This document shows positions 1 to 64,000 of a stretch of DNA of 64,000 nucleotides, piece by piece. A model generated the notes under the pieces. The model searched no databases and had not been told where the DNA came from. It worked only from the letters and a program-made list of their open reading frames with translations. The translations under genes and the position numbers were made by a program. Numbering within the stretch: the stretch's first letter is position 1; every line of letters starts with the position of its first letter. This DNA comes from Nannocystis bainbridge. GTDB taxonomy: Bacteria > Myxococcota_A > Polyangia > Nannocystales > Nannocystaceae. The stretch spans positions 320,001 through 384,000 of the forward strand of contig NZ_JAQNDL010000004.1 of NCBI RefSeq assembly GCF_028368995.1, in the 5' to 3' direction.

Positions 1-771
1 CACCGGGGCGGCCAGGCTTGGGACGGGCGGGTCGTCGGCGAGGTCGCCGGCGAGCGCGCCCTCGCGCAGGGGGGCGGCGGCGGGCGAGAGCGGCGGCTCC
101 GGATCACCGAGGTTTGGCGCGGTGGCGCGCACGGGCGCGGTGCCGGGCGACGATGGCTGCTCGGGAGCGCCGAGGTTTGGCGCGGTGGCGCGCACGGGCG
201 CGGTGCCGGCCGGCGATGGCTGCTGCGGATCGCCGAGGTTTGGCGCGGTGGCGCGCACGGGCGCCGCGTTGGGCGAGGGCAGCGGCTCCGAGTTGCCGAT
301 CTCGGGAGTGGCGGGGAGCCGCGAGGTCGCGGCCGCGGCCGTGGGCAGACCCGGCGCACCCGGGCGAGACGCCGGGGCGCCCGACGGGGCACCCGCGGCC
401 GGCGATTTCGGGCCGCGGAGGTCGGCCGTCATGCGCGTGGCGATTTCCTCGGGCGCGACGGCGAGGGCGATCAGCAGCGCCGTCACGTCCGCCAGGCCGC
501 GGCAGTCGCGGGCCTCGATCGTGCGGCGGTCGTCGAGCCGGTGCCCGCGCAGCGTCAGCCGCAGGCGCCAGCCGCCTCGCGGTCGCGGCGTCACGTCGGC
601 CGCGGCGCGCACGAGCGGCCCGGACGGCGGGACGGGCACGAGCTCGCGCAGCCGCTGGTGGATCGCGTCGGCGTCGGGACAGGCGGCCGGCGCCCGCCAG
701 CTCAGCTCGACCCGAGGGGCGTCCGGCGTCGACCCCAGCGCGACGAGCAAGCCTGCGAGCGCCACGAGCAC
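1..771 (-). CDS. Hypothetical exported protein, 3' end off window; Pro/Ala-rich linker with 21-aa repeats
   Basis: Not in the ORF track because it has no stop in the window. Read by hand from GTG at 771: VLVALAGLLVALGSTPDAPRVELSWRAPAACPDADAI...RRTIEARDCRGLADVTALLIALAV. Has a signal-like N-terminus and a W-x-A-P-x-x-C-P motif common in myxobacterial hypotheticals. The + ORF 122..874 is its antisense shadow. Confidence 0.75.
   Translation of the reverse strand, partial: MLVALAGLLVALGSTPDAPRVELSWRAPAACPDADAIHQRLRELVPVPPSGPLVRAAADVTPRPRGGWRLRLTLRGHRLDDRRTIEARDCRGLADVTALLIALAVAPEEIATRMTADLRGPKSPAAGAPSGAPASRPGAPGLPTAAAATSRLPATPEIGNSEPLPSPNAAPVRATAPNLGDPQQPSPAGTAPVRATAPNLGAPEQPSSPGTAPVRATAPNLGDPEPPLSPAAAPLREGALAGDLADDPPVPSLAAPV
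95..268. repeat. Coding tandem repeat, about 3 x 63 bp (APVRATAPNLGxPxxP)
   Basis: ccgaggtttggcgcggtggcgcgcacgggcg recurs at 107, 170 and 233. Confidence 0.9.
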
Positions 772-1147
772 GCGCCGATTCTACGCCGCCGCGAGACCCG
801 CAGGCCGCGAACGTGCGGCGCTCGATGAGTGTGCGACCGCGCTCGGGCCTGCGCCGGAGGCATGCCGGGTGTGACCCCGAGGGAGGGAGCGGGGCAAGGC
901 GAGCAGCAGCACTGCGCTCGATGCATTGCAGGGCGCAGACATTTGCATCGAGGTTTAAGTATAGGAAGAGCCTGCGCGTCGTGGCATCGAACATTGGTTC
1001 GGGCAATGCGCAGAGCGCAGGCCGATGCCAACAGGCATTGCGATCCCCGGGCTGATGCCAGCAACATAGCGATGGAACGTACATGATCCGAGCGGCGCGC
1101 GGCCGCCGAATCACCGCAGCGCGAGCCGGGGCATCCGCCGAGCGCGA

Positions 1148-1189
1148 CGCGCCCCGCGACATGTCCTTCAAGACATGCATGAACGGACA
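1148..1189. repeat. 14-bp-phased TGTC-N6-GACA array (2-3 units)
   Basis: cgcgccccgcgaca|tgtccttcaagaca|tgcatgaacggaca. Confidence 0.75.
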
Positions 1190-1304
1190 GCCCAAGCTCC
1201 TCAGCCCGCACCCCACGCGCGAAAGCGCAGCCCCCACCCGCACATGCGGGCATGCATTCGCCCTGTAAGCCGCGGGCCCCGGGGCGGCGTTCGCCGGTTC
1301 GACG

Positions 1305-1907
1305 ATGGACACGCGCACCCTGAAGATCTCCCGGCCTTGCCCCATCGAGCTCGACGCCGACCGCAGCGGCCGCCAATTCTTCTGCGATCACTGTCAAAAG
1401 GACGTCCACGTCCTCGCCAACTGGCCCCGCGCCGAGGCCGAGGCGTTCCTGGCCGCCAACCGCGGGCGTTCGGTGTGCGTCTCGCTCCGGCGCGACGCCG
1501 GCGGCGCGCTGCAGTACGCCGATTCGCCGCCGCGAACGCCCCCACCGGCGCTGGTCCCGGTCGCGCGCCTGCGCCGGCGCTGGTTGCCCGAGGCGGCCGC
1601 TGCCGCCGGTGTGGCCGCGGCCCTGAGCGCCTGCACGCCGCACGGGCCGACGAGGCCCGTCGAGAGGCTCGAGCCCGAGGTGGACGTCGTGCTCAGCGTC
1701 GCCGCCGGCGGGGTCAACATTCCCCACGAGATCGCTCCCCCGGCGCCGATGATCCGGGGCGAGCTGGCTCCGGAGCCGCAGATCGAGCGCGGCGAGAAAC
1801 CTGCCATCGAGCCGCCCGCGACCCAGCCCCGTGGCCCCGTGAAGGCGCCGAAGCAGCCGGCGAACGAGCCGGAGCCGCAGACCTTCGACGGCGGCCTCGA
1901 CCTGTGA
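1305..1907 (+). CDS. Hypothetical protein: N-terminal Cys-rich domain, internal lipobox-like LSAC, Pro-rich tail
   Basis: PCPIE...FFCDHCQKDVH...VCV; RRR + AAAAAGVAAALSAC; GC3-rich codon usage. Confidence 0.8.
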   Translation: MDTRTLKISRPCPIELDADRSGRQFFCDHCQKDVHVLANWPRAEAEAFLAANRGRSVCVSLRRDAGGALQYADSPPRTPPPALVPVARLRRRWLPEAAAAAGVAAALSACTPHGPTRPVERLEPEVDVVLSVAAGGVNIPHEIAPPAPMIRGELAPEPQIERGEKPAIEPPATQPRGPVKAPKQPANEPEPQTFDGGLDL

Positions 1908-2228
1908 GCGCAGGCCCCGATCGCATGGGCACCACGGCATCCGCGGGGCACGCGGCGATCGGCAACAGATGCGACATGTCCCGAGAGACATGCGATGGAT
2001 CCGCGCGGCGTCCGGAAGTCGAGACCCCGCGCGAGCACAGCCCCGGGGCCGCCCGATCGCCCGACCGAAGGTCCGCGCCGATCCACGCCTCACGCGGTTC
2101 ACGTGGGCGCTCCGACGCGCGCCCGTCCGCTGCGTAGCGACGCCCCGCGGACGCGGTTCGCGGCTCCACCCGGGCTTGTGGTCGCGCGACGGATTGACAC
2201 GCCGTCTCGAGCCGGCGAAAGCTCGTGC

Positions 2229-2627
2229 ATGGCTTTGCTTCCCGAGACCCGATTGTTCCCGTGCACCGCGTGCCACGAACTGGCGTGCGCCGCCGATCCC
2301 GCCTGCCCGCACTGCGGCACCGCGTGGTCTCCCTCCGAGCGCGCAGGCCGGCTCGCGGCGCTCGCCGCAGCGCTGGCGATGGCGGCCTGCAACCTCAGCG
2401 ACCCGCAGCCGGAGTACGGCAGCCCCGACACGATCACGGAGGGCGGGACCACCGAGACGACGGGCACGGACGCGACGACCACGACGAGCACGACCACGAC
2501 GAGCACGACGAGCACGGACACGACGGACACCGATCCGACGAGCGCGGGCACGACGCCGACCACCGGCACGAGCACGACGAGCGACGGGACCACCGACACG
2601 GACACGACCGACGCGACCGGCCCATAG
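2229..2627 (+). CDS. Putative lipoprotein with N-terminal zinc ribbon and Thr-rich tail
   Basis: ATG 2229; CTACH...CPHCG; LAALAAALAMAAC; PEYG; poly-Thr/Asp tail. Confidence 0.75.
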   Translation: MALLPETRLFPCTACHELACAADPACPHCGTAWSPSERAGRLAALAAALAMAACNLSDPQPEYGSPDTITEGGTTETTGTDATTTTSTTTTSTTSTDTTDTDPTSAGTTPTTGTSTTSDGTTDTDTTDATGP

Positions 2628-2723
2628 CCGTTGCGGGGCCGCGAGCAGCCAATTCGGCGCTGCGCTCGCGGGTGGCCGCGTCGACCGCTTGCACTTTGCG
2701 CGGAACCGGCGACCCTCGGGTGC

Positions 2724-3389
2724 ATGTCCACCCGGATCTTGCTCATCCGCCACGGCGCCACCGTGCTGTCCGCCGAGGACCGCTTCGCCGGCTCGACCGA
2801 CGTCGACCTGTCCGACGAGGGGCGGCGCCAGGCCCGGTGCCTCGGCGAGCGGCTCGCCGATCAGGAACTCGCCGCCGTCTACGCGAGTCCGATGCGGCGC
2901 GCCCACGAGACCGCGACGCTGGTGTCCGCCGCCTGCGGGCGCGAGCCGATCGCCGAGCCCGGCCTGCGAGAGATCGACCACGGCCGCTGGGAGGGGCTCA
3001 CGCGCGCCGAGGTCGAGGCGCGCTTCCCCGCGGAGTACGGCGCCTGGGAGGAGGACCCGTACACCTTCGCGCCCGAGGGCGGCGAGCCGGGCCTGGAGGT
3101 GATGGCCCGCGCGCTGCCTGTCATCCGCCGGATCGTGCTGCAGCACCCCGACCAGACCGTCGCCGTCGTCTCGCACAAGGCGACCATCCGCCTGGTCCTC
3201 TCGAGCCTGCTCGGCATCGACGCCCGCGGCTACCGCGACCGCCTCGACCAAGCGCCTGCGTGCCTCAACATCCTCGAGTTCAAGGACGTCGTGCGCGCCC
3301 GCCTGATGCTCTACAACGACGTCTCGCACTACACCGACTACACCGCCCGCCCGAGCGCGAAGCTCTCGAAGTGGTGGGACCACCCGTGA
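2724..3389 (+). CDS. Histidine phosphatase (phosphoglycerate mutase-like) family protein
   Basis: LIRHGAT, ASPMRRA, LREIDHGRWEG, VVSH motifs. Confidence 0.93.
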   Translation: MSTRILLIRHGATVLSAEDRFAGSTDVDLSDEGRRQARCLGERLADQELAAVYASPMRRAHETATLVSAACGREPIAEPGLREIDHGRWEGLTRAEVEARFPAEYGAWEEDPYTFAPEGGEPGLEVMARALPVIRRIVLQHPDQTVAVVSHKATIRLVLSSLLGIDARGYRDRLDQAPACLNILEFKDVVRARLMLYNDVSHYTDYTARPSAKLSKWWDHP

Positions 3390-3400
3390 GCGCCGCGACC

Positions 3401-3470
3401 TGGTGATACGAGCATGTCCGTGAGGGCATGTGCGATCGGCCATGTCTTGAAGGACATGTCCATTCAGCCT
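3401..3470. repeat. 14-bp-phased palindrome array (4-5 units)
   Basis: tggtgatacgagca|tgtccgtgagggca|tgtgcgatcggcca|tgtcttgaaggaca|tgtcc. Confidence 0.85.
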
Positions 3471-3708
3471 TGCTCGTAAGCGATGCGCGGCTGTTCGCAG
3501 CGCTCGATGCGCCGCAGGCGCTCGCGCAGTGGCGGGAGCTGCCCCCGGGTTGGCGGGCGGCCGGCGACACCACCCGCGAGCTCGACCGGCGGGCTGGACA
3601 GTAAACCACGGCTCGACCTGCGCCCGGGGAAGAGCGCTTGCAGGGCCCTCGCGCTCGTTTGCAGCCGCGAGGAAATTCCGGCGTTGCAAGGCGCGCACGT
3701 TTTCCCGC

Positions 3709-3740
3709 TTGACCTTGACACTGACGTCAAGGTTTAGGGT
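3709..3740 (+). promoter_or_regulatory. MerR-type promoter with dyad operator in an extended spacer
   Basis: -35 TTGACC 3709-3714; perfect inverted repeat ACCTTGAC-N6-GTCAAGGT 3712-3733; -10-like TTAGGG/TAGGGT at a 19-20 bp spacer; directly upstream of a MerR gene. Confidence 0.85.
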
Positions 3741-3757
3741 CTCGTCCGGAGGTGTCG

Positions 3758-4159
3758 ATGAGGATCGGAGAGCTCGCAACGCGGACGGGGGTCAGCCCTC
3801 GCGCGATCCGCCACTACGAGAAGGCCGGCTTGCTCAGCGCCGGTCGTCTCTTCAACGGCTATCGCGACTTCGGCGACCAGGCGGTGGCCGAGGTGAAGCA
3901 CGTCGCGCGCATGATCCGGCTCGGCTTCTCGCTCGAAGAGATAGCGACCTTCCCCGCCTGCATGTTCACCGACGGCGCCGCCGCGCTCTGTCCCGTCGCC
4001 TTGCAGGCCCACCGCGACAAGCTCGAGGAGATCGAGACCTTGATCGCGGAGCTGGAGGAGCGTCGTGATCGCCTGCTCGCCACCCTCAAGGCCGCCGCGC
4101 AGCAGAGCGCGCAGGCAGCGAGGGTAGCGAGCCGCGACCAGGAGGCGAACGGACCATGA
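3758..4159 (+). CDS. MerR family transcriptional regulator
   Basis: MRIGELATRTGVSPRAIRHYEKAGLL...NGYRDF; GFSLEEI; C-terminal coiled coil; GGAGG RBS. Confidence 0.95.
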   Translation: MRIGELATRTGVSPRAIRHYEKAGLLSAGRLFNGYRDFGDQAVAEVKHVARMIRLGFSLEEIATFPACMFTDGAAALCPVALQAHRDKLEEIETLIAELEERRDRLLATLKAAAQQSAQAARVASRDQEANGP

Positions 4160-5088
4160 GACGCAGACAATTTTTCACGAACCTCGGACTCGCCGCGGGC
4201 GCCGCGGCCCTGACCACCACCCACCAAGCCCACGCGGCCGCACCCGTGCCCGCGACCGCGCCGCGCACCTACGTGCTCATCCACGGCGCGTGGCACAGCG
4301 CGTTGCACTGGGCGCGGATCGTCCGGCTGCTCAGCGCCCGCGGCCATCGCGTCGTGGCGCTCGACCTGCCGGGTCACGGCCTCTCGGCCCGGTTCCCGCG
4401 CGCTTACCTCGGCGCGGATCGGGCCGCCTTCGCCGCCGAGGTCTCGCCGCAGAAGGACCTCCGCCTCGACGACGCCGCCGACCTCGTGATCGCCGCCCTG
4501 CGCGAGCTGCAGGGCCCGTCGCGGCCGATCGTCGTCGGCCACAGCATGGGCGGCACCGTCATCACGCGGGTGGGCGAGCGCGCCCCGGAGCTGGTCGGCC
4601 GGCTCGTCTACCTCACCGCCTACTGCCCCGTGCGGCGCGGCCCCACGAGCGCGTACGGTGAGCTGCCCGAGGCCAGGCACGCGAAGGTCGATGGCTTGAT
4701 GCTCGGCGATCCAGGCAAGACTGGCGTCGTCCGCATCGATCCGCGCGGCGACGCCAATTACCGCGCGCTGCTGCGCGCCGGCTTCTATCACGACGTCCCG
4801 GAGGACGAGTTCCTCGCTTTCGCCCTGGCGCTGACGCCCGACCTGCCGCTCGGCTACTGGACCACCGACGTCGGCGCGACGAAGGAGCGCTGGGGATCCT
4901 TGCCGCGGACCTTCATCCGCTGCACCGACGATCGCGCCCTGCCGCTCGCCCTGCAGGACCTCATGATCCGCGAAGCCGACGCCTGGACGCCGACCCATCG
5001 CTTCGACCGCAAGACCCTCAAGACCAGCCACTCGCCGTTCGCCTCGGCCCCCGAGGCCCTGACGGCGCTGCTCCACGAACTGCCGTGA
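4156..5088 (+). CDS. Tat-exported alpha/beta hydrolase (esterase-like)
   Basis: MRRRQFF twin-arginine signal with AHA cleavage; HGAWH, GHSMGG, C-terminal SHSPF; ATGA overlap with the MerR stop. Confidence 0.93.
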   Translation: MRRRQFFTNLGLAAGAAALTTTHQAHAAAPVPATAPRTYVLIHGAWHSALHWARIVRLLSARGHRVVALDLPGHGLSARFPRAYLGADRAAFAAEVSPQKDLRLDDAADLVIAALRELQGPSRPIVVGHSMGGTVITRVGERAPELVGRLVYLTAYCPVRRGPTSAYGELPEARHAKVDGLMLGDPGKTGVVRIDPRGDANYRALLRAGFYHDVPEDEFLAFALALTPDLPLGYWTTDVGATKERWGSLPRTFIRCTDDRALPLALQDLMIREADAWTPTHRFDRKTLKTSHSPFASAPEALTALLHELP

Positions 5089-5212
5089 GCGAAGCGCGGA
5101 GCCGAGTCGGCTCGCGCGCGGTCCCGGCGTCGAAGCTCCCGATTTGCGACCACTCCTGCGTCTGCGACCCGCGTCGTTGCTCGTCACGACAGCGGGTGAT
5201 ACTGCTGCGAGC

Positions 5213-6001
5213 ATGATCGGCCTCGAGGACATCGCCATCACCCGCTGGGGCGCTGTGGGACCGCGCATCGTCCTCGTCCACGGCGGGGTGCAGGGCAGCA
5301 AGGTCCGCGGCGAGCGTCACTTCTCGGCGCAGGCGCGGCTCGTCGACCGCGGCTTCCAGCTGCTCGTGCCCGACCGGCCCGGCCACGGACGCAGCTCGGC
5401 GCCGGGCCGCCCTGACGACGCCGAGGCTGACGGCGAGTGGGCCGCGCAGTTGCTGGGCGACGGCGCCCACCTCGTCGGTCACTCGTTCGGCGGCTGCGTC
5501 GCGCTCGCTGCCGCGGCCCGGCGGCCCGCCGCGGTCCGCAGCCTCACGCTCATCGAGCCCGCCATGCTCGCGCTCGCCATCGCCAGCCCTGCCGTCCTCG
5601 GCTTCGTGCTCCGCACCGCCCTCACGCTCAAGCTCTCGCGCGATCACGAGGCCCGCGCCCGGCGGTTCGGCGAGCTCATGCACATCCCCGACGGCCTCCA
5701 CGGCGACGACGCGTCCGAGCTCGCCGCCATCGGCCAGGCCATCGAACACCTCGTGGTCCCGCGCAAGGTCGACCTCGAGCGCGAGCTCGCGGTCATCGCT
5801 CAGGCGGGCATCCCCCTGCTGGTCGTCACCGGCGGCTGGGGCCGCGCCCTCGACGTGTCCGCCAGGAGGGCCGCCGTCCTGGGCCGCGGCCGCCTCGTCA
5901 CCATCGAGAGCCCCCATCACTTCCCGCAGCTCGTCTCCGAAGCGTTCAACGAGCGCCTCGCCGCCTTCGTCACCGCCGCGGAGCGCCGCCTGGTCGCCTG
6001 A
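5213..6001 (+). CDS. Alpha/beta fold hydrolase
   Basis: VLVHGG, DRPGHGRS, GHSFGG, C-terminal HHFP; start uncertain. Confidence 0.9.
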   Translation: MIGLEDIAITRWGAVGPRIVLVHGGVQGSKVRGERHFSAQARLVDRGFQLLVPDRPGHGRSSAPGRPDDAEADGEWAAQLLGDGAHLVGHSFGGCVALAAAARRPAAVRSLTLIEPAMLALAIASPAVLGFVLRTALTLKLSRDHEARARRFGELMHIPDGLHGDDASELAAIGQAIEHLVVPRKVDLERELAVIAQAGIPLLVVTGGWGRALDVSARRAAVLGRGRLVTIESPHHFPQLVSEAFNERLAAFVTAAERRLVA

Positions 6002-6149
6002 GAATCCGCGCAGCGGGGGCGGGTGAGCCTCACGCACCCGCGGATGTCTCTCGGGACAGGTCGGTCCGCAACCTGCGGGCGTCCCGAGTCCCGCAGGGCC
6101 GTACCGGAGTGCGTCTCCAGGTCGGCTGCTCGACGAGGCTCAACCCCAG

Positions 6150-6608
6150 TCATTGCCGCATTGAAGGACCCTCGTTCGAGAGCCTGGGTTCGGCCTCGGG
6201 TCTGCGGCTCACCAGGCACGCGACGCGATCGATGCGGTCCGCGAACTCGATCGCCGCACTGGCATCCGCGGCCTCCCCCGACACCGAGCGCACGATCTTG
6301 CCGCCATCACCGCGAATAACGAGCATCGCCTTCCGCGTCGCCATGTACACGAGGACGAGCACGACGGCAGCGACAGCCCCGAGTGCGATCTTGTCTGCCA
6401 ACCCCGCGACGACAAGGGTGATGACAGCGAGGACCAGCAAGCCCGGTTCTTCGCGCTTGACGACCTCCGTACCGCTGAGGCAGTGCAGGAGGAGCGTCGT
6501 CGAAGTGTTCGTCTCTTGATTGCGATAGACCACGCGGTGCGTGGTGAGTGTCACCGCGTTCCAGGTGCAGAGCTCGTGCTCGTTCGGGAAGTACTTGCGT
6601 TGCGTCAT
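6150..6608 (-). CDS. Hypothetical membrane protein with two TM helices
   Basis: VTLTTHRV N-terminus and two hydrophobic segments; less GC3-biased than its neighbours. Confidence 0.7.
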   Translation of the reverse strand: MTQRKYFPNEHELCTWNAVTLTTHRVVYRNQETNTSTTLLLHCLSGTEVVKREEPGLLVLAVITLVVAGLADKIALGAVAAVVLVLVYMATRKAMLVIRGDGGKIVRSVSGEAADASAAIEFADRIDRVACLVSRRPEAEPRLSNEGPSMRQ

Positions 6609-6757
6609 GATGCTTCGACGTTTCGGCAGGCCAGGCGGCCCGTATCAGCGGGGCCGGGTCGCGGGGTCCAGGCGCGGAGACCTGCCAGAACTCAGCGCCC
6701 TGGGGTCTGAACAGGTAGTGTCGGCAGCCGGCCAGTCCGGTCACGGAGAGCGCTCGT

Positions 6758-7279
6758 TCGATGGCAGGCGAGGGCACCCGGACCCACCACGACCCGCGGC
6801 TGTCCCGAGAGACATACGCGCCACAAACCCAGTCGCCCGGCGACCAGGCAGGGCCATGATGGTCTTCACAGGGCGGGCGAGGGGCGGCGCAGTGGGAGGC
6901 AGCGAGGTCCCCATGCCTCACGCGCAGGCGCGGCGGGCCTCTACGGACACGCCCCGTCGAGTCGATGGCAGGCGAGGGCACCCGGACCCACCACGACCCG
7001 CGGCTATCCCGAGAGACATACGCGCCACAAACCCAGTCGCCCGGTGACAGGCGGGGCCGCGACGGTCTTCACAGGGCGGGCGAGGGGCGGCGCAGCTGAC
7101 TCACCACGACAATCGGCTGTCCCGAGAGACATACGCGCCACGAGCCCCTTTGCGCGGTGACCAGGCGGGGCCACGACGGTCTTCACAGGGTGGGCGAGGG
7201 GCGGCGCAGTGGGACGCAGCGAGGGGCCCCATGCCTCACGCGCAGGCGCGGCGGGTCTCTGCGGACAGGGCCCCGTCGC
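6758..7279. repeat. Intergenic degenerate tandem repeat, 204-bp unit (one full, two partial), each with T(G/A)TCCCGAGAGACA
   Basis: tcgatggcaggcgagggcacccggacccaccacgacccgcggct at 6758 and 6962; third copy about 7102-7279; palindromes at 6801, 7005 and 7118. Confidence 0.9.
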
Positions 7280-7380
7280 ACCCTCCGCGCCGAGCATGTG
7301 GCATGGCAGGTCTCGCGTCGCGACGGACCCGCTGCGCCGCCCCTCGTCCGCCCGCTCGACAATATCCTGGCCCCGCCCCG

Positions 7381-7510
7381 AGGGACCCGCGACAGGAGCC
7401 GCGCGACGAGACCTGTCCCGAGGGACAGGCGACAGGAGCCGCGCGACGAGACCTGTCCCGAGGGACACGCGACAGGAGCCGCGCGGCGAGACCCCGAGGG
7501 ACGCGCGACG
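7381..7510. repeat. 3 x 40-bp tandem repeat containing TGTCCCGAGGGACA
   Basis: agggac-ngc-gacaggagccgcgcgacgagacctgtcccg at 7381 and 7421, decayed copy at 7461. Confidence 0.9.
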
Positions 7511-7610
7511 AGAGCCGCCTGCAGACGACCCTCGAGAGCGAAGCGAGCAAAACGCGAAGAGCCCCCGTGGACGCGCCACGAGAGCTCCTGCGCCTCGGCG
7601 TCGAGTCAGC

Positions 7611-9440
7611 CTACCAGCGAGCCTGCGCCAGCAAGAAGAACCCGAGCCGGTTCGTCACGTTCGGATCCTCGAACACGCGGATCCGGCCCGACTCGTTGCT
7701 CGCCTTCACGAACTTCGTCCGGTTGTTGTCGAGCGTATAGCGCAGCTCCGACACCACCACGAAGAACGGCGCGATGTCCCACTTCAGCGTCAGCTTGCCC
7801 GACAGGATGTCGAACGGGTTCTGGCCGGCTGGCAGGACCTCCTGGTCCCAGAACTCGCGGTACACGTTCGTCGTGTCGCCGACCTTGATCGACGCCGGCG
7901 ACTTGTACGCCAGCACGGCGCCGGGCGTCAGCTTCGAGCGCTCGAAGTAGTAGTCGAGGCCCAGCGAGCCCCACAGCTCGGGCGACACCCGCGCCTCGTG
8001 GGGGAACGTCTGGTACGGGAACACGCCCGGGATCGACAGCACCACGAACGCCAGGTCGCGGTAGATGGCATTCGCGAACAGGCGCAGCTTCTTGATCCGC
8101 AGCTTGCCGAGGAACGCCGCCGCCTTGGCCGGCTGGATCCGCGTCGTATCGGGCTGCTCGAACTGCTGCAGCGTCTGGCCGACCGTCGTAAACTCGATCG
8201 CTGCCGAGCCGGCGGTGCGGTTGTCGTAGATCTGGTTCTGCGTCAGCAGGAAGCTGGCGTCCGGGCTGTAGCGGAACAGCTGGAAGTCGATCGACGTGCC
8301 GATCGGGACGCCCCAGTGGGCCGTCAGGCGGGTCGAGCCGCCGAACGTCTGCACCGTCTTGCCGCCGATGCGCGAGTTCGGCGAGAACATCGGGAACGCG
8401 CCCGACTGGTAGTAGCCGCCGTTGACCTCCCACGCGAGCCACGGCGTGAAGCCGATGCCGAACCCGGCGAGCGCCGAGTAGTACGTCTGCGGCTCGTTGA
8501 TCTTCTCGTTGAGCAGGCGCGCCGACTTGGCGCCGAGGAACACGTAGCTGTCCTTGCCGGTGCCGACGTTCCAGTCGTAGCGCAGGCGCAGGCCCGGCGT
8601 CTGGCCGGTGTTGTTGGGGAACATGCGCTCGCCGCCCCACGTGACCGCGTACGTGTACCCGAGCAGGAACCGCTGCGAGTCGACCGGGAACATCGTCAGC
8701 GAGATGTTATCGCCGGTGTAGTCGTTGCGCTTCGTGTAGAAGTTGAGCTTGCCGTACGAGCCGTCGTCGCTGAGCGTCGTGTAGTTCTGGAACGTCTTGC
8801 CGTCGTGCCACTGCTCGATCTCGGTGACGAACGCCGCCTCCGCGTCCATCCGCTTGAAGAACGTCGGCATGCGCTTGTAGACGACGAGCTGCGTCTCGGT
8901 CTCGAAGCCGCGCTTCTCCTGCTCGATCGCGTCGTAGAACAGGCGGTCGGCCGCCAGCTTGAAGCCGGCCGAGGGCGAGCGGTCCTTCGCGCCGGCGAGC
9001 AGGTTGTCGTCGGAGATGGCGAACGTGAGGCGCGTCGCCATCGCGTTGCCGGCCGTCCACTGGTTGTAGCCCGTCGACGGCATCGCCCGCTGGTCGTCGA
9101 CGCTGCGGCGCTGCTCCTGGGTGGCCAGGCGCTGCTCGGCGCGGTCGACCCGCGTGCGCAGGGCCCGGAGCTCCTTCTGCAGCGCGTCGATGTCGACCGC
9201 CTGCGTCGTGCTGGTCGGAGGGGCAGGTCCCTCGGCGCTGGTCGCATCCGGCTCGGCCGGCGGCGGCGCGGCCGACGGGGCTGGCGGCGTCAGCGTCGGC
9301 GTCTGGCTGGCCGAGGCAGGCGGCTGGCTCGACCCGGGGGGCGGACCGGAGTCGCCCTGGCTGGGCTGGAGCGACGCGAGGGCGAGGCCGGGCGCGAGCC
9401 AGGCGACGGCGAGGACGGCGGCGGGAAGGGGCCACTGCAT
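7611..9440 (-). CDS. Putative outer-membrane beta-barrel (porin-like) protein
   Basis: Signal peptide, Pro-rich linker, coiled coil (IDALQKELRALRTRVDRAEQRL), amphipathic aromatic beta-strands, C-terminal FFLLAQARW resembling a BamA beta-signal. Confidence 0.8.
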   Translation of the reverse strand: MQWPLPAAVLAVAWLAPGLALASLQPSQGDSGPPPGSSQPPASASQTPTLTPPAPSAAPPPAEPDATSAEGPAPPTSTTQAVDIDALQKELRALRTRVDRAEQRLATQEQRRSVDDQRAMPSTGYNQWTAGNAMATRLTFAISDDNLLAGAKDRSPSAGFKLAADRLFYDAIEQEKRGFETETQLVVYKRMPTFFKRMDAEAAFVTEIEQWHDGKTFQNYTTLSDDGSYGKLNFYTKRNDYTGDNISLTMFPVDSQRFLLGYTYAVTWGGERMFPNNTGQTPGLRLRYDWNVGTGKDSYVFLGAKSARLLNEKINEPQTYYSALAGFGIGFTPWLAWEVNGGYYQSGAFPMFSPNSRIGGKTVQTFGGSTRLTAHWGVPIGTSIDFQLFRYSPDASFLLTQNQIYDNRTAGSAAIEFTTVGQTLQQFEQPDTTRIQPAKAAAFLGKLRIKKLRLFANAIYRDLAFVVLSIPGVFPYQTFPHEARVSPELWGSLGLDYYFERSKLTPGAVLAYKSPASIKVGDTTNVYREFWDQEVLPAGQNPFDILSGKLTLKWDIAPFFVVVSELRYTLDNNRTKFVKASNESGRIRVFEDPNVTNRLGFFLLAQARW

Positions 9441-9498
9441 GGGGTACGTGGTCTCTCGGCTACGGGACCGGAGGCGTCGGCGGGGGGCGAGGTCCGGG

Positions 9499-10944
9499 TT
9501 ACTTGACGAGGTCGTCGGCGGTGCGCGGGGCCAGCTTGAAGTTCTCGAAGCTGAACACCAGCGGGCCGGTGATCGACGCGAAGGTGTCGTCGACCGCGGG
9601 CTTGGGCCAGTCGGCGGTGGCGAAGAACAGGTCGTCGAGGCGGAGGCCGCCGTCGATCGTCCACTCGCCGAACATGTCGGCCTCGGCGGTCACCGTCACG
9701 TTCTCGACGGTGACGAGCACCGACTCGTAGTTCTCGCTCATCGAGCCCGAGGTGGCGACGTCGGCCGCGTCGACCACGATCGGCGAGGGCACGGCGTCGG
9801 TGCCGCTGACGATCACGTCGCCGGCCTTGCCGGCGGTGATCTGCGACATCTCGTAGAACTCGGAGTAGAGCCCGTTGATGGTGACGACGTCGCCGGGCTG
9901 GACCGCCAGCATGTCGGGGTTCTGGTTGATGTAGACGTAGATGCCCGAGTACTCGCCGCCGGCCGGGTCCTGGACGAAGAAGCCGTCCTTCTTGAAGTTC
10001 AGCGGGCTGGTGACGACCACGTTCTCGACCGTGACGAAGCTGCCCTCGCCGACGTTGCCTTGCTGGATGTCGAAGATCGTGACGGCGCCCATCGGTCCGG
10101 TCGTGGTGTCGGTGTCGGTGTCGGTCGTGTTGCCGCCCTCGCACTCGAAGCCGACGTAGTCGTCGCAGCTGCGCGGCACCAGCTTGAAGTTGCCGAAGTT
10201 GTAGACCAGCGGCCCGGTGAGGGTCAGCGTGGTGTCGACCGGCGGCTTGGGCCCGCCCTCGGGCAGGAAGAACATGTCGTCGATGCGCAGGCCGCCGGTG
10301 ACCTCGAACTCGCCGAAGCCGAGGTCGGCGTTGGTGACGTCGACGTTCTCGACGGTGACCACCACGCTCTCCCACACCTCGGTCAGCGCGCCGCCGTTGG
10401 CGATGTCGGGCGGCGACACGACCGGCGGGGTCGGGGGGGTGGCGGTGCCGGTGATCATGATGTCGTCGGCGAGCGAGATGTTGATCTCGCTGAACGTCTC
10501 GGTGCCGGTGTCGTCCATCGCCTTGTACTCGACGTACTCGCCGACGACGGTGAGCTTGTCGCCCGGCTTCGGCACCTTGCCCTGGGCCATCAGCTCGGTG
10601 GCGGTGTCAGGGTAGATGTAGAGCTGGATGCCCGAGTACTCGCCGCCGTCGAGCTCCTGGATGAACACCGAGCCAGCCCCGCTGCCGCTGAACTTCGTCG
10701 GCGAGACGACGACCACGTCCTTGACGCGCACCAGCGAGTTCGGCGTGACCTTGTCCTGCTGGAGGTCGAAGATGGTGGTGTCTTGCAGGCCACCGCCGTC
10801 GGTCGGCTGGTTGCCGGTCGGCGAGGAGTCGCCGGTGCCGGCGGTGCCGTCGGTCGCCGTCGCGTCGTCACCCGCGGTGGTGGAGTTGTTGAACGCGTTG
10901 CAGGCGAACAGACACAGCGCAGTGCAGGGGACGAGTCGACGCAT
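9499..10944 (-). CDS. Lipoprotein with a duplicated OB-fold-like module (extracellular nuclease/YhcR N-terminal-like)
   Basis: LFAC lipobox; two copies of TIFD(L/I)QQ...F(I/V)Q...YSGI(Q/Y)...GD..TV.G...E...ESV.VTVENV.VT...FGE...GPLV..F.NFKL.PR. Confidence 0.75.
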   Translation of the reverse strand: MRRLVPCTALCLFACNAFNNSTTAGDDATATDGTAGTGDSSPTGNQPTDGGGLQDTTIFDLQQDKVTPNSLVRVKDVVVVSPTKFSGSGAGSVFIQELDGGEYSGIQLYIYPDTATELMAQGKVPKPGDKLTVVGEYVEYKAMDDTGTETFSEINISLADDIMITGTATPPTPPVVSPPDIANGGALTEVWESVVVTVENVDVTNADLGFGEFEVTGGLRIDDMFFLPEGGPKPPVDTTLTLTGPLVYNFGNFKLVPRSCDDYVGFECEGGNTTDTDTDTTTGPMGAVTIFDIQQGNVGEGSFVTVENVVVTSPLNFKKDGFFVQDPAGGEYSGIYVYINQNPDMLAVQPGDVVTINGLYSEFYEMSQITAGKAGDVIVSGTDAVPSPIVVDAADVATSGSMSENYESVLVTVENVTVTAEADMFGEWTIDGGLRLDDLFFATADWPKPAVDDTFASITGPLVFSFENFKLAPRTADDLVK

Positions 10945-11240
10945 GATTCCAGCTCCTTCGCAGCTCGTGGCCTCGAGAGGCCGTGCAGTGATTCGCGGCG
11001 CGTGCCGCCAGAAGAGGCGTTCCGTGCGCCCGGACACTTACTTTGCGGCCAAGCGCGATGTCAAGCCTGGCCCCTGTGATGCAGCGAGCGAGGCCGGGTC
11101 CCAGGCCCGCCTTTGTGAGGCGATCCCCCAGCGAACGTTGTGACGCGGTCGACAACGGGACGACGTCGGGCCGACGTCGGCGCCGCACGCGGGGCGCCGC
11201 CGCGAACGTTGAACCACGGGCGCCGAGGCCGAGCCGCGGG

Positions 11241-12335
11241 CTACTGCGAGGACGACTGGATGTCGGCGTCGTCGCGGGTGTAGAGCAGCCAGGACGGTCG
11301 CGCGGCGGCGTGGTAACGCAGGTCGCCGACGATGTTCAGCTTGCCGCCGACGTGGTCGGCCGGGTCGAAGCCGGTCGCGCTGAGGGCGCTGACGACGTTG
11401 ACCCCGCCCTTGCCGTTGTTGCAGTTGCCGGAAGGGTCGACGAGCACCACCCACTGGCCGAACGTCGCGTAGCCGTCACCCAGCGGACACACCGTGACGT
11501 CTCGCACCTCGACCAGACGGCTCTCCAATTTCTCCATCGCCTGATCGTCGTCGACGAGATCGCTGGTGATTTGCACGGGCACCAGGTTGGACAGCTTGCC
11601 GCCGACCCGGTAGGTCGGGAAGCTGAGCTCGGTGAAGCCGTAGAACTCGACCACCGTGCCGATGATGTCCTCGATCACCGAGCCCTGCTCGATGCCCTTC
11701 GGCCGCGAGTGCGTGTGGGCGAAGATGGCGTTGTAGCCGGTCGCCATGTCGGTCAGGTCGGTCAAGTAGAAGCCGTCGACGGCGATGCCGGTGACCACCA
11801 GCGTGCGACCCTCGGCGTTGACCTTGACGAAGTCGCCGTTGAGCGGCGAGCTGGCCGGGATGTCGGTCTCGTTGATCTCGCGCAGGGTCGGGTGGGCGAC
11901 GTGGATCGTCGGCGACAGGCCGGTGGCGTAGCTGCCCGGGGCCTCCTCGGTGCCGCGGTCCTCGACCCAGATGTTGGTGGCGCCGTGGGCCCGCATGACC
12001 TCGACCGGGACGCCCAGCGCCTGGCCCTCGGTGACGGTGATCGTGGTCGGCTGACCCGCGGCGAGCTGCCCGCGCGGGGCGACGTCGAGAGTGACCTGTC
12101 CCGAGAACCAGGTGGCAGTCTCGCCGGCGTCGTCGACGGCGCGGATGTCGAGGACGAACTGCCGGCCGCTGCCGCTGTAGATCAGCGGGGCCTTCTCGCT
12201 GCCGACCTCGCCCTCGACTTCGACCTTGAAGGTGAGCGGCGCGACCTTGCCGGTGCTCTTGTCGATCTCCTGGACGCAGGCGGGGCCGCCGGCGAGCAGG
12301 AGGGCGAGGACGGAGACGGGGTGCTTCGTGTTCAT
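11241..12335 (-). CDS. Lipoprotein with OB-fold-like nucleic-acid-binding module
   Basis: ATG 12335; GPAC lipobox; VVTGIAVDGFYLTD, GTVVEFYGFTEL, MEKLESRLVEVRDVTV. Confidence 0.75.
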   Translation of the reverse strand: MNTKHPVSVLALLLAGGPACVQEIDKSTGKVAPLTFKVEVEGEVGSEKAPLIYSGSGRQFVLDIRAVDDAGETATWFSGQVTLDVAPRGQLAAGQPTTITVTEGQALGVPVEVMRAHGATNIWVEDRGTEEAPGSYATGLSPTIHVAHPTLREINETDIPASSPLNGDFVKVNAEGRTLVVTGIAVDGFYLTDLTDMATGYNAIFAHTHSRPKGIEQGSVIEDIIGTVVEFYGFTELSFPTYRVGGKLSNLVPVQITSDLVDDDQAMEKLESRLVEVRDVTVCPLGDGYATFGQWVVLVDPSGNCNNGKGGVNVVSALSATGFDPADHVGGKLNIVGDLRYHAAARPSWLLYTRDDADIQSSSQ

Positions 12336-12352
12336 GGCGGGCGACCTCGTTC

Positions 12353-14152
12353 CTAGTACTTGGTGACGATGCGACCGTCGGGCACGGCGTACCCGGACTT
12401 GCAGAGGTCGAGCGGCGTGTTGGTGTCGTAGCAGGCGGGCAGCTGCGGGATGTCCCGCATGTACTGGATCATCGCCTCGCGGATCGGGATGCCGGTGTTG
12501 ACCTTGGTGGTGTTGCGCTTGAGCATGCGGAAGCCGCTGCCGCCCCACGCCATGTAGTCGTTGGTGCACATGTCGTAGGCGCGGGCGGACTTGAGCGGCT
12601 CGCCGTTGATCTTGATGTCCTCGGCCTTGCCGGTGCGACAGTTCATCGTGAAGCTGATGCCGGAGACCTGGATCTGCGAGTTGCAGCCGCGCTCGGCGCT
12701 CGAGCGGGTGGCGAAGTCCAGCAGCTCCTGGACCTCGAGGCCGCTCAGGATCATCGTCGTGATCGTGTTCTCGAACGGCATCACGTTGTACATCTGCTCG
12801 TACGTGATCGGGCCGGCGAGGATGTCGGTGCGGATGCCGAGCGAGTTGGTGACGCAGAACTCGGTCTCGATGTAGCGGCGGTACTGCATCGCCTCGGCGA
12901 CCAGGTTGCCGAGCATGCTGTCGCCGCCGGTGTTGCCGAACCGCCGCAGCGACTCGGTCGCGGTCGTGATCACGCGGTCGAGCAGCAGCGTCTGCGCCAT
13001 CTCGTTGATGTACTCCTGCAGGACCTCGCGGGTCTCCGGGTCCTCGGGCACGGTGGCGTCGATCGGGAACAGCTTGAACTTGTGCGAGATGATGTGCTTG
13101 TCGCGGACGACGATGTCGAGCCGCGAGACGAACTTGGCGAACGCGTTCGGGTGGGCCAGCAGGGTCTGGCGCCGGTGCTCGGGCTTGCACTCGCCGATGC
13201 CGCGCGGCGGGTCCTTGCCGTCAGGGTCGGCGCCGGCCTCGGGGTCGTCTTCCTCGCCCTCGCTGTCGACCGTCACGACCTCGGCGTCCATGTCGGGCCG
13301 GGCCGAGATGTACTTGGCGTCGGGGTTGTAGTCGATCAGCTTGGGCGGGCTGAGGGCGATGTGGTGGTGGCCGCCGAGGATCAGGTCGAGGCCACAGATG
13401 TTGCGCGCCAGGACCTCGTCCTCGGTCAGCCCGAGGTGGTCGAGCAGGACCACCAGGTCGACCGACTCGCGCAGGAAGTTGGTGTAGAACTGGACGGTCT
13501 GCAGGGTCTCCTTCGGCAGGACCCCGAGGTTGTTGGTGCCGTCCTCGAGGCTGTTCATCGAGCTGAGGTTGCCCATGCCGATGATGCCGAGCTTGAGGCC
13601 GTCGACGTTGTAGACGACGAACGGCTTGACGATGATGTCGAACTTGGTGGCGAACGGCTTGGCGTCGTCCTCGAACTCGTAGTTGGCGGCCAGCAGGTCG
13701 AAGTCGCCGAAGCTCGAGAACTGCTCGAGCACGTTCTCCGGGCCGTGGTCGAACTCGTGGTTGCCGAGCGCCATGGCGTCGAGACCGGCCATCGACATCG
13801 CCCGCACCTCGGCCTCGCCGTTGAAGATGTTGAAGATCGGGGCGCCCTGGAACAGGTCGCCGGAGTCGACCCAGATCGAGCGTCCGGCGTGCTCTCGCTC
13901 GCGCTTGACGATGTGAGCCATGCGCGCGACGCCGCCGTACGGCCCGCGGCCCTTGGCCAGCCCGAGCTGCTGCTCGGTGTAGAGCGGGACGTGGTCGTAC
14001 GGCAAGATCCGCGAGTGCACGTCCGAGGTGTGCAGGATCGTGAGCCGGACGTCCTGACCGGTGAGGTCGGGGTTGTCGGCCTCGTAGAGGCACGAGCCCA
14101 GCGAAAGGGTCGCAAGCAGGCCGAGGGCGATCGAAGGACGCGAGTTCCGCAC
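12353..14152 (-). CDS. Bifunctional metallophosphatase/5'-nucleotidase (UshA-like) lipoprotein
   Basis: GTG 14152; LGSC lipobox; HTSDVH, DSGDLFQG, GNHEFD, DHLG, GGHHH; C-terminal NSLGIR...PFEN...NDYMAWGGSGF. Confidence 0.95.
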   Translation of the reverse strand: MRNSRPSIALGLLATLSLGSCLYEADNPDLTGQDVRLTILHTSDVHSRILPYDHVPLYTEQQLGLAKGRGPYGGVARMAHIVKREREHAGRSIWVDSGDLFQGAPIFNIFNGEAEVRAMSMAGLDAMALGNHEFDHGPENVLEQFSSFGDFDLLAANYEFEDDAKPFATKFDIIVKPFVVYNVDGLKLGIIGMGNLSSMNSLEDGTNNLGVLPKETLQTVQFYTNFLRESVDLVVLLDHLGLTEDEVLARNICGLDLILGGHHHIALSPPKLIDYNPDAKYISARPDMDAEVVTVDSEGEEDDPEAGADPDGKDPPRGIGECKPEHRRQTLLAHPNAFAKFVSRLDIVVRDKHIISHKFKLFPIDATVPEDPETREVLQEYINEMAQTLLLDRVITTATESLRRFGNTGGDSMLGNLVAEAMQYRRYIETEFCVTNSLGIRTDILAGPITYEQMYNVMPFENTITTMILSGLEVQELLDFATRSSAERGCNSQIQVSGISFTMNCRTGKAEDIKINGEPLKSARAYDMCTNDYMAWGGSGFRMLKRNTTKVNTGIPIREAMIQYMRDIPQLPACYDTNTPLDLCKSGYAVPDGRIVTKY

Positions 14153-14551
14153 GGTTGCGGCGAGAGGTAACAGGCCCCGCGCGTTCGCGCAATCCGGACC
14201 GGGGTCGCGGCGGTCGTGGCCCAGGTCATGCTCCCCGGGCCCGACCGCGTGCAGGCTCCGCGGGCCGAACGCTGCTCCGGCCGCGGCTCCAGGCGGTGCG
14301 TGCGCGTGTCGCTTTAAAGTCACAGGCAGGCGTCGGCAGCCTCGCACGCGGGTCACACCGCGGCTCTGCTTGCTCGGGTTCGGAGACCCCCTCGTCGCCG
14401 TCCGCGGGATCGTGACACCGAGCGGGCTCGCCGTCGCCGGTGCCGGACCTCCGACCATCGGCGGCGGGGGTGCAGCCCTGAGCGACGCGGGGTCGGGGCC
14501 GCGCGGTCGACCTGCCGCGCTCGCGGTGCAGGCGTGGCGGGCACGTGAACA

Positions 14552-14593
14552 TGACCGCAGGGACATGCCCGAACGGACATGTCCCTGCGGTAA
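14552..14593. repeat. 14-bp-phased palindrome array (3 units)
   Basis: tgaccgcagggaca|tgcccgaacggaca|tgtccctgcggtaa. Confidence 0.85.
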
Positions 14594-14608
14594 GGTCGGG
14601 CGGAGCGA

Positions 14609-15553
14609 TCAGCCCATGGGGATGCCGCACAGGCCGAGGTTCTCGAACCCGGGCGGGGCGGTGCCTTGCTCGTACCAGGTGATGCACTCCTGGCCGGCGC
14701 CGGGGCAGTCGGGCGCGGTGATGTCGCAGTAGGGCAGGCAGCAGCCGAGGGCCGAGGAGTCGCACTCGGTGGCGAAGCCGGGGTCCTGGCAGGTGAGGCC
14801 CTTGTCGCAGGCGTTGGCGAACTCGCACGGGTCGAAGGCGACGCCGGCGTCGCCGGAGGCGTCGAGGACGCACACGAAGCCCTCGTCGGCGGGGTTCGGC
14901 AGGCACAGGTCGCTGCCGGCGCAGTCCTGCAGCAGCGGGTCGCACTGCGGCAGGCACAGGTTGAGCACGCCGTCGTTGGCGATCACGCAGGTGGTCGACT
15001 GATCGGCGCAGTCGGGGGCTTCGGGCGAGCCGTTGCAGAGGTCGACGCAGGTGCCCTGGCCGGTGTCGTTGTCGACGTTCCAGCACATCGAGCCGAGGGC
15101 GCACGAGTCGATGCCGCTGACGCCGCTGCCCTCGACGGTGCACGGGTCACCCGGGGCGCCGCTGTTCTCCTCGACGGGGACGCACTTGAGGCTGTTCCAC
15201 GAGGAGCCGCCGTCGTTGGCCCAGGCGGAACACTTCTGGCCGGCGGGGCAGTCCTGGGCCCAGTTGTCGCACTCCACCTCCGGCGGCGGGGTGCCGGTGG
15301 TGCCGCACTGGATGAAGCTGCAGGTGGTGTCGCCGTCGGTCTCGGTCTCGCCGTCGGTCTCGCTGGTGGCCGCCGATTCGGTGGTGGTCTGCGGCGGATC
15401 GACCGTCTCGCCGGCGCTGGTCGAGGTGCCGCTCTCGCTGTCCTCTTCACCACCGGAGGTGGTGTTGATGCCCGCGGTCGGGCTGACCGGTTCCTTGTTC
15501 TCGCACGCCATCAGCAACAGCGCGGCCGTCAGAGTCGTCCATGCTCGCTTCAT
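14609..15553 (-). CDS. Cys-rich myxobacterial lipoprotein
   Basis: MKRAW...LLMAC lipobox; Thr/Ser/Glu linker; CDNWAQDCPAGQKC...CDPLLQDC repeats typical of Nannocystaceae-type lipoproteins. Confidence 0.88.
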   Translation of the reverse strand: MKRAWTTLTAALLLMACENKEPVSPTAGINTTSGGEEDSESGTSTSAGETVDPPQTTTESAATSETDGETETDGDTTCSFIQCGTTGTPPPEVECDNWAQDCPAGQKCSAWANDGGSSWNSLKCVPVEENSGAPGDPCTVEGSGVSGIDSCALGSMCWNVDNDTGQGTCVDLCNGSPEAPDCADQSTTCVIANDGVLNLCLPQCDPLLQDCAGSDLCLPNPADEGFVCVLDASGDAGVAFDPCEFANACDKGLTCQDPGFATECDSSALGCCLPYCDITAPDCPGAGQECITWYEQGTAPPGFENLGLCGIPMG

Positions 15554-15595
15554 CTCGCACCTTCCTCGCGTCATTAAGCCGGATGAGCAACGGCA

Positions 15596-15637
15596 TGTCC
15601 TTATGGACATGTACATTGCGACATGTCTTTGGGATCA
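15596..15637. repeat. 14-bp-phased palindrome array (3 units) upstream of the Cys-rich lipoprotein gene
   Basis: tgtccttatggaca|tgtacattgcgaca|tgtctttgggatca. Confidence 0.85.
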
Positions 15638-15699
15638 GCCGCCGGCAGCCCGCCTGCGCATCCGTGCGCGCCCATACCCATTGGGGCGTCCGCAACGGA

Positions 15700-15820
15700 A
15701 GATGCTCAGGTGATAAAACTGCAAAACAGTTAATCCTTGCAACAAGTCTTATACAACCTCCGAAACCAACGCAAGGAATTTAAGTTTATCGGTGTCGATT
15801 GTTTGTTTTACTCGATCATG
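15700..15820. promoter_or_regulatory. AT-rich upstream regulatory region
   Basis: gataaaactgcaaaacagttaatcc...aaggaatttaagtttat...ttgtttgttttac in a very GC-rich background. Confidence 0.5.
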
Positions 15821-15952
15821 AGGGCAGCACCTCGGACGAGCGTCCTTTGCGCGTGGGGCAAATCGCGCTCCGCGGATGCGAGCCGGGGCGCGACCCAACG
15901 CAAAACGGCGCCCACGAGGGCGCCGTCCGGCTTCGCGATCGCGGGGCGCGGG

Positions 15953-17005
15953 CTACTTGCCGCCGCTGATCTGGAGGTTCAGGTCCATGTCCATGGTCAT
16001 CGGCATCTTCACGCCGTTGGCGTCGGTGGTCATGCCGATCGAGGACTTCAGGTTCATCTCGCCCTTGACCGGAGCGACGCGGGCGAGGTCGACCTCGGTG
16101 GTGCCGGAGCCGTTCGACTCGAGGCGGTCGAGGCTGACCTTGGCGCCCTCGGGCATGCCGGGGGCGGTGATGGTCTGCTGGGCGGCCGTCTGGACGATGG
16201 TGCTGGCGAGCTGGACGACGGTGCCGTCGCGGCCCTTGAGCTCCCAGGTGGCGATCTGGTCGAGCTTCATGCCCTGCTGATCGAGCTGCTGGGTGACGGT
16301 CCACTTGGCGCCGACGCCGAGCGCCTCCTCGGGGAAGGGCACCGACATCTGGTTGATCTGCTGACGCATGCTGTCGACGGTCTGCTTGATCTGCGGGTTC
16401 ACGTCGGCGGGCATGTTGAAGTCGGCCGACTTGACGATGCCGCGCGGGGTGATGAGCGAGGTGCCCGACATCTTGTTCATGGTGCCGAGCACGCCCTTGA
16501 GCTGCTGGACCATGGCGTCGGGGACCTTGGGGTCGGGCAGGACCTCGATCTTGTCGAGGCTGAACTCGCTGCGGATGTCGCCCTCGCCGGTGATCTCGGT
16601 GACCTTGAGGTTCATGGTCATCTGCATCGGCGGGATGTCGGTCTTCGGCATCGCGTTGGGGCCGATCTGCATGGCCATGCCCATGCGCATGGTCATGATC
16701 ATGGCCTGCTCCTGACCGGCGGTGAGCTTGAGCCGCAGCGGCTCGCGCGGCTCGGCGCCAGGCTCGATCAAGGTGACGACCGAACCCTTGCCGGTGGTGG
16801 CGGCGGCGTCGGGGGCGACGACCGGGGCGGGCGGGGTCGCGTCAGGCTTGGCGACGACCGGCGCGGGCGGCGGAGCGTCGGTCTTGGTCGGCGCGACCTC
16901 GGTCTTGGTTGCCGGCTTGCTGTCGGTAGGCTGACAGCCGAAGAGGTGCAGCGCAGCGGCTGCGAGCGGGACACAGAGGACGCGGAGACGGGGGCGGAGC
17001 GACAT
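15953..17005 (-). CDS. Lipoprotein, DUF6263-like
   Basis: LFGC lipobox; Pro-rich linker; LIEPGAEPREPLRLKL; PFPEEALGVGAKW. Confidence 0.8.
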   Translation of the reverse strand: MSLRPRLRVLCVPLAAAALHLFGCQPTDSKPATKTEVAPTKTDAPPPAPVVAKPDATPPAPVVAPDAAATTGKGSVVTLIEPGAEPREPLRLKLTAGQEQAMIMTMRMGMAMQIGPNAMPKTDIPPMQMTMNLKVTEITGEGDIRSEFSLDKIEVLPDPKVPDAMVQQLKGVLGTMNKMSGTSLITPRGIVKSADFNMPADVNPQIKQTVDSMRQQINQMSVPFPEEALGVGAKWTVTQQLDQQGMKLDQIATWELKGRDGTVVQLASTIVQTAAQQTITAPGMPEGAKVSLDRLESNGSGTTEVDLARVAPVKGEMNLKSSIGMTTDANGVKMPMTMDMDLNLQISGGK

Positions 17006-17087
17006 GCGCGGCGAGGCTACCACAGGCGGCTGTCGCCAGCGTGGCGGCGGCGGGGGGGCCAGGACCTCGCGGAGGCGTCGACGCGGC

Positions 17088-18722
17088 TCAGGGCAGGCGA
17101 CGGCCGCTGGCCTCGACGGCGGCCCGCACCCGGGCGAGCGCGGCGAGGACCTGGGGGTCGCTCTGCAGCTTCTCCAGCGGGCTCGGCAGCCGCCAGGTCC
17201 AGTTGTGATCGCCGACGGTGGCGGGCTTGTTGATCCGGTCGCGCACGCCGAGGAGGTCCTGCAGGAGCAGCAGCACGAGGTCGCTGCCGGCGGCGAAGAC
17301 GAGGTGGAGCAGGGCGGCGTGCACGGCCGGGGTGAACTCGCGGCCGAGCGGTTCGGGCATGTCCTTGAGGCCAGGTAGCTTCTGGACCTCGGCCCGCTCG
17401 GCGGGGCTCAGCTCGTCCCACCAGACGGCGACGGGGGCGGTGTCGTGAGTGCCGAAGGTGGCGACCGAGAGCGCCGGGTAGCCGGCGGGGTCGCGGAAGG
17501 CGTCGCCGTCCTTCTCCCAGATCAGGACCTTGTAGCCGGGGGCGCCGAGCTTGTGCAGCGAGGGGCCGACGTAGGCGGGGATCGATCCGAGGTCCTCGGC
17601 GATGAGCCGGGCGCCCCGCTCGGCGGCGCTGGCGATGATGGCCCCGATGACCTTCTCGCCGTGGGCGAGCTGCTCGGGCTCGGTCGGCGGGTCGAAGGTG
17701 CCGGGCACGAGCTTGCCCTTGTCGTCGCGCCGCCGCTCGTAGGGCCGCATGTACGTGCGATAGAAGCCGACCAGGTGATCGATGCGGAAGCGGTCGTAGA
17801 GGGTGGCGCTGTAGGCCGCGCGCCGCCGCAGCCAGGCGAAGTCGGGATCGCCGGCGGCCATGATCCGCCAGTGGTACGGCGGCAGGCCCCAGTCCTGGCC
17901 GTCCTCGTCGAACTGATCGGCGGGCACGCCGACCGACATGTCCATGCGGAACTCGGCGTGGTGGACCCAGACGTCGGCGCTGTCGCGATCGACCATGAAC
18001 GGGAGGTCGCCCATGAGCTCGACGCCGAGCCGCGCGAGCTCGCTGCGCGCGGCGGCCCACTGAGCGTGGGCGAGCCACTGCACGTACTCGTGATAGAGGA
18101 CGGCGTCGGCGTGGCGGGCCTGAGCGGCGCGCAGGGCGGCGCGGTCGCGCTCGCGCAAGGGGTCGGGCCACTGCCACCAGGCGGCGCCGTGGTGGGCGTC
18201 CTTGATCGCGCGGAAGAGGGCGTAGTCGGGCAACCACCGGCGCTGGGCGTCGCAGAACTCGATGAAGGCGCGAGCCCGCGGCGACTTGACGGTGCCGGCC
18301 TGCAGCTCGCGCTCGACGAAGTGCTTGAAGCCGGCGGTCAGCGCCTTGCGCTTGAGCTCGCGGACGGTGGCGTAGTCGATGGTGCTGCGCTTGCGGGCGG
18401 CGGCGAGCGCGGTGACGCCGGCGGGCCCGAGCACGTCGCGGGTGCTCAGGTGCTGCAGGTCGACGACGGGACCGAGCGAGATGAACATCGGATCGATGCC
18501 GAACGCCGACAAAGCGGCGTACGGCGAGGTGTTGCCGATGGAGATCTCGTTCAGCGGGAGGACCTGGACGAGGGAGATCCCGGCCCTGGCGATGAAGGCC
18601 GCGAACGCCGGCAGATCGCCGATCTCGCCGATCCCCCACGACTGCTCGGAGCGCAGCGAGAACAGCGGGACGGTGACGCCGGCGACGCGGCCGGCGGGCG
18701 AGGAGGCGGTGGTCTGGCTCAT
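17088..18722 (-). CDS. malQ: 4-alpha-glucanotransferase (GH77)
   Basis: GIGEIGDL, SPYAALS, GDLPF, GQDWGLP, RIDHLVG, AEDLG, GTHD, NKPAT..NWTWR. Confidence 0.96.
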   Translation of the reverse strand: MSQTTASSPAGRVAGVTVPLFSLRSEQSWGIGEIGDLPAFAAFIARAGISLVQVLPLNEISIGNTSPYAALSAFGIDPMFISLGPVVDLQHLSTRDVLGPAGVTALAAARKRSTIDYATVRELKRKALTAGFKHFVERELQAGTVKSPRARAFIEFCDAQRRWLPDYALFRAIKDAHHGAAWWQWPDPLRERDRAALRAAQARHADAVLYHEYVQWLAHAQWAAARSELARLGVELMGDLPFMVDRDSADVWVHHAEFRMDMSVGVPADQFDEDGQDWGLPPYHWRIMAAGDPDFAWLRRRAAYSATLYDRFRIDHLVGFYRTYMRPYERRRDDKGKLVPGTFDPPTEPEQLAHGEKVIGAIIASAAERGARLIAEDLGSIPAYVGPSLHKLGAPGYKVLIWEKDGDAFRDPAGYPALSVATFGTHDTAPVAVWWDELSPAERAEVQKLPGLKDMPEPLGREFTPAVHAALLHLVFAAGSDLVLLLLQDLLGVRDRINKPATVGDHNWTWRLPSPLEKLQSDPQVLAALARVRAAVEASGRRLP

Positions 18723-18912
18723 GGCGGGGATGCGCCCGCGCGAGGCCGAGCGCCATGATCCAAGTAGCAGGCCGGACCCGCGCTGCGAAGTCCAAACCAG
18801 CGGAACCCGCGCAAATCGGCGGCACAAACGAAGCGGCTGCGCCGATCTCGCCGGTCGCGCGCGGGCCTGTCGGTGGCCCGCGCCCCGGGACGGGTGTTGT
18901 AGCGTTCGGCTG

Positions 18913-21060
<2,148 letters not shown>

Positions 21061-21335
21061 GGGGGCGGCCCCGCGACATGTCCGCGACGCGAACGACGGT
21101 CGGCGCCGCCGACCTCGACCGCACCCGCGTCGGAGGTCGCGGACGGTCGAGGTGCATGCTGCGCCGCGCAGGTCGGACGTCGTGGCAGGGGGACGCGAGG
21201 ATGCGAGGCGACGCACGCACGGGGGCGCGGAGACCCACGAGAGCGCGCCCCGGCAAGGTCACGCGGGGACGCAAAGTCAGCGAGCCGCGAGCGGTTTGCA
21301 CGGCGCGCGTTCCTCGGTAAAAGCCGCCGGCAAGG

Positions 21336-23696
21336 ATGTCTCGCCCTCGTAAACCCGAACGCTCCGCGCCGCGCAAACCCACCCCGAGCCGCCGCGACGA
21401 GACCCGCGGGCCGGCGTCGCGCGAGGCTCCGCCGGTGCCGAGCGTGCCGGGCAGCGAGGCGGACGCGGCAGTGAAGGCGGGAGCGAGCGACGAGCCGCGC
21501 GAGACGACGCCACGCGAGGCTCCGCCGGCGCCGAGCGTGCCGGATCGCGCGGCGGGCGAGGCGAGCGCGACCGACGAGACGCCGGCAGCGGTCGAGGCGG
21601 CCGCGGACGCGGTGACGGGCGAGCGCGGGGCGAGCGCGACGCCTGAACTTCAGGACATGCCCGATCGACCCGGTATCGAAGGTCAGGCGCTTCAAGACAT
21701 GTCGCAAGAGACAGCTGTTTCCGTGGACGCACCGAGCCCGCTGGGCGACCTCGACTATCACCTGCTGGCCGAGGGCACGCACCTGCGGCTGTGGGAGTGC
21801 ATGGGGGCGCGGCTGGCCCCCGGCGGGGAGGGCACGCACTTCGCGGTGTGGGCCCCGAACGCGCGGGCGGTCAGCGTGATCGGCGGGTGGAACGGGTGGG
21901 ACGGCGAGCGCGACCCGCTGCACGCGGCGCGCGGCGGGGTGTGGACCGGGTTCGTGCCGGCGGCCCGGCGCGGGATGCTCTACAAGTTCCGCATCGTCGG
22001 CGCCGACGGGCAGGTCCACGACAAGGCCGACCCGCACGCGCTGATGAGCGAGGTGCCGCCGGCGACGGCGTCGGTGATCTGGGACCACGCGTACGAGTGG
22101 GGCGACGCGAGCTGGCTGGCGCGCCGGGCCGAGCGGCAGGGGCCGTCGGCGCCGATGTCGATCTACGAGGTGCACCTGGGCTCGTGGCTGCGCGGGCCGG
22201 GCGGCGAACACCTGTCGTATCGAGCGATCGCGCCGAAGCTTATCGCCCACGTGCGCGCGCTCGGGTTCACCCACGTCGAGCTGATGCCGCTGACGGAGCA
22301 CCCGTTCTACGGCTCGTGGGGCTACCAGGCGACCGGTTACTTCGCGCCGACGCGCCGCTACGGCGAGCCGCAGGAGCTGATGGCGCTGATCGACGCGCTG
22401 CATCAGGCGGGCATCGGCGTGATCCTCGACTGGGTGCCGGCGCACTTCCCCAACGACGGGCACGGGCTGGTCCACTTCGACGGCACGCACCTTTACGAGC
22501 ACGCCGACCCACGCCGCGGGGTCCACCCGGACTGGAACACGCTGATCTTCAACCTGGCGCGCCACGAGGTGCGGGCGTTCCTCCTCAGCTCGGCGATGAT
22601 GTGGCTGCAGGCGTTCCACGTCGACGGGCTGCGGGTCGACGCGGTGGCGTCGATGCTGTACCTCGACTACTCGCGCAAGGAGGGCCAGTGGCTGCCGAAC
22701 CACCTCGGCGGGCGCGAGAACCTCGAGTCGATCGAGTTCCTGCGCGCGCTCAACCAGGCGATCCACCGCGAGGTGCCAGGGGCGGTCTCGATCGCGGAGG
22801 AGTCGACGGCCTGGCCAGGGGTGTCGCACAGGGTCGAGGACGGCGGGCTCGGGTTCGACTTCAAGTGGGACATGGGCTGGATGCACGACACGCTGCGCTA
22901 CTTCGGGCGCGACCCGGTGACGCGCTCGCAGCACCACCGCGACGTCACGTTCCGCATGATGTACGCGTACTCGGAGCGGTTCATGCTGCCGCTGTCCCAC
23001 GACGAGGTGGTCCACGGCAAGGGCTCGCTGGTCCGTAAGATGTCCCCGGGGACAGGTGGCTCGGCGGCCCGGCTGGCCAATCTGCGCCTGCTCTACGCGT
23101 ACATGTTCGGGCTGCCGGGCAAGAAGCTGCTGTTCATGGGCGACGAGCTGGCCCAGGTGCGCGAGTGGAACCACGACGGGCAGCTCGACTGGGGCCTGCT
23201 GGCCGACGCCGACCACGCGGGGCTGATGCGGTGGGTCGGTCGCCTCGGCCACCTGCTGCGCGCCGAGCCGGGCCTCCACGAGCTCGACCACGACCCGCTG
23301 GGGTTCCGCTGGGCTGTGGTCGAGGACTACCAGCGCAGCACGCTGGCGTTCCTCCGCCGACCGCGGCAAGGCGCGGTGATCCTTGTGATCCTGAACTTCA
23401 CGCCGATGACGTGGACGAACTACACGGTGCCGTTCGAGGCGCCGGGCGAGTGGGTGCGGATGATGTCGTCCGACGAGGGGCAGTTCGGCGGGGCCGGTCA
23501 CGCGGGGCCAGAGCGGCTGATCGCGGACCACTCGGCCGGCGGGGCGCTGCCGTGCGCGGCGACGCTGGACTTGCCGCCGCTGACTGCCCTGATCTACCGC
23601 GGGCCAGAGGTAAAGGCGTACGACGCGGCGGCGCTCGAGCTGCGCGAGGCGCTGGCGGCCGAGGCCGAGGCGGCCCGCACGGACGCGGCGAGCTGA
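21336..23696 (+). CDS. glgB: 1,4-alpha-glucan branching enzyme with a low-complexity N-terminal extension of about 125 aa
   Basis: FAVWAPNA, YEVHLGSW, SWGYQ, DWVPAHF, DGLRVDAVASM, AEES, LSHDEVVHGK. Confidence 0.97.
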   Translation: MSRPRKPERSAPRKPTPSRRDETRGPASREAPPVPSVPGSEADAAVKAGASDEPRETTPREAPPAPSVPDRAAGEASATDETPAAVEAAADAVTGERGASATPELQDMPDRPGIEGQALQDMSQETAVSVDAPSPLGDLDYHLLAEGTHLRLWECMGARLAPGGEGTHFAVWAPNARAVSVIGGWNGWDGERDPLHAARGGVWTGFVPAARRGMLYKFRIVGADGQVHDKADPHALMSEVPPATASVIWDHAYEWGDASWLARRAERQGPSAPMSIYEVHLGSWLRGPGGEHLSYRAIAPKLIAHVRALGFTHVELMPLTEHPFYGSWGYQATGYFAPTRRYGEPQELMALIDALHQAGIGVILDWVPAHFPNDGHGLVHFDGTHLYEHADPRRGVHPDWNTLIFNLARHEVRAFLLSSAMMWLQAFHVDGLRVDAVASMLYLDYSRKEGQWLPNHLGGRENLESIEFLRALNQAIHREVPGAVSIAEESTAWPGVSHRVEDGGLGFDFKWDMGWMHDTLRYFGRDPVTRSQHHRDVTFRMMYAYSERFMLPLSHDEVVHGKGSLVRKMSPGTGGSAARLANLRLLYAYMFGLPGKKLLFMGDELAQVREWNHDGQLDWGLLADADHAGLMRWVGRLGHLLRAEPGLHELDHDPLGFRWAVVEDYQRSTLAFLRRPRQGAVILVILNFTPMTWTNYTVPFEAPGEWVRMMSSDEGQFGGAGHAGPERLIADHSAGGALPCAATLDLPPLTALIYRGPEVKAYDAAALELREALAAEAEAARTDAAS
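21658..21713. repeat. 14-bp-phased array within the predicted glgB 5' extension
   Basis: gaca|tgcccgatcgaccc|ggtatcgaaggtca|ggcgcttcaagaca|tgtcgcaagagaca. Confidence 0.7.
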
Positions 23697-23712
23697 GGCT
23701 CGCGCGCCCGTA

Positions 23713-23776
23713 GGGTGCATGGGACATGTTCTGAGGGACATGTCCCATGGGGCATTTACACATGTCCTGAGAGACA
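23713..23776. repeat. 14-bp-phased palindrome array (3 units + 8-bp gap + 1 unit)
   Basis: gggtgcatgggaca|tgttctgagggaca|tgtcccatggggca|tttacaca|tgtcctgagagaca. Confidence 0.88.
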
Positions 23777-23970
23777 TGTGCATGGCGCGCGCTGCGACGG
23801 GATGACGCGGCGCGGAGGCGCGACGTGGTGATGCGGTGCCGCGCCGCGCGAGTTCGGACCGAGCGGCAGGGCAGCGATCGGGCGCGGGCCGTGATCGTGG
23901 TCAATCGGTGTTCTGGGCCGTCGGAGGGGAGTTGCGTGTCGGACTTCGGGTTCGGGTATGGTTCGCGACC

Positions 23971-25359
23971 ATGCGCGCCGCTCGTCGTTGCCTCCCGCTC
24001 GCCGCGTTCGTCCTCGCCTGTCAGCCCACGGGCGCCGGGACGGACAGCGACGACGCGACGACGATGAGCCCTTCGACGTCGTTCGGCGGGAGCTTCACGA
24101 CCACCGAGGCGACGCCGACGACAGGGACGGAGACGGGCGCGACGACCAGCTCGAGCGAGGGGAGCTCGGAAGCGGGGACGGAGTCGGAGACTTCGGGGCC
24201 CGACACAGCCACGGGCGAGCCGGGGCTGTCGGAGGACGAGGCGCTGCTTCGTCAGGCGATCGCCGGCGAGGTCGACGCCGAGGAGGCGATGCGCACGATC
24301 GCCGGCCGCGGCGGCTTCCCGGTGGCGGCGGCGTCGGGCGGGTTTCTGTTCGCCTGTCTCTGCGGACAGGGCGCGTGGACGCTGGCCGGCGATCACGACG
24401 ACTGGGCGCCGGCGCCGATGAGCCAGGCGGGGTCGCTGTGGTGGATCGAGGCCGACATCGCCGCGCCGGACGGCAGCCTCTATAAATTTCACGAGCCGGA
24501 CTCGGCGCAGTGGATCGCCGATCCGTACGGGCGCCGCCACGGCTACGACGATTTCGGGACGTTCTCGCTGGTGCGCGCGAGCGCGGCCCACCTCGAGCGC
24601 TGGTATGCGATCGAGGACGCGGGCCTCGGGCTGGCGCCGCGCGAGCTCGAGGTGCTGGTGCCGCAGGACGGGGCGTTCACGCATGCGCTGTACGTGCACG
24701 ACGGGCAGAACCTGTTCGACCCGGGGGCTTTCTTCGGCGGCTGGCAGCTGCCCGCGAGCGCGCCGCCGAACATGCTCGTGGTCGGGATCACCAACACGCC
24801 GGCGCGCATGGACGAGTACACGCAGGTGCCCGACGAGCTCGACGGTCAGCCGATCGGCGGCGACGGGGCGGTCTACGCGGAGCTCGTCGACTCCGTCATC
24901 CGGCCGCGCATGGAGGCGGCGTACGGGCCGGCGGTGAAGGTGGGGACGATGGGCTCGTCGCTCGGGGGGCTCATCAGCCTGGTGATCGCGGACCTGTACC
25001 CGGACCGCTACGACATGGCGATCAGCCTGTCGGGCACGGTCGGCTGGGGCTCGCTCGAGCTGCACAACGAGACGATCCTCGAGACGTACGAGGCCGCAGG
25101 CAAGCGCGGCTTCGCGATCTACGTCGACAGCGGCGGCGAGGGCACGTGCGTCGACGCCGACCAGGACGGGATCGAGGACGACGCGCCCGACTCGTTCGAC
25201 AACTACTGCGAGAACGCGCAGCTCTACGCGATCTTGCAGGCGAGCGGCTACACGCCCGAGGTCGACGTGTTCTACGTGCACGCGCCGGGGGCGATGCATA
25301 ACGAGCTCGAGTGGGCGGCGCGCGTGGGCGTGCCGCTGCAGATCTTCGCAGGGCTGTGA
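23971..25359 (+). CDS. Lipoprotein esterase (alpha/beta hydrolase) with CBM48/glycogen-binding-like domain
   Basis: VLAC lipobox; Thr/Ser linker; LAGDHDDW..PM...W...YKF...WIADP; YVHDGQNLF, GSSLGG, YVDSG, HNELEWAAR. Confidence 0.88.
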   Translation: MRAARRCLPLAAFVLACQPTGAGTDSDDATTMSPSTSFGGSFTTTEATPTTGTETGATTSSSEGSSEAGTESETSGPDTATGEPGLSEDEALLRQAIAGEVDAEEAMRTIAGRGGFPVAAASGGFLFACLCGQGAWTLAGDHDDWAPAPMSQAGSLWWIEADIAAPDGSLYKFHEPDSAQWIADPYGRRHGYDDFGTFSLVRASAAHLERWYAIEDAGLGLAPRELEVLVPQDGAFTHALYVHDGQNLFDPGAFFGGWQLPASAPPNMLVVGITNTPARMDEYTQVPDELDGQPIGGDGAVYAELVDSVIRPRMEAAYGPAVKVGTMGSSLGGLISLVIADLYPDRYDMAISLSGTVGWGSLELHNETILETYEAAGKRGFAIYVDSGGEGTCVDADQDGIEDDAPDSFDNYCENAQLYAILQASGYTPEVDVFYVHAPGAMHNELEWAARVGVPLQIFAGL

Positions 25360-25375
25360 CGCGCGCCGGCGCGGC

Positions 25376-25995
25376 TCAGGCAGACCCGCAGCGCGGCAGG
25401 CAAGACTCGAGCTCCTCGCCGAACGCCGCCTTGCCGATGCAATCCAGCCGGACCACCTCGTCGGGCTTCTGCAGGCATTGCTCGAAGTCTGCCGCCGGCA
25501 GCAGCGCGCGATGGACGAGTCTGGTGGCCCAGAAGTCATCGACGGCCGCGCCGCTGTTCTCGAACACGGTGCCGTCCGCTTGCACGTAGAGGAAGATCCA
25601 CCGCTTCGTGTCGTCCGTAGCGGATGAATCACCCGGATCTGCCCCGGCGTGTGGTCGCGCAGGGCCTTCAGCGCGCACTCCAGCGCTGCGGGGTTCTCCA
25701 CGACGGACGCTTCCTTCTCGCCAATGACGAGGATGTCGTCGCACGCGATGGTCGCTTCGCACACCACCTCGGTGATCTTCGCCCCGCAACTCTCGTCGAG
25801 GGCGAAGCAGCAACAATCGCTCGCTGGCTCGTCGAGGGGGCACACCTCGCCGCCGGTCGATGTCGGTTCCGTAGTCTCGGCCGTGGTCTCGGCCGTGGTC
25901 GTCGGGGCGTCCATGGTCTCCGCTTTACCGGGAGCACACGCCGCGCAGAGCAGGAGGAGCAGGCCACACCGAGGATGGATCGTTAAGCAAGTCAT
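25376..25995 (-). pseudogene. Frameshifted Cys-rich lipoprotein
   Basis: 5' half MTCLTIHPRCGLLLLLCAAC...ALECALKALRDHTPGQIRV is in one frame; 3' half ATDDTKRWIFLYVQADGTVF...AADFEQCL...CGSA is in another; switch near 25615-25635. Confidence 0.7.
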
Positions 25996-26030
25996 GCGCC
26001 GAGCGCAGCATGCTGGCGGCTCTCTGCGCA

Positions 26031-26076
26031 TGTCCTCATGGACATGTTCTCATGGACAGCTTTGTAAAGCTGTCCG
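26031..26076. repeat. Two 14-bp units plus overlapping hairpin
   Basis: tgtcctcatggaca|tgttctcatggaca; ggacagcttt-gt-aaagctgtcc hairpin. Confidence 0.8.
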
Positions 26077-26113
26077 CTGGAGCGCGTCGATCGGTGTGAA
26101 CCCGATGGCCGAA

Positions 26114-26347
26114 TCAGCGCAGGTCGAGCTCGACGTCGACGCCCTTCTGGCGGCAGGCGGCGAGGATCTCCTCGGTCAGCTGATCGGTGTCACGGTTGTC
26201 GCCGGGCGGGAGGGCCAGGACCACGCGCGGGCGCTGGGCCTCGAGCGCCGCCATGCGTTCGCGGTGCTCGAGGAAGCGGGAGAAGCCGGCGTAGGCGACG
26301 CCCCCGAGCACGGCGACGAGCACCACCAGCGCGAGCAGGATCGGCAT
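26114..26347 (-). CDS. Small single-pass membrane protein
   Basis: Hydrophobic N-terminus followed by HRERMAALEA; GC3-rich codons. Confidence 0.65.
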   Translation of the reverse strand: MPILLALVVLVAVLGGVAYAGFSRFLEHRERMAALEAQRPRVVLALPPGDNRDTDQLTEEILAACRQKGVDVELDLR

Positions 26348-26380
26348 GTCGGTCCAGGATAGCGCGGTGGCGGGCGGGCG

Positions 26381-27949
<1,569 letters not shown>

Positions 27950-28123
27950 AGAGGCGCAAACGGTACGCCGAGCGCGGCCCCACCGACAAGCCGGCGGGCG
28001 GCGCGTTCGATCACGCGTGCGCGCGGGTGAGGCCGCAGGGGGCATGCAGCGGGAGGTCGGAGTGCTCGAGCACACCGACCTCCGTCACATCGTCGCGACG
28101 CGGGGCAGGGCCCGCGCCGGCGG

Positions 28124-30064
28124 TCACGCCTGGGCGCGACCGAGGCTGCGAGGATCGGTGAGGCGACCGGTGACGGCCGAGGCGGCGGCGACGGCCGGCG
28201 ACACCAGGTAGACCGGACCGGGCGCGCCCATGCGGCGATCGAAGTTGCGGTTGGTCGTGCTCGCGGTGGTCTCGCCCTCGAGCGGGATCCCCGGACCGTT
28301 GCCGATGCACGAGCCGCAGCCCGGCGCGGTCACCACGGCCCCGAGCTCGCGGAACAGCCCGAGCAGGCCCTCCTGCTCGGCCGAGGCGCTGACCTCGGCG
28401 CTCGACGGCGTGACGGTGACGCGGACCTTCGGCGCGAGGGTGCGGCCGCGCAGGACTTCGGCGGCGGCGCGCAGGTCGGCGAGCGAGCCGCCGGTGCACG
28501 AGGCGATGACGACGTTGTGGATCGGCACGTCGACGACGTCGGCCAGAGCGGCGCGGTTGCGCGAGTCACCGGGGGTGGCGACGGTGAGCGGGACCTCGGC
28601 GAGGTCGATGGTGATGGTGCGTACGTACTCGGCGCCCTCGTCGGGCTCGACGAACATCGCGTCGGTGTCGACGCCGGGCCGGCGGTCGCGCAGGAACTCG
28701 CGCACGGGCGCGCACGGCTCGACCACGCCGGTCATCAGGCCGCCCTCGACGGTCATGTTGGTGAGCACGCTGAGCTCGTCGACGTTCCACTGATCGAGGC
28801 CGGGGCCGCCGATCTGGATCACGCAGGTGTCGGTGGCCGAGGTGCGCCACTGCTCCTCGCGGAAGTACGGGTCGCCGATGATGTGGAGGATGAGGTCCTT
28901 CGGCGAGACGACGCCGCGGGCGTCGCCGGTGACCCAGATCCGCACGGTCTTCGGCACGGTGACCGGGACCAGGCCGGTGCGCAGCGCGAAGGCCATGGCC
29001 GTCGAGCCGACGCCGAACGCGAAGGCGTTGAGCACGCCGGCGGTCGGGGTGTGCGAGTCGGTGAGGATGATGATGGTGCCGGGGTTGCCGTACTGCTCGA
29101 CGACGATGCGGTGGCACACGCCGGCGTCGTACTTCTGGCCGGGCCCGTGGATCCGGATGCCGTTCTTGAGGCTGGCGCTGACCATCTCGTCGCGCAGCTG
29201 GCGGGCCGAGTCGAGCCGCTGCTTCTTGACGCGCAGCGGGACCGTCGGCTGATCGATGAGGACGAAGTGGTCCTCGAAGGCGGCCGCGAGCTCGGGGTTC
29301 TTGATCGGCGTGGTGCCCCACTCCTGCTCGTAGAGGGCCATCACCATGCCGCCGGTGTACTCGTGCACGCCGCGGAAGCCGACCGCGCACAGCACCTGAT
29401 CGCCCGGCTTGACGGCGGCGATGCCGAAGCGCTCGCCGCCGGTCCAGGTGCGCGCGGCGATGATCTTCTCGGTGCAGTTGAGCGGGCGCGCGGGGGCGTC
29501 GGTGCGGTACTCGGGCTCGATCTCGCCGGCCAGCAGGCGGCTGCCGTAGTGCAGCAGGCCGCCGTTTTGCACGACAGCGCGGAAGAACGGCGGCAGCTCG
29601 GCCGCGAGGCCGCCGAGGTCGACGTCCTCACCGGCCTGCAGGCGGCCGACCACCCCGAAATCGGTGGTGAACGGCAGGCCGCTGTAGACCATGTTCTCCT
29701 GGAAGATCCGCTGGAAGCTGCGGGCCACCACGAGCTCGATGCCGGCGCCCTGGTGGGCGACCACCGCGACCTCGCGGCTCGAGCCGGAGCCGTAGGCGTC
29801 GCCGCCGACGACGACCTGGAAGCCGCCGTCCTTGACGCTGTCCTTTTGGACCTGCTCCTTGAAGTTCTCGAGGAAGTAAGGACCGAGGATGTCGCCGGTG
29901 TAGCCGAGCGTGCAGGCCGCGCCGCTGATCATCAAGTCGGTGTTGACGCCGTAGTGGAGCGGCGGAGCGGCGTCTGCGCGGGCGTCGAGATCCGTGCCCG
30001 TCAGCTGCTGCGCGATGCCCTGCGCGTCGTCGGTGAGCCAGAGGATCCTGCCGCGAAGCTTCAT
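28124..30064 (-). CDS. Aconitase/isopropylmalate isomerase family hydro-lyase, swivel domain fused at the N-terminus
   Basis: N-terminal NTDLMI...GSGSSRE...SFQRIF (LeuD-like); C-terminal DHF, TDSHT, ASCTGG, CGSCIG, TNRNFDRRMG, LVSP (LeuC-like). Confidence 0.9.
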   Translation of the reverse strand: MKLRGRILWLTDDAQGIAQQLTGTDLDARADAAPPLHYGVNTDLMISGAACTLGYTGDILGPYFLENFKEQVQKDSVKDGGFQVVVGGDAYGSGSSREVAVVAHQGAGIELVVARSFQRIFQENMVYSGLPFTTDFGVVGRLQAGEDVDLGGLAAELPPFFRAVVQNGGLLHYGSRLLAGEIEPEYRTDAPARPLNCTEKIIAARTWTGGERFGIAAVKPGDQVLCAVGFRGVHEYTGGMVMALYEQEWGTTPIKNPELAAAFEDHFVLIDQPTVPLRVKKQRLDSARQLRDEMVSASLKNGIRIHGPGQKYDAGVCHRIVVEQYGNPGTIIILTDSHTPTAGVLNAFAFGVGSTAMAFALRTGLVPVTVPKTVRIWVTGDARGVVSPKDLILHIIGDPYFREEQWRTSATDTCVIQIGGPGLDQWNVDELSVLTNMTVEGGLMTGVVEPCAPVREFLRDRRPGVDTDAMFVEPDEGAEYVRTITIDLAEVPLTVATPGDSRNRAALADVVDVPIHNVVIASCTGGSLADLRAAAEVLRGRTLAPKVRVTVTPSSAEVSASAEQEGLLGLFRELGAVVTAPGCGSCIGNGPGIPLEGETTASTTNRNFDRRMGAPGPVYLVSPAVAAASAVTGRLTDPRSLGRAQA

Positions 30065-30199
30065 GCGAAGTTCGGTTTAACACCCGTGCGCAGGCTTCGG
30101 AAGGTAAAGAGGGGAGTCGGCGGGCCGGCGTGACGTGGCTCAGCTCACCGGTGCTCCGCCGGATGGCCGGCCCAGTGCGGTGGAGTATGTTCGCGGCGC

Positions 30200-31111
30200 A
30201 TGTTCTTGCGCACGGCCCTTCGCTCCCTCTCGCTGACCGCGCTGGTCTCCACGACTGTTCTTCCAGGTTGCGCCTCCAAGCCGGCGACGTCGGCGGAGAC
30301 TCCGGCCCCCGGCGGCGAGGATCCCGCAGGCGCGGCGGCCCGTGACGCCGATCCCGCGACGGTGGAGGCGCTCAAGGCCGCCATCGCCGGCCCGCAGCGC
30401 TCGGCTGAAAACCGCGCCCGCGACGTGTACCGCCACCCGCTCGAGACGCTGCTGTTCTTCGGCCTCAAGAAGGACCAGACGGTGGTCGAGCTGTGGCCCG
30501 GCGGCGGCGGGTGGTTCACCGAGGTGCTGGCGCCGACCCTGCGCGACAGCGGCAAGCTCATCGTCACCAACTTCGACCCCAACGGCCCGGCCGACGCCTA
30601 CCAGACCCGCAACGGCAAGAAGTTCCTGGAGAAGCTGGCCAGCGCGCCGGAGGTCTACGACAAGGTCGAGGTCGTGACGGTGACCGACCCGTCGGCGCTG
30701 GTGCTCGCGCCGGAGAACTCGGTCGACCTGGTGGTCACGTTCCGCAACACCCACGGGTGGGTCGAGAACGGCATCGACGCGGCGGTCTACAGCGCGGCCT
30801 TCAAGGCACTCAAGCCCGGCGGCGTGCTCGGCGTCGAAGCCCACCGCGGCAAGCCGCAGCCGGTCGACGACCCGAAGAAGGTCGCCGAGACCGGATACCT
30901 GCCCGAGGACTGGGTGGTCGCCCGCGTCGAGTCGTTCGGCTTCAAGCTGCAGGCCCGCTCGGAGATCAACGCCAACCCGAAGGACACGAAGGACTACGAG
31001 AAGGGCGTGTGGACCCTGCCGCCGTCGTTCGAGCTCGGGGACAAGGACCGCGACAAGTACGCGGCGATCGGCGAGAGCGACCGCATGACGCTCAAGTTCG
31101 TCAAGCCGTAA
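30200..31111 (+). CDS. Class I SAM-dependent methyltransferase-like lipoprotein (COG4798-like)
   Basis: LPGC lipobox; RDVYRHPLETLLFFG, ELWPGGGGWFT, FRNTH, LKPGG, IGESDRMTLKF. Confidence 0.9.
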   Translation: MFLRTALRSLSLTALVSTTVLPGCASKPATSAETPAPGGEDPAGAAARDADPATVEALKAAIAGPQRSAENRARDVYRHPLETLLFFGLKKDQTVVELWPGGGGWFTEVLAPTLRDSGKLIVTNFDPNGPADAYQTRNGKKFLEKLASAPEVYDKVEVVTVTDPSALVLAPENSVDLVVTFRNTHGWVENGIDAAVYSAAFKALKPGGVLGVEAHRGKPQPVDDPKKVAETGYLPEDWVVARVESFGFKLQARSEINANPKDTKDYEKGVWTLPPSFELGDKDRDKYAAIGESDRMTLKFVKP

Positions 31112-31137
31112 GCGAGGCCCGTTCGCGGCCCAAAACA

Positions 31138-31168
31138 AAAGGACAGGTCCCTAGGGACCTGTCCTTTC
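31138..31168. terminator. Bidirectional intrinsic terminator-like hairpin built from the 14-bp motif
   Basis: aaaggacaggtcc-ctag-ggacctgtccttt between convergent genes, with A/T-rich flanks. Confidence 0.8.
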
Positions 31169-31185
31169 GTGCATCCCGGCGGGGC

Positions 31186-31515
31186 CTAGAGGACCGACTT
31201 GATGAAGTCGGCGATCTTGCCGCGGGTGCCGCCGCCGACCATGCGGTTGGCCAGCTTGCCGTCCTTGAACAGCAGCAGGGTGGGGATGTTGGTGACGCCG
31301 TACTCGACGGCGGTGTTCTGGTTGCGATCGACGTCGAGCTTGACGATCTTGACCTGCTCGCCGAGCTCGCCGGCCAGGGCGTCGAGGTGGGGCGCGATCG
31401 CGCGACACGGACCGCACCAGGTGGCCCAGAAGTCGACCAGGACCGGGGTCTGCGAGTCGAGGACGTCGTTCTTGAAGGTCTGGTCCGAGGTGTTGGTGAT
31501 TTTGTCGGATGCCAT
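31186..31515 (-). CDS. trxA: Thioredoxin
   Basis: [23 protein letters not shown]; 109 aa. Confidence 0.97.
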
Positions 31516-31711
31516 GGTGGTCGGGGCGGGTGAGTGCAGGCCAGAGGGCCGTGAAGCAGTCAGGCTTGGACGGGCTTGCAGCGGTTGAAGTGGGGGCCGC
31601 TCGCGGCGGCGGCGCGGCGCAACTGGCGTCGCCGCCGGCCAGAGCATGGTGCCGGGCCCGCGGCGGCGCAAGGGTTGTGAGGCCGCGCGGGCGCGGCTAC
31701 CCTGGCCGGGC

Positions 31712-32098
31712 ATGCCGCGGATCTTCGTCGCCCAGACCCTCGTCGACACATGGCTGTCGACCGGGACCGTGTCCCTCGAGCAGGACCTCCTGCGCGTGTC
31801 CGGTCCCCCGTCGGTCGATCTCTTCATCAACCCCGCGGTATGGTTCGAGCGCATCGACGGCGGCGAGGCCGATCCTCATGACGTCGTCGGGCGCGTGAAG
31901 ACGTCGCAAGAGCTGGCGCAGATGGGCGCCGACCACTACGAGAGCTCGGTCGTGATGGGCGACTACGCGTACACCGTGAAGCCGGGCTTCATCGCCACGG
32001 TGGTCGACGCCCGCGGCTCCGAGGTCCGCCTCGACGGGCCGACGTGGGGCCGGCTCATGCAACAGATCGAGGACCTCGGCGCGTCGTCCGACAGTTAG
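31712..32098 (+). CDS. Conserved-looking hypothetical protein
   Basis: [14 protein letters not shown]...PAVWF...[10 protein letters not shown]...[11 protein letters not shown]; GC3-rich; directly upstream of ccsA. Confidence 0.8.
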
Positions 32099-32103
32099 GC
32101 CCC

Positions 32104-32913
32104 ATGCTCGTCCTCTTCATCCTCGCTTCGCTCGCCTACGGGGCCGCGATCTTCGCGTACGCGCTCGACCCGCCCGCGAGCGAGGCGCGCGCAGATGCGC
32201 TGCATCGCGAGACGCGCGCGGGGATCTTGCTGGCGATCGCGGCGGCGCTGCACGTGGGTTGCATCGGCGCGCAATGCGTCGCCGGCGAGCACCCGTTCAG
32301 CTCGGTGTTCCTGGCGACCAGCTTCGGCGCGCTCATCGCGGTGGTCGGCGGCCTGGTGGTCGGACGGATCCGCCGGGCGGCGACGCTCGGCGCGATCGTG
32401 GCGCCGGTCGGGCTGCTCGGGCTCTCGATCGGCGTGATGTTCGGAGCGGCGAGCGTGCACGACCCGCTGCCGGCGCCGACCAGCGCGCTGGCGAAGGCGC
32501 ACATCGGCCTGGCGACGGCGGGCCTCGGCGGGTTCACGATCGCGGCGGGCATCGCCGCGCTTTACCTGACGATGGACCGGCGACTGCGGCTGAAACGCTG
32601 GAAGCCCCAGCCTGGCGGCCTGTCGCTCACCGGCCTCGAGCGCCTGCACTACCATGCTGTGATGCTGGTCGTGCCGGTGCTGACGCTGACGATCGTCACC
32701 GGGGTGCTGTGGACGGTCAAGTCGGGCGGCGTGGCGGCGATCGGCGGGCGCTGGATCGAGGTGGTGATGGCGGCGGCGGCGTGGCTGTGCGGCGCGGCGA
32801 TCCTGGTGATGCGCGCGACGATGGGGCTGCGCGGGCGCAAGTCGGCGCTGCTCACCCTGGCCGCGTTCGCGTGCACGCTGCTCGTGCTGGTCTGGTACGG
32901 GGTGCGGGCATGA
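32104..32913 (+). CDS. ccsA: Cytochrome c assembly (CcsA/HemX-like) membrane protein
   Basis: Multiple TM helices; AHIGLA, SLTGLERL, TGVLW, GLRGRK; translationally coupled to hemA. Confidence 0.8.
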   Translation: MLVLFILASLAYGAAIFAYALDPPASEARADALHRETRAGILLAIAAALHVGCIGAQCVAGEHPFSSVFLATSFGALIAVVGGLVVGRIRRAATLGAIVAPVGLLGLSIGVMFGAASVHDPLPAPTSALAKAHIGLATAGLGGFTIAAGIAALYLTMDRRLRLKRWKPQPGGLSLTGLERLHYHAVMLVVPVLTLTIVTGVLWTVKSGGVAAIGGRWIEVVMAAAAWLCGAAILVMRATMGLRGRKSALLTLAAFACTLLVLVWYGVRA

Positions 32914-34235
32914 CGGAGCTCGTGGCGGTCGGGCTCAATCACAAGACAGCCCCGGTCGAGCTCCGCGAGCGCCTGGCCTTTGGGACAGGTGACGTCGCGG
33001 CCGCGCTGTCGGCCCTGCGCGAGCGCGCGGGCCTCGGCGAGGTGATGATCGTGTCGACCTGCAACCGCGTCGAGGTCTACGCGGTCGCGCCGCACTGGGC
33101 CCGCGCCGGCGAGCGCGTGCTGCAGGCGCTGGCCGACACGCGCGCGGTGCCGCTGCCCGAGCTGGTGGCACACACGTTCGTGCGCGGCGAACGAGCGGCG
33201 GCGAGTCACATCTGTCGCGTGGCGGCCAGCCTCGAGAGCATGGTGGTCGGCGAGCCGCAGATCCTGGGCCAGGTGAAGGACGCGTTCGAGCTGGCGCAGC
33301 GCGAGGGCACCGTCGGCGGGGTGCTCGACCGCTGCCTCGGGACGGCCTTCCGCGCGGCCAAGCGGGTCCGCAGCGAGACCGAGGTGGCCCGCGGGGCGGC
33401 GAGCGTGCCGTCGGTGGCGGTCGACCTGGCGCGATCGATCTTCGGCGAGCTCACCGGCAGCGGCGCGTTGCTGGTGGGCGCCGGCGAGATGGCGTCGCAG
33501 GCCGGCGTGCACCTCAAGGCGGCCGGCGTGGCCGAGATCGCGGTGGTCAACCGCAGCGAGGCCCGCGGGCGCGCCCTGGCGGACGAGCTTTCAGCCCGCT
33601 TCGCGCCGTGGGACAGCCTCGACGCCGAGCTGCGCCGCGCCGACATCGTGGTGACGAGCACCGGGGCGCAGCGGCCGGTGATCGACCGCGCGCTGCTGCG
33701 ACCGGTGATGAAGGTCCGCCGCGGCAAGCCGATCTTCTTCGTCGACATCGCGGTGCCCCGAGACGTCGAGCCGGAGGTGGCGCGTCTCGAACAGGTGTTC
33801 CTCTACAACATCGACGACCTGCAAGGGATCGTGCACGACAACATGCGGGCCCGGGCAGCCGAGGCGGACCGCGCGGGGTCGCTGGTGGAGGAGGAGGTCG
33901 GCGAGTTCGTGGCCTGGCAACGGGCGCGGGCGATCGGGCCGATCGTGCAGGCGCTGCAGCAGCACGCGCGGGCGATCGCGGAGGCGGAGCTCGGCCGGAT
34001 CCGCGGCAAGCTGCAAGGGCTGGCGCCGGAGCAGCAGAAGGCCGTGGAGGCGCTGGCCAACGGGATCGTGCAGAAGCTGCTGCACAAGCCGATGACGGCG
34101 CTGCGCCAGGCCGCGGTGGGCGAGGGCGGCGAGGCCGACCTGGCCGGGGCGGTGCAGCAGCTGTTCGGGCTCGAGGTGCCGTCGGCGACCGCAGCGGCGG
34201 CAGCACTGCTGAAGCCCGAGCTCGTGCGCGAGTGA
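32910..34235 (+). CDS. hemA: Glutamyl-tRNA reductase
   Basis: GLNHKTAPVELRE, STCNRVE, SLESMVVGEPQILGQ, GAGEM, DIAVPRDV. Confidence 0.97.
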   Translation: MTELVAVGLNHKTAPVELRERLAFGTGDVAAALSALRERAGLGEVMIVSTCNRVEVYAVAPHWARAGERVLQALADTRAVPLPELVAHTFVRGERAAASHICRVAASLESMVVGEPQILGQVKDAFELAQREGTVGGVLDRCLGTAFRAAKRVRSETEVARGAASVPSVAVDLARSIFGELTGSGALLVGAGEMASQAGVHLKAAGVAEIAVVNRSEARGRALADELSARFAPWDSLDAELRRADIVVTSTGAQRPVIDRALLRPVMKVRRGKPIFFVDIAVPRDVEPEVARLEQVFLYNIDDLQGIVHDNMRARAAEADRAGSLVEEEVGEFVAWQRARAIGPIVQALQQHARAIAEAELGRIRGKLQGLAPEQQKAVEALANGIVQKLLHKPMTALRQAAVGEGGEADLAGAVQQLFGLEVPSATAAAAALLKPELVRE

Positions 34236-34264
34236 CGAGGGCCGGGCGCCGCGACGGGCGCGCT

Positions 34265-34348
34265 TGAAGCGAGGGACATGTCCCGAGGAGAATGTCCTGG
34301 GGGGCATGTCCCTGAGGACATGCCCGTGCGGACATGTCCCTCAGGTCT
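34265..34348. repeat. 14-bp-phased palindrome array (6 units) between convergent hemA and hemC
   Basis: tgaagcgagggaca|tgtcccgaggagaa|tgtcctggggggca|tgtccctgaggaca|tgcccgtgcggaca|tgtccctcaggtct. Confidence 0.92.
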
Positions 34349-34542
34349 TGTGGGCCAGGGCGGCGAGCACGGCGTCGGCGCCGAGGCGGAGCAGGAGCTC
34401 GGCGACCCCTCAGGGCTTGTGGGCGAGCGCGGCGAGTACGGCGTCGGCGCGGAGCGGAGCAGGAGCTCGGCGAGCCTCAGGTCTTGTGGGCGAGCGCGGC
34501 GAGCACGGCGTCGGCGCCGAGGCGGAGCAGGAGCTCGGCGAC
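34341..34542 (-). repeat. Triplicated hemC 3' end (about 66 bp including the stop codon)
   Basis: tcagg(t/g)cttgtgggc...gcaggagctcggcga at 34341, 34410 and 34477 (the last is the functional gene end). Confidence 0.92.
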
Positions 34543-35475
34543 GGCGGTGCCGAGGTCGGCGGCGTCGGCGGGCGGACCGACGCGGGCGGCGGTGAAGCAG
34601 GGGCGGCCGCTCGGGTCGGTGATGACGCCGCGGACGTGCAGGAGCTCGCCCTGCAGCTCGGCGTGGCAGCCCATCGGGACCTGGCAGCCGCCGTCGAGGC
34701 GGGCGAGGAAGGAGCGCTCGGCGGCGGCGACGGTGGCGGCGTGGGCGTCGTTCAGCGGGGCGACGAGGGCGCGCACGCGGTCGTCGTCGGCGCGGCTCTC
34801 GAGCGCGAGGATCCCCTGGCAGGCGGCCGGACAGAACTGTTCGGGGTCGAGGCGAGCGTCGATGCGCTCGCTCAGGCCGAGGCGGACGAGGCCGGCGGTG
34901 GCGAGCAGGATGGCGTCGTAGTCGCCGGCGTCGAGCTTGCGCAGGCGGGTGGGCACGTTGCCGCGCAGCGGGCGGATCTGCAGGCCAGGGTGGAGGCGCA
35001 GGGCCAGGGCGCCGCGGCGCAGGCTGGTGGTCCCGAGCGCGGCACCGGCGGGCAAGGACTGGATCGAGAGGTCGCTCGGGGCCTGTCCTTCGGGACAGAG
35101 AGCGGCGCGCAGGGCAGGGCCGAGGACGAGGGCGTCGCGGGCGTCCTCCCGCGGCGGGGTACAGACGATGGCGAGGCCGGGGTGCAGGCGCCCGGGCAGG
35201 TCCTTCATGCTGTGGACGGCGAGGTCGACTTCACCGGCGGCGAGTCGCTCCTCGATGGCGTTGACGAACAGACCCTTGCCGCCGATCTGGTTGAGCGGGC
35301 GGTCCTGGATCCGGTCGCCCTCGGTGGTGATGTGCACGAGCTCGACGGCGAGGCCGTCGCCCCAGACGGCGCGCAGCCGGTCGCGGATGTGGTGGGCTTG
35401 CCACAGCGCCAGCTCGGAGGCGCGAGTGCCGATCCGCAGCGGACGATCGAGGTCGGGCTTGGTCGAGGCGGTCAT
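34477..35475 (-). CDS. hemC: Hydroxymethylbilane synthase (porphobilinogen deaminase)
   Basis: IGTRASELALWQ, GGKGLF, AVHSMKDLP, GTTSLRR, RGNVPTR, LDGGCQVP. Confidence 0.97.
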   Translation of the reverse strand: MTASTKPDLDRPLRIGTRASELALWQAHHIRDRLRAVWGDGLAVELVHITTEGDRIQDRPLNQIGGKGLFVNAIEERLAAGEVDLAVHSMKDLPGRLHPGLAIVCTPPREDARDALVLGPALRAALCPEGQAPSDLSIQSLPAGAALGTTSLRRGALALRLHPGLQIRPLRGNVPTRLRKLDAGDYDAILLATAGLVRLGLSERIDARLDPEQFCPAACQGILALESRADDDRVRALVAPLNDAHAATVAAAERSFLARLDGGCQVPMGCHAELQGELLHVRGVITDPSGRPCFTAARVGPPADAADLGTAVAELLLRLGADAVLAALAHKT

Positions 35476-35807
35476 GCCGGGCGGGGATGATAGCGCCTGC
35501 GCTCGCACGGGCGCCACCGGGGTCGGGCGCCCGGCCCCGGGGGCTCCGAGGGCCGGGGTCGGGCGGCGGGTGTCATCGAGGCGAGCAGGGCCGCGCGAAC
35601 GGCGAGCGCGCCGCCCTGGTGGCCGTCGACCTCGCACGCGGGGGATGCCGGCAATCCGTGACGGCGCTCGGGATCGATGAGGGGTCAGGCCTCGTGGCGT
35701 GCGTTGCCTTGGTGCGCAGTCGGTCGCGAGGCATGCTGGCCTCGGAGACCGGAGGCGGGCGGCAAGCAGTGCCCGCTCGGCGCAGGTCCGGCGAGAGGAC
35801 GAGGACG

Positions 35808-36143
35808 ATGATCCGCGTGATGTACTGGTGGAAGGTCGAGCCGGGCCAGGAAGATGCGTTCGCGGCGGCGTGGTCGCAGGTGACGCGGTGGATCCGGGAG
35901 CATAAACCGGGCGCTCGCGGCAGCTTGCTGCTGCGCAGCGCCGAGGACCCGCACGAGTTCGTGGCGATCGCCCGCTGGACCAGCCGCGAGGCGTGGGAGG
36001 CGTCGCCGCAGCTGGATGACGCCGAGATGCAGGTGCATCGGCAGACGATGCGGACGACGGCGGAACGCTCGCGCCCGGCCGTGTTCTTCGAGGAGGTGGC
36101 CGACCTGACGGTCAGCGACGAGGAGCGGGCAGGCGAGGCTTGA
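35808..36143 (+). CDS. Antibiotic biosynthesis monooxygenase (ABM) domain protein
   Basis: KVEPGQEDAF, PGARGSLL, FVAIARWTSREAW; GAGGA RBS. Confidence 0.85.
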   Translation: MIRVMYWWKVEPGQEDAFAAAWSQVTRWIREHKPGARGSLLLRSAEDPHEFVAIARWTSREAWEASPQLDDAEMQVHRQTMRTTAERSRPAVFFEEVADLTVSDEERAGEA

Positions 36144-36189
36144 GGCGTGCCGGCGCTTCGCACGGCGCGGCGGGCACGTGGGAGACGCC

Positions 36190-36265
36190 TGGCGACAGGG
36201 ACATGTCGCTGAGGACATAAACCGAAGGACATGCCCATACGGGCATGTCCTCGAAAACATGTCCT
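36190..36265. repeat. 14-bp-phased palindrome array (5+ units) between convergent genes
   Basis: tggcgacagggaca|tgtcgctgaggaca|taaaccgaaggaca|tgcccatacgggca|tgtcctcgaaaaca|tgtcc. Confidence 0.9.
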
Positions 36266-37126
36266 TCAGCGCTTGTCGGCCGGCGGGTCTTCGGGGGCGC
36301 CGCCGAGGCGGAACACGATCTCGCCGCGGATCTGGTCGGTCTCGACCCAGCCGATCGCCCGTGAGTCGCAGCAGGCGCCCTCGTCGCGGTTGTCGGCGAC
36401 GAGCAGGTAGCCGTCGGCGGGCATCTCGTAGGGGCCGCCGTCGGCGGGCACGCCCATGCCGGGCCAGGCGTCGGGGCCGGCGGTGCTGGCGAGGACCTGA
36501 TAGCGGCGATCGCCGATGATCTCGAAGGAGGTCGGGCGCCCGTTGGGCACGCCGGGGCCGTCGCCGGGCTTGTGCGCGAGCGGCTCGCCGTTGACGGCGA
36601 GGCCGAGGGCGCCGCGCGGATCGCCGAAGGTGACGGCGTCGCCGGGGAGGGCGAGGATCCGCGCGACCCGCAGGCTGCGCGGCGGCGGTCGCCCGGCGAC
36701 GCCGCTGCGCCGCTGGACCTTCTCCCACTCGTCGTCGAGGCCGAGCTCCTTGGCGTCGACGACGGCGGTGTTGCGCAGGCGATCGCGGGTGCCGGGCACG
36801 CGCGGACGCGCGTCGGGCAGGGGCCGCTCGCCGGGCAGCTCCTGCACGGGCGAGGGCTCGGGCGGCGGCGGCGGCGGCGTGGGGTCGTAGACGACGAGGT
36901 CGCCGCGGTCGAGGCCCCAGGTGCCGCGCACGAACAGGACGTGATCGCCGCTGCGGAGGTTGGGCGCCATGCCGTCGCCGTGGATCTCGACGACGGTGGC
37001 GAAGCTGCAGCGCAGCATCAAGAGAGCGGCGCCACCGACGAGCACGCCCCAGGCGAGCCGCGTCGGCCAGGTGCGATCCGGCGGCGCGGGGTAGTCGTCA
37101 GGCTCTGGTTCGCGGCGAAACAACAT
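36266..37126 (-). CDS. Signal peptidase I (S26) homolog, catalytic Ser and Lys apparently substituted
   Basis: TM anchor; box B IHGDGMAPNLRSGD; RGDLVVY; box D VARILALPGD; box E ADNRDEGACCDSRAIG. Confidence 0.85.
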   Translation of the reverse strand: MLFRREPEPDDYPAPPDRTWPTRLAWGVLVGGAALLMLRCSFATVVEIHGDGMAPNLRSGDHVLFVRGTWGLDRGDLVVYDPTPPPPPPEPSPVQELPGERPLPDARPRVPGTRDRLRNTAVVDAKELGLDDEWEKVQRRSGVAGRPPPRSLRVARILALPGDAVTFGDPRGALGLAVNGEPLAHKPGDGPGVPNGRPTSFEIIGDRRYQVLASTAGPDAWPGMGVPADGGPYEMPADGYLLVADNRDEGACCDSRAIGWVETDQIRGEIVFRLGGAPEDPPADKR

Positions 37127-37781
37127 GCGAGGCGCGGAGCTGTTCGCTCAGCGCGGCGACATCTTGCTCGACCCGGGCGGGCGGACCAAAGAAGACGCCG
37201 ATCCCGGCGAGGGCCCGCGCGCCGGCGGCGAGGCAGGCGGCGGCGGTGGCCGGACCGACGCCGCCGAGGGCGACGAGGCAGGCGGCGGGCTCGGCGGCCC
37301 AGGCGCGCAGACCGTCGAGGCCGATCGGTCGCTTGCTGCCGAGCGGAGCGCCGGGCTGGGCGGTGGTCGGCGGGAAGACGGGGGCGACGAGGGTGTAGTC
37401 GACGAGGTGGTGGCCGGGCTGTGGGGGGCCGTGCACGGCCCGGCCGAGCAGGCCGGGCAGGCGCGGGCGCAGCTCGGCGAGGCGGACGAGCGAGGGGTCG
37501 CCGCGCAGGTGGAGGCCGTCGACGTCGGGCAGGCCGGCGGCGCGTAGGGCGTGCTCGGGATCGACGGCGAGCAGGATCGGGATCGCGCGCTCGCGGCAGC
37601 GGCGGACGACAGCGGCGAGGCGGCCGGCCGGATCGAGCAGAGCCTCCGGCGCGGCGCCAGGCTCGCGCAGGAGGACGGCCAGCGCGAGGTCGCCGGCACC
37701 GGCGCGCCAGCACCCGACGAGCTCGGGATCGACGGGGCCGGTCGGCGGGGTGATGGCGAGCAGATGGAAGGGCGGGGTCAC
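37098..37781 (-). CDS. thiE: Thiamine-phosphate synthase / TenI-like protein
   Basis: LLRE, DGLHL, GRAVH, DYTLVAPVFPPT, VALGGV; follows thiS-thiG. Confidence 0.75.
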   Translation of the reverse strand: MTPPFHLLAITPPTGPVDPELVGCWRAGAGDLALAVLLREPGAAPEALLDPAGRLAAVVRRCRERAIPILLAVDPEHALRAAGLPDVDGLHLRGDPSLVRLAELRPRLPGLLGRAVHGPPQPGHHLVDYTLVAPVFPPTTAQPGAPLGSKRPIGLDGLRAWAAEPAACLVALGGVGPATAAACLAAGARALAGIGVFFGPPARVEQDVAALSEQLRASHVVSPRTRA

Positions 37782-37797
37782 GAGGACGCGCGCGCGT

Positions 37798-38574
37798 TCA
37801 CTCGATCATGCCCGCCGTCGGGCTCGAGGCGCTGCCGATCACGCGCGTGGGCATGCGGCCGGCGCGGAAGGCCTTGCGACCGGCGACGATGCCGTCGCGC
37901 ATGGCCTCGGCCATGAGCAAGGGGACCTGGGCGTGGGCCACGGCGGTGTTCATGAGCACGGCGGTGCAGCCGAGCTCCATGGCGATCGCGGCGTCGCTGG
38001 CGGTGCCGACGCCGGCGTCGACGATGACCGGGATCTTGGCCTGCTCGATGATGAGGCGGATGTTGTGCGGGTTGCGGATCCCGAGGCCGCTGCCGATCGG
38101 CGCCGCGAGCGGCATGACGGCGGCGCAGCCCATCGCCTCGAGCTTGCGGCAGACGATCGGATCGTCGGTGCAGTAAGGAAGGACGACGAAGCCCTCGTCG
38201 AGGAGGATCTTGGCGGCCTTGAGGGTCTCTTCGTTGTCGGGCAGGAGCGTGCGCGGGTCGCCGATGACCTCGAGCTTGACGAGGTCGGCGATGCCGAGCT
38301 CGCGCGCGAGGCGGAGCGTGCGAACGGCGTCGTCGGCGGTGTAGCAGCCGGCGGTGTTCGGCAGCAGCGTGTAGCGGCTGCGATCGATCCACGACAGCAG
38401 GTTGTCCTTGACCTTGAGGTCGACGCGGCGCAGCGCGACCGTCACGATCTCGGCGCCGCTGGCGGCCAGGCAGGCGCGCGTCTCCTCGGCGTCCTTGTAC
38501 TTGCCGGTGCCGATGATGAGGCGCGAGGTCAGGGTCCGACCGGCGAGGGTCCAGGTGTCGTGTGTATCGCTCAA
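37798..38574 (-). CDS. thiG: Thiazole synthase
   Basis: [44 protein letters not shown]; TTG start. Confidence 0.97.
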
Positions 38575-38576
38575 TT

Positions 38577-38780
38577 TCAGCCTCCGCCGACGAAGGTGAC
38601 CACCTCGAGCCGGTCACCGTCGACCAGCTCGATCTGTGCGTAGGTGGCCCGTGGCACGATCTCTCGGTTGCGTTCGACCGCTACCTGCCGCGGATCCAGA
38701 CCCAGCGAGGCGACCAGCGCCGCGACCGTGGTCCCGGGCGCGAACGGGTGGGGCTCGCCGTTGAGCACGAGGGTCGGCAC
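38577..38780 (-). CDS. thiS: Sulfur carrier protein ThiS
   Basis: LNGE...[12 protein letters not shown]...[13 protein letters not shown]. Confidence 0.95.
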
Positions 38781-39006
38781 GGGCGGAAAGGTACAACGAA
38801 CCGGGGGTGCGACGAGATGGCGCCATGTGCGCCGGCACGACATGGATCACAGCGTTGCCCAATTCACTCACCTGTGGCGATCGTGCAACAGGTACCCAGG
38901 GGCGCGATGATCGCCGTATTTTTGGAAGACTAATGGAAAATCAATGAGTTAGGCGTTTGACGCGCCGTGCCGGCGTTTGGCCCGCTTTGTGCTCACTCCC
39001 ACAAGT

Positions 39007-39735
39007 ATGCACGTTGAGTCGGAATCCCGCCGTCCGAGCATCCCCCTGGAACGCATGGAAGCCCAGGATATCCTGTCCTGCGTCGAGCCCTTCACCGCTG
39101 CCCGCCCCGCCGAGTTGGAGGTGCTGGGGCGCACGGCCGTACGAGTCCGAAAGACGCCCGCCAGCATCCTCTGCCACGATGGGCAGCCGGCTGACGGCCT
39201 TTATATCGTGCTCCGTGGACGCATCAACCTGGTCCGCGCCGTCGATGGCAACCGCGACCTGATCCTGTCGAGCCTCGGGCCCGGCGAAGTGTTCGGCGAG
39301 AACTGCGCGATGCCCGGGATGGTGATGTCGACCACCGCCGTCGCCGCGGTGCAGAGCGAGATGCTGCGGATCCCCGGCGAGGCGCTCAGCGAGCACCTCC
39401 GGCGCGAGCCCGAGACCGTGGTCCGCTTGATGCGGATGCAGTACGAGAAGCTCCGCGAGGTCGAGGCGGTGGCGAGCGGCCTGGCGCTGTGTGACGTGGA
39501 GCAGCGGCTGCGCCGCACGCTCGCTCGCCTGGCGCGTCGGCAGGGCCGCCGCAACCCGGCGAGCGCCGGCTGGATCCTCGCGCCGGTGCCGACGCAGTCG
39601 GAGCTCGCGCGCATGGTCGGCTCGTGTCGTGAGACCGTGTCCCGCACGCTCAGCGCGATGGCCCGCAACGGCCTCGTCAGCGGCAGCGGCCGGCGCATGA
39701 TCCTCAACGACAGCCTCGTCAACGAGACGCCCTGA
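39007..39735 (+). CDS. Crp/Fnr family transcriptional regulator
   Basis: LYIVLRGRI, GPGEVFGE, DVEQRL, TQSELARMVGSCRETVSRTL helix-turn-helix; AT-rich upstream region 38860-38960. Confidence 0.93.
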   Translation: MHVESESRRPSIPLERMEAQDILSCVEPFTAARPAELEVLGRTAVRVRKTPASILCHDGQPADGLYIVLRGRINLVRAVDGNRDLILSSLGPGEVFGENCAMPGMVMSTTAVAAVQSEMLRIPGEALSEHLRREPETVVRLMRMQYEKLREVEAVASGLALCDVEQRLRRTLARLARRQGRRNPASAGWILAPVPTQSELARMVGSCRETVSRTLSAMARNGLVSGSGRRMILNDSLVNETP

Positions 39736-39821
39736 AGCCCGCGGAATGTCGGCGAGGCCGGGCGCGTTGGGGGACGCGCCCGATGCCACGTTCCCCGACT
39801 CCTCGTGCTAACTTCGGGCCC

Positions 39822-40994
39822 GTGGCTTATTCCGGGCCTGATCGTCGGGTCGCCGACCGCAGGCAAGCGCCGATCGTCGAAGTCCGGCCGACTTATGCGT
39901 ATGTCGACGCCGGCGCGATGGTCCACAACCTGCGCACCGTGCAGGCGGCCGTCGGTCCGCGCTGCCGCGTGCTCGCGGTGGTCAAGGCCGACGGCTACGG
40001 CCACGGCGCGATCGAGGCGGCCCGCACGTTCGTCGACGCCGGCGCGTGGGGCTGCGCGGTCAGCCTGGTCGAGGAGGGCGTCGAGCTGCGCCAGGCCGAG
40101 ATCCGCGCGCCGGTGCTGGTGCTCGGCGGGGTCCATCCGGGCTCCGAAGACGTGATCGTGCACCGCTCGCTGACGCCGGTGGTGTGGGCCCGCGAGCACC
40201 TGCAGCTGCTGTCCGCCGCGGTCCGTCGCAGCGGGGCGCCGCCGCTGCCGATCCACCTGAAGATCGACACGGGCATGTCGCGGCTCGGCGCGCTGCCCGG
40301 CCAGCTGCCGGAGTTCCTCGACTGGCTCGAGGGCGAGGACGGGCAGCACGTGCGGCTCGAAGGCGTGATGACCCACTTCGCCTGCGCCGACGAGCCGGAC
40401 GACGTGACGAGCCCGCGCCAGCTCGAGTCGTTCCGCGACAGCCTGGCGGCGCTGGCCAGCCGCGGGTTCCACCCGCCGATCCGCCACGTGTGCAACAGCG
40501 CGGGGCTGGTCCGCCTGCCGCACGCGCACTTCGACATGGTGCGCCCGGGCGTGGCGATCTACGGGGCGGCGTCGAGCCGCGAGGTCGAGCTGCCGGGGTT
40601 GAAGATGGCGATGAGCGTGCACTCGCGGATCCTCGGCATCCGCGAGCTGCCGGCCGGCGCGCGGGTGTCGTACGGGCACCGCATGGAGCTGACGCGGCCG
40701 TCGCGGCTCGGCATCGTCCCGGTCGGCTACGCCGACGGCTACCCGCGGCGCATGAGCGGGCAGGCGCAGGTGCTGGTCCGCGGGCACCGCTGTCGGGTGG
40801 TCGGCAACATCACGATGGACGTGTCGATGATCGACGTGACCGACCTGCCCGACGCCCGCGAGGGCGAGCGCGTGACGCTGCTCGGGGCCCAGGGGCGCGA
40901 CCGCATCGACGCCTACGAGCTGGCGCGTTGGGCTGATGTCATCCCGTACGAGATCCTGTGCGGGATCTCGAAGCGGGTGCCGCGGCGGGGGTAG
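39822..40994 (+). CDS. alr: Alanine racemase
   Basis: AVVKADGYGHG, HLKIDTGMSRLG, THFACAD, VRPGVAIYG, GYADG, ITMD; start approximate. Confidence 0.96.
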   Translation: MAYSGPDRRVADRRQAPIVEVRPTYAYVDAGAMVHNLRTVQAAVGPRCRVLAVVKADGYGHGAIEAARTFVDAGAWGCAVSLVEEGVELRQAEIRAPVLVLGGVHPGSEDVIVHRSLTPVVWAREHLQLLSAAVRRSGAPPLPIHLKIDTGMSRLGALPGQLPEFLDWLEGEDGQHVRLEGVMTHFACADEPDDVTSPRQLESFRDSLAALASRGFHPPIRHVCNSAGLVRLPHAHFDMVRPGVAIYGAASSREVELPGLKMAMSVHSRILGIRELPAGARVSYGHRMELTRPSRLGIVPVGYADGYPRRMSGQAQVLVRGHRCRVVGNITMDVSMIDVTDLPDAREGERVTLLGAQGRDRIDAYELARWADVIPYEILCGISKRVPRRG

Positions 40995-40995
40995 C

Positions 40996-41079
40996 GGAGC
41001 TTCGGGACATGTCGCGCAGGACATGTCCGTTCGGACAATGACGAAGGGACATGCTCTTTCGAGCATGTCCCTTGAGATA
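40996..41079. repeat. 14-bp-phased palindrome array (6 units) between convergent genes
   Basis: ggagcttcgggaca|tgtcgcgcaggaca|tgtccgttcggaca|atgacgaagggaca|tgctctttcgagca|tgtcccttgagata. Confidence 0.92.
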
Positions 41080-41095
41080 GCGACCAGCCCCGGGC

Positions 41096-42136
41096 TCAGT
41101 TGCCGGCGGGCGGGGGCGCGGAGGTGGTCGGCGGCTGGCTGCTGGCCGGGGGCTCGCCGCCGGCGGGCGGGGGCGCTCCGGCCTCGTTGCAGTCCTCGGA
41201 GCCGACGTAGTCCGGGTGGCATGGGTCGCTGATGTCCTGCACCTTGGGCGCCGCGGCGCCGCCGGTCTGGCTGACCGGCTTCGACCAGTTCACCTCGGTC
41301 TTGGCGAAGGTATTGGTGTTGCCGGCGTCGAAGATCTGCTCCTCGTTGACGTAGCTGTAGAGGTAGCGCTGGTCGGTGGCGAACAGGGCGGTGATCGTCG
41401 ACTGCTTCTTGACCTCGTGGCTGCCGCTCGAGGTGGTGGTGATCTCGGTCTCGTCGGTGTCGGTGATGAGCCGCGCGACGGTGATCGGCGGCTCGCCGGT
41501 CTGATAGAAGCCGTCGACCTTGCTGGTGACGGTGCCCTCGGAGTAGCGGCCGAGCTTGCCCTTGCGGCCGCGCTTCTTGTCGTCCTTCCAGGTGTCGCCG
41601 GCCTTGAGCGGGCGCGCGGGGACGGTGAGGAAGGCGGTCTCGAGGGCGTCCAGGGCCTGCTGGAGGACGACGCGGAGCTCGGCCGAGAGGTCCTCGGGGA
41701 GCTCGGGCATGTGGAGGATCTTGCCGGTGTCGTCGACGCTGAAGTCGACCTCGAGGCCCTGCAGCTGCTGGCCGGCGGTCCGGTTGAACTCGGCGACGCT
41801 GATCGGGAAGCTCGGCGGGAGGCTCCACTTGATCTGGACGGCGCTGAAGCGGGCAGTGACGGCGGTGCCGCCGTGGGCCTCGTCGGCGCCGCGCACGGTC
41901 AGCGTGAGATCGAAGCTGAAGCTCTGGGAGGAGCTGGTGGCGCTGGTGGCGGCGCGGATGGTGGCGCTGCGGCGCACGCTGCCCTGGTAGACCTGGCCCG
42001 CGGTGAGGTCGTAGCGCAGCGTGATGCCCTCGGCCGGCGCCTCGACCTTGGTGAGGCCGGGGCCGGTCTTGCACCCGGGCAGCGACGGAGCGGCACAGAG
42101 GACGAAGGCGAGGAGCCAGCGAGGGGCGCGAACCAT
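41096..42136 (-). CDS. Lipoprotein, DUF6263-like fold
   Basis: LPGC lipobox; ITLRYDLTAGQ; VPARPLKAGDTW; resembles the protein at 15953..17005. Confidence 0.75.
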   Translation of the reverse strand: MVRAPRWLLAFVLCAAPSLPGCKTGPGLTKVEAPAEGITLRYDLTAGQVYQGSVRRSATIRAATSATSSSQSFSFDLTLTVRGADEAHGGTAVTARFSAVQIKWSLPPSFPISVAEFNRTAGQQLQGLEVDFSVDDTGKILHMPELPEDLSAELRVVLQQALDALETAFLTVPARPLKAGDTWKDDKKRGRKGKLGRYSEGTVTSKVDGFYQTGEPPITVARLITDTDETEITTTSSGSHEVKKQSTITALFATDQRYLYSYVNEEQIFDAGNTNTFAKTEVNWSKPVSQTGGAAAPKVQDISDPCHPDYVGSEDCNEAGAPPPAGGEPPASSQPPTTSAPPPAGN

Positions 42137-42192
42137 GGCCCGGAACATACGCGGGCGCGTATCGCACGGTCAACCGGCGGCGATCCGACGCC

Positions 42193-43632
42193 TCAGCCGC
42201 CCGCAGCCGCGGCCGGGACGAAATCCGCCGTGGCTGCAGCAGCTTCGGCCCGGCGCTCGTCGGCCTCCTCCAGCCTGCGCTTCTCCTCCTCGGGGTCGGG
42301 CGGGCCGATCGGCCGCTCCTGAAAGAAGGCCTGATCGGGCGGGAGGCTCGAGTCGCGGACGTGGACGACGACGCTGCGCTCGAGGTCGGCGGGCAGGTAA
42401 CCAGTCCAGCCGGCCGGCAGCGCGGGGGCGACCCACTCGAACAGCCAGCGGGCGTCGAGCGGGGCGAGGTTGACGCAGCCGTGGCTGCGCCGCTTGCCGA
42501 ACTGGTCGTGCCAGTAGGCGCCGTGGAGCGCGTTGTGACCCTGGAAGAGCATGACCCAAGGGACATGTTCGACCATGTACGGGTTGTCCTCGTAGTCCTG
42601 GTTGGCCATGGTCATGCTGGCGACCTTGGCCCAGATCGGGTAGTTGCCCTTCGGGGTCGGCGAACCCTTGCCCGAGCTGACGAGGGTGACGTAGACCGGC
42701 CGCGCGCCGCGGTAGGCGACGAGGACCTGCTCGCCGAGGTCGATGTCGATCCACTGGTCGTCGCCGCTGGCGAGCCGGTTGTCGCGCAGGGCACCTTCGG
42801 GGATCGGCGTGAACACGACCTCGTTGAGGTTCTTGGCCTGGACCCATCGACCCTCGCCGATCTTCCACCAGCGCGCGGGGTCGGCCTCACCTGACTCTTC
42901 GAGCAGGTCGACACGCTCGCGCAGGCCGAGAGTGCCGACCTGGGCGGCCTTGAGATCGGGCTCGGCGAGCACGGGGGTCTTGTCGCGCGAGGACCAGGCG
43001 AAGGCAGGGCCGACGCCGGCGTCGCCGGCGAGGAAGACGCCGCGCCAGGCCGAGCCCTGACCGAGCCAGCCGACCGCGGACTTGCTGACGAGCGCGCCGT
43101 CGACGGTCTCGACGTAGGCGCCGCCGTCGACCTCGAGGGTGCGCGCGACGGCGAGGTTCATGCCCTCGCTCAGGCTGCGCGCGGCGACGCCGGTGCGCAC
43201 GCCGTCGACGCCGCGGTACATGAGGGCGCCGTCCTCGCGGACCTTGGTGTAGTCGAAGGGCAGGCGACGCTCGCCACGCATGCGGTCGGCGAGCGCGTGG
43301 CCGACGGTCGGCTGGTCGCGCGCGGGTTTGACGTGCTCCGAACAGACGTAGCCGAACGGATAGACGGCGTACCACGGCTTGCCCTTGCAGCCGCTGCTGT
43401 CACGGCTGGCGATCTGCCCCCGCACGACCAAACGTGTCCCTTTGGACATGGTGGCGATCCGCTTGCTCGGCGCCCACGGGCGGGTGCGAATGCCGGTCTC
43501 GGGCCAGTGAGTCTCGACGATCGCGGCGGGCGCCGCGTCGACCTTGATGCCCTCGCGCGCCTCGTCCACGGGCTCGAGGCGGCCGAGCGCGGCGAGGGTG
43601 CGGAGGGCGGTCCAGGCGACGAGGAGCTGCAC
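42193..43632 (-). CDS. L,D-transpeptidase (YkuD) family protein
   Basis: WIDIDLGEQVL, VSSG...TPKG, ALHGAYWH...SHGCVNL. Confidence 0.92.
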   Translation of the reverse strand: MQLLVAWTALRTLAALGRLEPVDEAREGIKVDAAPAAIVETHWPETGIRTRPWAPSKRIATMSKGTRLVVRGQIASRDSSGCKGKPWYAVYPFGYVCSEHVKPARDQPTVGHALADRMRGERRLPFDYTKVREDGALMYRGVDGVRTGVAARSLSEGMNLAVARTLEVDGGAYVETVDGALVSKSAVGWLGQGSAWRGVFLAGDAGVGPAFAWSSRDKTPVLAEPDLKAAQVGTLGLRERVDLLEESGEADPARWWKIGEGRWVQAKNLNEVVFTPIPEGALRDNRLASGDDQWIDIDLGEQVLVAYRGARPVYVTLVSSGKGSPTPKGNYPIWAKVASMTMANQDYEDNPYMVEHVPWVMLFQGHNALHGAYWHDQFGKRRSHGCVNLAPLDARWLFEWVAPALPAGWTGYLPADLERSVVVHVRDSSLPPDQAFFQERPIGPPDPEEEKRRLEEADERRAEAAAATADFVPAAAAGG

Positions 43633-43714
43633 GGCGAGACGCTACCACGGCCGCGCAGGCGGACCGCAAAGTCGACCACGCGCGAGGGGGCACGAGGTAT
43701 TCCAGCGCGCCGGC

Positions 43715-45298
43715 TCAGGAGCCGGAGCCGGCGCCAAGGACAGGCAGCGGGAACTTGTTGCGCCGCTCGGCCGCCTTGCCGCGCCGCCGCGCCCACGCGG
43801 CCTCGTCGCCGAACTTGAGCGGACGCGCGAGGGGAGGCGTGGCCTCGAAGGCACGGATCCAGTCGGCGTAGCGCGCGCCGGCTCGCACGGCCTGGATCGC
43901 GGCGTGGCCGGCGTCAGGGCCGCGCTGGGCCAGGAAGTACTCGATGTGGGCCCAGCGCGGCGACTGCGGCCGGATCTCGACCTTGCCGGCGAGACCGCTG
44001 CGGATCCGTCGCAGACGCTCCTCGGCCGCCTTGACGCCCATGAAGGCCTGACCGTCGAGCGGGGTGTTGCGCTTGGGGACGAAGGTGGAGAAGGTCAGCG
44101 CGAGACGGCCGATGCGGGCCAGCTCGCGGGCGAAGCGGATGAGCTCGTCGACGTCGGCGTCGGTCTCGCCGGGGGCGCCGATCATCTCGTAGACCTTGAG
44201 GCGGTGGAAGCCGTGCTCATGCACGAGCTTGGCGGCGCGCAGGATGTGCTCTTCCTTGATCTTGCGATCGAGCAGCAGCCGCATGCGCTCGCTGATGCCG
44301 TCGGAGGCGACGGTGATGGTGCGGTGACCGCTGCGCTGCATGTCGCGCAAGAAGGTGGGCGTGAGGCGATCGGCCCGCATGCTGGAGATGCTGACCGAGC
44401 GGCCCGACTCGACCAGGCTGGCGACCAGCGACTCGAGGTCGGGGTGATCGGTCACGGCAGCGCCGACCAGACCGACCTTGCGCGCTTGCTCGGGCACGAG
44501 GTCGAGGACGCGGTCGACCTCGACGAGGCGCATGCCGCCGCCCGGCTGGATCCGCATGACGCAGAAGGCACACTGACGCGAGCAGCCGCGCTCGGGCTCG
44601 ATCAAGAACATGTCCGCGAGCTCGGTGTCGGGCGTGAGGATCGCGGAGTACGCCGGGACGCGCTCCTTGCTCGCCCGCGCCGGCTCCGGCAACTCGTGGA
44701 ACAGGCCGGGGACGAGCTCGCCGACGATGGTGTGCGGCAACTCGGCGGCGGCGGCGATGGCGGGCTCGCGGCGTCGATGCGCGAGCAGTCGGTCGATGGC
44801 GTCGGGCAGGACGTCCTCGGCCTCGCCGGAGATCAAAAGATCGGCGAAGGGGAGCAGGCTGCTGGGGTTGGAGAAGGTGAGGGGGCCGCCGAAGATGAGG
44901 ATCGGGTCGTGTTCGCGGCGCTCGGCGGCGAGGACCGGGATACCGGACCCTTCGAGCAGGCGGACGAGGCCGGCGAGCTCGAGCTCGTAGGCGACCGAGA
45001 TGGCGACGACGCGGTACGACGACAGCGGTCGCTCGCCCTCGTAGGTGAGGATCTGTCGGCGCGGCTGCGGCCAGGGCAGCGCCATCGGCTCCCACGCGTC
45101 GGGCAAGAAGGCCCGGTGCGCGCCGAACTGCAGCTCGTGCAGCAGGCGGTAGAGGGTCTGGAAGCCCAGGCTGGACATGCCAGCGCGATAAGGGCTGGGA
45201 TAGGCGAAGGCGACCTCGGAAGGTCGCCCTACGCCCAGAGTCCCGATCTCACGGTCCAGACGAGCCCGCAGCAGGGCTCGCTCGTCGCTCACGGCCAT
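43715..45298 (-). CDS. Radical SAM protein (B12-binding-domain type)
   Basis: YPSPYRAGMSSLG, RGCSRQCAFC (CxxxCxxC), SSMRAD, MIGAPGETDAD, FVPKRNTP. Confidence 0.92.
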   Translation of the reverse strand: MAVSDERALLRARLDREIGTLGVGRPSEVAFAYPSPYRAGMSSLGFQTLYRLLHELQFGAHRAFLPDAWEPMALPWPQPRRQILTYEGERPLSSYRVVAISVAYELELAGLVRLLEGSGIPVLAAERREHDPILIFGGPLTFSNPSSLLPFADLLISGEAEDVLPDAIDRLLAHRRREPAIAAAAELPHTIVGELVPGLFHELPEPARASKERVPAYSAILTPDTELADMFLIEPERGCSRQCAFCVMRIQPGGGMRLVEVDRVLDLVPEQARKVGLVGAAVTDHPDLESLVASLVESGRSVSISSMRADRLTPTFLRDMQRSGHRTITVASDGISERMRLLLDRKIKEEHILRAAKLVHEHGFHRLKVYEMIGAPGETDADVDELIRFARELARIGRLALTFSTFVPKRNTPLDGQAFMGVKAAEERLRRIRSGLAGKVEIRPQSPRWAHIEYFLAQRGPDAGHAAIQAVRAGARYADWIRAFEATPPLARPLKFGDEAAWARRRGKAAERRNKFPLPVLGAGSGS

Positions 45299-45320
45299 GT
45301 GTGGAGTCTAGCCGCGCCGC

Positions 45321-46313
45321 CTAGAAGCGCAGCGCGAAGGAGCCCGCAGCGCCGCCGCCGGGCAGGGGCGCCGCGCCGAGGCCGGTGACCTCGAGCCGCT
45401 TCTTGCCGGCGTAGAAGCCCTTGCTCTTCTTCTTGTTGGAGCGATCGATGGCGATCATGGCGATGCCACCGACCAGCAGCGCGCCGCCCGCCGCGATGAG
45501 GATCGGCGTGACGAGGTTGAGGGTCTTCAGCGAGTTGAAGTCGTCGTCGACGTCGCTGTTGTACTGACCCTGCGGGAAGGTCGAGATGAGGTTGCCCGAA
45601 CCGGCGGCGGCCTCTTCGATGCCGGTGGCCCGATTCTTGGCGCCCACGAGGGTGCCGATGCCGCCGCCGACAGCGCCGACGCCGAGCACCGCGAGCACGA
45701 CGCCGCCGATGAAGAGACCGGAGACGCCGCGCTTCTTCGGCGCGTCGTCCTCGTCCGCGCTGCTGCTGTTGTTCTTGCGCTTCTGCAGCAGCGGGTCCTC
45801 TTCGTCGGTCGCCGGACGCGACGAAGTGTTGTTGTTATTGGTCGTCGGCGTGGGCGCAGCCGCAGAACCACCGGTGACGCACTCCGGGTTGTTCTCGGAC
45901 TTCTGCAGCAGGTCCTGGGCCTTCTTGCGCAGCTCGGCGTTGTTCTGCTCCTTGACGAGGAACAGCTCGAGGTACTGCTTTACGCGGGCGCAGTCCTTTA
46001 GCTCCCACGCGTCCTGGCCGATGTTGAAGGCGAAGATGTGCTTGTCGGGCGCGAACGCGTAGGCCTGCTCGAACCGGATGACCGAGTTGTAGTAGTCCTC
46101 GCGGTCGTGGGCCGCCTTGGCCTCGCCGAACAGCCGCTTCGCCCAGTTGAGCCGATCTTCCTGAGAGAGCGTGCTCGGGTCGGGCGGAGCTTCGGGCTGG
46201 ACGCCGTTGCCGCCCGGCGGCGGCGGCGGCGGCGGACCGGCCCAGGCGACCGAGGTGGGCAGCGCGAGGGTGGTGCAGAGGAGGGCAGACAGCGAGGCGC
46301 GCAGGATCGACAT
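45321..46313 (-). CDS. Exported TPR-like protein with C-terminal hydrophobic segments
   Basis: Signal peptide, poly-Pro, helical repeat (AKRLFGEA...FEQAY...FNIGQ), two Gly-rich hydrophobic helices, C-terminal F. Confidence 0.8.
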   Translation of the reverse strand: MSILRASLSALLCTTLALPTSVAWAGPPPPPPPGGNGVQPEAPPDPSTLSQEDRLNWAKRLFGEAKAAHDREDYYNSVIRFEQAYAFAPDKHIFAFNIGQDAWELKDCARVKQYLELFLVKEQNNAELRKKAQDLLQKSENNPECVTGGSAAAPTPTTNNNNTSSRPATDEEDPLLQKRKNNSSSADEDDAPKKRGVSGLFIGGVVLAVLGVGAVGGGIGTLVGAKNRATGIEEAAAGSGNLISTFPQGQYNSDVDDDFNSLKTLNLVTPILIAAGGALLVGGIAMIAIDRSNKKKSKGFYAGKKRLEVTGLGAAPLPGGGAAGSFALRF

Positions 46314-46338
46314 GGGCGGGTCGTTTCTCTCGGGTGGC

Positions 46339-46992
46339 TCAGCCGAACGGATCGGCGACTTCGCTCTTCTTCTTGGGCTCGGTCTTCTTGGCGCCGCCGC
46401 CACCACCGCCACCGCCGCCGGTCTTCTTGACCTTCTTGACCGTCTTCTTGGCGTCGGCGTTGGCGTCGGGATCCGGCTGGCCGGGCGTGACGCCAGGCTG
46501 CGCGGGCGGAGCGTTGGGATCGACGGGCTGGCCCGGCGTGCCGACGCCAGGCTGACCCGCGACGTTCGGCTGACCGGGGATCGGTTGACCCGGGACGTTC
46601 GGCTGGCCGGGAAGCGGCTGGCCGGGCTGATTGGGCGCGACCACCGGCGGCTGGACCGGCGTGGGCTCCTTGGTCTCGATCTTGGCCGGCGCGGGCGGAG
46701 GCGGCGGCGGCGGATCGGGCTTCAGGAACATCGCCAGCCCGACAGCGATGCCGGCCACTGCGAGACCACCACCGAGCGCGATCGCCAGGATCGGCTTCGG
46801 AGGCGGCGGGGCCTCCTGCACGGGCGCAGCGTAGGTCTCAGCCTGCGGGGGCGGCTCCGGCGGCGGAGGCGGCGGCGGAGGCTCGGGCTCCGGCACCATG
46901 GTCGGAGTCATTGCAAGCTCGTCGACGAGCTGCCCGAGCAGGTCGTCAAACGCATCGGCGTTGCCGGATGTGGTCTTCTTGGGTGCAGCCAC
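46339..46992 (-). CDS. Pro-rich single-pass membrane protein
   Basis: GTG start with GAGAGG RBS; one TM segment; PGQP repeats; Lys/Gly tail ending DPFG. Confidence 0.8.
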   Translation of the reverse strand: MAAPKKTTSGNADAFDDLLGQLVDELAMTPTMVPEPEPPPPPPPPEPPPQAETYAAPVQEAPPPPKPILAIALGGGLAVAGIAVGLAMFLKPDPPPPPPPAPAKIETKEPTPVQPPVVAPNQPGQPLPGQPNVPGQPIPGQPNVAGQPGVGTPGQPVDPNAPPAQPGVTPGQPDPDANADAKKTVKKVKKTGGGGGGGGGAKKTEPKKKSEVADPFG

Positions 46993-47091
46993 GGTGCCTC
47001 TCCTTCAACGGAGCCGAGAGCGGTTGGTCGATGTTAGCCTCTCGGGCAGGAGCGATACAAGGGTTTGCAGAACCGCGGCGGCGAATGATGT

Positions 47092-48060
47092 TCACCGCGC
47101 GGCGGATTCACTGGCGAGGCCAAGGCCAGTCTGCGCGCTCGCCAGTGCGCAGACGAGGGATTCCACACGGTCGATGAGCGCGGTCAAACGCGGGCGGCTG
47201 GGCCGGATCGGCGCTCCGGCGGACGACGCGAACGCGGCGAGCTCCGGCCACACCGCGGATCTCGCCTCGTCCATGTAGAGCGCGCGATTCACCTCGAGCT
47301 GCAACGCGTGCTGACTGGCCTCCGGTCTGCCGAACGAGCGCACGAGTTCACCGCCGCGGTAGGGGTCGTTCAGGCGCACGGAGAGCGCTGGCCGACCGTC
47401 CGCAGACGCGTGCAGCGCCGCGAGCGCCCGCTGCTGCAGCGCCGGGCTGCACGCGCCGCCCTCGTAGGTGCCGAGGATCAAGTCGCCGGGGACGCTGCTC
47501 GGCATGCTGTGGGCGTCGAGCAGGATCGCGTGGCCGAAGCGGGCCCGCCGGCGCGCGAGCAACACGGCGAGCGCCCGGTGGTAGGGCAGGTAGTAGCGGC
47601 TGAGGCGCTGCGCGAACTCGGCGTACGACAGCGGGCGATCGAGGATGGGGATGTTGCCGACGGCGTTGCCCCACACGACGCCGCGGTTCCTGGCCTGGGG
47701 TCCGCACCAGCTGCGGCGATCGGGGCGCGGAGCGGGATGATCCGGGACGATCTCGGGACCCACGTCGTCGGGGGCTCGGTTGAGGTCGACGAGGAGCCGG
47801 CTGTACTCGGCGCGCACGACGGCGGCCCCGAGGGCGGCGGCGCGGCTGTAGAGCAGGTGGACCTCGTAGTCGGCGTTGCGGGCGAACTCCACCGGCGGAC
47901 GGGCTCGCGTGGCGTCGTTGGGCCAGGCGAGGCCGACGTGCGGGAGGCTGATGACGAGCGGGGTGATGCGCTCGGCCGGGATGAACCGAAATGGCAGCGG
48001 CGTGCCCGATGGGTGCCCGACGTCCTCGGGGCCGAGCTGCTCGAGCGCGGGTTCGGTCAC
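47092..48060 (-). CDS. N-formylglutamate amidohydrolase family protein
   Basis: SLPHVG, YSRLLVDLNR, PYH, DAHSMPS, NDPYRGG, QLEVNRALYMDE. Confidence 0.92.
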   Translation of the reverse strand: MTEPALEQLGPEDVGHPSGTPLPFRFIPAERITPLVISLPHVGLAWPNDATRARPPVEFARNADYEVHLLYSRAAALGAAVVRAEYSRLLVDLNRAPDDVGPEIVPDHPAPRPDRRSWCGPQARNRGVVWGNAVGNIPILDRPLSYAEFAQRLSRYYLPYHRALAVLLARRRARFGHAILLDAHSMPSSVPGDLILGTYEGGACSPALQQRALAALHASADGRPALSVRLNDPYRGGELVRSFGRPEASQHALQLEVNRALYMDEARSAVWPELAAFASSAGAPIRPSRPRLTALIDRVESLVCALASAQTGLGLASESAAR

Positions 48061-49898
48061 GAATCGCTCCAGCGCCGGCCGGACCAGGCTTCGAAGCGCC
48101 CGCGGGCGGCAAGATCGGCGTCGGCGATCCGCTCGATCTGCGGAGCCCCGCGCGCGGCGGCGAAGGCGAGCGAGATCGTCGACACGCGCTCGCGCCGGCT
48201 GACCAGCAACTCCGCGGGTGCGCCCGGTTGCAGGTGATCCCAGACGCGGGCGGCCCGGGCGGCTCGGACCCGCAGCCAGCTGCCGTCCTGGCGGCGCGCG
48301 GCCAACAGCTCGTCGCCGGAGGCCAGACCAGCGCGCTCAGCGGGCGAGTCGGTGCGCACGAATTCGACCCAGGCGCTGCCACCACGGTCCAGGATGGTGA
48401 AGCCGGGATCGACGAGGCCGGGCTGAACTGGCTTTTCGGACAGGCGAAGGCCGAGCAGCGCGAGCCCGGTGAAGTCCAGCTCGGTCGGTCGAGACCAGAG
48501 TGCGCGAATGGCGCCCGGGACCTCTGCGAGGCCGCTTTTCTCCCCTAGAATCTGCTCGAGAGCGTCCACCCTAAAGCCTGGATAGGAATAGGTATTTGTC
48601 GTGGAAGGTCCGCGTGTTTCACGGTCGCCGGGGCCGCGGCGCCAGAGCTCGGCGAGGACAGCATCGAGGCCGTTGCCGGAGGGTTGCAACTCGCGGAGCC
48701 AGAGGTCGAGGAGCAGGGCGACGAGGCTACCCTTGAGGTAGTAGCTGACCGAGGCGTTGGGGCTGTCGTCCTGTGGGCGGTACAGCTTGATCCACGCGTC
48801 GAAGCTCGACTCCTCGAGCGACTGGACCAGGCGGCCCGGGGTGTCGCGCAGGCGAGCGATGGAGTCGGCGAGCCGCTGGAGGTGGGCCTTGACGCTGATC
48901 TCGCCGCTGCGCAGGACGAGCAGGCCGTCGTAGTAGCTGGTGAAGCCTTCGGCGATCCACAGCTCACGGGTGTAGTTCTCGCGGCCGTAGTCGAACGGGC
49001 CGAGCGCGAGCGGGCGCAAGCGCTTGACGTTCCAGGCGTGGAACAGCTCGTGACTGGCGAGCTCGAGCAGGTCGTAGACGCCGGCCTCGCTGTCGTCGTC
49101 GCGGTCGAGCGTGCCGGCCTGGATGCGCCGCGCAGCGGGCGCCCACCAGTCCGGCTCGACGCCGAGGACGCTGCCGGAGAGGTGCTCGAGGCCGCCGCGA
49201 GCGCCGACGGCCGCGTGGACGAGGAAGGTGTAGTGGTCGTAGGGGCGCGCGGGCCAGAAGCGCTCGACCTGGTCGACGACGCGGGCCAGGCGTGGGAGCA
49301 CGAACTCGGGCAGCGGCTCGCCCCACACCGCCAGGCGCACGTGCTCGCACGGGGCCGGGAGGGTGGTGACGGCGAGCAAGCCGGCCTCGATCGGGGTGTC
49401 GAAAAGGGCGTCGAGGTCGGGGAGATCGAGCTCGAAGCGGCCGGGGCTGTGGCGCTCCTGGCGGGCGGGATCGGCGGCGAGGCTGATCGCGGACCAGCCA
49501 GGGAGCAGATCGACGGCGACGCGGAACGGGCCGGCGTAGCCCTCGGGCACCAGGAACAGCTGCGGCGGGTGGAGATAGGCGTGGCTGGCGTCGTGATGGG
49601 CGGTGCGGACGCTGAGGTCGTGGGCGTAGACGCTGTAGTCGACGACGATCCGCTCCCCCGGCTGGCTGGCGAGCTCGAACCGGTCCTTGGCGATCTTGCG
49701 GATCTCCCGCGGCGCGTCGTCGACGGTCGCGGCGATCGAGCGGACGTTGCGCGCGTACTCGCGGAGCACGTACGAACCGGGGCTCCAGGCCGGCATCCAG
49801 AGCTGGCAGATCTCCCCGCCCGCGGTCAGCTCCAGGCGGACGTGGACGAGGTGCGCCCCTGGCTGCGGAAACGTGATGCGGTAGGCGACGAGATCCAC
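48057..49898 (-). CDS. M61 family metallopeptidase with PDZ domain
   Basis: MPAWSPGSY, GGLEH, SHELFHAWNVKR, WIAEGFTSYY, SYYLKG, SPAERAGL. Confidence 0.95.
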   Translation of the reverse strand: MDLVAYRITFPQPGAHLVHVRLELTAGGEICQLWMPAWSPGSYVLREYARNVRSIAATVDDAPREIRKIAKDRFELASQPGERIVVDYSVYAHDLSVRTAHHDASHAYLHPPQLFLVPEGYAGPFRVAVDLLPGWSAISLAADPARQERHSPGRFELDLPDLDALFDTPIEAGLLAVTTLPAPCEHVRLAVWGEPLPEFVLPRLARVVDQVERFWPARPYDHYTFLVHAAVGARGGLEHLSGSVLGVEPDWWAPAARRIQAGTLDRDDDSEAGVYDLLELASHELFHAWNVKRLRPLALGPFDYGRENYTRELWIAEGFTSYYDGLLVLRSGEISVKAHLQRLADSIARLRDTPGRLVQSLEESSFDAWIKLYRPQDDSPNASVSYYLKGSLVALLLDLWLRELQPSGNGLDAVLAELWRRGPGDRETRGPSTTNTYSYPGFRVDALEQILGEKSGLAEVPGAIRALWSRPTELDFTGLALLGLRLSEKPVQPGLVDPGFTILDRGGSAWVEFVRTDSPAERAGLASGDELLAARRQDGSWLRVRAARAARVWDHLQPGAPAELLVSRRERVSTISLAFAAARGAPQIERIADADLAARGRFEAWSGRRWSDS

Positions 49899-49959
49899 GC
49901 CAGGCAGGATAGCAAGGTGGTCCGGGCCGACGAATTTTTCGCGCCGGCGTCACCGTTCG

Positions 49960-50137
49960 GGTTCCCCGGAAAATCGCCGCGAAGCGGGTTCCAAGGAGAT
50001 ACGGCCGACGCTTCGACCCGCGCGCCCCCGAGCACCGTCGCTGGTGTCCGGGTGGGTCACCCGCCGGCCTGCTGGTCCTCCGACCTCAACGTGTGACCCA
50101 TCACGCCGCAGCGAGCAGTCGCTGCGGCGTTTGTTTT
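49960..50137 (+). ncRNA. Candidate small RNA ending in an orphan intrinsic terminator
   Basis: Stem ggtgggtcac(50051-60)/gtgacccatc(50093-102), then the terminator; no credible + strand CDS upstream; 5' end unknown. Confidence 0.35.
50103..50137 (+). terminator. Intrinsic terminator (+ strand)
   Basis: acgccgcagcga-gcag-tcgctgcggcgt followed by ttgtttt. Confidence 0.8.
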
Positions 50138-50157
50138 GGGTCGCTCGGCGATGCGAC

Positions 50158-50198
50158 CAAAAGGCGAAAGCCCTCAGCGGAGTGCGCTGAGGGCTTTC
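50158..50198 (-). terminator. Intrinsic terminator of the tRNA operon
   Basis: gaaagccctcagcg-gagtg-cgctgagggctttc directly downstream of tRNA-Glu, with T-runs on the minus strand. Confidence 0.8.
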
Positions 50199-50202
50199 TG
50201 AG

Positions 50203-50274
50203 TGACCCTGTCGGGACTTGAACCCGAGCTTTCGGCGTGAGAGGCCAACGTCCTAACCGCTAGACTACAGGGCC
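50203..50274 (-). tRNA. tRNA-Glu (anticodon CTC)
   Basis: GGCCCTG...TTGGC-CTCTCAC-GCCGA...TCGGG-TTCAAGT-CCCGA-CAGGGTC-A cloverleaf; CCA not encoded. Confidence 0.95.
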
Positions 50275-50295
50275 AGAAACTCTCGGACGTGGTAG

Positions 50296-50366
50296 TTCGG
50301 GGACAGGGATTCGAACCCCGATAGGCGGTACCAGAAACCGCAGTCCTACCATTAGACGATCCCCGA
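50296..50366 (-). tRNA. tRNA-Gln (anticodon CTG)
   Basis: TCGGGGA...GCGGT-TTCTGGT-ACCGC...CGGGG-TTCGAAT-CCCTG-TCCCCGA-A cloverleaf. Confidence 0.95.
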
Positions 50367-50454
50367 AGAAGGGCGAAGCGCCGGAGAGGGGGTGTTGGTG
50401 GGTTCGAACCTTTCGGTCTGAACCGCGCCCCTGGGCGCGTCCGAGGTGCGGGGG

Positions 50455-50483
50455 AAGATGCTCCAAGCCTCGGCGGGTGTCAA
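50455..50483 (-). promoter_or_regulatory. Sigma70-type promoter of the tRNA operon
   Basis: TTGACA (50483-50478), 17-bp spacer, CATCTT (50460-50455). Confidence 0.75.
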
Positions 50484-50554
50484 GCATGATTTGGAAGCGA
50501 CGGCGATGTGCGGATGGCGCGACAGTCGGAGGGAGGCCATGTAAGGTTTCGGCC

Positions 50555-52372
50555 ATGTCCGCCCCGCTGAAACCGTCCGCATCCCTGGCCCTGACGCTCT
50601 GGCTCGTCGCGGGAGCGCTCGCGTGCAAACCCGCCGCACCTGCGGCGAGCCCGGCTCCCGGGCCCTCGGGTGCGCCTGGTGCGCAGGAATCGGACGCGCA
50701 GGGACCGGCGAGCGGGAGATCACTCCCCGCCAAGGATGCGGGCGATCCCGCGACGGCCGTGGGCATAAATGGCGCGGTGACCTCGGCCGAGCGCCACGCC
50801 AGCGAGGTCGGCGTGGCGGTCTTGAAGAAGGGCGGCAACGCGGTCGACGCGGCGGTCGCGGTCGGGCTGGCGCTGGCAGTGACCCACCCGAGCGCCGGGA
50901 ATCTCGGCGGCGGCGGGTTCATGGTGATCCGCATGGCCGACGGCCGCACCGCGGCGATCGACTACCGCGAGGTCGCGCCCGCGGCGGCGACGCCGACCAT
51001 GTACCTCGACGCCAAGGGCAACCCCACGCGCGAGAGCGTCGAGGGCCCGAAGGCGGCCGGGATCCCGGGCACGGTCGCGGGCTTGGCGCTGGCGCATGAG
51101 CAGTTCGGCACGCTGCCGTGGCGAGATCTCGTACTTCCCGCCGTGGCGCTCGCGCGCGACGGTCACGCGCTCGACAGCTTCCACGCCGAGGATTTGACCA
51201 CCGGCAGCGAGCGGATGCTGAAGCTGGGCTTCAAGGACGCGGCGGCGATCTACCGCCGACCGACGGGCGAGGCCTTCGTCACCGGCGACACGTGGAAGCA
51301 GCCCGACCTGGCGCGCACGCTCGAGGCGATCGCCGATCGCGGGCCGCGGGCGTTTTACGAGGGGCCGCTGGCGGACAAGCTGGCGAGCGAGGTCAAGGCG
51401 CTGGGCGGGATCTGGACCCCCGACGACCTCAAGGCCTACCGCGCGGTGGCTCGCACGCCGATCACCTTCACCTACCGCGACCACGAGGTGATCACGATGC
51501 CGCCGCCGTCGGGCGGTGGGGTGGTGCTGCGGCAGCTGCTGGCGGCGCGCGAGATCCTCAAGATCTACGAGAAGCCGTGGCTCAGCGTCGACGAGCTGCA
51601 CCTCTACGTCGAGTCGGCGCGGCGCACCTACGCCGACCGCAACTTCCTGCTCGGCGATCCGGCGTTCGTGAAGATCCCGCTCGAGCAGCTGACCGACTCG
51701 AAGTACCTGCAGGGGCGCCTGGCCGACATCGACCCGAACAAGGCCACGCCGTCGTCGAAGATCGCGGCCGGGATCGGCACCAAGACCTCGATGCAGACGA
51801 CCCACTACTCGGTCGTCGACGTGCTCGGCAACGCGGTCGCCAACACCTACACCCTCAACACCGGGTTCGGCGCCAAGGTGGTCGTGCCGGGCACGGGGGT
51901 GCTGCTCAACAACGAGATGGACGACTTCTCGGTCAAGCCGGGCTCACCCAACACGTTCGGGCTGGTGCAGGGCGAGCAGAACAAGATCGAGCCAGGCAAG
52001 CGCATGCTGTCGAGCATGAGCCCGACGATCCTGGTCAAGGACGGCAAGCTGCGCGCGGTGGTCGGCACGCCGGGCGGCTCGACGATCTCGACGACGGTGA
52101 CCCAGATCGTGCGCGCGCTGATCGACTACGGCGCGACCATCGACCAGGCCGTCAAGGCGCCGCGGGTCCATCACCAGTGGATGCCGGACCGCATCGTCAC
52201 CGAGCCGACGCTCGACCCCGCGACCGTCGAGGGGCTCAAGGCCAAGGGGCACACGATCGGCGAGTGGCCGTCGATCGGCCACGCCAACTCGATCGAGGTC
52301 GACCCGAAGACGCAGGGCTACCGCGCGGTCGCCGACATCGCCCGCGACGGCGGGGCCGCGGTCGCGTACTGA
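50555..52372 (+). CDS. ggt: Gamma-glutamyltransferase (lipoprotein)
   Basis: ALAC lipobox; GGNAVDAA, GGGGFM, IDYRE, TTHYS nucleophile, NNEMDDF, SSMSPT, GTPGGS. Confidence 0.96.
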   Translation: MSAPLKPSASLALTLWLVAGALACKPAAPAASPAPGPSGAPGAQESDAQGPASGRSLPAKDAGDPATAVGINGAVTSAERHASEVGVAVLKKGGNAVDAAVAVGLALAVTHPSAGNLGGGGFMVIRMADGRTAAIDYREVAPAAATPTMYLDAKGNPTRESVEGPKAAGIPGTVAGLALAHEQFGTLPWRDLVLPAVALARDGHALDSFHAEDLTTGSERMLKLGFKDAAAIYRRPTGEAFVTGDTWKQPDLARTLEAIADRGPRAFYEGPLADKLASEVKALGGIWTPDDLKAYRAVARTPITFTYRDHEVITMPPPSGGGVVLRQLLAAREILKIYEKPWLSVDELHLYVESARRTYADRNFLLGDPAFVKIPLEQLTDSKYLQGRLADIDPNKATPSSKIAAGIGTKTSMQTTHYSVVDVLGNAVANTYTLNTGFGAKVVVPGTGVLLNNEMDDFSVKPGSPNTFGLVQGEQNKIEPGKRMLSSMSPTILVKDGKLRAVVGTPGGSTISTTVTQIVRALIDYGATIDQAVKAPRVHHQWMPDRIVTEPTLDPATVEGLKAKGHTIGEWPSIGHANSIEVDPKTQGYRAVADIARDGGAAVAY

Positions 52373-52509
52373 GAGCCGGGCGCCGAGCGGCTGTCGTAGC
52401 TGCGCGAGAGCCCGCGCAGGGCCGCTCCGGGTGGCTTCTGCGACGGACCGCCGGGTGCGGACCCGGCCAGTCTTGGCGATCGGCAGCTGAAGGGGGCGCG
52501 CAGCGTAGC

Positions 52510-52579
52510 GTCCCTTCGGGACATGTCTAGGAGAGCATGTCCTTACGCACCTGTCGCTACGGGCATGTCCGAAAGGGAA
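52510..52579. repeat. 14-bp-phased palindrome array (5 units) overlapping the 3' end of the metallophosphoesterase gene
   Basis: gtcccttcgggaca|tgtctaggagagca|tgtccttacgcacc|tgtcgctacgggca|tgtccgaaagggaa. Confidence 0.85.
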
Positions 52580-54018
52580 CGTTCGGCCACTACCTCGTCG
52601 CTGGCGCGCGCGCCAGGGGCCGCGGGCAGGCGGGCGGCGTCGAGGACGGCGACCGCGTCGTTGCGCCAGGCGCGGAGCTCGACCTCGGCGAGGCGGCCGG
52701 TGCTGCGGTCGCGGCGGACGACCAGGTGGGAGCCGTCGAGGAAGCAGCCGCTGTTGGCGTAGACCACCTCGTCGTTGCGGGCGATCGCGCCGTGGTGGCT
52801 GTGGCCCATCAGGACCAGCGGCACGCCCGTGGCCTTGCCGACGTCACAGGCGACACGGGCCATGTCGTCGGCCATCGCGCGCGGTCGCCGGCGCTTGCGG
52901 AGGCGGCGGATCGACAGCCAGCCCAGCAGCGCCCCCGCGGCCAGGCCCGCGAGCGTCGGGGCGCCGACCGCGGCGGCGAGGCCGACACCGATCCCGAGGC
53001 AGGCGAGCACGCTGAGGATCGCGTCGAGCGCGGTGATCCGCAGGACGCCGCCGACGGTCGCGGACGCCGGCGGCGGGGCCATCGACTGCAGCGCGGTCAG
53101 GGTGCTCATCTGCAGGCCGGCGGTGGCCGCGATCCGCTCGAGGCGCGCGGCGTGCATCGCCTGGCCGGCGCGGTCGACCCGGCCGGTGCGGGCCCACAGC
53201 GCCAGCAGGCGGAAGGCCATGCGGAAGTACAGCGTGATCGCGTAGAGGATGAAGCGCAGGCCGCGGGCCCAGGCCCAGCGGATGTAGTCCCACGGCGAGA
53301 TGAACTTGTCGGCCGCGTCGTAGTCGATCTCCGGCATCGCGTTGGTGAAGCTGCGCGTCGCCACCTCGGCCAGCGACTGGACCAGGCGGCCGCCGCGCGT
53401 CGGCGCCAGCATCTGGCCCGTGTGACAGGCGGCGTCGAACACGTGCCCGTGCTCGATCCACACCCCGCCGGCCTCGCACAGGAACCACGGCACGAACCGC
53501 ACCCGCGCCACCTGGTCGAGGCGCGGGCTGCCGGTGTGCGTGATCGTGAGCGAGGCCTCGCCCAGGCCGGCGTAGAGGCGTTCGGTGAGGGCGCGGCGGA
53601 CGCCGGGGTAGAGGAACTCGGCGTCGTGATTGCCGACCACGAACACGATGTTGTGGCCGGCCGCGAGGAAGCGGGCCAGCGCGTCCTCGACGCCCGGATA
53701 GGCGTCGAGCACGGCGTGCAGGCGATGGACCGCGAGGGCCTCGCCGACGAGGCGCTTCTCCTGGCCGACCTCGATGTTCCAGAAGTCGATGAAGTCGCCG
53801 TTGATGACGAGCTGCCAGCGACCGGGTCCGCGTGCGTAGTGGTCGAGGAAGCGAGGCAGGCCGCGGTCGATGTCGACGGCGAGGTGGACGAACTCGCCGC
53901 GCATCCGCGGTTTGAGGTGGGAGCCGAGGTGGAGGTCGCTGATGAGGAGCAGGTCGGGCGCACGGTCGCGGGGGCCGGGAGACGGCTCGCGGTCGGGGCG
54001 CTGATCGGACGGGTCCAT
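52543..54018 (-). CDS. Metallophosphoesterase (LpxH-like) with internal membrane hairpin
   Basis: ISDLHLG, NGDFID, GNHD, EHGH, GHSH, NSG; two TM helices lie before the last motif. Confidence 0.88.
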
Positions 54019-54122
54019 CACGGGGGGAGCGGGAGATCTGGCCGGGGCGCGGTCTTGCGCGCAGGGACGAACGCTGGCCTCTGCCCTGTGGTATAGCGTG
54101 CTTGCCCCACGCCTGCCCTGCC

Positions 54123-56228
54123 ATGCTCAAGCAGATCGCCTTTGCCGCCGCCGTCGCGTTCTCGCTCGGCCTCTTCACCTACACCGTGTCGACGCTGGTG
54201 CGCACCGTCGCGCTCGGCCGCCCCTCCGACCTCAAAGAGACCTGGGCCCAACGGATCGCCAGCCTGATGGCGTTCTTCTTCGGCCAGGGCAAGGTCGTCG
54301 AGGAGAAGCGAAGCTGGCACCACCTGCCGATCTACTGGGGCTTTTTGATCCTCACGATCGCCACCGTCGACATGGGCCTCAGCGGCCTGTTCGGCCCCAG
54401 CGTCAACCTCTCGCTGGTCATGCCCGACGCGGCCTACCGGGCGGTCATGGCGACCGTCGACGTCGCCAACGTGATCGTGCTCGCCGCGCTGGCCTACGCG
54501 ATCACGCGCCGCTTCATTCGCCCGGCGTTCGTGCCGCTGAGCCTCGACGCGATGCTGATCCTGTCGGCGATCAGCCTGCTGTGCATCAGCCACTTCGGCC
54601 ACCACGCGTTCGAGATCGCGGGGGCCGGTCACTACGCCGGCGGCGCGCCGGTGTCGGCGGCGATCAGCGGCCTGTTCGCGGGGATGGACCCGCAGTTCGC
54701 CCACGTCGCCTCGGAGGTGTGCTGGTGGGTCCACATGGGCATCGTCCTGGCGTTCCTCAACTACTTGCCGTACTCGAAGCACATCCACGTGCTGACCTCG
54801 GCGCCGAACATCCTGCTGCGCCGCCAGGGCCAGCGCGGGGCGATGCCGAAGGCCCGGCTGTTCGACGGTGAGCCGACCGACCCCAACGCAGAGCCGCTGT
54901 TCGACAACTGGGGCGTGGGCAAGGTCGAGGACTTCACGTGGAAGAGCCTCCTCGACAACTACTCGTGTACCGAGTGCGCCCGCTGCACGATGTACTGCCC
55001 GGCGTTCGCGACCGAGAAGCCGCTGTCGCCGATGCACCTCATCCACGACCTCAAGGACGAGATGAAGGAGCGCGGCAAGCTGCTGGTGAAGCTGCAGAAG
55101 GCCGGCGGCACGGTGAAGGACGACGCGCCCGAGGGCCCGAACAAGTCGATCATCGACAAGATCAAGGCCGACCTCGAAGCGCTGCCGCCGATGGTCGGCG
55201 GGCGGGTCAAGGACGCGACGCTGTGGGCCTGCACGACCTGCGGGGCGTGCCAGGAGGTGTGCCCGGTGTTCATCGAGCACCCGCTGAAGATCCTGCAGAT
55301 GCGCCAGCACATCGTGCTCAACGACGAGTCGGGCCGCACGCCCGGCGAGGTCACGCGCGTGCTCGGCAACATCGAGGGCGCCGGCAACCCGTGGAGCCTG
55401 CCGCAGGACGACCGCATGAAGTGGGCCGAGGGCCTCGAGGTGCCGCTGGTCGAGGACGTGCCCGACGCCGAGTACCTGATGTTCGTCGGCTGCGCCGGCG
55501 CCTTCGACGACAACGCCAAGAAGACCACGCGCGCGCTGGTCAAGGTGCTGCACGCGGCGAACGTCAAGTTCGCGGTGCTCGGCAAGCGCGAGAAGTGCAC
55601 CGGCGACACGCTGCGCCGCCTCGGCGCCGAGATGGCGTTCCAGACGCTGGCGCAGGAGAACGTCGACACGCTCAACGAGGCCAAGGTCACCAAGGTGATC
55701 GCCTCGTGCCCGCACTGCTTCCACACGATCAAGAACGAGTATCCGCAGTTCGGCGGCAACTACGAGGTCATCCACCACTCGCAGCTCATCACGCACCTGC
55801 TGCAGGCCGGCAAGCTCAAGCTCGATCACACCAGCGAGCGCACGTTCACGTACCACGACTCGTGCTACCTCGGGCGCTGGAACGGGGTCTACGACGCGCC
55901 GCGCGAGATCCTCGAGCACGCGACCCGCGGCAAGGGCAAGGTCCAGGAGCTGCAGCGCAACCGCGAGCACGGGTTCTGCTGCGGGGCCGGCGGCGGTCGC
56001 ATGTGGATGGAAGAGGAGCCGGCCAAGCGCGTCAACATCAACCGCGCCAAGGAGGTCGCCGAGGGCGGCGCCAACGCGGTCGCGGTCGGTTGCCCGTTCT
56101 GCCACACGATGCTGACCGACGGCCTCAAGGCGCTCGGCAAGGACGAGACCGTCGAGGTCATGGACCTCGCGGTGGTGGTCGCGGCTCAGCTGCCGGCCGA
56201 GGCTCCGCGGCCCGAGGCGAGCGCGTGA
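54123..56228 (+). CDS. Membrane Fe-S oxidoreductase (FadF/HdrD-like, CCG domains)
   Basis: N-terminal TMs, PYSKHIH, CTECARC...CP, CTTCGAC...[26 protein letters not shown]. Confidence 0.93.
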
Positions 56229-56563
56229 GCGAGGCTGTCCTTTCGGGCAGGCGAGCGCGGGCGCTGACGGAGGCGCTGACGACCGCGTTCGCGCCCGAGC
56301 ACCTCGAGGTGCGCGACGAGAGCCACATGCACGCGGTGCCGAAGGGCGCCGAGAGCCACTTCCGGGTGGTCGTCGTAAGCGCGGGCTTCACCGGCAAGTC
56401 GCTGGTCGCCCGCCACCGCGAGGTCAACGCCGCCGCGGCCGAGGAGCTGCGCGCGGGGCTGCACGCGCTGGCGATCGAGGCGCTGACGCCGGAGCAATGG
56501 CAAGCCCGCGGCGGGCAGGCAGCCAAGAGCCCGCCCTGCCTCGGCGGCAGCAAGGCCGGCTGA
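56225..56563 (+). CDS. bolA: BolA family protein
   Basis: DESHMH...[11 protein letters not shown]...RHR.V...LHALAI; GTGA overlap with the upstream stop. Confidence 0.93.
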
Positions 56564-56722
56564 GCGGCGGCCCGCGGGTTACCTGTCGTTGAGGGCTTGG
56601 CCCTCGGGGCAGAGCATCGTCGCCTGTCCCGAGAGTCAGGCGGGCGCTCGACGAGTGGGCGAGCGCCTCGCATCGGTGTCTGACGCGTGACGCGGTGGCG
56701 AGCGCCTGCTATCGTGACCTCC

Positions 56723-57214
56723 ATGCGTCGGTCGGTGATGAGCGTGTTGCTGGTGATGGGGGCGTGCGAGTCCAAAGGCGAGCCGCCGCCGCCGGTCGTG
56801 TCGAAGGCCGAGGACGCGGTCGCGCACGAGATCGTGAAGACCGCCGAGGAACTGGCGAACCAGCAGCCGGCACCGATCCCCGCGGACACGAAGCGGGCGG
56901 CGATCGATCCGAAGGCGCTGCTCGGCACCTGGAGGATCAAGCACCTCGTCTACATCCGTGACGGCAAGCCCCTCGATCCGGAGGAGCCGGTCGTCGAGGG
57001 CACCTGGAGCTTCGAGGAAGGCGGTCGCTGGGTGAAGAAGGGCGGCAACGACCTCGAGGGGACGTTCGCGCTGACCCCGGACCGACTCGTCATCTCGGCG
57101 TTGGGCTCGCCGGTCGAGTACTCGGTCGACAAGGTGACGGTTTCCGAACTGGTGGTGACGACGGCGATCGTGGACGGCATGGGCACGACGACGGTGCTCG
57201 ATCGGGTGCCGTAG
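56723..57214 (+). CDS. Lipoprotein with lipocalin-like domain
   Basis: MGAC lipobox; LLGTWRI (GxW motif); beta-rich. Confidence 0.75.
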   Translation: MRRSVMSVLLVMGACESKGEPPPPVVSKAEDAVAHEIVKTAEELANQQPAPIPADTKRAAIDPKALLGTWRIKHLVYIRDGKPLDPEEPVVEGTWSFEEGGRWVKKGGNDLEGTFALTPDRLVISALGSPVEYSVDKVTVSELVVTTAIVDGMGTTTVLDRVP

Positions 57215-57252
57215 TCGACCCGCCAGCGCCGCGCGCCCAGACCGCCCACACA

Positions 57253-57324
57253 TGTCTCGAGGGACATGTGTGGCGGGCGATCACGATGTGTCTCTCGGGA
57301 CAGGATGAGCTGTCCAAATGGACA
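57253..57324. repeat. Cluster of TGTC-N6-GACA palindromes between convergent genes
   Basis: tgtctcgagggaca 57253; tgtctctcgggaca 57289; tgtccaaatggaca 57311. Confidence 0.85.
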
Positions 57325-57329
57325 GCTCG

Positions 57330-58439
57330 CTACTCGGCCTCGACGGCGCCGCGCATCCAGGCTGCGCCCGCCAGGCGCACCTGCGGCGCGTCGGCGGCGG
57401 GGCGGGCGACCACACGGCCGAGCGTGTAGGGCTCCTCGCCGGTCGCGGTGAGCGCGGCGCGGACGACCTCGACGTGGGCCGGGTCGACGTAGAGCAGCAT
57501 GCCGACGCCGCAGTTGAAGGTGCGCAGCAGCTCGCGCACGCCGACGCCCTGACCGGCGACCGCGGCGAGCACCGGGGGAAGCTCGACCGACGAGAGATCG
57601 AGCTCGAGCGCGAGGTCGTCGGCGAGCGCACGCGCCGGGTTCTCGAGCAGGCCGCCGCCGGTGATGTGGGCGGCGCCGTGCAGCGGGGCGTGCTCGAGGC
57701 CACGCAGGGCCGCGAACGCGGGCTCGTAGATCCGCGTCGGCGTGAGCAGGGCGTCGCCGACGCTGCGGCCCGCGGGATCGCCGGGCAGCGGGTCCGCGAA
57801 CGACAGGCCTGCGTGCGCAGGGTCGAGCAAGGCCTTGCGCGCCAGGCTGTAGCCGTTGCTGTGGAGGCCGCTCGAGCGCAGGCCGAGCACGACGTCGCCG
57901 TCCTTCACGCGGGTGGGCCCGAGCATCTTGCTGCGGTCGACGACGCCGACGGCGAAGGCGGCGAGGTCGTAGTGGTCATGGGCGTAGAGGCCGGGCAGCT
58001 CGGCCGTCTCGCCGCCCAGGAGGGCGCAGCGCGACTGCTTGCAGCCGTCGACGATGCCGCTCACGAGCGCCTCGATGCGCTCGGGCACGACCCGGTCGCA
58101 GGCGATGTAGTCGAGCACGAAGAGCGTGCTCGCGCCGGTGACGAGCAGGTCGTTGACGTTCATCGCCACGAGGTCGATGCCGACGGTGTCGTGGCGATCG
58201 AGCGCGATCGCCACGAGCAACTTCGTGCCCACGCCGTCGGTGCAGGCGACCAGCACGGGATCGCCGACGCCGGTCGGTAGGCCCATCAGGCCAGCGAAAC
58301 CGCCGATGTCGCCGATCTGCTCGGGTCGGCGCGTTCCGGCCACGAGGCGCCGAATCCGCCGCACGGCTTCGTTGCCGGCGCTGATGTCGACGCCCGCGCC
58401 CTTGTAAGTGAGGGGGTCCTTGCGATCCTGCACGGGCAT
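57330..58439 (-). CDS. purM: Phosphoribosylformylglycinamidine cyclo-ligase
   Basis: YKGAGVDI, DGVGTK, AMNVND, GGETAE, GLHSNGYSL, AHITGGG, TFNCGVG. Confidence 0.97.
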   Translation of the reverse strand: MPVQDRKDPLTYKGAGVDISAGNEAVRRIRRLVAGTRRPEQIGDIGGFAGLMGLPTGVGDPVLVACTDGVGTKLLVAIALDRHDTVGIDLVAMNVNDLLVTGASTLFVLDYIACDRVVPERIEALVSGIVDGCKQSRCALLGGETAELPGLYAHDHYDLAAFAVGVVDRSKMLGPTRVKDGDVVLGLRSSGLHSNGYSLARKALLDPAHAGLSFADPLPGDPAGRSVGDALLTPTRIYEPAFAALRGLEHAPLHGAAHITGGGLLENPARALADDLALELDLSSVELPPVLAAVAGQGVGVRELLRTFNCGVGMLLYVDPAHVEVVRAALTATGEEPYTLGRVVARPAADAPQVRLAGAAWMRGAVEAE

Positions 58440-58531
58440 GACGCGTACCAAGGCGCGGGCCTCGCGGCAACGGCCTTGAAAAGGTGCCCCGTCGCGGCGA
58501 TGATGCGCCCCGGCAAGGGAGCCCGATTCGC

Positions 58532-59425
<894 letters not shown>

Positions 59426-59431
59426 TCGGAC

Positions 59432-60658
59432 ATGTCCATGAAGACACCCCCGGCCTGGCAGCTGGCGCTGTTCGCCCGCCGCTCGCTCGGGGTGATCCGC
59501 GGGCTCGAGGCGGTGCGCGCGGCGTGGGAGGGCCTCGGCGAGCCCGGCAAGGGCGTGCCGGTGGTCCACGTGGTCGGCACCAACGGCAAGGGCTCGACGT
59601 CGGCGATGGTGGCGCACGCGCTGGGGCGCCGCGGTCGACGCGTGGGCCTCTATACGAGCCCGCACTTGCACCGCGTGGGCGAGCGGATCCGGATCGACGG
59701 CGTGCCGCTCGATGACGCCGCGATGGAGCGGTTGGTCGAGCGCGTGCTGCGGCTCGAGGGGCCGGCGCTGCCGCGGCCGCTGACGTTCTTCGAGGTGTTG
59801 ACGGCGGCGGCGCTGCTTGCGTTCGCCGAGGCCGGCGTCGAGACCATGGTCTTGGAGACAGGTCTGGGCGGGCGTCTCGACGCGACCGGGGTAGTGCCGG
59901 CGACGGCCACGCTGATGACGCCGATCGACCTCGACCATCAGATGTACCTCGGCGACACGATCGAGGCGATCGCGGGCGAGAAGGCGGCGGTGATGCGCGA
60001 CGGGGCGCCGGTGTGGTCGGCGCCACAACATCCGGCCGCGGCGGCGGTGCTGCAGGCGTCCGCGATGGAGCACGGGGTGCGGCTGCGGTTCGTCGAGCCG
60101 CTGGTTCGCGCGCCCGAGGGGCTGCCGGGCGCGCACCAGCGGATCAACGGCGCGCTGGCGCTGGCGGGGGCGCGCTTCCTCGATCCGGAGGTGTCGGTGG
60201 GCGACCTCGACGGGGTGCGCTGGCCCGGCCGCTGCGAGCGAGTGACGAGCGGCGGCGGGACGGTGGTGTTCGACGCGGGGCACAATCCGCACGGGCTCGC
60301 GGCGCTGGTGACCTGGCTCGAAGGACAGCCGCATCCGCGGCGGGCGATCGTGTTCGGTTGCCTGGCCGACAAGGACGGGCCGGGGATGGTGGCGCAGCTG
60401 CGTCGCTTGCAGGTTCCGCTGTGGTTGGTGACGCCGGGACCGGGCGGCTACGACCTGGCGTCGCTCGGGGCCGCCGATACGCGGTTGTTCCTGGATGGCA
60501 TGGGCCCCGAGTTCACTGCGGCGTGGCGCGAGCACCTGGCCGCGGGCGGCGAGCTGGTGGTGTGCGGCTCGCACCTGCTGGTGGGGCAGCTGCGCGAGGA
60601 CGTGCTCGGCGAGGTCACCGACGCGCTGCCGCTCACCGATCCGCTGCGCGGCCGCTGA
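59432..60658 (+). CDS. folC: Folylpolyglutamate synthase / dihydrofolate synthase
   Basis: HVVGTNGKGS, TSPHL, ETGLGGRLDAT, WPGR, DAGHN, CGS; follows accD. Confidence 0.93.
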   Translation: MSMKTPPAWQLALFARRSLGVIRGLEAVRAAWEGLGEPGKGVPVVHVVGTNGKGSTSAMVAHALGRRGRRVGLYTSPHLHRVGERIRIDGVPLDDAAMERLVERVLRLEGPALPRPLTFFEVLTAAALLAFAEAGVETMVLETGLGGRLDATGVVPATATLMTPIDLDHQMYLGDTIEAIAGEKAAVMRDGAPVWSAPQHPAAAAVLQASAMEHGVRLRFVEPLVRAPEGLPGAHQRINGALALAGARFLDPEVSVGDLDGVRWPGRCERVTSGGGTVVFDAGHNPHGLAALVTWLEGQPHPRRAIVFGCLADKDGPGMVAQLRRLQVPLWLVTPGPGGYDLASLGAADTRLFLDGMGPEFTAAWREHLAAGGELVVCGSHLLVGQLREDVLGEVTDALPLTDPLRGR

Positions 60659-60758
60659 GGCGCTCGCAGGCGAGGGCGAGCCGGCTGCGCGGCGATGGAT
60701 CGCGCGGGCGATTGCGCGTACAAGATCGTGAGGGCCCGCGCGGGCCAGCGAGACGACG

Positions 60759-61400
60759 ATGGCGCAGACGCGACCGCTCCCCTACGACACCGACGCTGCG
60801 GCGACTCACCTGCGCCGCAGTCACAAGGCGATGAAGCGGCTGATCGATCGGCTGGGGCCGATCACGCTGCGGCGCGACGCCGGGGCGAGCCCGTACGGGG
60901 CGCTGGCGCGGTCGATCGTGTTCCAGCAGCTCGCGGGCGCGGCGGCGTCGACGATCTACGGGCGCGCGTGCCTGCTCGGCGAGGGCGGCCAGTTCCCCGA
61001 GCCGGCGGCGTTGCTCGAGCTGCCGGCGGAGCGGCTGCGCGCGGCGGGGCTGTCGGCGGGCAAGCAGGCTGCCCTGAAAGACCTGGCCCAAAAGACACTC
61101 GACGGCGTGGTCCCGACGATGCGCGCGCTGGCGAAGATGGAAGACGCTGCCATCGTCGAGCGCCTGATCCAGGTCCGCGGGATCGGGCGCTGGACGGTGG
61201 AGATGATGCTGATCTTCCGCCTCGGCCGCCCCGACGTGTGGCCGGTCGGCGACTTCGCGGTGCGCAAGGGCTACGGGCAGACGTTCGGCCTCGACGAGTC
61301 GCCGACCCAGCGCGAACTCGAAGCGCTCGGGGACCCGTTCTCGCCGTACCGCAGCGCGGCCGCGTGGTACTTCTGGCGCTCGCTCGATACGCAGACGTGA
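60759..61400 (+). CDS. DNA-3-methyladenine glycosylase (AlkA-like, HhH-GPD)
   Basis: IVFQQL, RGIGRWT, DVWPVGD, PYRS. Confidence 0.92.
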   Translation: MAQTRPLPYDTDAAATHLRRSHKAMKRLIDRLGPITLRRDAGASPYGALARSIVFQQLAGAAASTIYGRACLLGEGGQFPEPAALLELPAERLRAAGLSAGKQAALKDLAQKTLDGVVPTMRALAKMEDAAIVERLIQVRGIGRWTVEMMLIFRLGRPDVWPVGDFAVRKGYGQTFGLDESPTQRELEALGDPFSPYRSAAAWYFWRSLDTQT

Positions 61401-61535
61401 GGGCCGGCGGGGGGCGGCGGACTTCGGATGCCGCCCGACATCCTGCTGGGCCGGGACTCACTGCACGCGGCGCGGCGGTGATGCTCCGGGTCGCTGTACG
61501 CAGCGGTGTGGCGGATGTCGCTCGGCCGTCGCGGC

Positions 61536-61874
61536 TCACTCGCCGAAGCCGAGGCGGCGGCGGACGCGGGCCGCGAGGTCGCGGGCGCGGCTGGCGGGGC
61601 CGAGGGCGCGGGGAGGCGGGGCGCCGGGGAGGCTGTCCGATGGGACCTGTCGCTTGCGACCTGTCCGAAAGGACGTGGTCGCAAGGGCAGGTGCTTGCAT
61701 GAGCAGCTTGACGAGCGCTGTCACCAGCTCGACCGGGCTGTCGGCGCGGACCTCGAGGCCGACCTTGCCGCCTGGGTCCTCCGCGGCGCCGCGCGCGACC
61801 GTGCGCGTGCCATCGGAGCGGACCTCGATGACGATCCGGCTGACGATCGGGAGATCCTCGTCCGCGCTGCTCAT
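61536..61874 (-). CDS. Hypothetical protein
   Basis: LPIVSRIVIEVRSDGTRTVARGA looks like a conserved N-terminus; the C-terminal part carries a 14-bp array. Confidence 0.7.
   Translation of the reverse strand: MSSADEDLPIVSRIVIEVRSDGTRTVARGAAEDPGGKVGLEVRADSPVELVTALVKLLMQAPALATTSFRTGRKRQVPSDSLPGAPPPRALGPASRARDLAARVRRRLGFGE
61634..61689. repeat. 14-bp-phased array (4 units) inside a CDS
   Basis: tgtccgatgggacc|tgtcgcttgcgacc|tgtccgaaaggacg|tggtcgcaagggca. Confidence 0.85.
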
Positions 61875-61981
61875 GGCGGGAAGCTAGCACGCCGGGCCGG
61901 GGACCGCCGCCGCCACCGGCGCGCGGCCGAGCACCCGGAGCGTGACGTCGAGACGGACGCTGCGAGAGACTGGGCGGCGGG

Positions 61982-62557
61982 TCACTCGCGCGGCGGGAAG
62001 GGCCCCTTGTAGAGGATGTCGCAGCGCACGACGTACTTGCGGCCGGTGGCGACGGCGCGGCCCTGGTGCAGGTGGCGGTGCTGAAACAAGATGCCGAGCC
62101 CGGTGTGGGGGATGACGCTCTGCTCGAGGTGGAGGAAGTGGGTCTCGCCGCCGGTGTAGTCCTCGTTGAGATAGATCATGAAGGTGAGCAGGCTGCGCTC
62201 GTCGTCAGCGCGGACGCAGGCGCCGTCGAAGTGCGGGGCGAAGCGCTCGCCGGGGTCGTAGCGGTAGCAACGGAGCCGCTGGTGGATGCCGAGGACGGTC
62301 ATGCCGGCGATCTGCGGCGGCACCGCGGGCCGGACCCGCTCGAACAGCAGGTCCGCGAGCTCGGGATCGTCGAGGATGACGCGCTTGTTGTCGGTGAGCT
62401 CGGGGCGCAGCACGGGGGCGCGCAACATGGTGACGGGCGCGCGGGCCGGGCCGAGCGACTCGATGCGCTCGATCAGCGCCACGCACTCGCCGGCCGTCAG
62501 CACGTCGTCGACGGTCCAGACCGGCGGGTGTGACAGGTCGAGCGATCGGTGGTACAC
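61982..62557 (-). CDS. 2OG-Fe(II) oxygenase (prolyl-4-hydroxylase-like)
   Basis: RCYRY..GERFAPHFD, TFMIYLNE..GGET, HQG...KYVVRCD. Confidence 0.9.
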   Translation of the reverse strand: MYHRSLDLSHPPVWTVDDVLTAGECVALIERIESLGPARAPVTMLRAPVLRPELTDNKRVILDDPELADLLFERVRPAVPPQIAGMTVLGIHQRLRCYRYDPGERFAPHFDGACVRADDERSLLTFMIYLNEDYTGGETHFLHLEQSVIPHTGLGILFQHRHLHQGRAVATGRKYVVRCDILYKGPFPPRE

Positions 62558-62596
62558 CGCCCCAGGATACGCAAAAGCGCGACCCAGGAGCCTGCC

Positions 62597-63310
62597 GTGA
62601 CCCCACGAACCTTGCTCGCCCTCGCCCTCGCTCTGACCGCCTGTGACGGCGCCAAGCCGCCTGCTGCCGCCGGAACGCCGACCAAGACGCCCGCCGCCGA
62701 CGGCGAGGCGAAGGCCGCCGCCCCGACGCCGGCGCCGACCGCGAACCCGCTCGCCGATCCGGCCGCGGTCGCGGCGATCGGCAAGCCGGCCCCCGACTTC
62801 ACGCTGCCGACCGCCGACGGCAAGACGGTCAAGCTGTCCGACCTGCGCGGCAAGACGGTGGTGATCGAGTGGTTCAACCCCGAGTGCCCGTTCGTCAAGG
62901 CGGCGCACGACGCCGGACCGCTGAAGGATCTGGCGGCGCGCACGACGGCGGCGTCGCCGACGGTGACGTGGCTGGCGATCAACTCCGGCGCGCCGGGCAA
63001 GCAGGGCCACGGCGCGGACGCCAACCAGGCCGCGGCCAAGACGTGGTCGCTGGCCCACCCGATCCTGCTCGACGAGACGGGCGCGGTCGGCCACGCGTAC
63101 GGGGCCACCAACACGCCGCACATGTACATCGTCGACGCCGAGGGCGCGCTGGTCTACCGCGGCGGCCTCGACAACGCGCCGATGAACGAGGCCGAGGGCG
63201 GCACGCGCGTGGCGCTGTTCGAGGACGCGCTGGCGGCCGTGCTGGGCGGCAAGCCGGTCGCGCAGGCCGACACGCGCGCGTGGGGCTGCTCGGTCAAGTA
63301 CGCGAAGTGA
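62597..63310 (+). CDS. Redoxin/thioredoxin-fold lipoprotein (AhpC/TSA-like)
   Basis: LTAC lipobox; APDFTL, EWFNPECPFV, ATNTPHMY, WGCSVKY. Confidence 0.92.
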   Translation: MTPRTLLALALALTACDGAKPPAAAGTPTKTPAADGEAKAAAPTPAPTANPLADPAAVAAIGKPAPDFTLPTADGKTVKLSDLRGKTVVIEWFNPECPFVKAAHDAGPLKDLAARTTAASPTVTWLAINSGAPGKQGHGADANQAAAKTWSLAHPILLDETGAVGHAYGATNTPHMYIVDAEGALVYRGGLDNAPMNEAEGGTRVALFEDALAAVLGGKPVAQADTRAWGCSVKYAK

Positions 63311-63374
63311 GGCGGGCGGCCGCGCACGCGCGCGGCTGTACGTCGAGTCCGCGAACTGAAGCGAGCTGGCGGCC

Positions 63375-63550
63375 GCGCGCCAGCGTGAGCGGGGCGGTCG
63401 CTGCCGGGCGCGCCTGCGGGACGGTCGCTCGCTGTCGGGCCAGCGTGAGCGGGGCGGCCGCTCGCGCTGCCGGGCCAGCGTGAGCGGGACGGTCGCTCGC
63501 TGCCGGGCGCGCCAGCGTGAGCGGGACGGTTGCTCGCTGTCGGGCGCGCC
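63375..63550. repeat. Degenerate intergenic tandem repeat (about 35-bp units)
   Basis: gccagcgtgagcggg(g/a)cgg(t/c)cgctcgctg(c/t)cggg repeated 4-5 times. Confidence 0.8.
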
Positions 63551-63577
63551 GCTGCGAGTCCACGGTCGCGGCAGGGC

Positions 63578-63735
63578 TGTCCTCGAGGACAGGCGCGGGC
63601 CCGCTCGGTGGACGCGACGCGGCTGTCCTCGGGGACATGTTCTTCGCGGCTGCGCCGAGATGGTCGAGGTCCCGGGACGTGGCTCTCAGAGCATGTTCAA
63701 AACGACATGTCTGAAGGGACATGCCCGATCGCGGA
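63578..63735. repeat. TGTC-N6-GACA singles plus a 14-bp-phased array
   Basis: tgtcctcgaggaca 63578; tgtcctcggggaca 63624; tggctctcagagca|tgttcaaaacgaca|tgtctgaagggaca|tgccc from 63680. Confidence 0.85.
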
Positions 63736-63795
63736 CGCACGAACGGCGCGGGCCCGAGGGGCGCCGCGCCGTTCGGGGGCCGCGGAGGGCGCGGC

Positions 63796-63999
63796 TCACT
63801 TGTTCTTGAGCTTGGCGGCCTCTTCGGCGGTCAGGCAGCGGTCGTCGACGACGTTGTTGCAGTCGTCGTCGAGGTTGTTGCAGATCTCCTGGCTCGGCTG
63901 GACATTGGCGACGCACTGGATCCGGCCGCCGAGGCACTGCATGACGCCCGGGGCGCACACGCCGACCTTGCCGGTCTGGCAGGCGACGCCGGTGCCCGG
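63796..63999 (-). CDS. C-terminus of a Cys-rich protein with MopE-like putative metal-binding repeat (5' end off window)
   Basis: Manual translation: ...ACQTGKVGVCAPGVMQCLGGRIQCVANVQPSQEICNNLDDDCNNVVDDRC...KLKNK*. Confidence 0.85.
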   Translation of the reverse strand, partial: PGTGVACQTGKVGVCAPGVMQCLGGRIQCVANVQPSQEICNNLDDDCNNVVDDRCLTAEEAAKLKNK

Positions 64000-64000
64000 C

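Follow-up and report, generated by a model that had tools for sequence, protein, structure and literature searches.

A phased 14-bp palindrome iterated across the genome of Nannocystis

Described repeats and operators closest to the Nannocystis motif

The REP elements of bacteria have roles in gyrase binding, mRNA 3'-end protection and termination. By analogy, these roles may be shared by the arrays considered here, which are built from the 14-base palindrome TGTCC-N4-GGACA in the genome of Nannocystis. As with the REP/BIME families of enterobacteria and pseudomonads (associated with RAYT), there are thousands of short palindromic copies within a narrow taxon, and clusters of alternating orientation lie 3' of genes or between convergent genes and are rare in promoter regions. 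A preliminary description had set REP families aside, which holds for membership, as no Y1/RAYT gene was found in any of the 11 Nannocystis genomes searched, but not for resemblance. The Nannocystis unit differs in being 14 bp long rather than 20–40 bp and in having no GTAG head, its arrays keep a strict 14-bp register with no linkers, its stem covariation is weak, and perfect copies also occur inside genes.

Lattices of another kind are formed by ribbon-helix-helix repressors, with MetJ occupying 8-bp metboxes and the omega repressor 7-bp heptads. Their boxes are contiguous, in strict register, direct or inverted, and each takes one dimer that touches its neighbours. They are the closest mechanistic model for a lattice of 7-bp arms, but their few boxes lie at promoters or plasmid centromeres, whereas the Nannocystis arrays are genome-wide, and the MetJ family has no match in this genome. 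The uptake sequences DUS and USS are asymmetric words, enriched on their own, which have genus-level dialects and occur about once per few kb, both within genes and, as inverted pairs, where genes end. The Nannocystis motif is alike in its restriction to a genus, its frequency and its presence in genes and at gene ends, but arms on their own show no enrichment (0.69- and 1.63-fold).

The cyanobacterial HIP1 and alternate HIPs are, in the account given in PMC4390886, likewise short palindromes in orders-of-magnitude excess both inside and outside coding sequence; they are spread evenly, are specific to lineages and are conserved more than codons require. HIP1 itself appears in that account as a contiguous 8-mer tied to orphan methyltransferases, whereas the Nannocystis motif has an interrupted 5+4+5 structure, builds phased tandem arrays, is strongly biased to the 3' side of genes, and has no linked methyltransferase that could be found (D12 class). 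PadR operators, given as ATGT/ACAT with a spacer of 8–10 (PMC3506622), are matched by arrayed units, ATGTCC-N4-GGACAT being also ATGT-N8-ACAT. As presented there, however, they are single promoter operators, one per regulon, and differ from the arrays of Nannocystis, which lie mostly 3' of genes. The LuxR-type CviR/CsuR site CTGNCCNNNNGGNCAG has the ideal form CTGTCCGATAGGACAG (PMC12114271), with which CTGTCC-N4-GGACAG agrees except at the centre. That box is treated in the source as a promoter element belonging to a small regulon for quorum sensing, whereas Nannocystis is a genus without a consistent autoinducer-binding receptor, the domain giving only marginal matches in 2 of 11 genomes.

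Abundance, phase and conservation

In the window, that is, the whole stretch of 64,000 nucleotides that was analysed, TGTC-N6-GACA has 28 exact matches, compared with a mean of 0.56 (sd 0.81, largest 4) in 100 dinucleotide-preserving shuffles. The whole 11-Mb genome has 3,663; intergenic DNA has 2,402 matches where 16–22 were expected, and genes 1,223 where 49.7 were expected. Predicted genes contain 733 copies of TGTCC-N4-GGACA, whereas codon-order shuffles contain 6; for the loop-less junction GGACATGTCC the corresponding counts are 301 and 2.5 (~120-fold). Spacers of N1, N5 and N7 were not enriched in genes, N3 gave only 7 compared with 1.5, and the inner core GTCC-N4-GGAC was merely 1.5-fold above expectation. 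Isolated units are often extended to CTGTCC-N4-GGACAG (413 in the genome; 207 in genes and 0.5 in shuffles). The motif is evenly distributed on every contig, except that it thins out in stretches of 69% GC, possibly acquired DNA.

When spacers of k = 0–30 were scanned across the genome, TGTC-Nk-GACA peaked only at k = 6 (the 3,663 above) and k = 20 (984), all other k giving 29–189, and GACA-Nk-TGTC peaked at k = 0 (2,237), 14 (1,305) and 28 (645). Three composition-matched control palindromes had no such peaks. The observation of the preliminary description holds, and its 14-bp phase is genome-wide. In total, 3,419 arrays of 1–8 units were called. Tandem Repeats Finder reported only two arrays in the window as period 14. 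Neighbouring units do differ in their centres, as had been claimed: in arrays of at least five units, only 7–8% of unit pairs agree at five or more of the six centre bases (3.5% of random pairs), with no dependence on lag. Degenerate junctions are slightly more frequent at lag 3 (0.378 vs 0.315), a faint excess that is the one result in favour of a proposed geometry in which 42 bp make 4 turns. Symmetric arm variants co-occur beyond independence (odds ratios 3.6, 3.5 and 2.3 for three symmetric pairs), and certain non-symmetric pairs are likewise high (2.4 and 3.3). Double variants reached 1.3 to 3.8 times the number expected, as worked out by hand from single-variant counts, an excess left unexplained by a dimer whose half-sites act independently.

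Another Nannocystis genome (G010) was used for comparisons of synonymous sites and intergenic DNA. For 36 in-gene units, four-fold sites in the motif were identical at 0.900 (n = 70) and others at 0.835 (n = 53,816); for sites in an A/T state the values were 0.786 (n = 28) and 0.312 (n = 1,949), and for those in a G/C state 0.976 and 0.855. In-gene motif density was equal across all four gene-score classes (0.132–0.145 per kb). Across 12 orthologous intergenic regions, arms were identical at 0.815 and centres at 0.604, the other intergenic columns having a value of 0.707, and in a six-genome alignment of 40995-41095 the invariant columns were the GGACATG junctions. These comparisons support the earlier suggestion that half-sites and phase are under constraint. 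Sites are kept at orthologous places in six genomes, and among 196 intergenic regions anchored against G010, units were shared by the two genomes in 78 and missing from both in 101, with 7 regions having them in this genome alone and 10 in G010 alone. By this comparison, unit presence is ancestral and stable. Mapping over 73 family genomes placed the strict dimer pattern only in Nannocystis (10 genomes, 1 of 17 genera). Kept by selection and present in thousands of copies, the palindrome is therefore a real genome signal of Nannocystis, and apparently one undescribed so far.

Position of arrays and single units

Genes were called with our own codon-bias caller (7,894 genes, 81.5% of the genome), so the class boundaries are approximate for the densities obtained, which are 2.44 arrays per kb for convergent intergenic DNA, 1.04 for the tandem and 0.39 for the divergent class, with coding sequence at 0.135. 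At least one array is present in 567 of 1,428 convergent regions and in 179 of 1,454 divergent regions. Of the arrays in tandem regions, 777 lie closer to the upstream stop and 346 closer to the downstream start, with 339 of 1,124 within about 30 nt of the stop. Arrays are thus found directly 3' of genes, chiefly between convergent genes, and divergent promoter regions are avoided. This location, missed by the preliminary description, is the strongest positional fact. It points to a role at transcription-unit ends, as for REP/BIME, instead of the generic nucleoid coating first envisaged.

All 14 places on which the preliminary description relied were re-read, and phased head-to-tail units were present at each. 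The 4-unit array at 3415..3470 begins 25 nt past the stop of a gene ending at 3389; a phased unit also stands directly ahead of it at 3401. Convergent intergenic regions contain 6-unit arrays at 34265..34348 and 36190..36273, located 29 nt past stop 34235 and 46 nt past stop 36143, and six phased units (three good, three degenerate) at 40996..41079 fill the convergent region 40995-41095. The degenerate units said to hold the register, taaaccgaaggaca at 36218 and atgacgaagggaca at 41038, are there. GACA|TGTC junctions recur genome-wide, but the four phased units at 61634..61689, also in a convergent region, are joined by the variant GACC|TGTC. Strict phase from 23713 was likewise only partly upheld: about 30 nt past stop 23696 there are two phased units and a third (23727..23776), and this last unit of 23713-23776 is out of phase because it is offset by 8 bp. 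Two-unit arrays with a degenerate unit ahead occur at 1162..1189 (intergenic; degenerate unit at 1148) and 63694..63721 (convergent intergenic; degenerate unit at 63680), a 3-unit array at 15596..15637, and four phased units, three of them degenerate, at 21658..21713. Two degenerate units and a half unit (52510..52542) lie at the end of a convergent intergenic region, and the five other genomes have units as well. The two near-identical units at 26031..26058, again in a convergent region, are evidently a recent duplication.

The 3-unit array at 14552..14593 forms a long palindrome. In four other Nannocystis genomes it immediately follows the stop codon of a small gene, which this genome lacks. 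Here, a compensatory change that affects both sides of the array preserves a 17-pair stem. The element at 31132-31173, between convergent genes, contains a perfect 13-pair hairpin made of motif arms (AAAAGGACAGGTCCC-TA-GGGACCTGTCCTTT, 31136..31168), which is flanked by A and T runs, is conserved in six genomes and looks like a bidirectional terminator.

Single units follow gene ends by 69 nt (1977..1990) and 43 nt (6045..6058). Another (6801..6814) lies in the long convergent intergenic region 6002-7610 and its flanks recur at 7118, where a unit (7118..7131) sits within a 113-bp x2 tandem repeat (6985-7209); two more at 7414..7467 ride on a 40-bp x3.7 tandem repeat (7377-7518) and are spaced by 40 bp, not 14. 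The three single units at 57253, 57289 and 57311 (57253..57324, convergent intergenic) are not 14-bp-phased, two at 63578..63637 are 46 bp apart, and two units at 59419..59446 extend across a gene-to-gene boundary. Inside genes, two units at 20567..20594 (predicted gene 18922-21060) are kept in all four orthologues found, and single units are identical in four orthologues at 24355..24368, kept in five at 35084..35097, and also kept by orthologues at 23041..23054 and 43435..43448.

A proposed reading on duplex DNA and its alternatives

RNA-strand asymmetry is absent: when units in tandem intergenic regions are oriented by the sense strand, G-U-type and C-A-type mismatches come in nearly equal numbers (149/127, 117/93, 230/227 and 284/293), and loop dinucleotides are symmetric. 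Among the in-gene junction palindromes, 167 of 301 stand without a phased arm on either side, and such a palindrome is no useful hairpin because the loop is absent. Given the sense-strand symmetry and the loop-less junctions in genes, the motif acts like a signal carried by duplex DNA. It is an interrupted palindrome, TGTCCyy|rrGGACA, which is iterated at high frequency, is confined to one genus and is most probably recognised on double-stranded DNA by a putative symmetric protein. Our tentative preference, to which we would give slightly less than an even chance, is that the arrays are a lattice of sites for this candidate protein, expanded in the manner of REP/BIME at transcription-unit ends. 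The recognised entity would be two adjacent 7-bp arms, inverted, with both polarities counting (TGTCC-N4-GGACA and GGACA|TGTCC), so that successive arms would line up as a lattice in which two-fold axes recur every 7 bp and dimer sites every 14 bp. Single sites scattered in genes are held by selection at synonymous positions; downstream of stops, mostly between convergent genes, 14-bp duplications would give arrays of two to eight units or more, because nothing constrains length there. The arms remain fixed while the 4–6 central bases drift freely.

The co-occurring DNA-binding gene that had been anticipated did not emerge, RAYT, PadR and MetJ all being absent here, and that no binding protein was identified among the families searched speaks against the lattice. 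PadR is ruled against as the reader by its absence from this genome and a second one (G001), both array carriers; it is present in only 4 of the 10 other Nannocystis genomes. A search for the omega repressor gave no match in this genome, nor in any control genome, and so was uninformative. In Actinobacteria, five loci have the same GACATGTC boxes as Nannocystis, three copies each at 14-bp spacing, and in the two loci examined for genes these adjoin a PadR gene; triple boxes lie between the PadR gene (PF03551, E 4.8e-14) and a divergent RPE65 oxygenase gene, which is consistent with proteins reading such geometry. A pure duplex-DNA reader alone does not predict the six-fold convergent-over-divergent bias, and the co-occurrence of symmetric variants, the stable single-strand folds and the 14552 compensatory change also weigh against it.

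These last points belong to a REP-like alternative, which we consider unlikely, in which the arrays would work as hairpins of single-stranded DNA or RNA at transcript 3' ends, terminating transcription or shielding it from 3' exonucleases, and the arm sequence would be conserved only through descent from one propagating family. It would suit arrays that crowd stop codons and fill convergent spacers, the 31136-31168 hairpin with its A and T runs, the single compensatory double change at 14552 and the symmetric variants (odds ratios 2.3–3.6). Folds predicted for arrays as single strands are very stable (z −3.5 to −7.0; 0–2 of 200 shuffles as stable), and 18.4% of arrays of at least three units have at least 80% long-range centre complementarity, compared with 10.9% in the null. 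Yet long-range palindromy accounts for only about 8% more arrays than the null, extended palindromes being a minority, and the perfect units and loop-less junctions within genes are under selection there. The sense strand does not favour G-U-type mismatches, centre pairs equal the expectation from their marginals, isolated units have flanks with no excess of complementarity, the position profile reveals no T run after units, and RAYT transposase was not found in the 11 genomes. Units within an array are barely more alike than units of different arrays, which argues against recent propagation.

Self-maintenance of the HIP1 kind appears slightly less likely still. Here a biased repair, methylation-linked or template-switch process would convert near-matches to matches, which slippage would expand where selection allows, with no dedicated structural or regulatory role. 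Such a process would accommodate the huge over-representation in both genes and spacers, the even spread with its dips in 69%-GC stretches, conservation in excess of codon needs and the identical neighbouring units of certain arrays (e.g., 26031-26058). Quasipalindrome template switching would yield symmetric double variants, of which there is an excess. Elhai's proposal of methylation-dependent mismatch repair as the maker of HIPs, as set out in PMC4390886, is a further point in its favour. However, no genus-specific methyltransferase was found in the D12 class, which is shared by 9 of 10 Nannocystis genomes and 21 of 24 genomes from elsewhere in the family, and a conversion drive leaves the strict 14-bp lattice, the six-fold spacer preference and the drifting centres unexplained. 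Chance, or an ordinary microsatellite from slippage of a 14-bp unit, has near-identical neighbours in a few arrays to its credit but is refuted by the counts in window, intergenic DNA and genes, by centres that mostly differ within an array and by sites kept at orthologous places in six genomes, and its probability is negligible.

With a lattice of duplex-DNA sites for a symmetric protein as the preferred reading, protein-loaded arrays would punctuate the ends of transcription units in Nannocystis, like REP/BIME in enterobacteria, and could hold back or absorb the supercoiling that transcription drives, or else prevent read-through.

A 14-bp register across the genome

The source assembly comprises 11.05 Mb at 71.5% G+C in five contigs and is 90.5% complete, with the window occupying positions 320001-384000 of contig C4. 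One protein of 701 residues encoded in the window shares 93-96% identity with proteins from Nannocystis exedens, N. pusilla, N. punicea and N. radixulma. Within the window TGTC-N6-GACA occurs 28 times, against a mean of 0.56 and a largest value of 4 in 100 dinucleotide shuffles, and the genome as a whole holds 3,663 copies. The preliminary description had proposed plotting the distances between sites. With spacers of k=0-30, TGTC-Nk-GACA peaked in the genome only at k=6 (3,663) and k=20 (984), and GACA-Nk-TGTC reached its maxima at k=0 (2,237), 14 (1,305) and 28 (645). In the same scan three control palindromes of equal composition gave no comparable peaks, so the 14-bp register is a property of the whole genome. 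Phased units were present at all 14 of the places first cited, with minor corrections, and the observation of phased palindrome arrays was confirmed and extended.

The unit has the consensus TGTCCyy|rrGGACA. In an unbiased sample of units, taken as the N14 between GACA and TGTC (n=1,305), the junction bases TG and CA are found at 0.89-0.95 and the inner arm bases at 0.5-0.7, with T or C at position 3 and A or G at position 12. Arrays were called by lengthening exact seeds in 14-bp steps for as long as a step matched 7 or more of the 10 arm bases, which has a background probability of 0.0044. The 3,419 arrays called in this way comprise 2,032 of one unit, 731 of two, 309 of three, 108 of four, 124 of five, 85 of six, 24 of seven and 6 of eight.

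The arrays are not a slippage microsatellite. Neighbouring units are not near-identical, as 7.0% of adjacent pairs share at least five of six centre bases compared with 3.5% of random pairs, and Tandem Repeats Finder reported a period of 14 for only two of the window arrays. Likeness between units of one array is barely above that between arrays and does not change with lag; a few arrays do have identical adjacent units, e.g., at 26031-26058. The 42-bp super-period suggested earlier did not hold up, since unit identity shows no preference for lag 3, with degenerate junctions recurring there slightly more often (0.378 vs 0.315).

The conservation of arrays was followed through the 64-kb window in five genomes and through about 455 kb in one, the Nannocystis genome G010. 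The window is collinear in five other Nannocystis genomes at a nucleotide identity of ~90-91.5%, and identity at four-fold sites is 0.80-0.84. Spacers of the window that bear units bear them in the other genomes too, and spacers free of units are also free of them there. Among 196 anchored spacers compared with G010 over the ~455 kb, 78 had units in both genomes, 7 in the present genome alone, 10 in G010 alone and 101 in neither. In 12 alignable spacers the arms were identical at 0.815 of positions, the centres at 0.604 and the remaining intergenic columns at 0.707, and in a six-genome alignment of 40995-41095 the GGACATG junctions form invariant columns. Our reading of these comparisons is that the arrays probably grew by duplication of the 14-bp unit and are old, their arms held by selection while the centres drift.

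An unusually long convergent spacer of 1.6 kb at 6002-7610, with no gene called inside, contains a 113-bp repeat in two copies (6985-7209) and a 40-bp tandem repeat in 3.7 copies (7377-7518); both carry the 14-bp unit, and larger duplications can thus spread it as well. At 34338-34542 there is a 67-bp tandem repeat in 3.0 copies with 90% matches, which begins within the last unit of the array at 34265 and enters minus-strand gene 34477-35475 at its 3' end. The interval 14153-14608 is ~250 bp longer in four other Nannocystis genomes, where the extra sequence reads as a small membrane-protein-like gene that stops just before the array; this gene appears to have been deleted or to have decayed in the present genome. 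An Rfam search of the window gave no match besides two tRNA genes, which lie on the minus strand at 50203-50366.

Transcription-unit ends and selection within genes

Genes were called with our own codon-bias caller, and the resulting 7,894 genes take up 81.5% of the genome. On this basis intergenic DNA contains 2,402 exact units and genes contain 1,223, with another 38 lying across a boundary. The density of arrays is 2.44 per kb in convergent intergenic DNA, 1.04 in tandem and 0.39 in divergent intergenic DNA, and 0.135 in coding DNA. Arrays occur in 567 of the 1,428 convergent spacers (40%), as against 790 of the 4,348 tandem and 179 of the 1,454 divergent ones. In tandem spacers the median distance from an array to the upstream stop codon is 77 nt, 339 of 1,124 arrays lie no more than about 30 nt from that stop, and the stop is the nearer landmark for 777 arrays and the next start for 346. 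When ten translations from the neighbours of the 17 divergent-spacer arrays of at least three units were inspected by eye, no obvious DNA-binding protein was seen among them.

Density is even along the contigs and averages 33 units per 100 kb, and this evenness over all five contigs rules out restriction to a macrodomain. Unit density drops to 4-10 per 100 kb in stretches of 69% G+C. On contig C1 of the present genome, 100-kb bins with just 4-7 units lie at ~1.1-1.3 Mb (69% G+C, near-zero GC skew) and at ~0.5-0.6 Mb (71% G+C, skew of ~ -0.04); these unit-poor bins may represent acquired islands, or else very long genes that leave few spacers.

Enrichment of TGTC-N6-GACA is about 126-fold in intergenic DNA and ~25-fold inside genes, where 1,223 copies compare with 49.7 +/- 7.6 after shuffling codon order in all predicted genes; in-gene density is equal across four classes of gene score (0.132-0.145 per kb). 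In-gene counts against codon shuffles are 1,157 vs 793 for GTCC-N4-GGAC, 733 vs 6 (122-fold) for TGTCC-N4-GGACA with its 10 specified bases, 207 vs 0.5 for CTGTCC-N4-GGACAG and 301 vs 2.5 for the junction GGACATGTCC. No phased arm flanks 167 of those 301 junction palindromes on either side. Among the spacer variants in genes, N1, N5 and N7 were not enriched over codon shuffles, and N3 was slightly so (7 vs 1.5).

Conservation inside genes was measured for 36 units against the syntenic 472 kb of G010. Four-fold sites were identical to G010 at 0.900 of motif positions (n=70) and 0.835 elsewhere (n=53,816). For A/T states the values were 0.786 (n=28) and 0.312 (n=1,949), and for G/C states 0.976 and 0.855, the former contrast being the more telling in a genome that disfavours A/T states. 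Four-fold identity is higher at motif positions, and the motif is therefore kept at the nucleotide level in genes. As judged from these alignments, clear purifying selection acts on the motif, synonymous sites included.

Duplex or hairpin, and candidate reader proteins

A motif of this symmetry could instead act as a hairpin in single strands. Folding of the arrays as single strands is very stable (z -3.5 to -7.0), yet pairing at centre positions is no commoner than the marginals predict, flank complementarity of isolated units does not go beyond expectation, and extended palindromes occur in only about 8% more arrays than in the null. Array 14552 has one compensatory change, and symmetric variants of the arms occur together more often than by chance (odds ratios 3.6, 3.5 and 2.3), as do two non-symmetric pairs (2.4 and 3.3). 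Sense-oriented units do not prefer G-U-type over C-A-type mismatches, and their loops show no asymmetry. The junction palindrome, which has no loop, is enriched in genes to the same degree as the unit. We infer that it is the sequence of the arms that is read, on duplex DNA, and quasipalindrome template switching may account for the modest excess of symmetry.

The element at 31136-31168, a conserved perfect hairpin with A and T runs, qualifies as an intrinsic terminator (a G+C-rich hairpin followed by a T run), whereas the arrays in general do not; the position profile has no T run after units, and a scan of 30000-45000 found five terminator-like sites against 2.8 in shuffles, just one of them within an array. 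A long hairpin is rejected by centre complementarity across the unit (1.90 of 6, against 1.77 with partners shuffled) and by a best-axis test (0.594 vs 0.566).

Several protein families were searched for a reader of the duplex motif. RAYT/IS200 Y1 transposases (PF01797) were found in 0 of 11 Nannocystis genomes, with 17 of 41 relatives positive and a control recovering 6 of 14 known genomes, and a REP/BIME system with a cognate transposase of this kind was rejected for the genus. PadR (PF03551) had no match in the 11-Mb present genome or in the complete 13.2-Mb Nannocystis genome G001, all 14 reference genomes being positive in the control search, and it is sporadic in the genus, with matches in 4 of 10 other Nannocystis genomes; the best hit of a tblastn search with an actinobacterial PadR query had E = 1.1. 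A profile search for MetJ (PF01340) gave no match in the present genome, and one for the omega repressor (PF07764) gave none in a search that was also positive in no control genome and so carries no weight. Autoinducer-binding domains (PF03472) matched marginally in 2 of 11 Nannocystis genomes, which is not consistent enough in the genus for a LuxR-type AHL receptor as the reader. In public RNA data, seven metagenome runs contained 5-15% of the sampled words, no pure culture being among them.

The dimer TGTC-N6-GACATGTC-N6-GACA is present in 10 of 41 relatives, namely the present genome and nine of ten other Nannocystis genomes, the one without it being 64% complete; none of 30 genomes from other genera has it. 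For a stricter dimer the count was 10 of 73 genomes in the family, belonging to 1 of 17 genera. In a scan of genomes of all species for triplets of GACATGTC boxes spaced 14 bp apart, most of the 40 stretches listed came from Nannocystis or from a MAG titled Nannocystaceae bacterium (72 dimers), and the rest of those listed fell into two groups, five actinobacterial loci and four Rhodobacteraceae genomes. The actinobacterial loci (L156:2872-2907, L124:7610-7645, L128, L129 and L135) hold three boxes at exact 14-bp spacing, and a PadR-family gene adjoins them in both loci examined for genes. In L156 the boxes lie between a divergent PadR gene (PF03551, E 4.8e-14) and a gene for an RPE65-type carotenoid oxygenase, which the second neighbour in L124 resembles by eye; such triple boxes look like an operator. 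The Rhodobacteraceae genomes (G041-G044; Roseovarius, Sulfitobacter and one other) have 3-15 dimers each, whose centres, such as TGTCAAATTTGACA, are A+T-rich. In these genomes (loci L121, L123, L139, L143, L145, L147, L150, L151 and L154) the boxes are in spacers beside genes that by eye are putative enolase and NADH dehydrogenase subunit genes, the enolase neighbour being read in two Sulfitobacter genomes, and they may be the regulon of a putative global regulator. Both groups therefore use the box elsewhere, at low copy number and with the 14-bp spacing, as apparent operators.

Known repeat systems and the meaning of the arrays

Judged by the defining features of each family, the element does not belong with REP/RAYT, PadR operators, lux boxes, uptake sequences or terminators, and probably not with HIP1. 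Its placement is most like that of REP/BIME, and its genome-wide maintenance most like that of HIP1. REP sequences are imperfect palindromes of ~20-40 nt with a stem kept by compensatory change and a conserved GTAG-type head, whereas the unit here is 14 bp, its profile has no GTAG-type head and covariation is absent or modest. The likeness to REP/BIME lies in the clustering of arrays 3' of genes and between convergent genes (2.44 per kb vs 0.39 in divergent spacers), but REP/BIME elements are extragenic, and here the 1,223 units in predicted genes are equally dense in high-confidence genes. As with HIP, the palindrome is over-represented in coding and non-coding DNA alike. A HIP also has its own orphan methyltransferase that recognises the core; here the D12 methyltransferases (PF02086), the sole class searched for this comparison, are present family-wide and are not genus-specific. 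A DNA uptake sequence has an asymmetric core that is enriched alone, whereas in the genes of this genome GGACA alone stands at 0.69-fold and TGTCC alone at 1.63-fold of its codon-shuffle count.

Both MetJ and the omega repressor provide examples of lattices built from contiguous boxes. In the present genome 652 copies of ATGTCC-N4-GGACAT share the ATGT-N8-10-ACAT form of PadR operators and 413 copies match the LuxR-type (CviR) box CTGNCCNNNNGGNCAG. That box stands upstream of regulated promoters in company with an AHL receptor, whereas the sites here are mostly 3' of or inside genes. The published PadR operator is ATGT/ACAT with a spacer of 8-10 (PMC3506622) and the CviR/CsuR box is CTGNCCNNNNGGNCAG, with the ideal site CTGTCCGATAGGACAG (PMC12114271), which shows that helix-turn-helix dimers can read such sequences. 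A survey of titles and abstract openings, with subscription journals and supplements outside its scope, gave no description of the palindrome element among the papers listed.

The cooperative protein lattice put forward in the preliminary description is plausible from the sequence, in that it fits the symmetry, the selection and the precedent, although no reader was found in the families searched. It must also be joined to the strong association with transcription-unit ends, which had been overlooked. We tentatively propose, as a possibility rather than a probability, that a sequence-specific chromosome protein polymerises on the lattice of 7-bp arms, with thousands of sites punctuating the ends of transcription units and single sites kept in genes.

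The purpose of short dispersed palindromes such as REP and HIP1 is still debated, decades on, and Nannocystis offers a fresh and very clean case of the problem. Its pattern of 10 bases is fully specified, the 14-bp lattice is exact, purifying selection extends to synonymous sites, and a sharp positional rule places arrays just past stop codons and in 40% of convergent spacers, all confined to a single genus that can be cultured, for which several near-complete genomes exist and whose close relatives lack the motif. Together these properties make the reader findable by pull-down or phylogenetic profiling, and the function testable by deletion of single arrays. On the practical side, standard tandem-repeat finders overlook the arrays, and those annotating natural-product clusters in Nannocystis can expect arrays at the end of almost every operon. 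If the proposal is true, the arrays would correspond to REP/BIME without RAYT but with a defined protein that reads them, and Nannocystis would possess a sequence-encoded insulation of adjacent, especially convergent, transcription units, whether topological or by a block to read-through.
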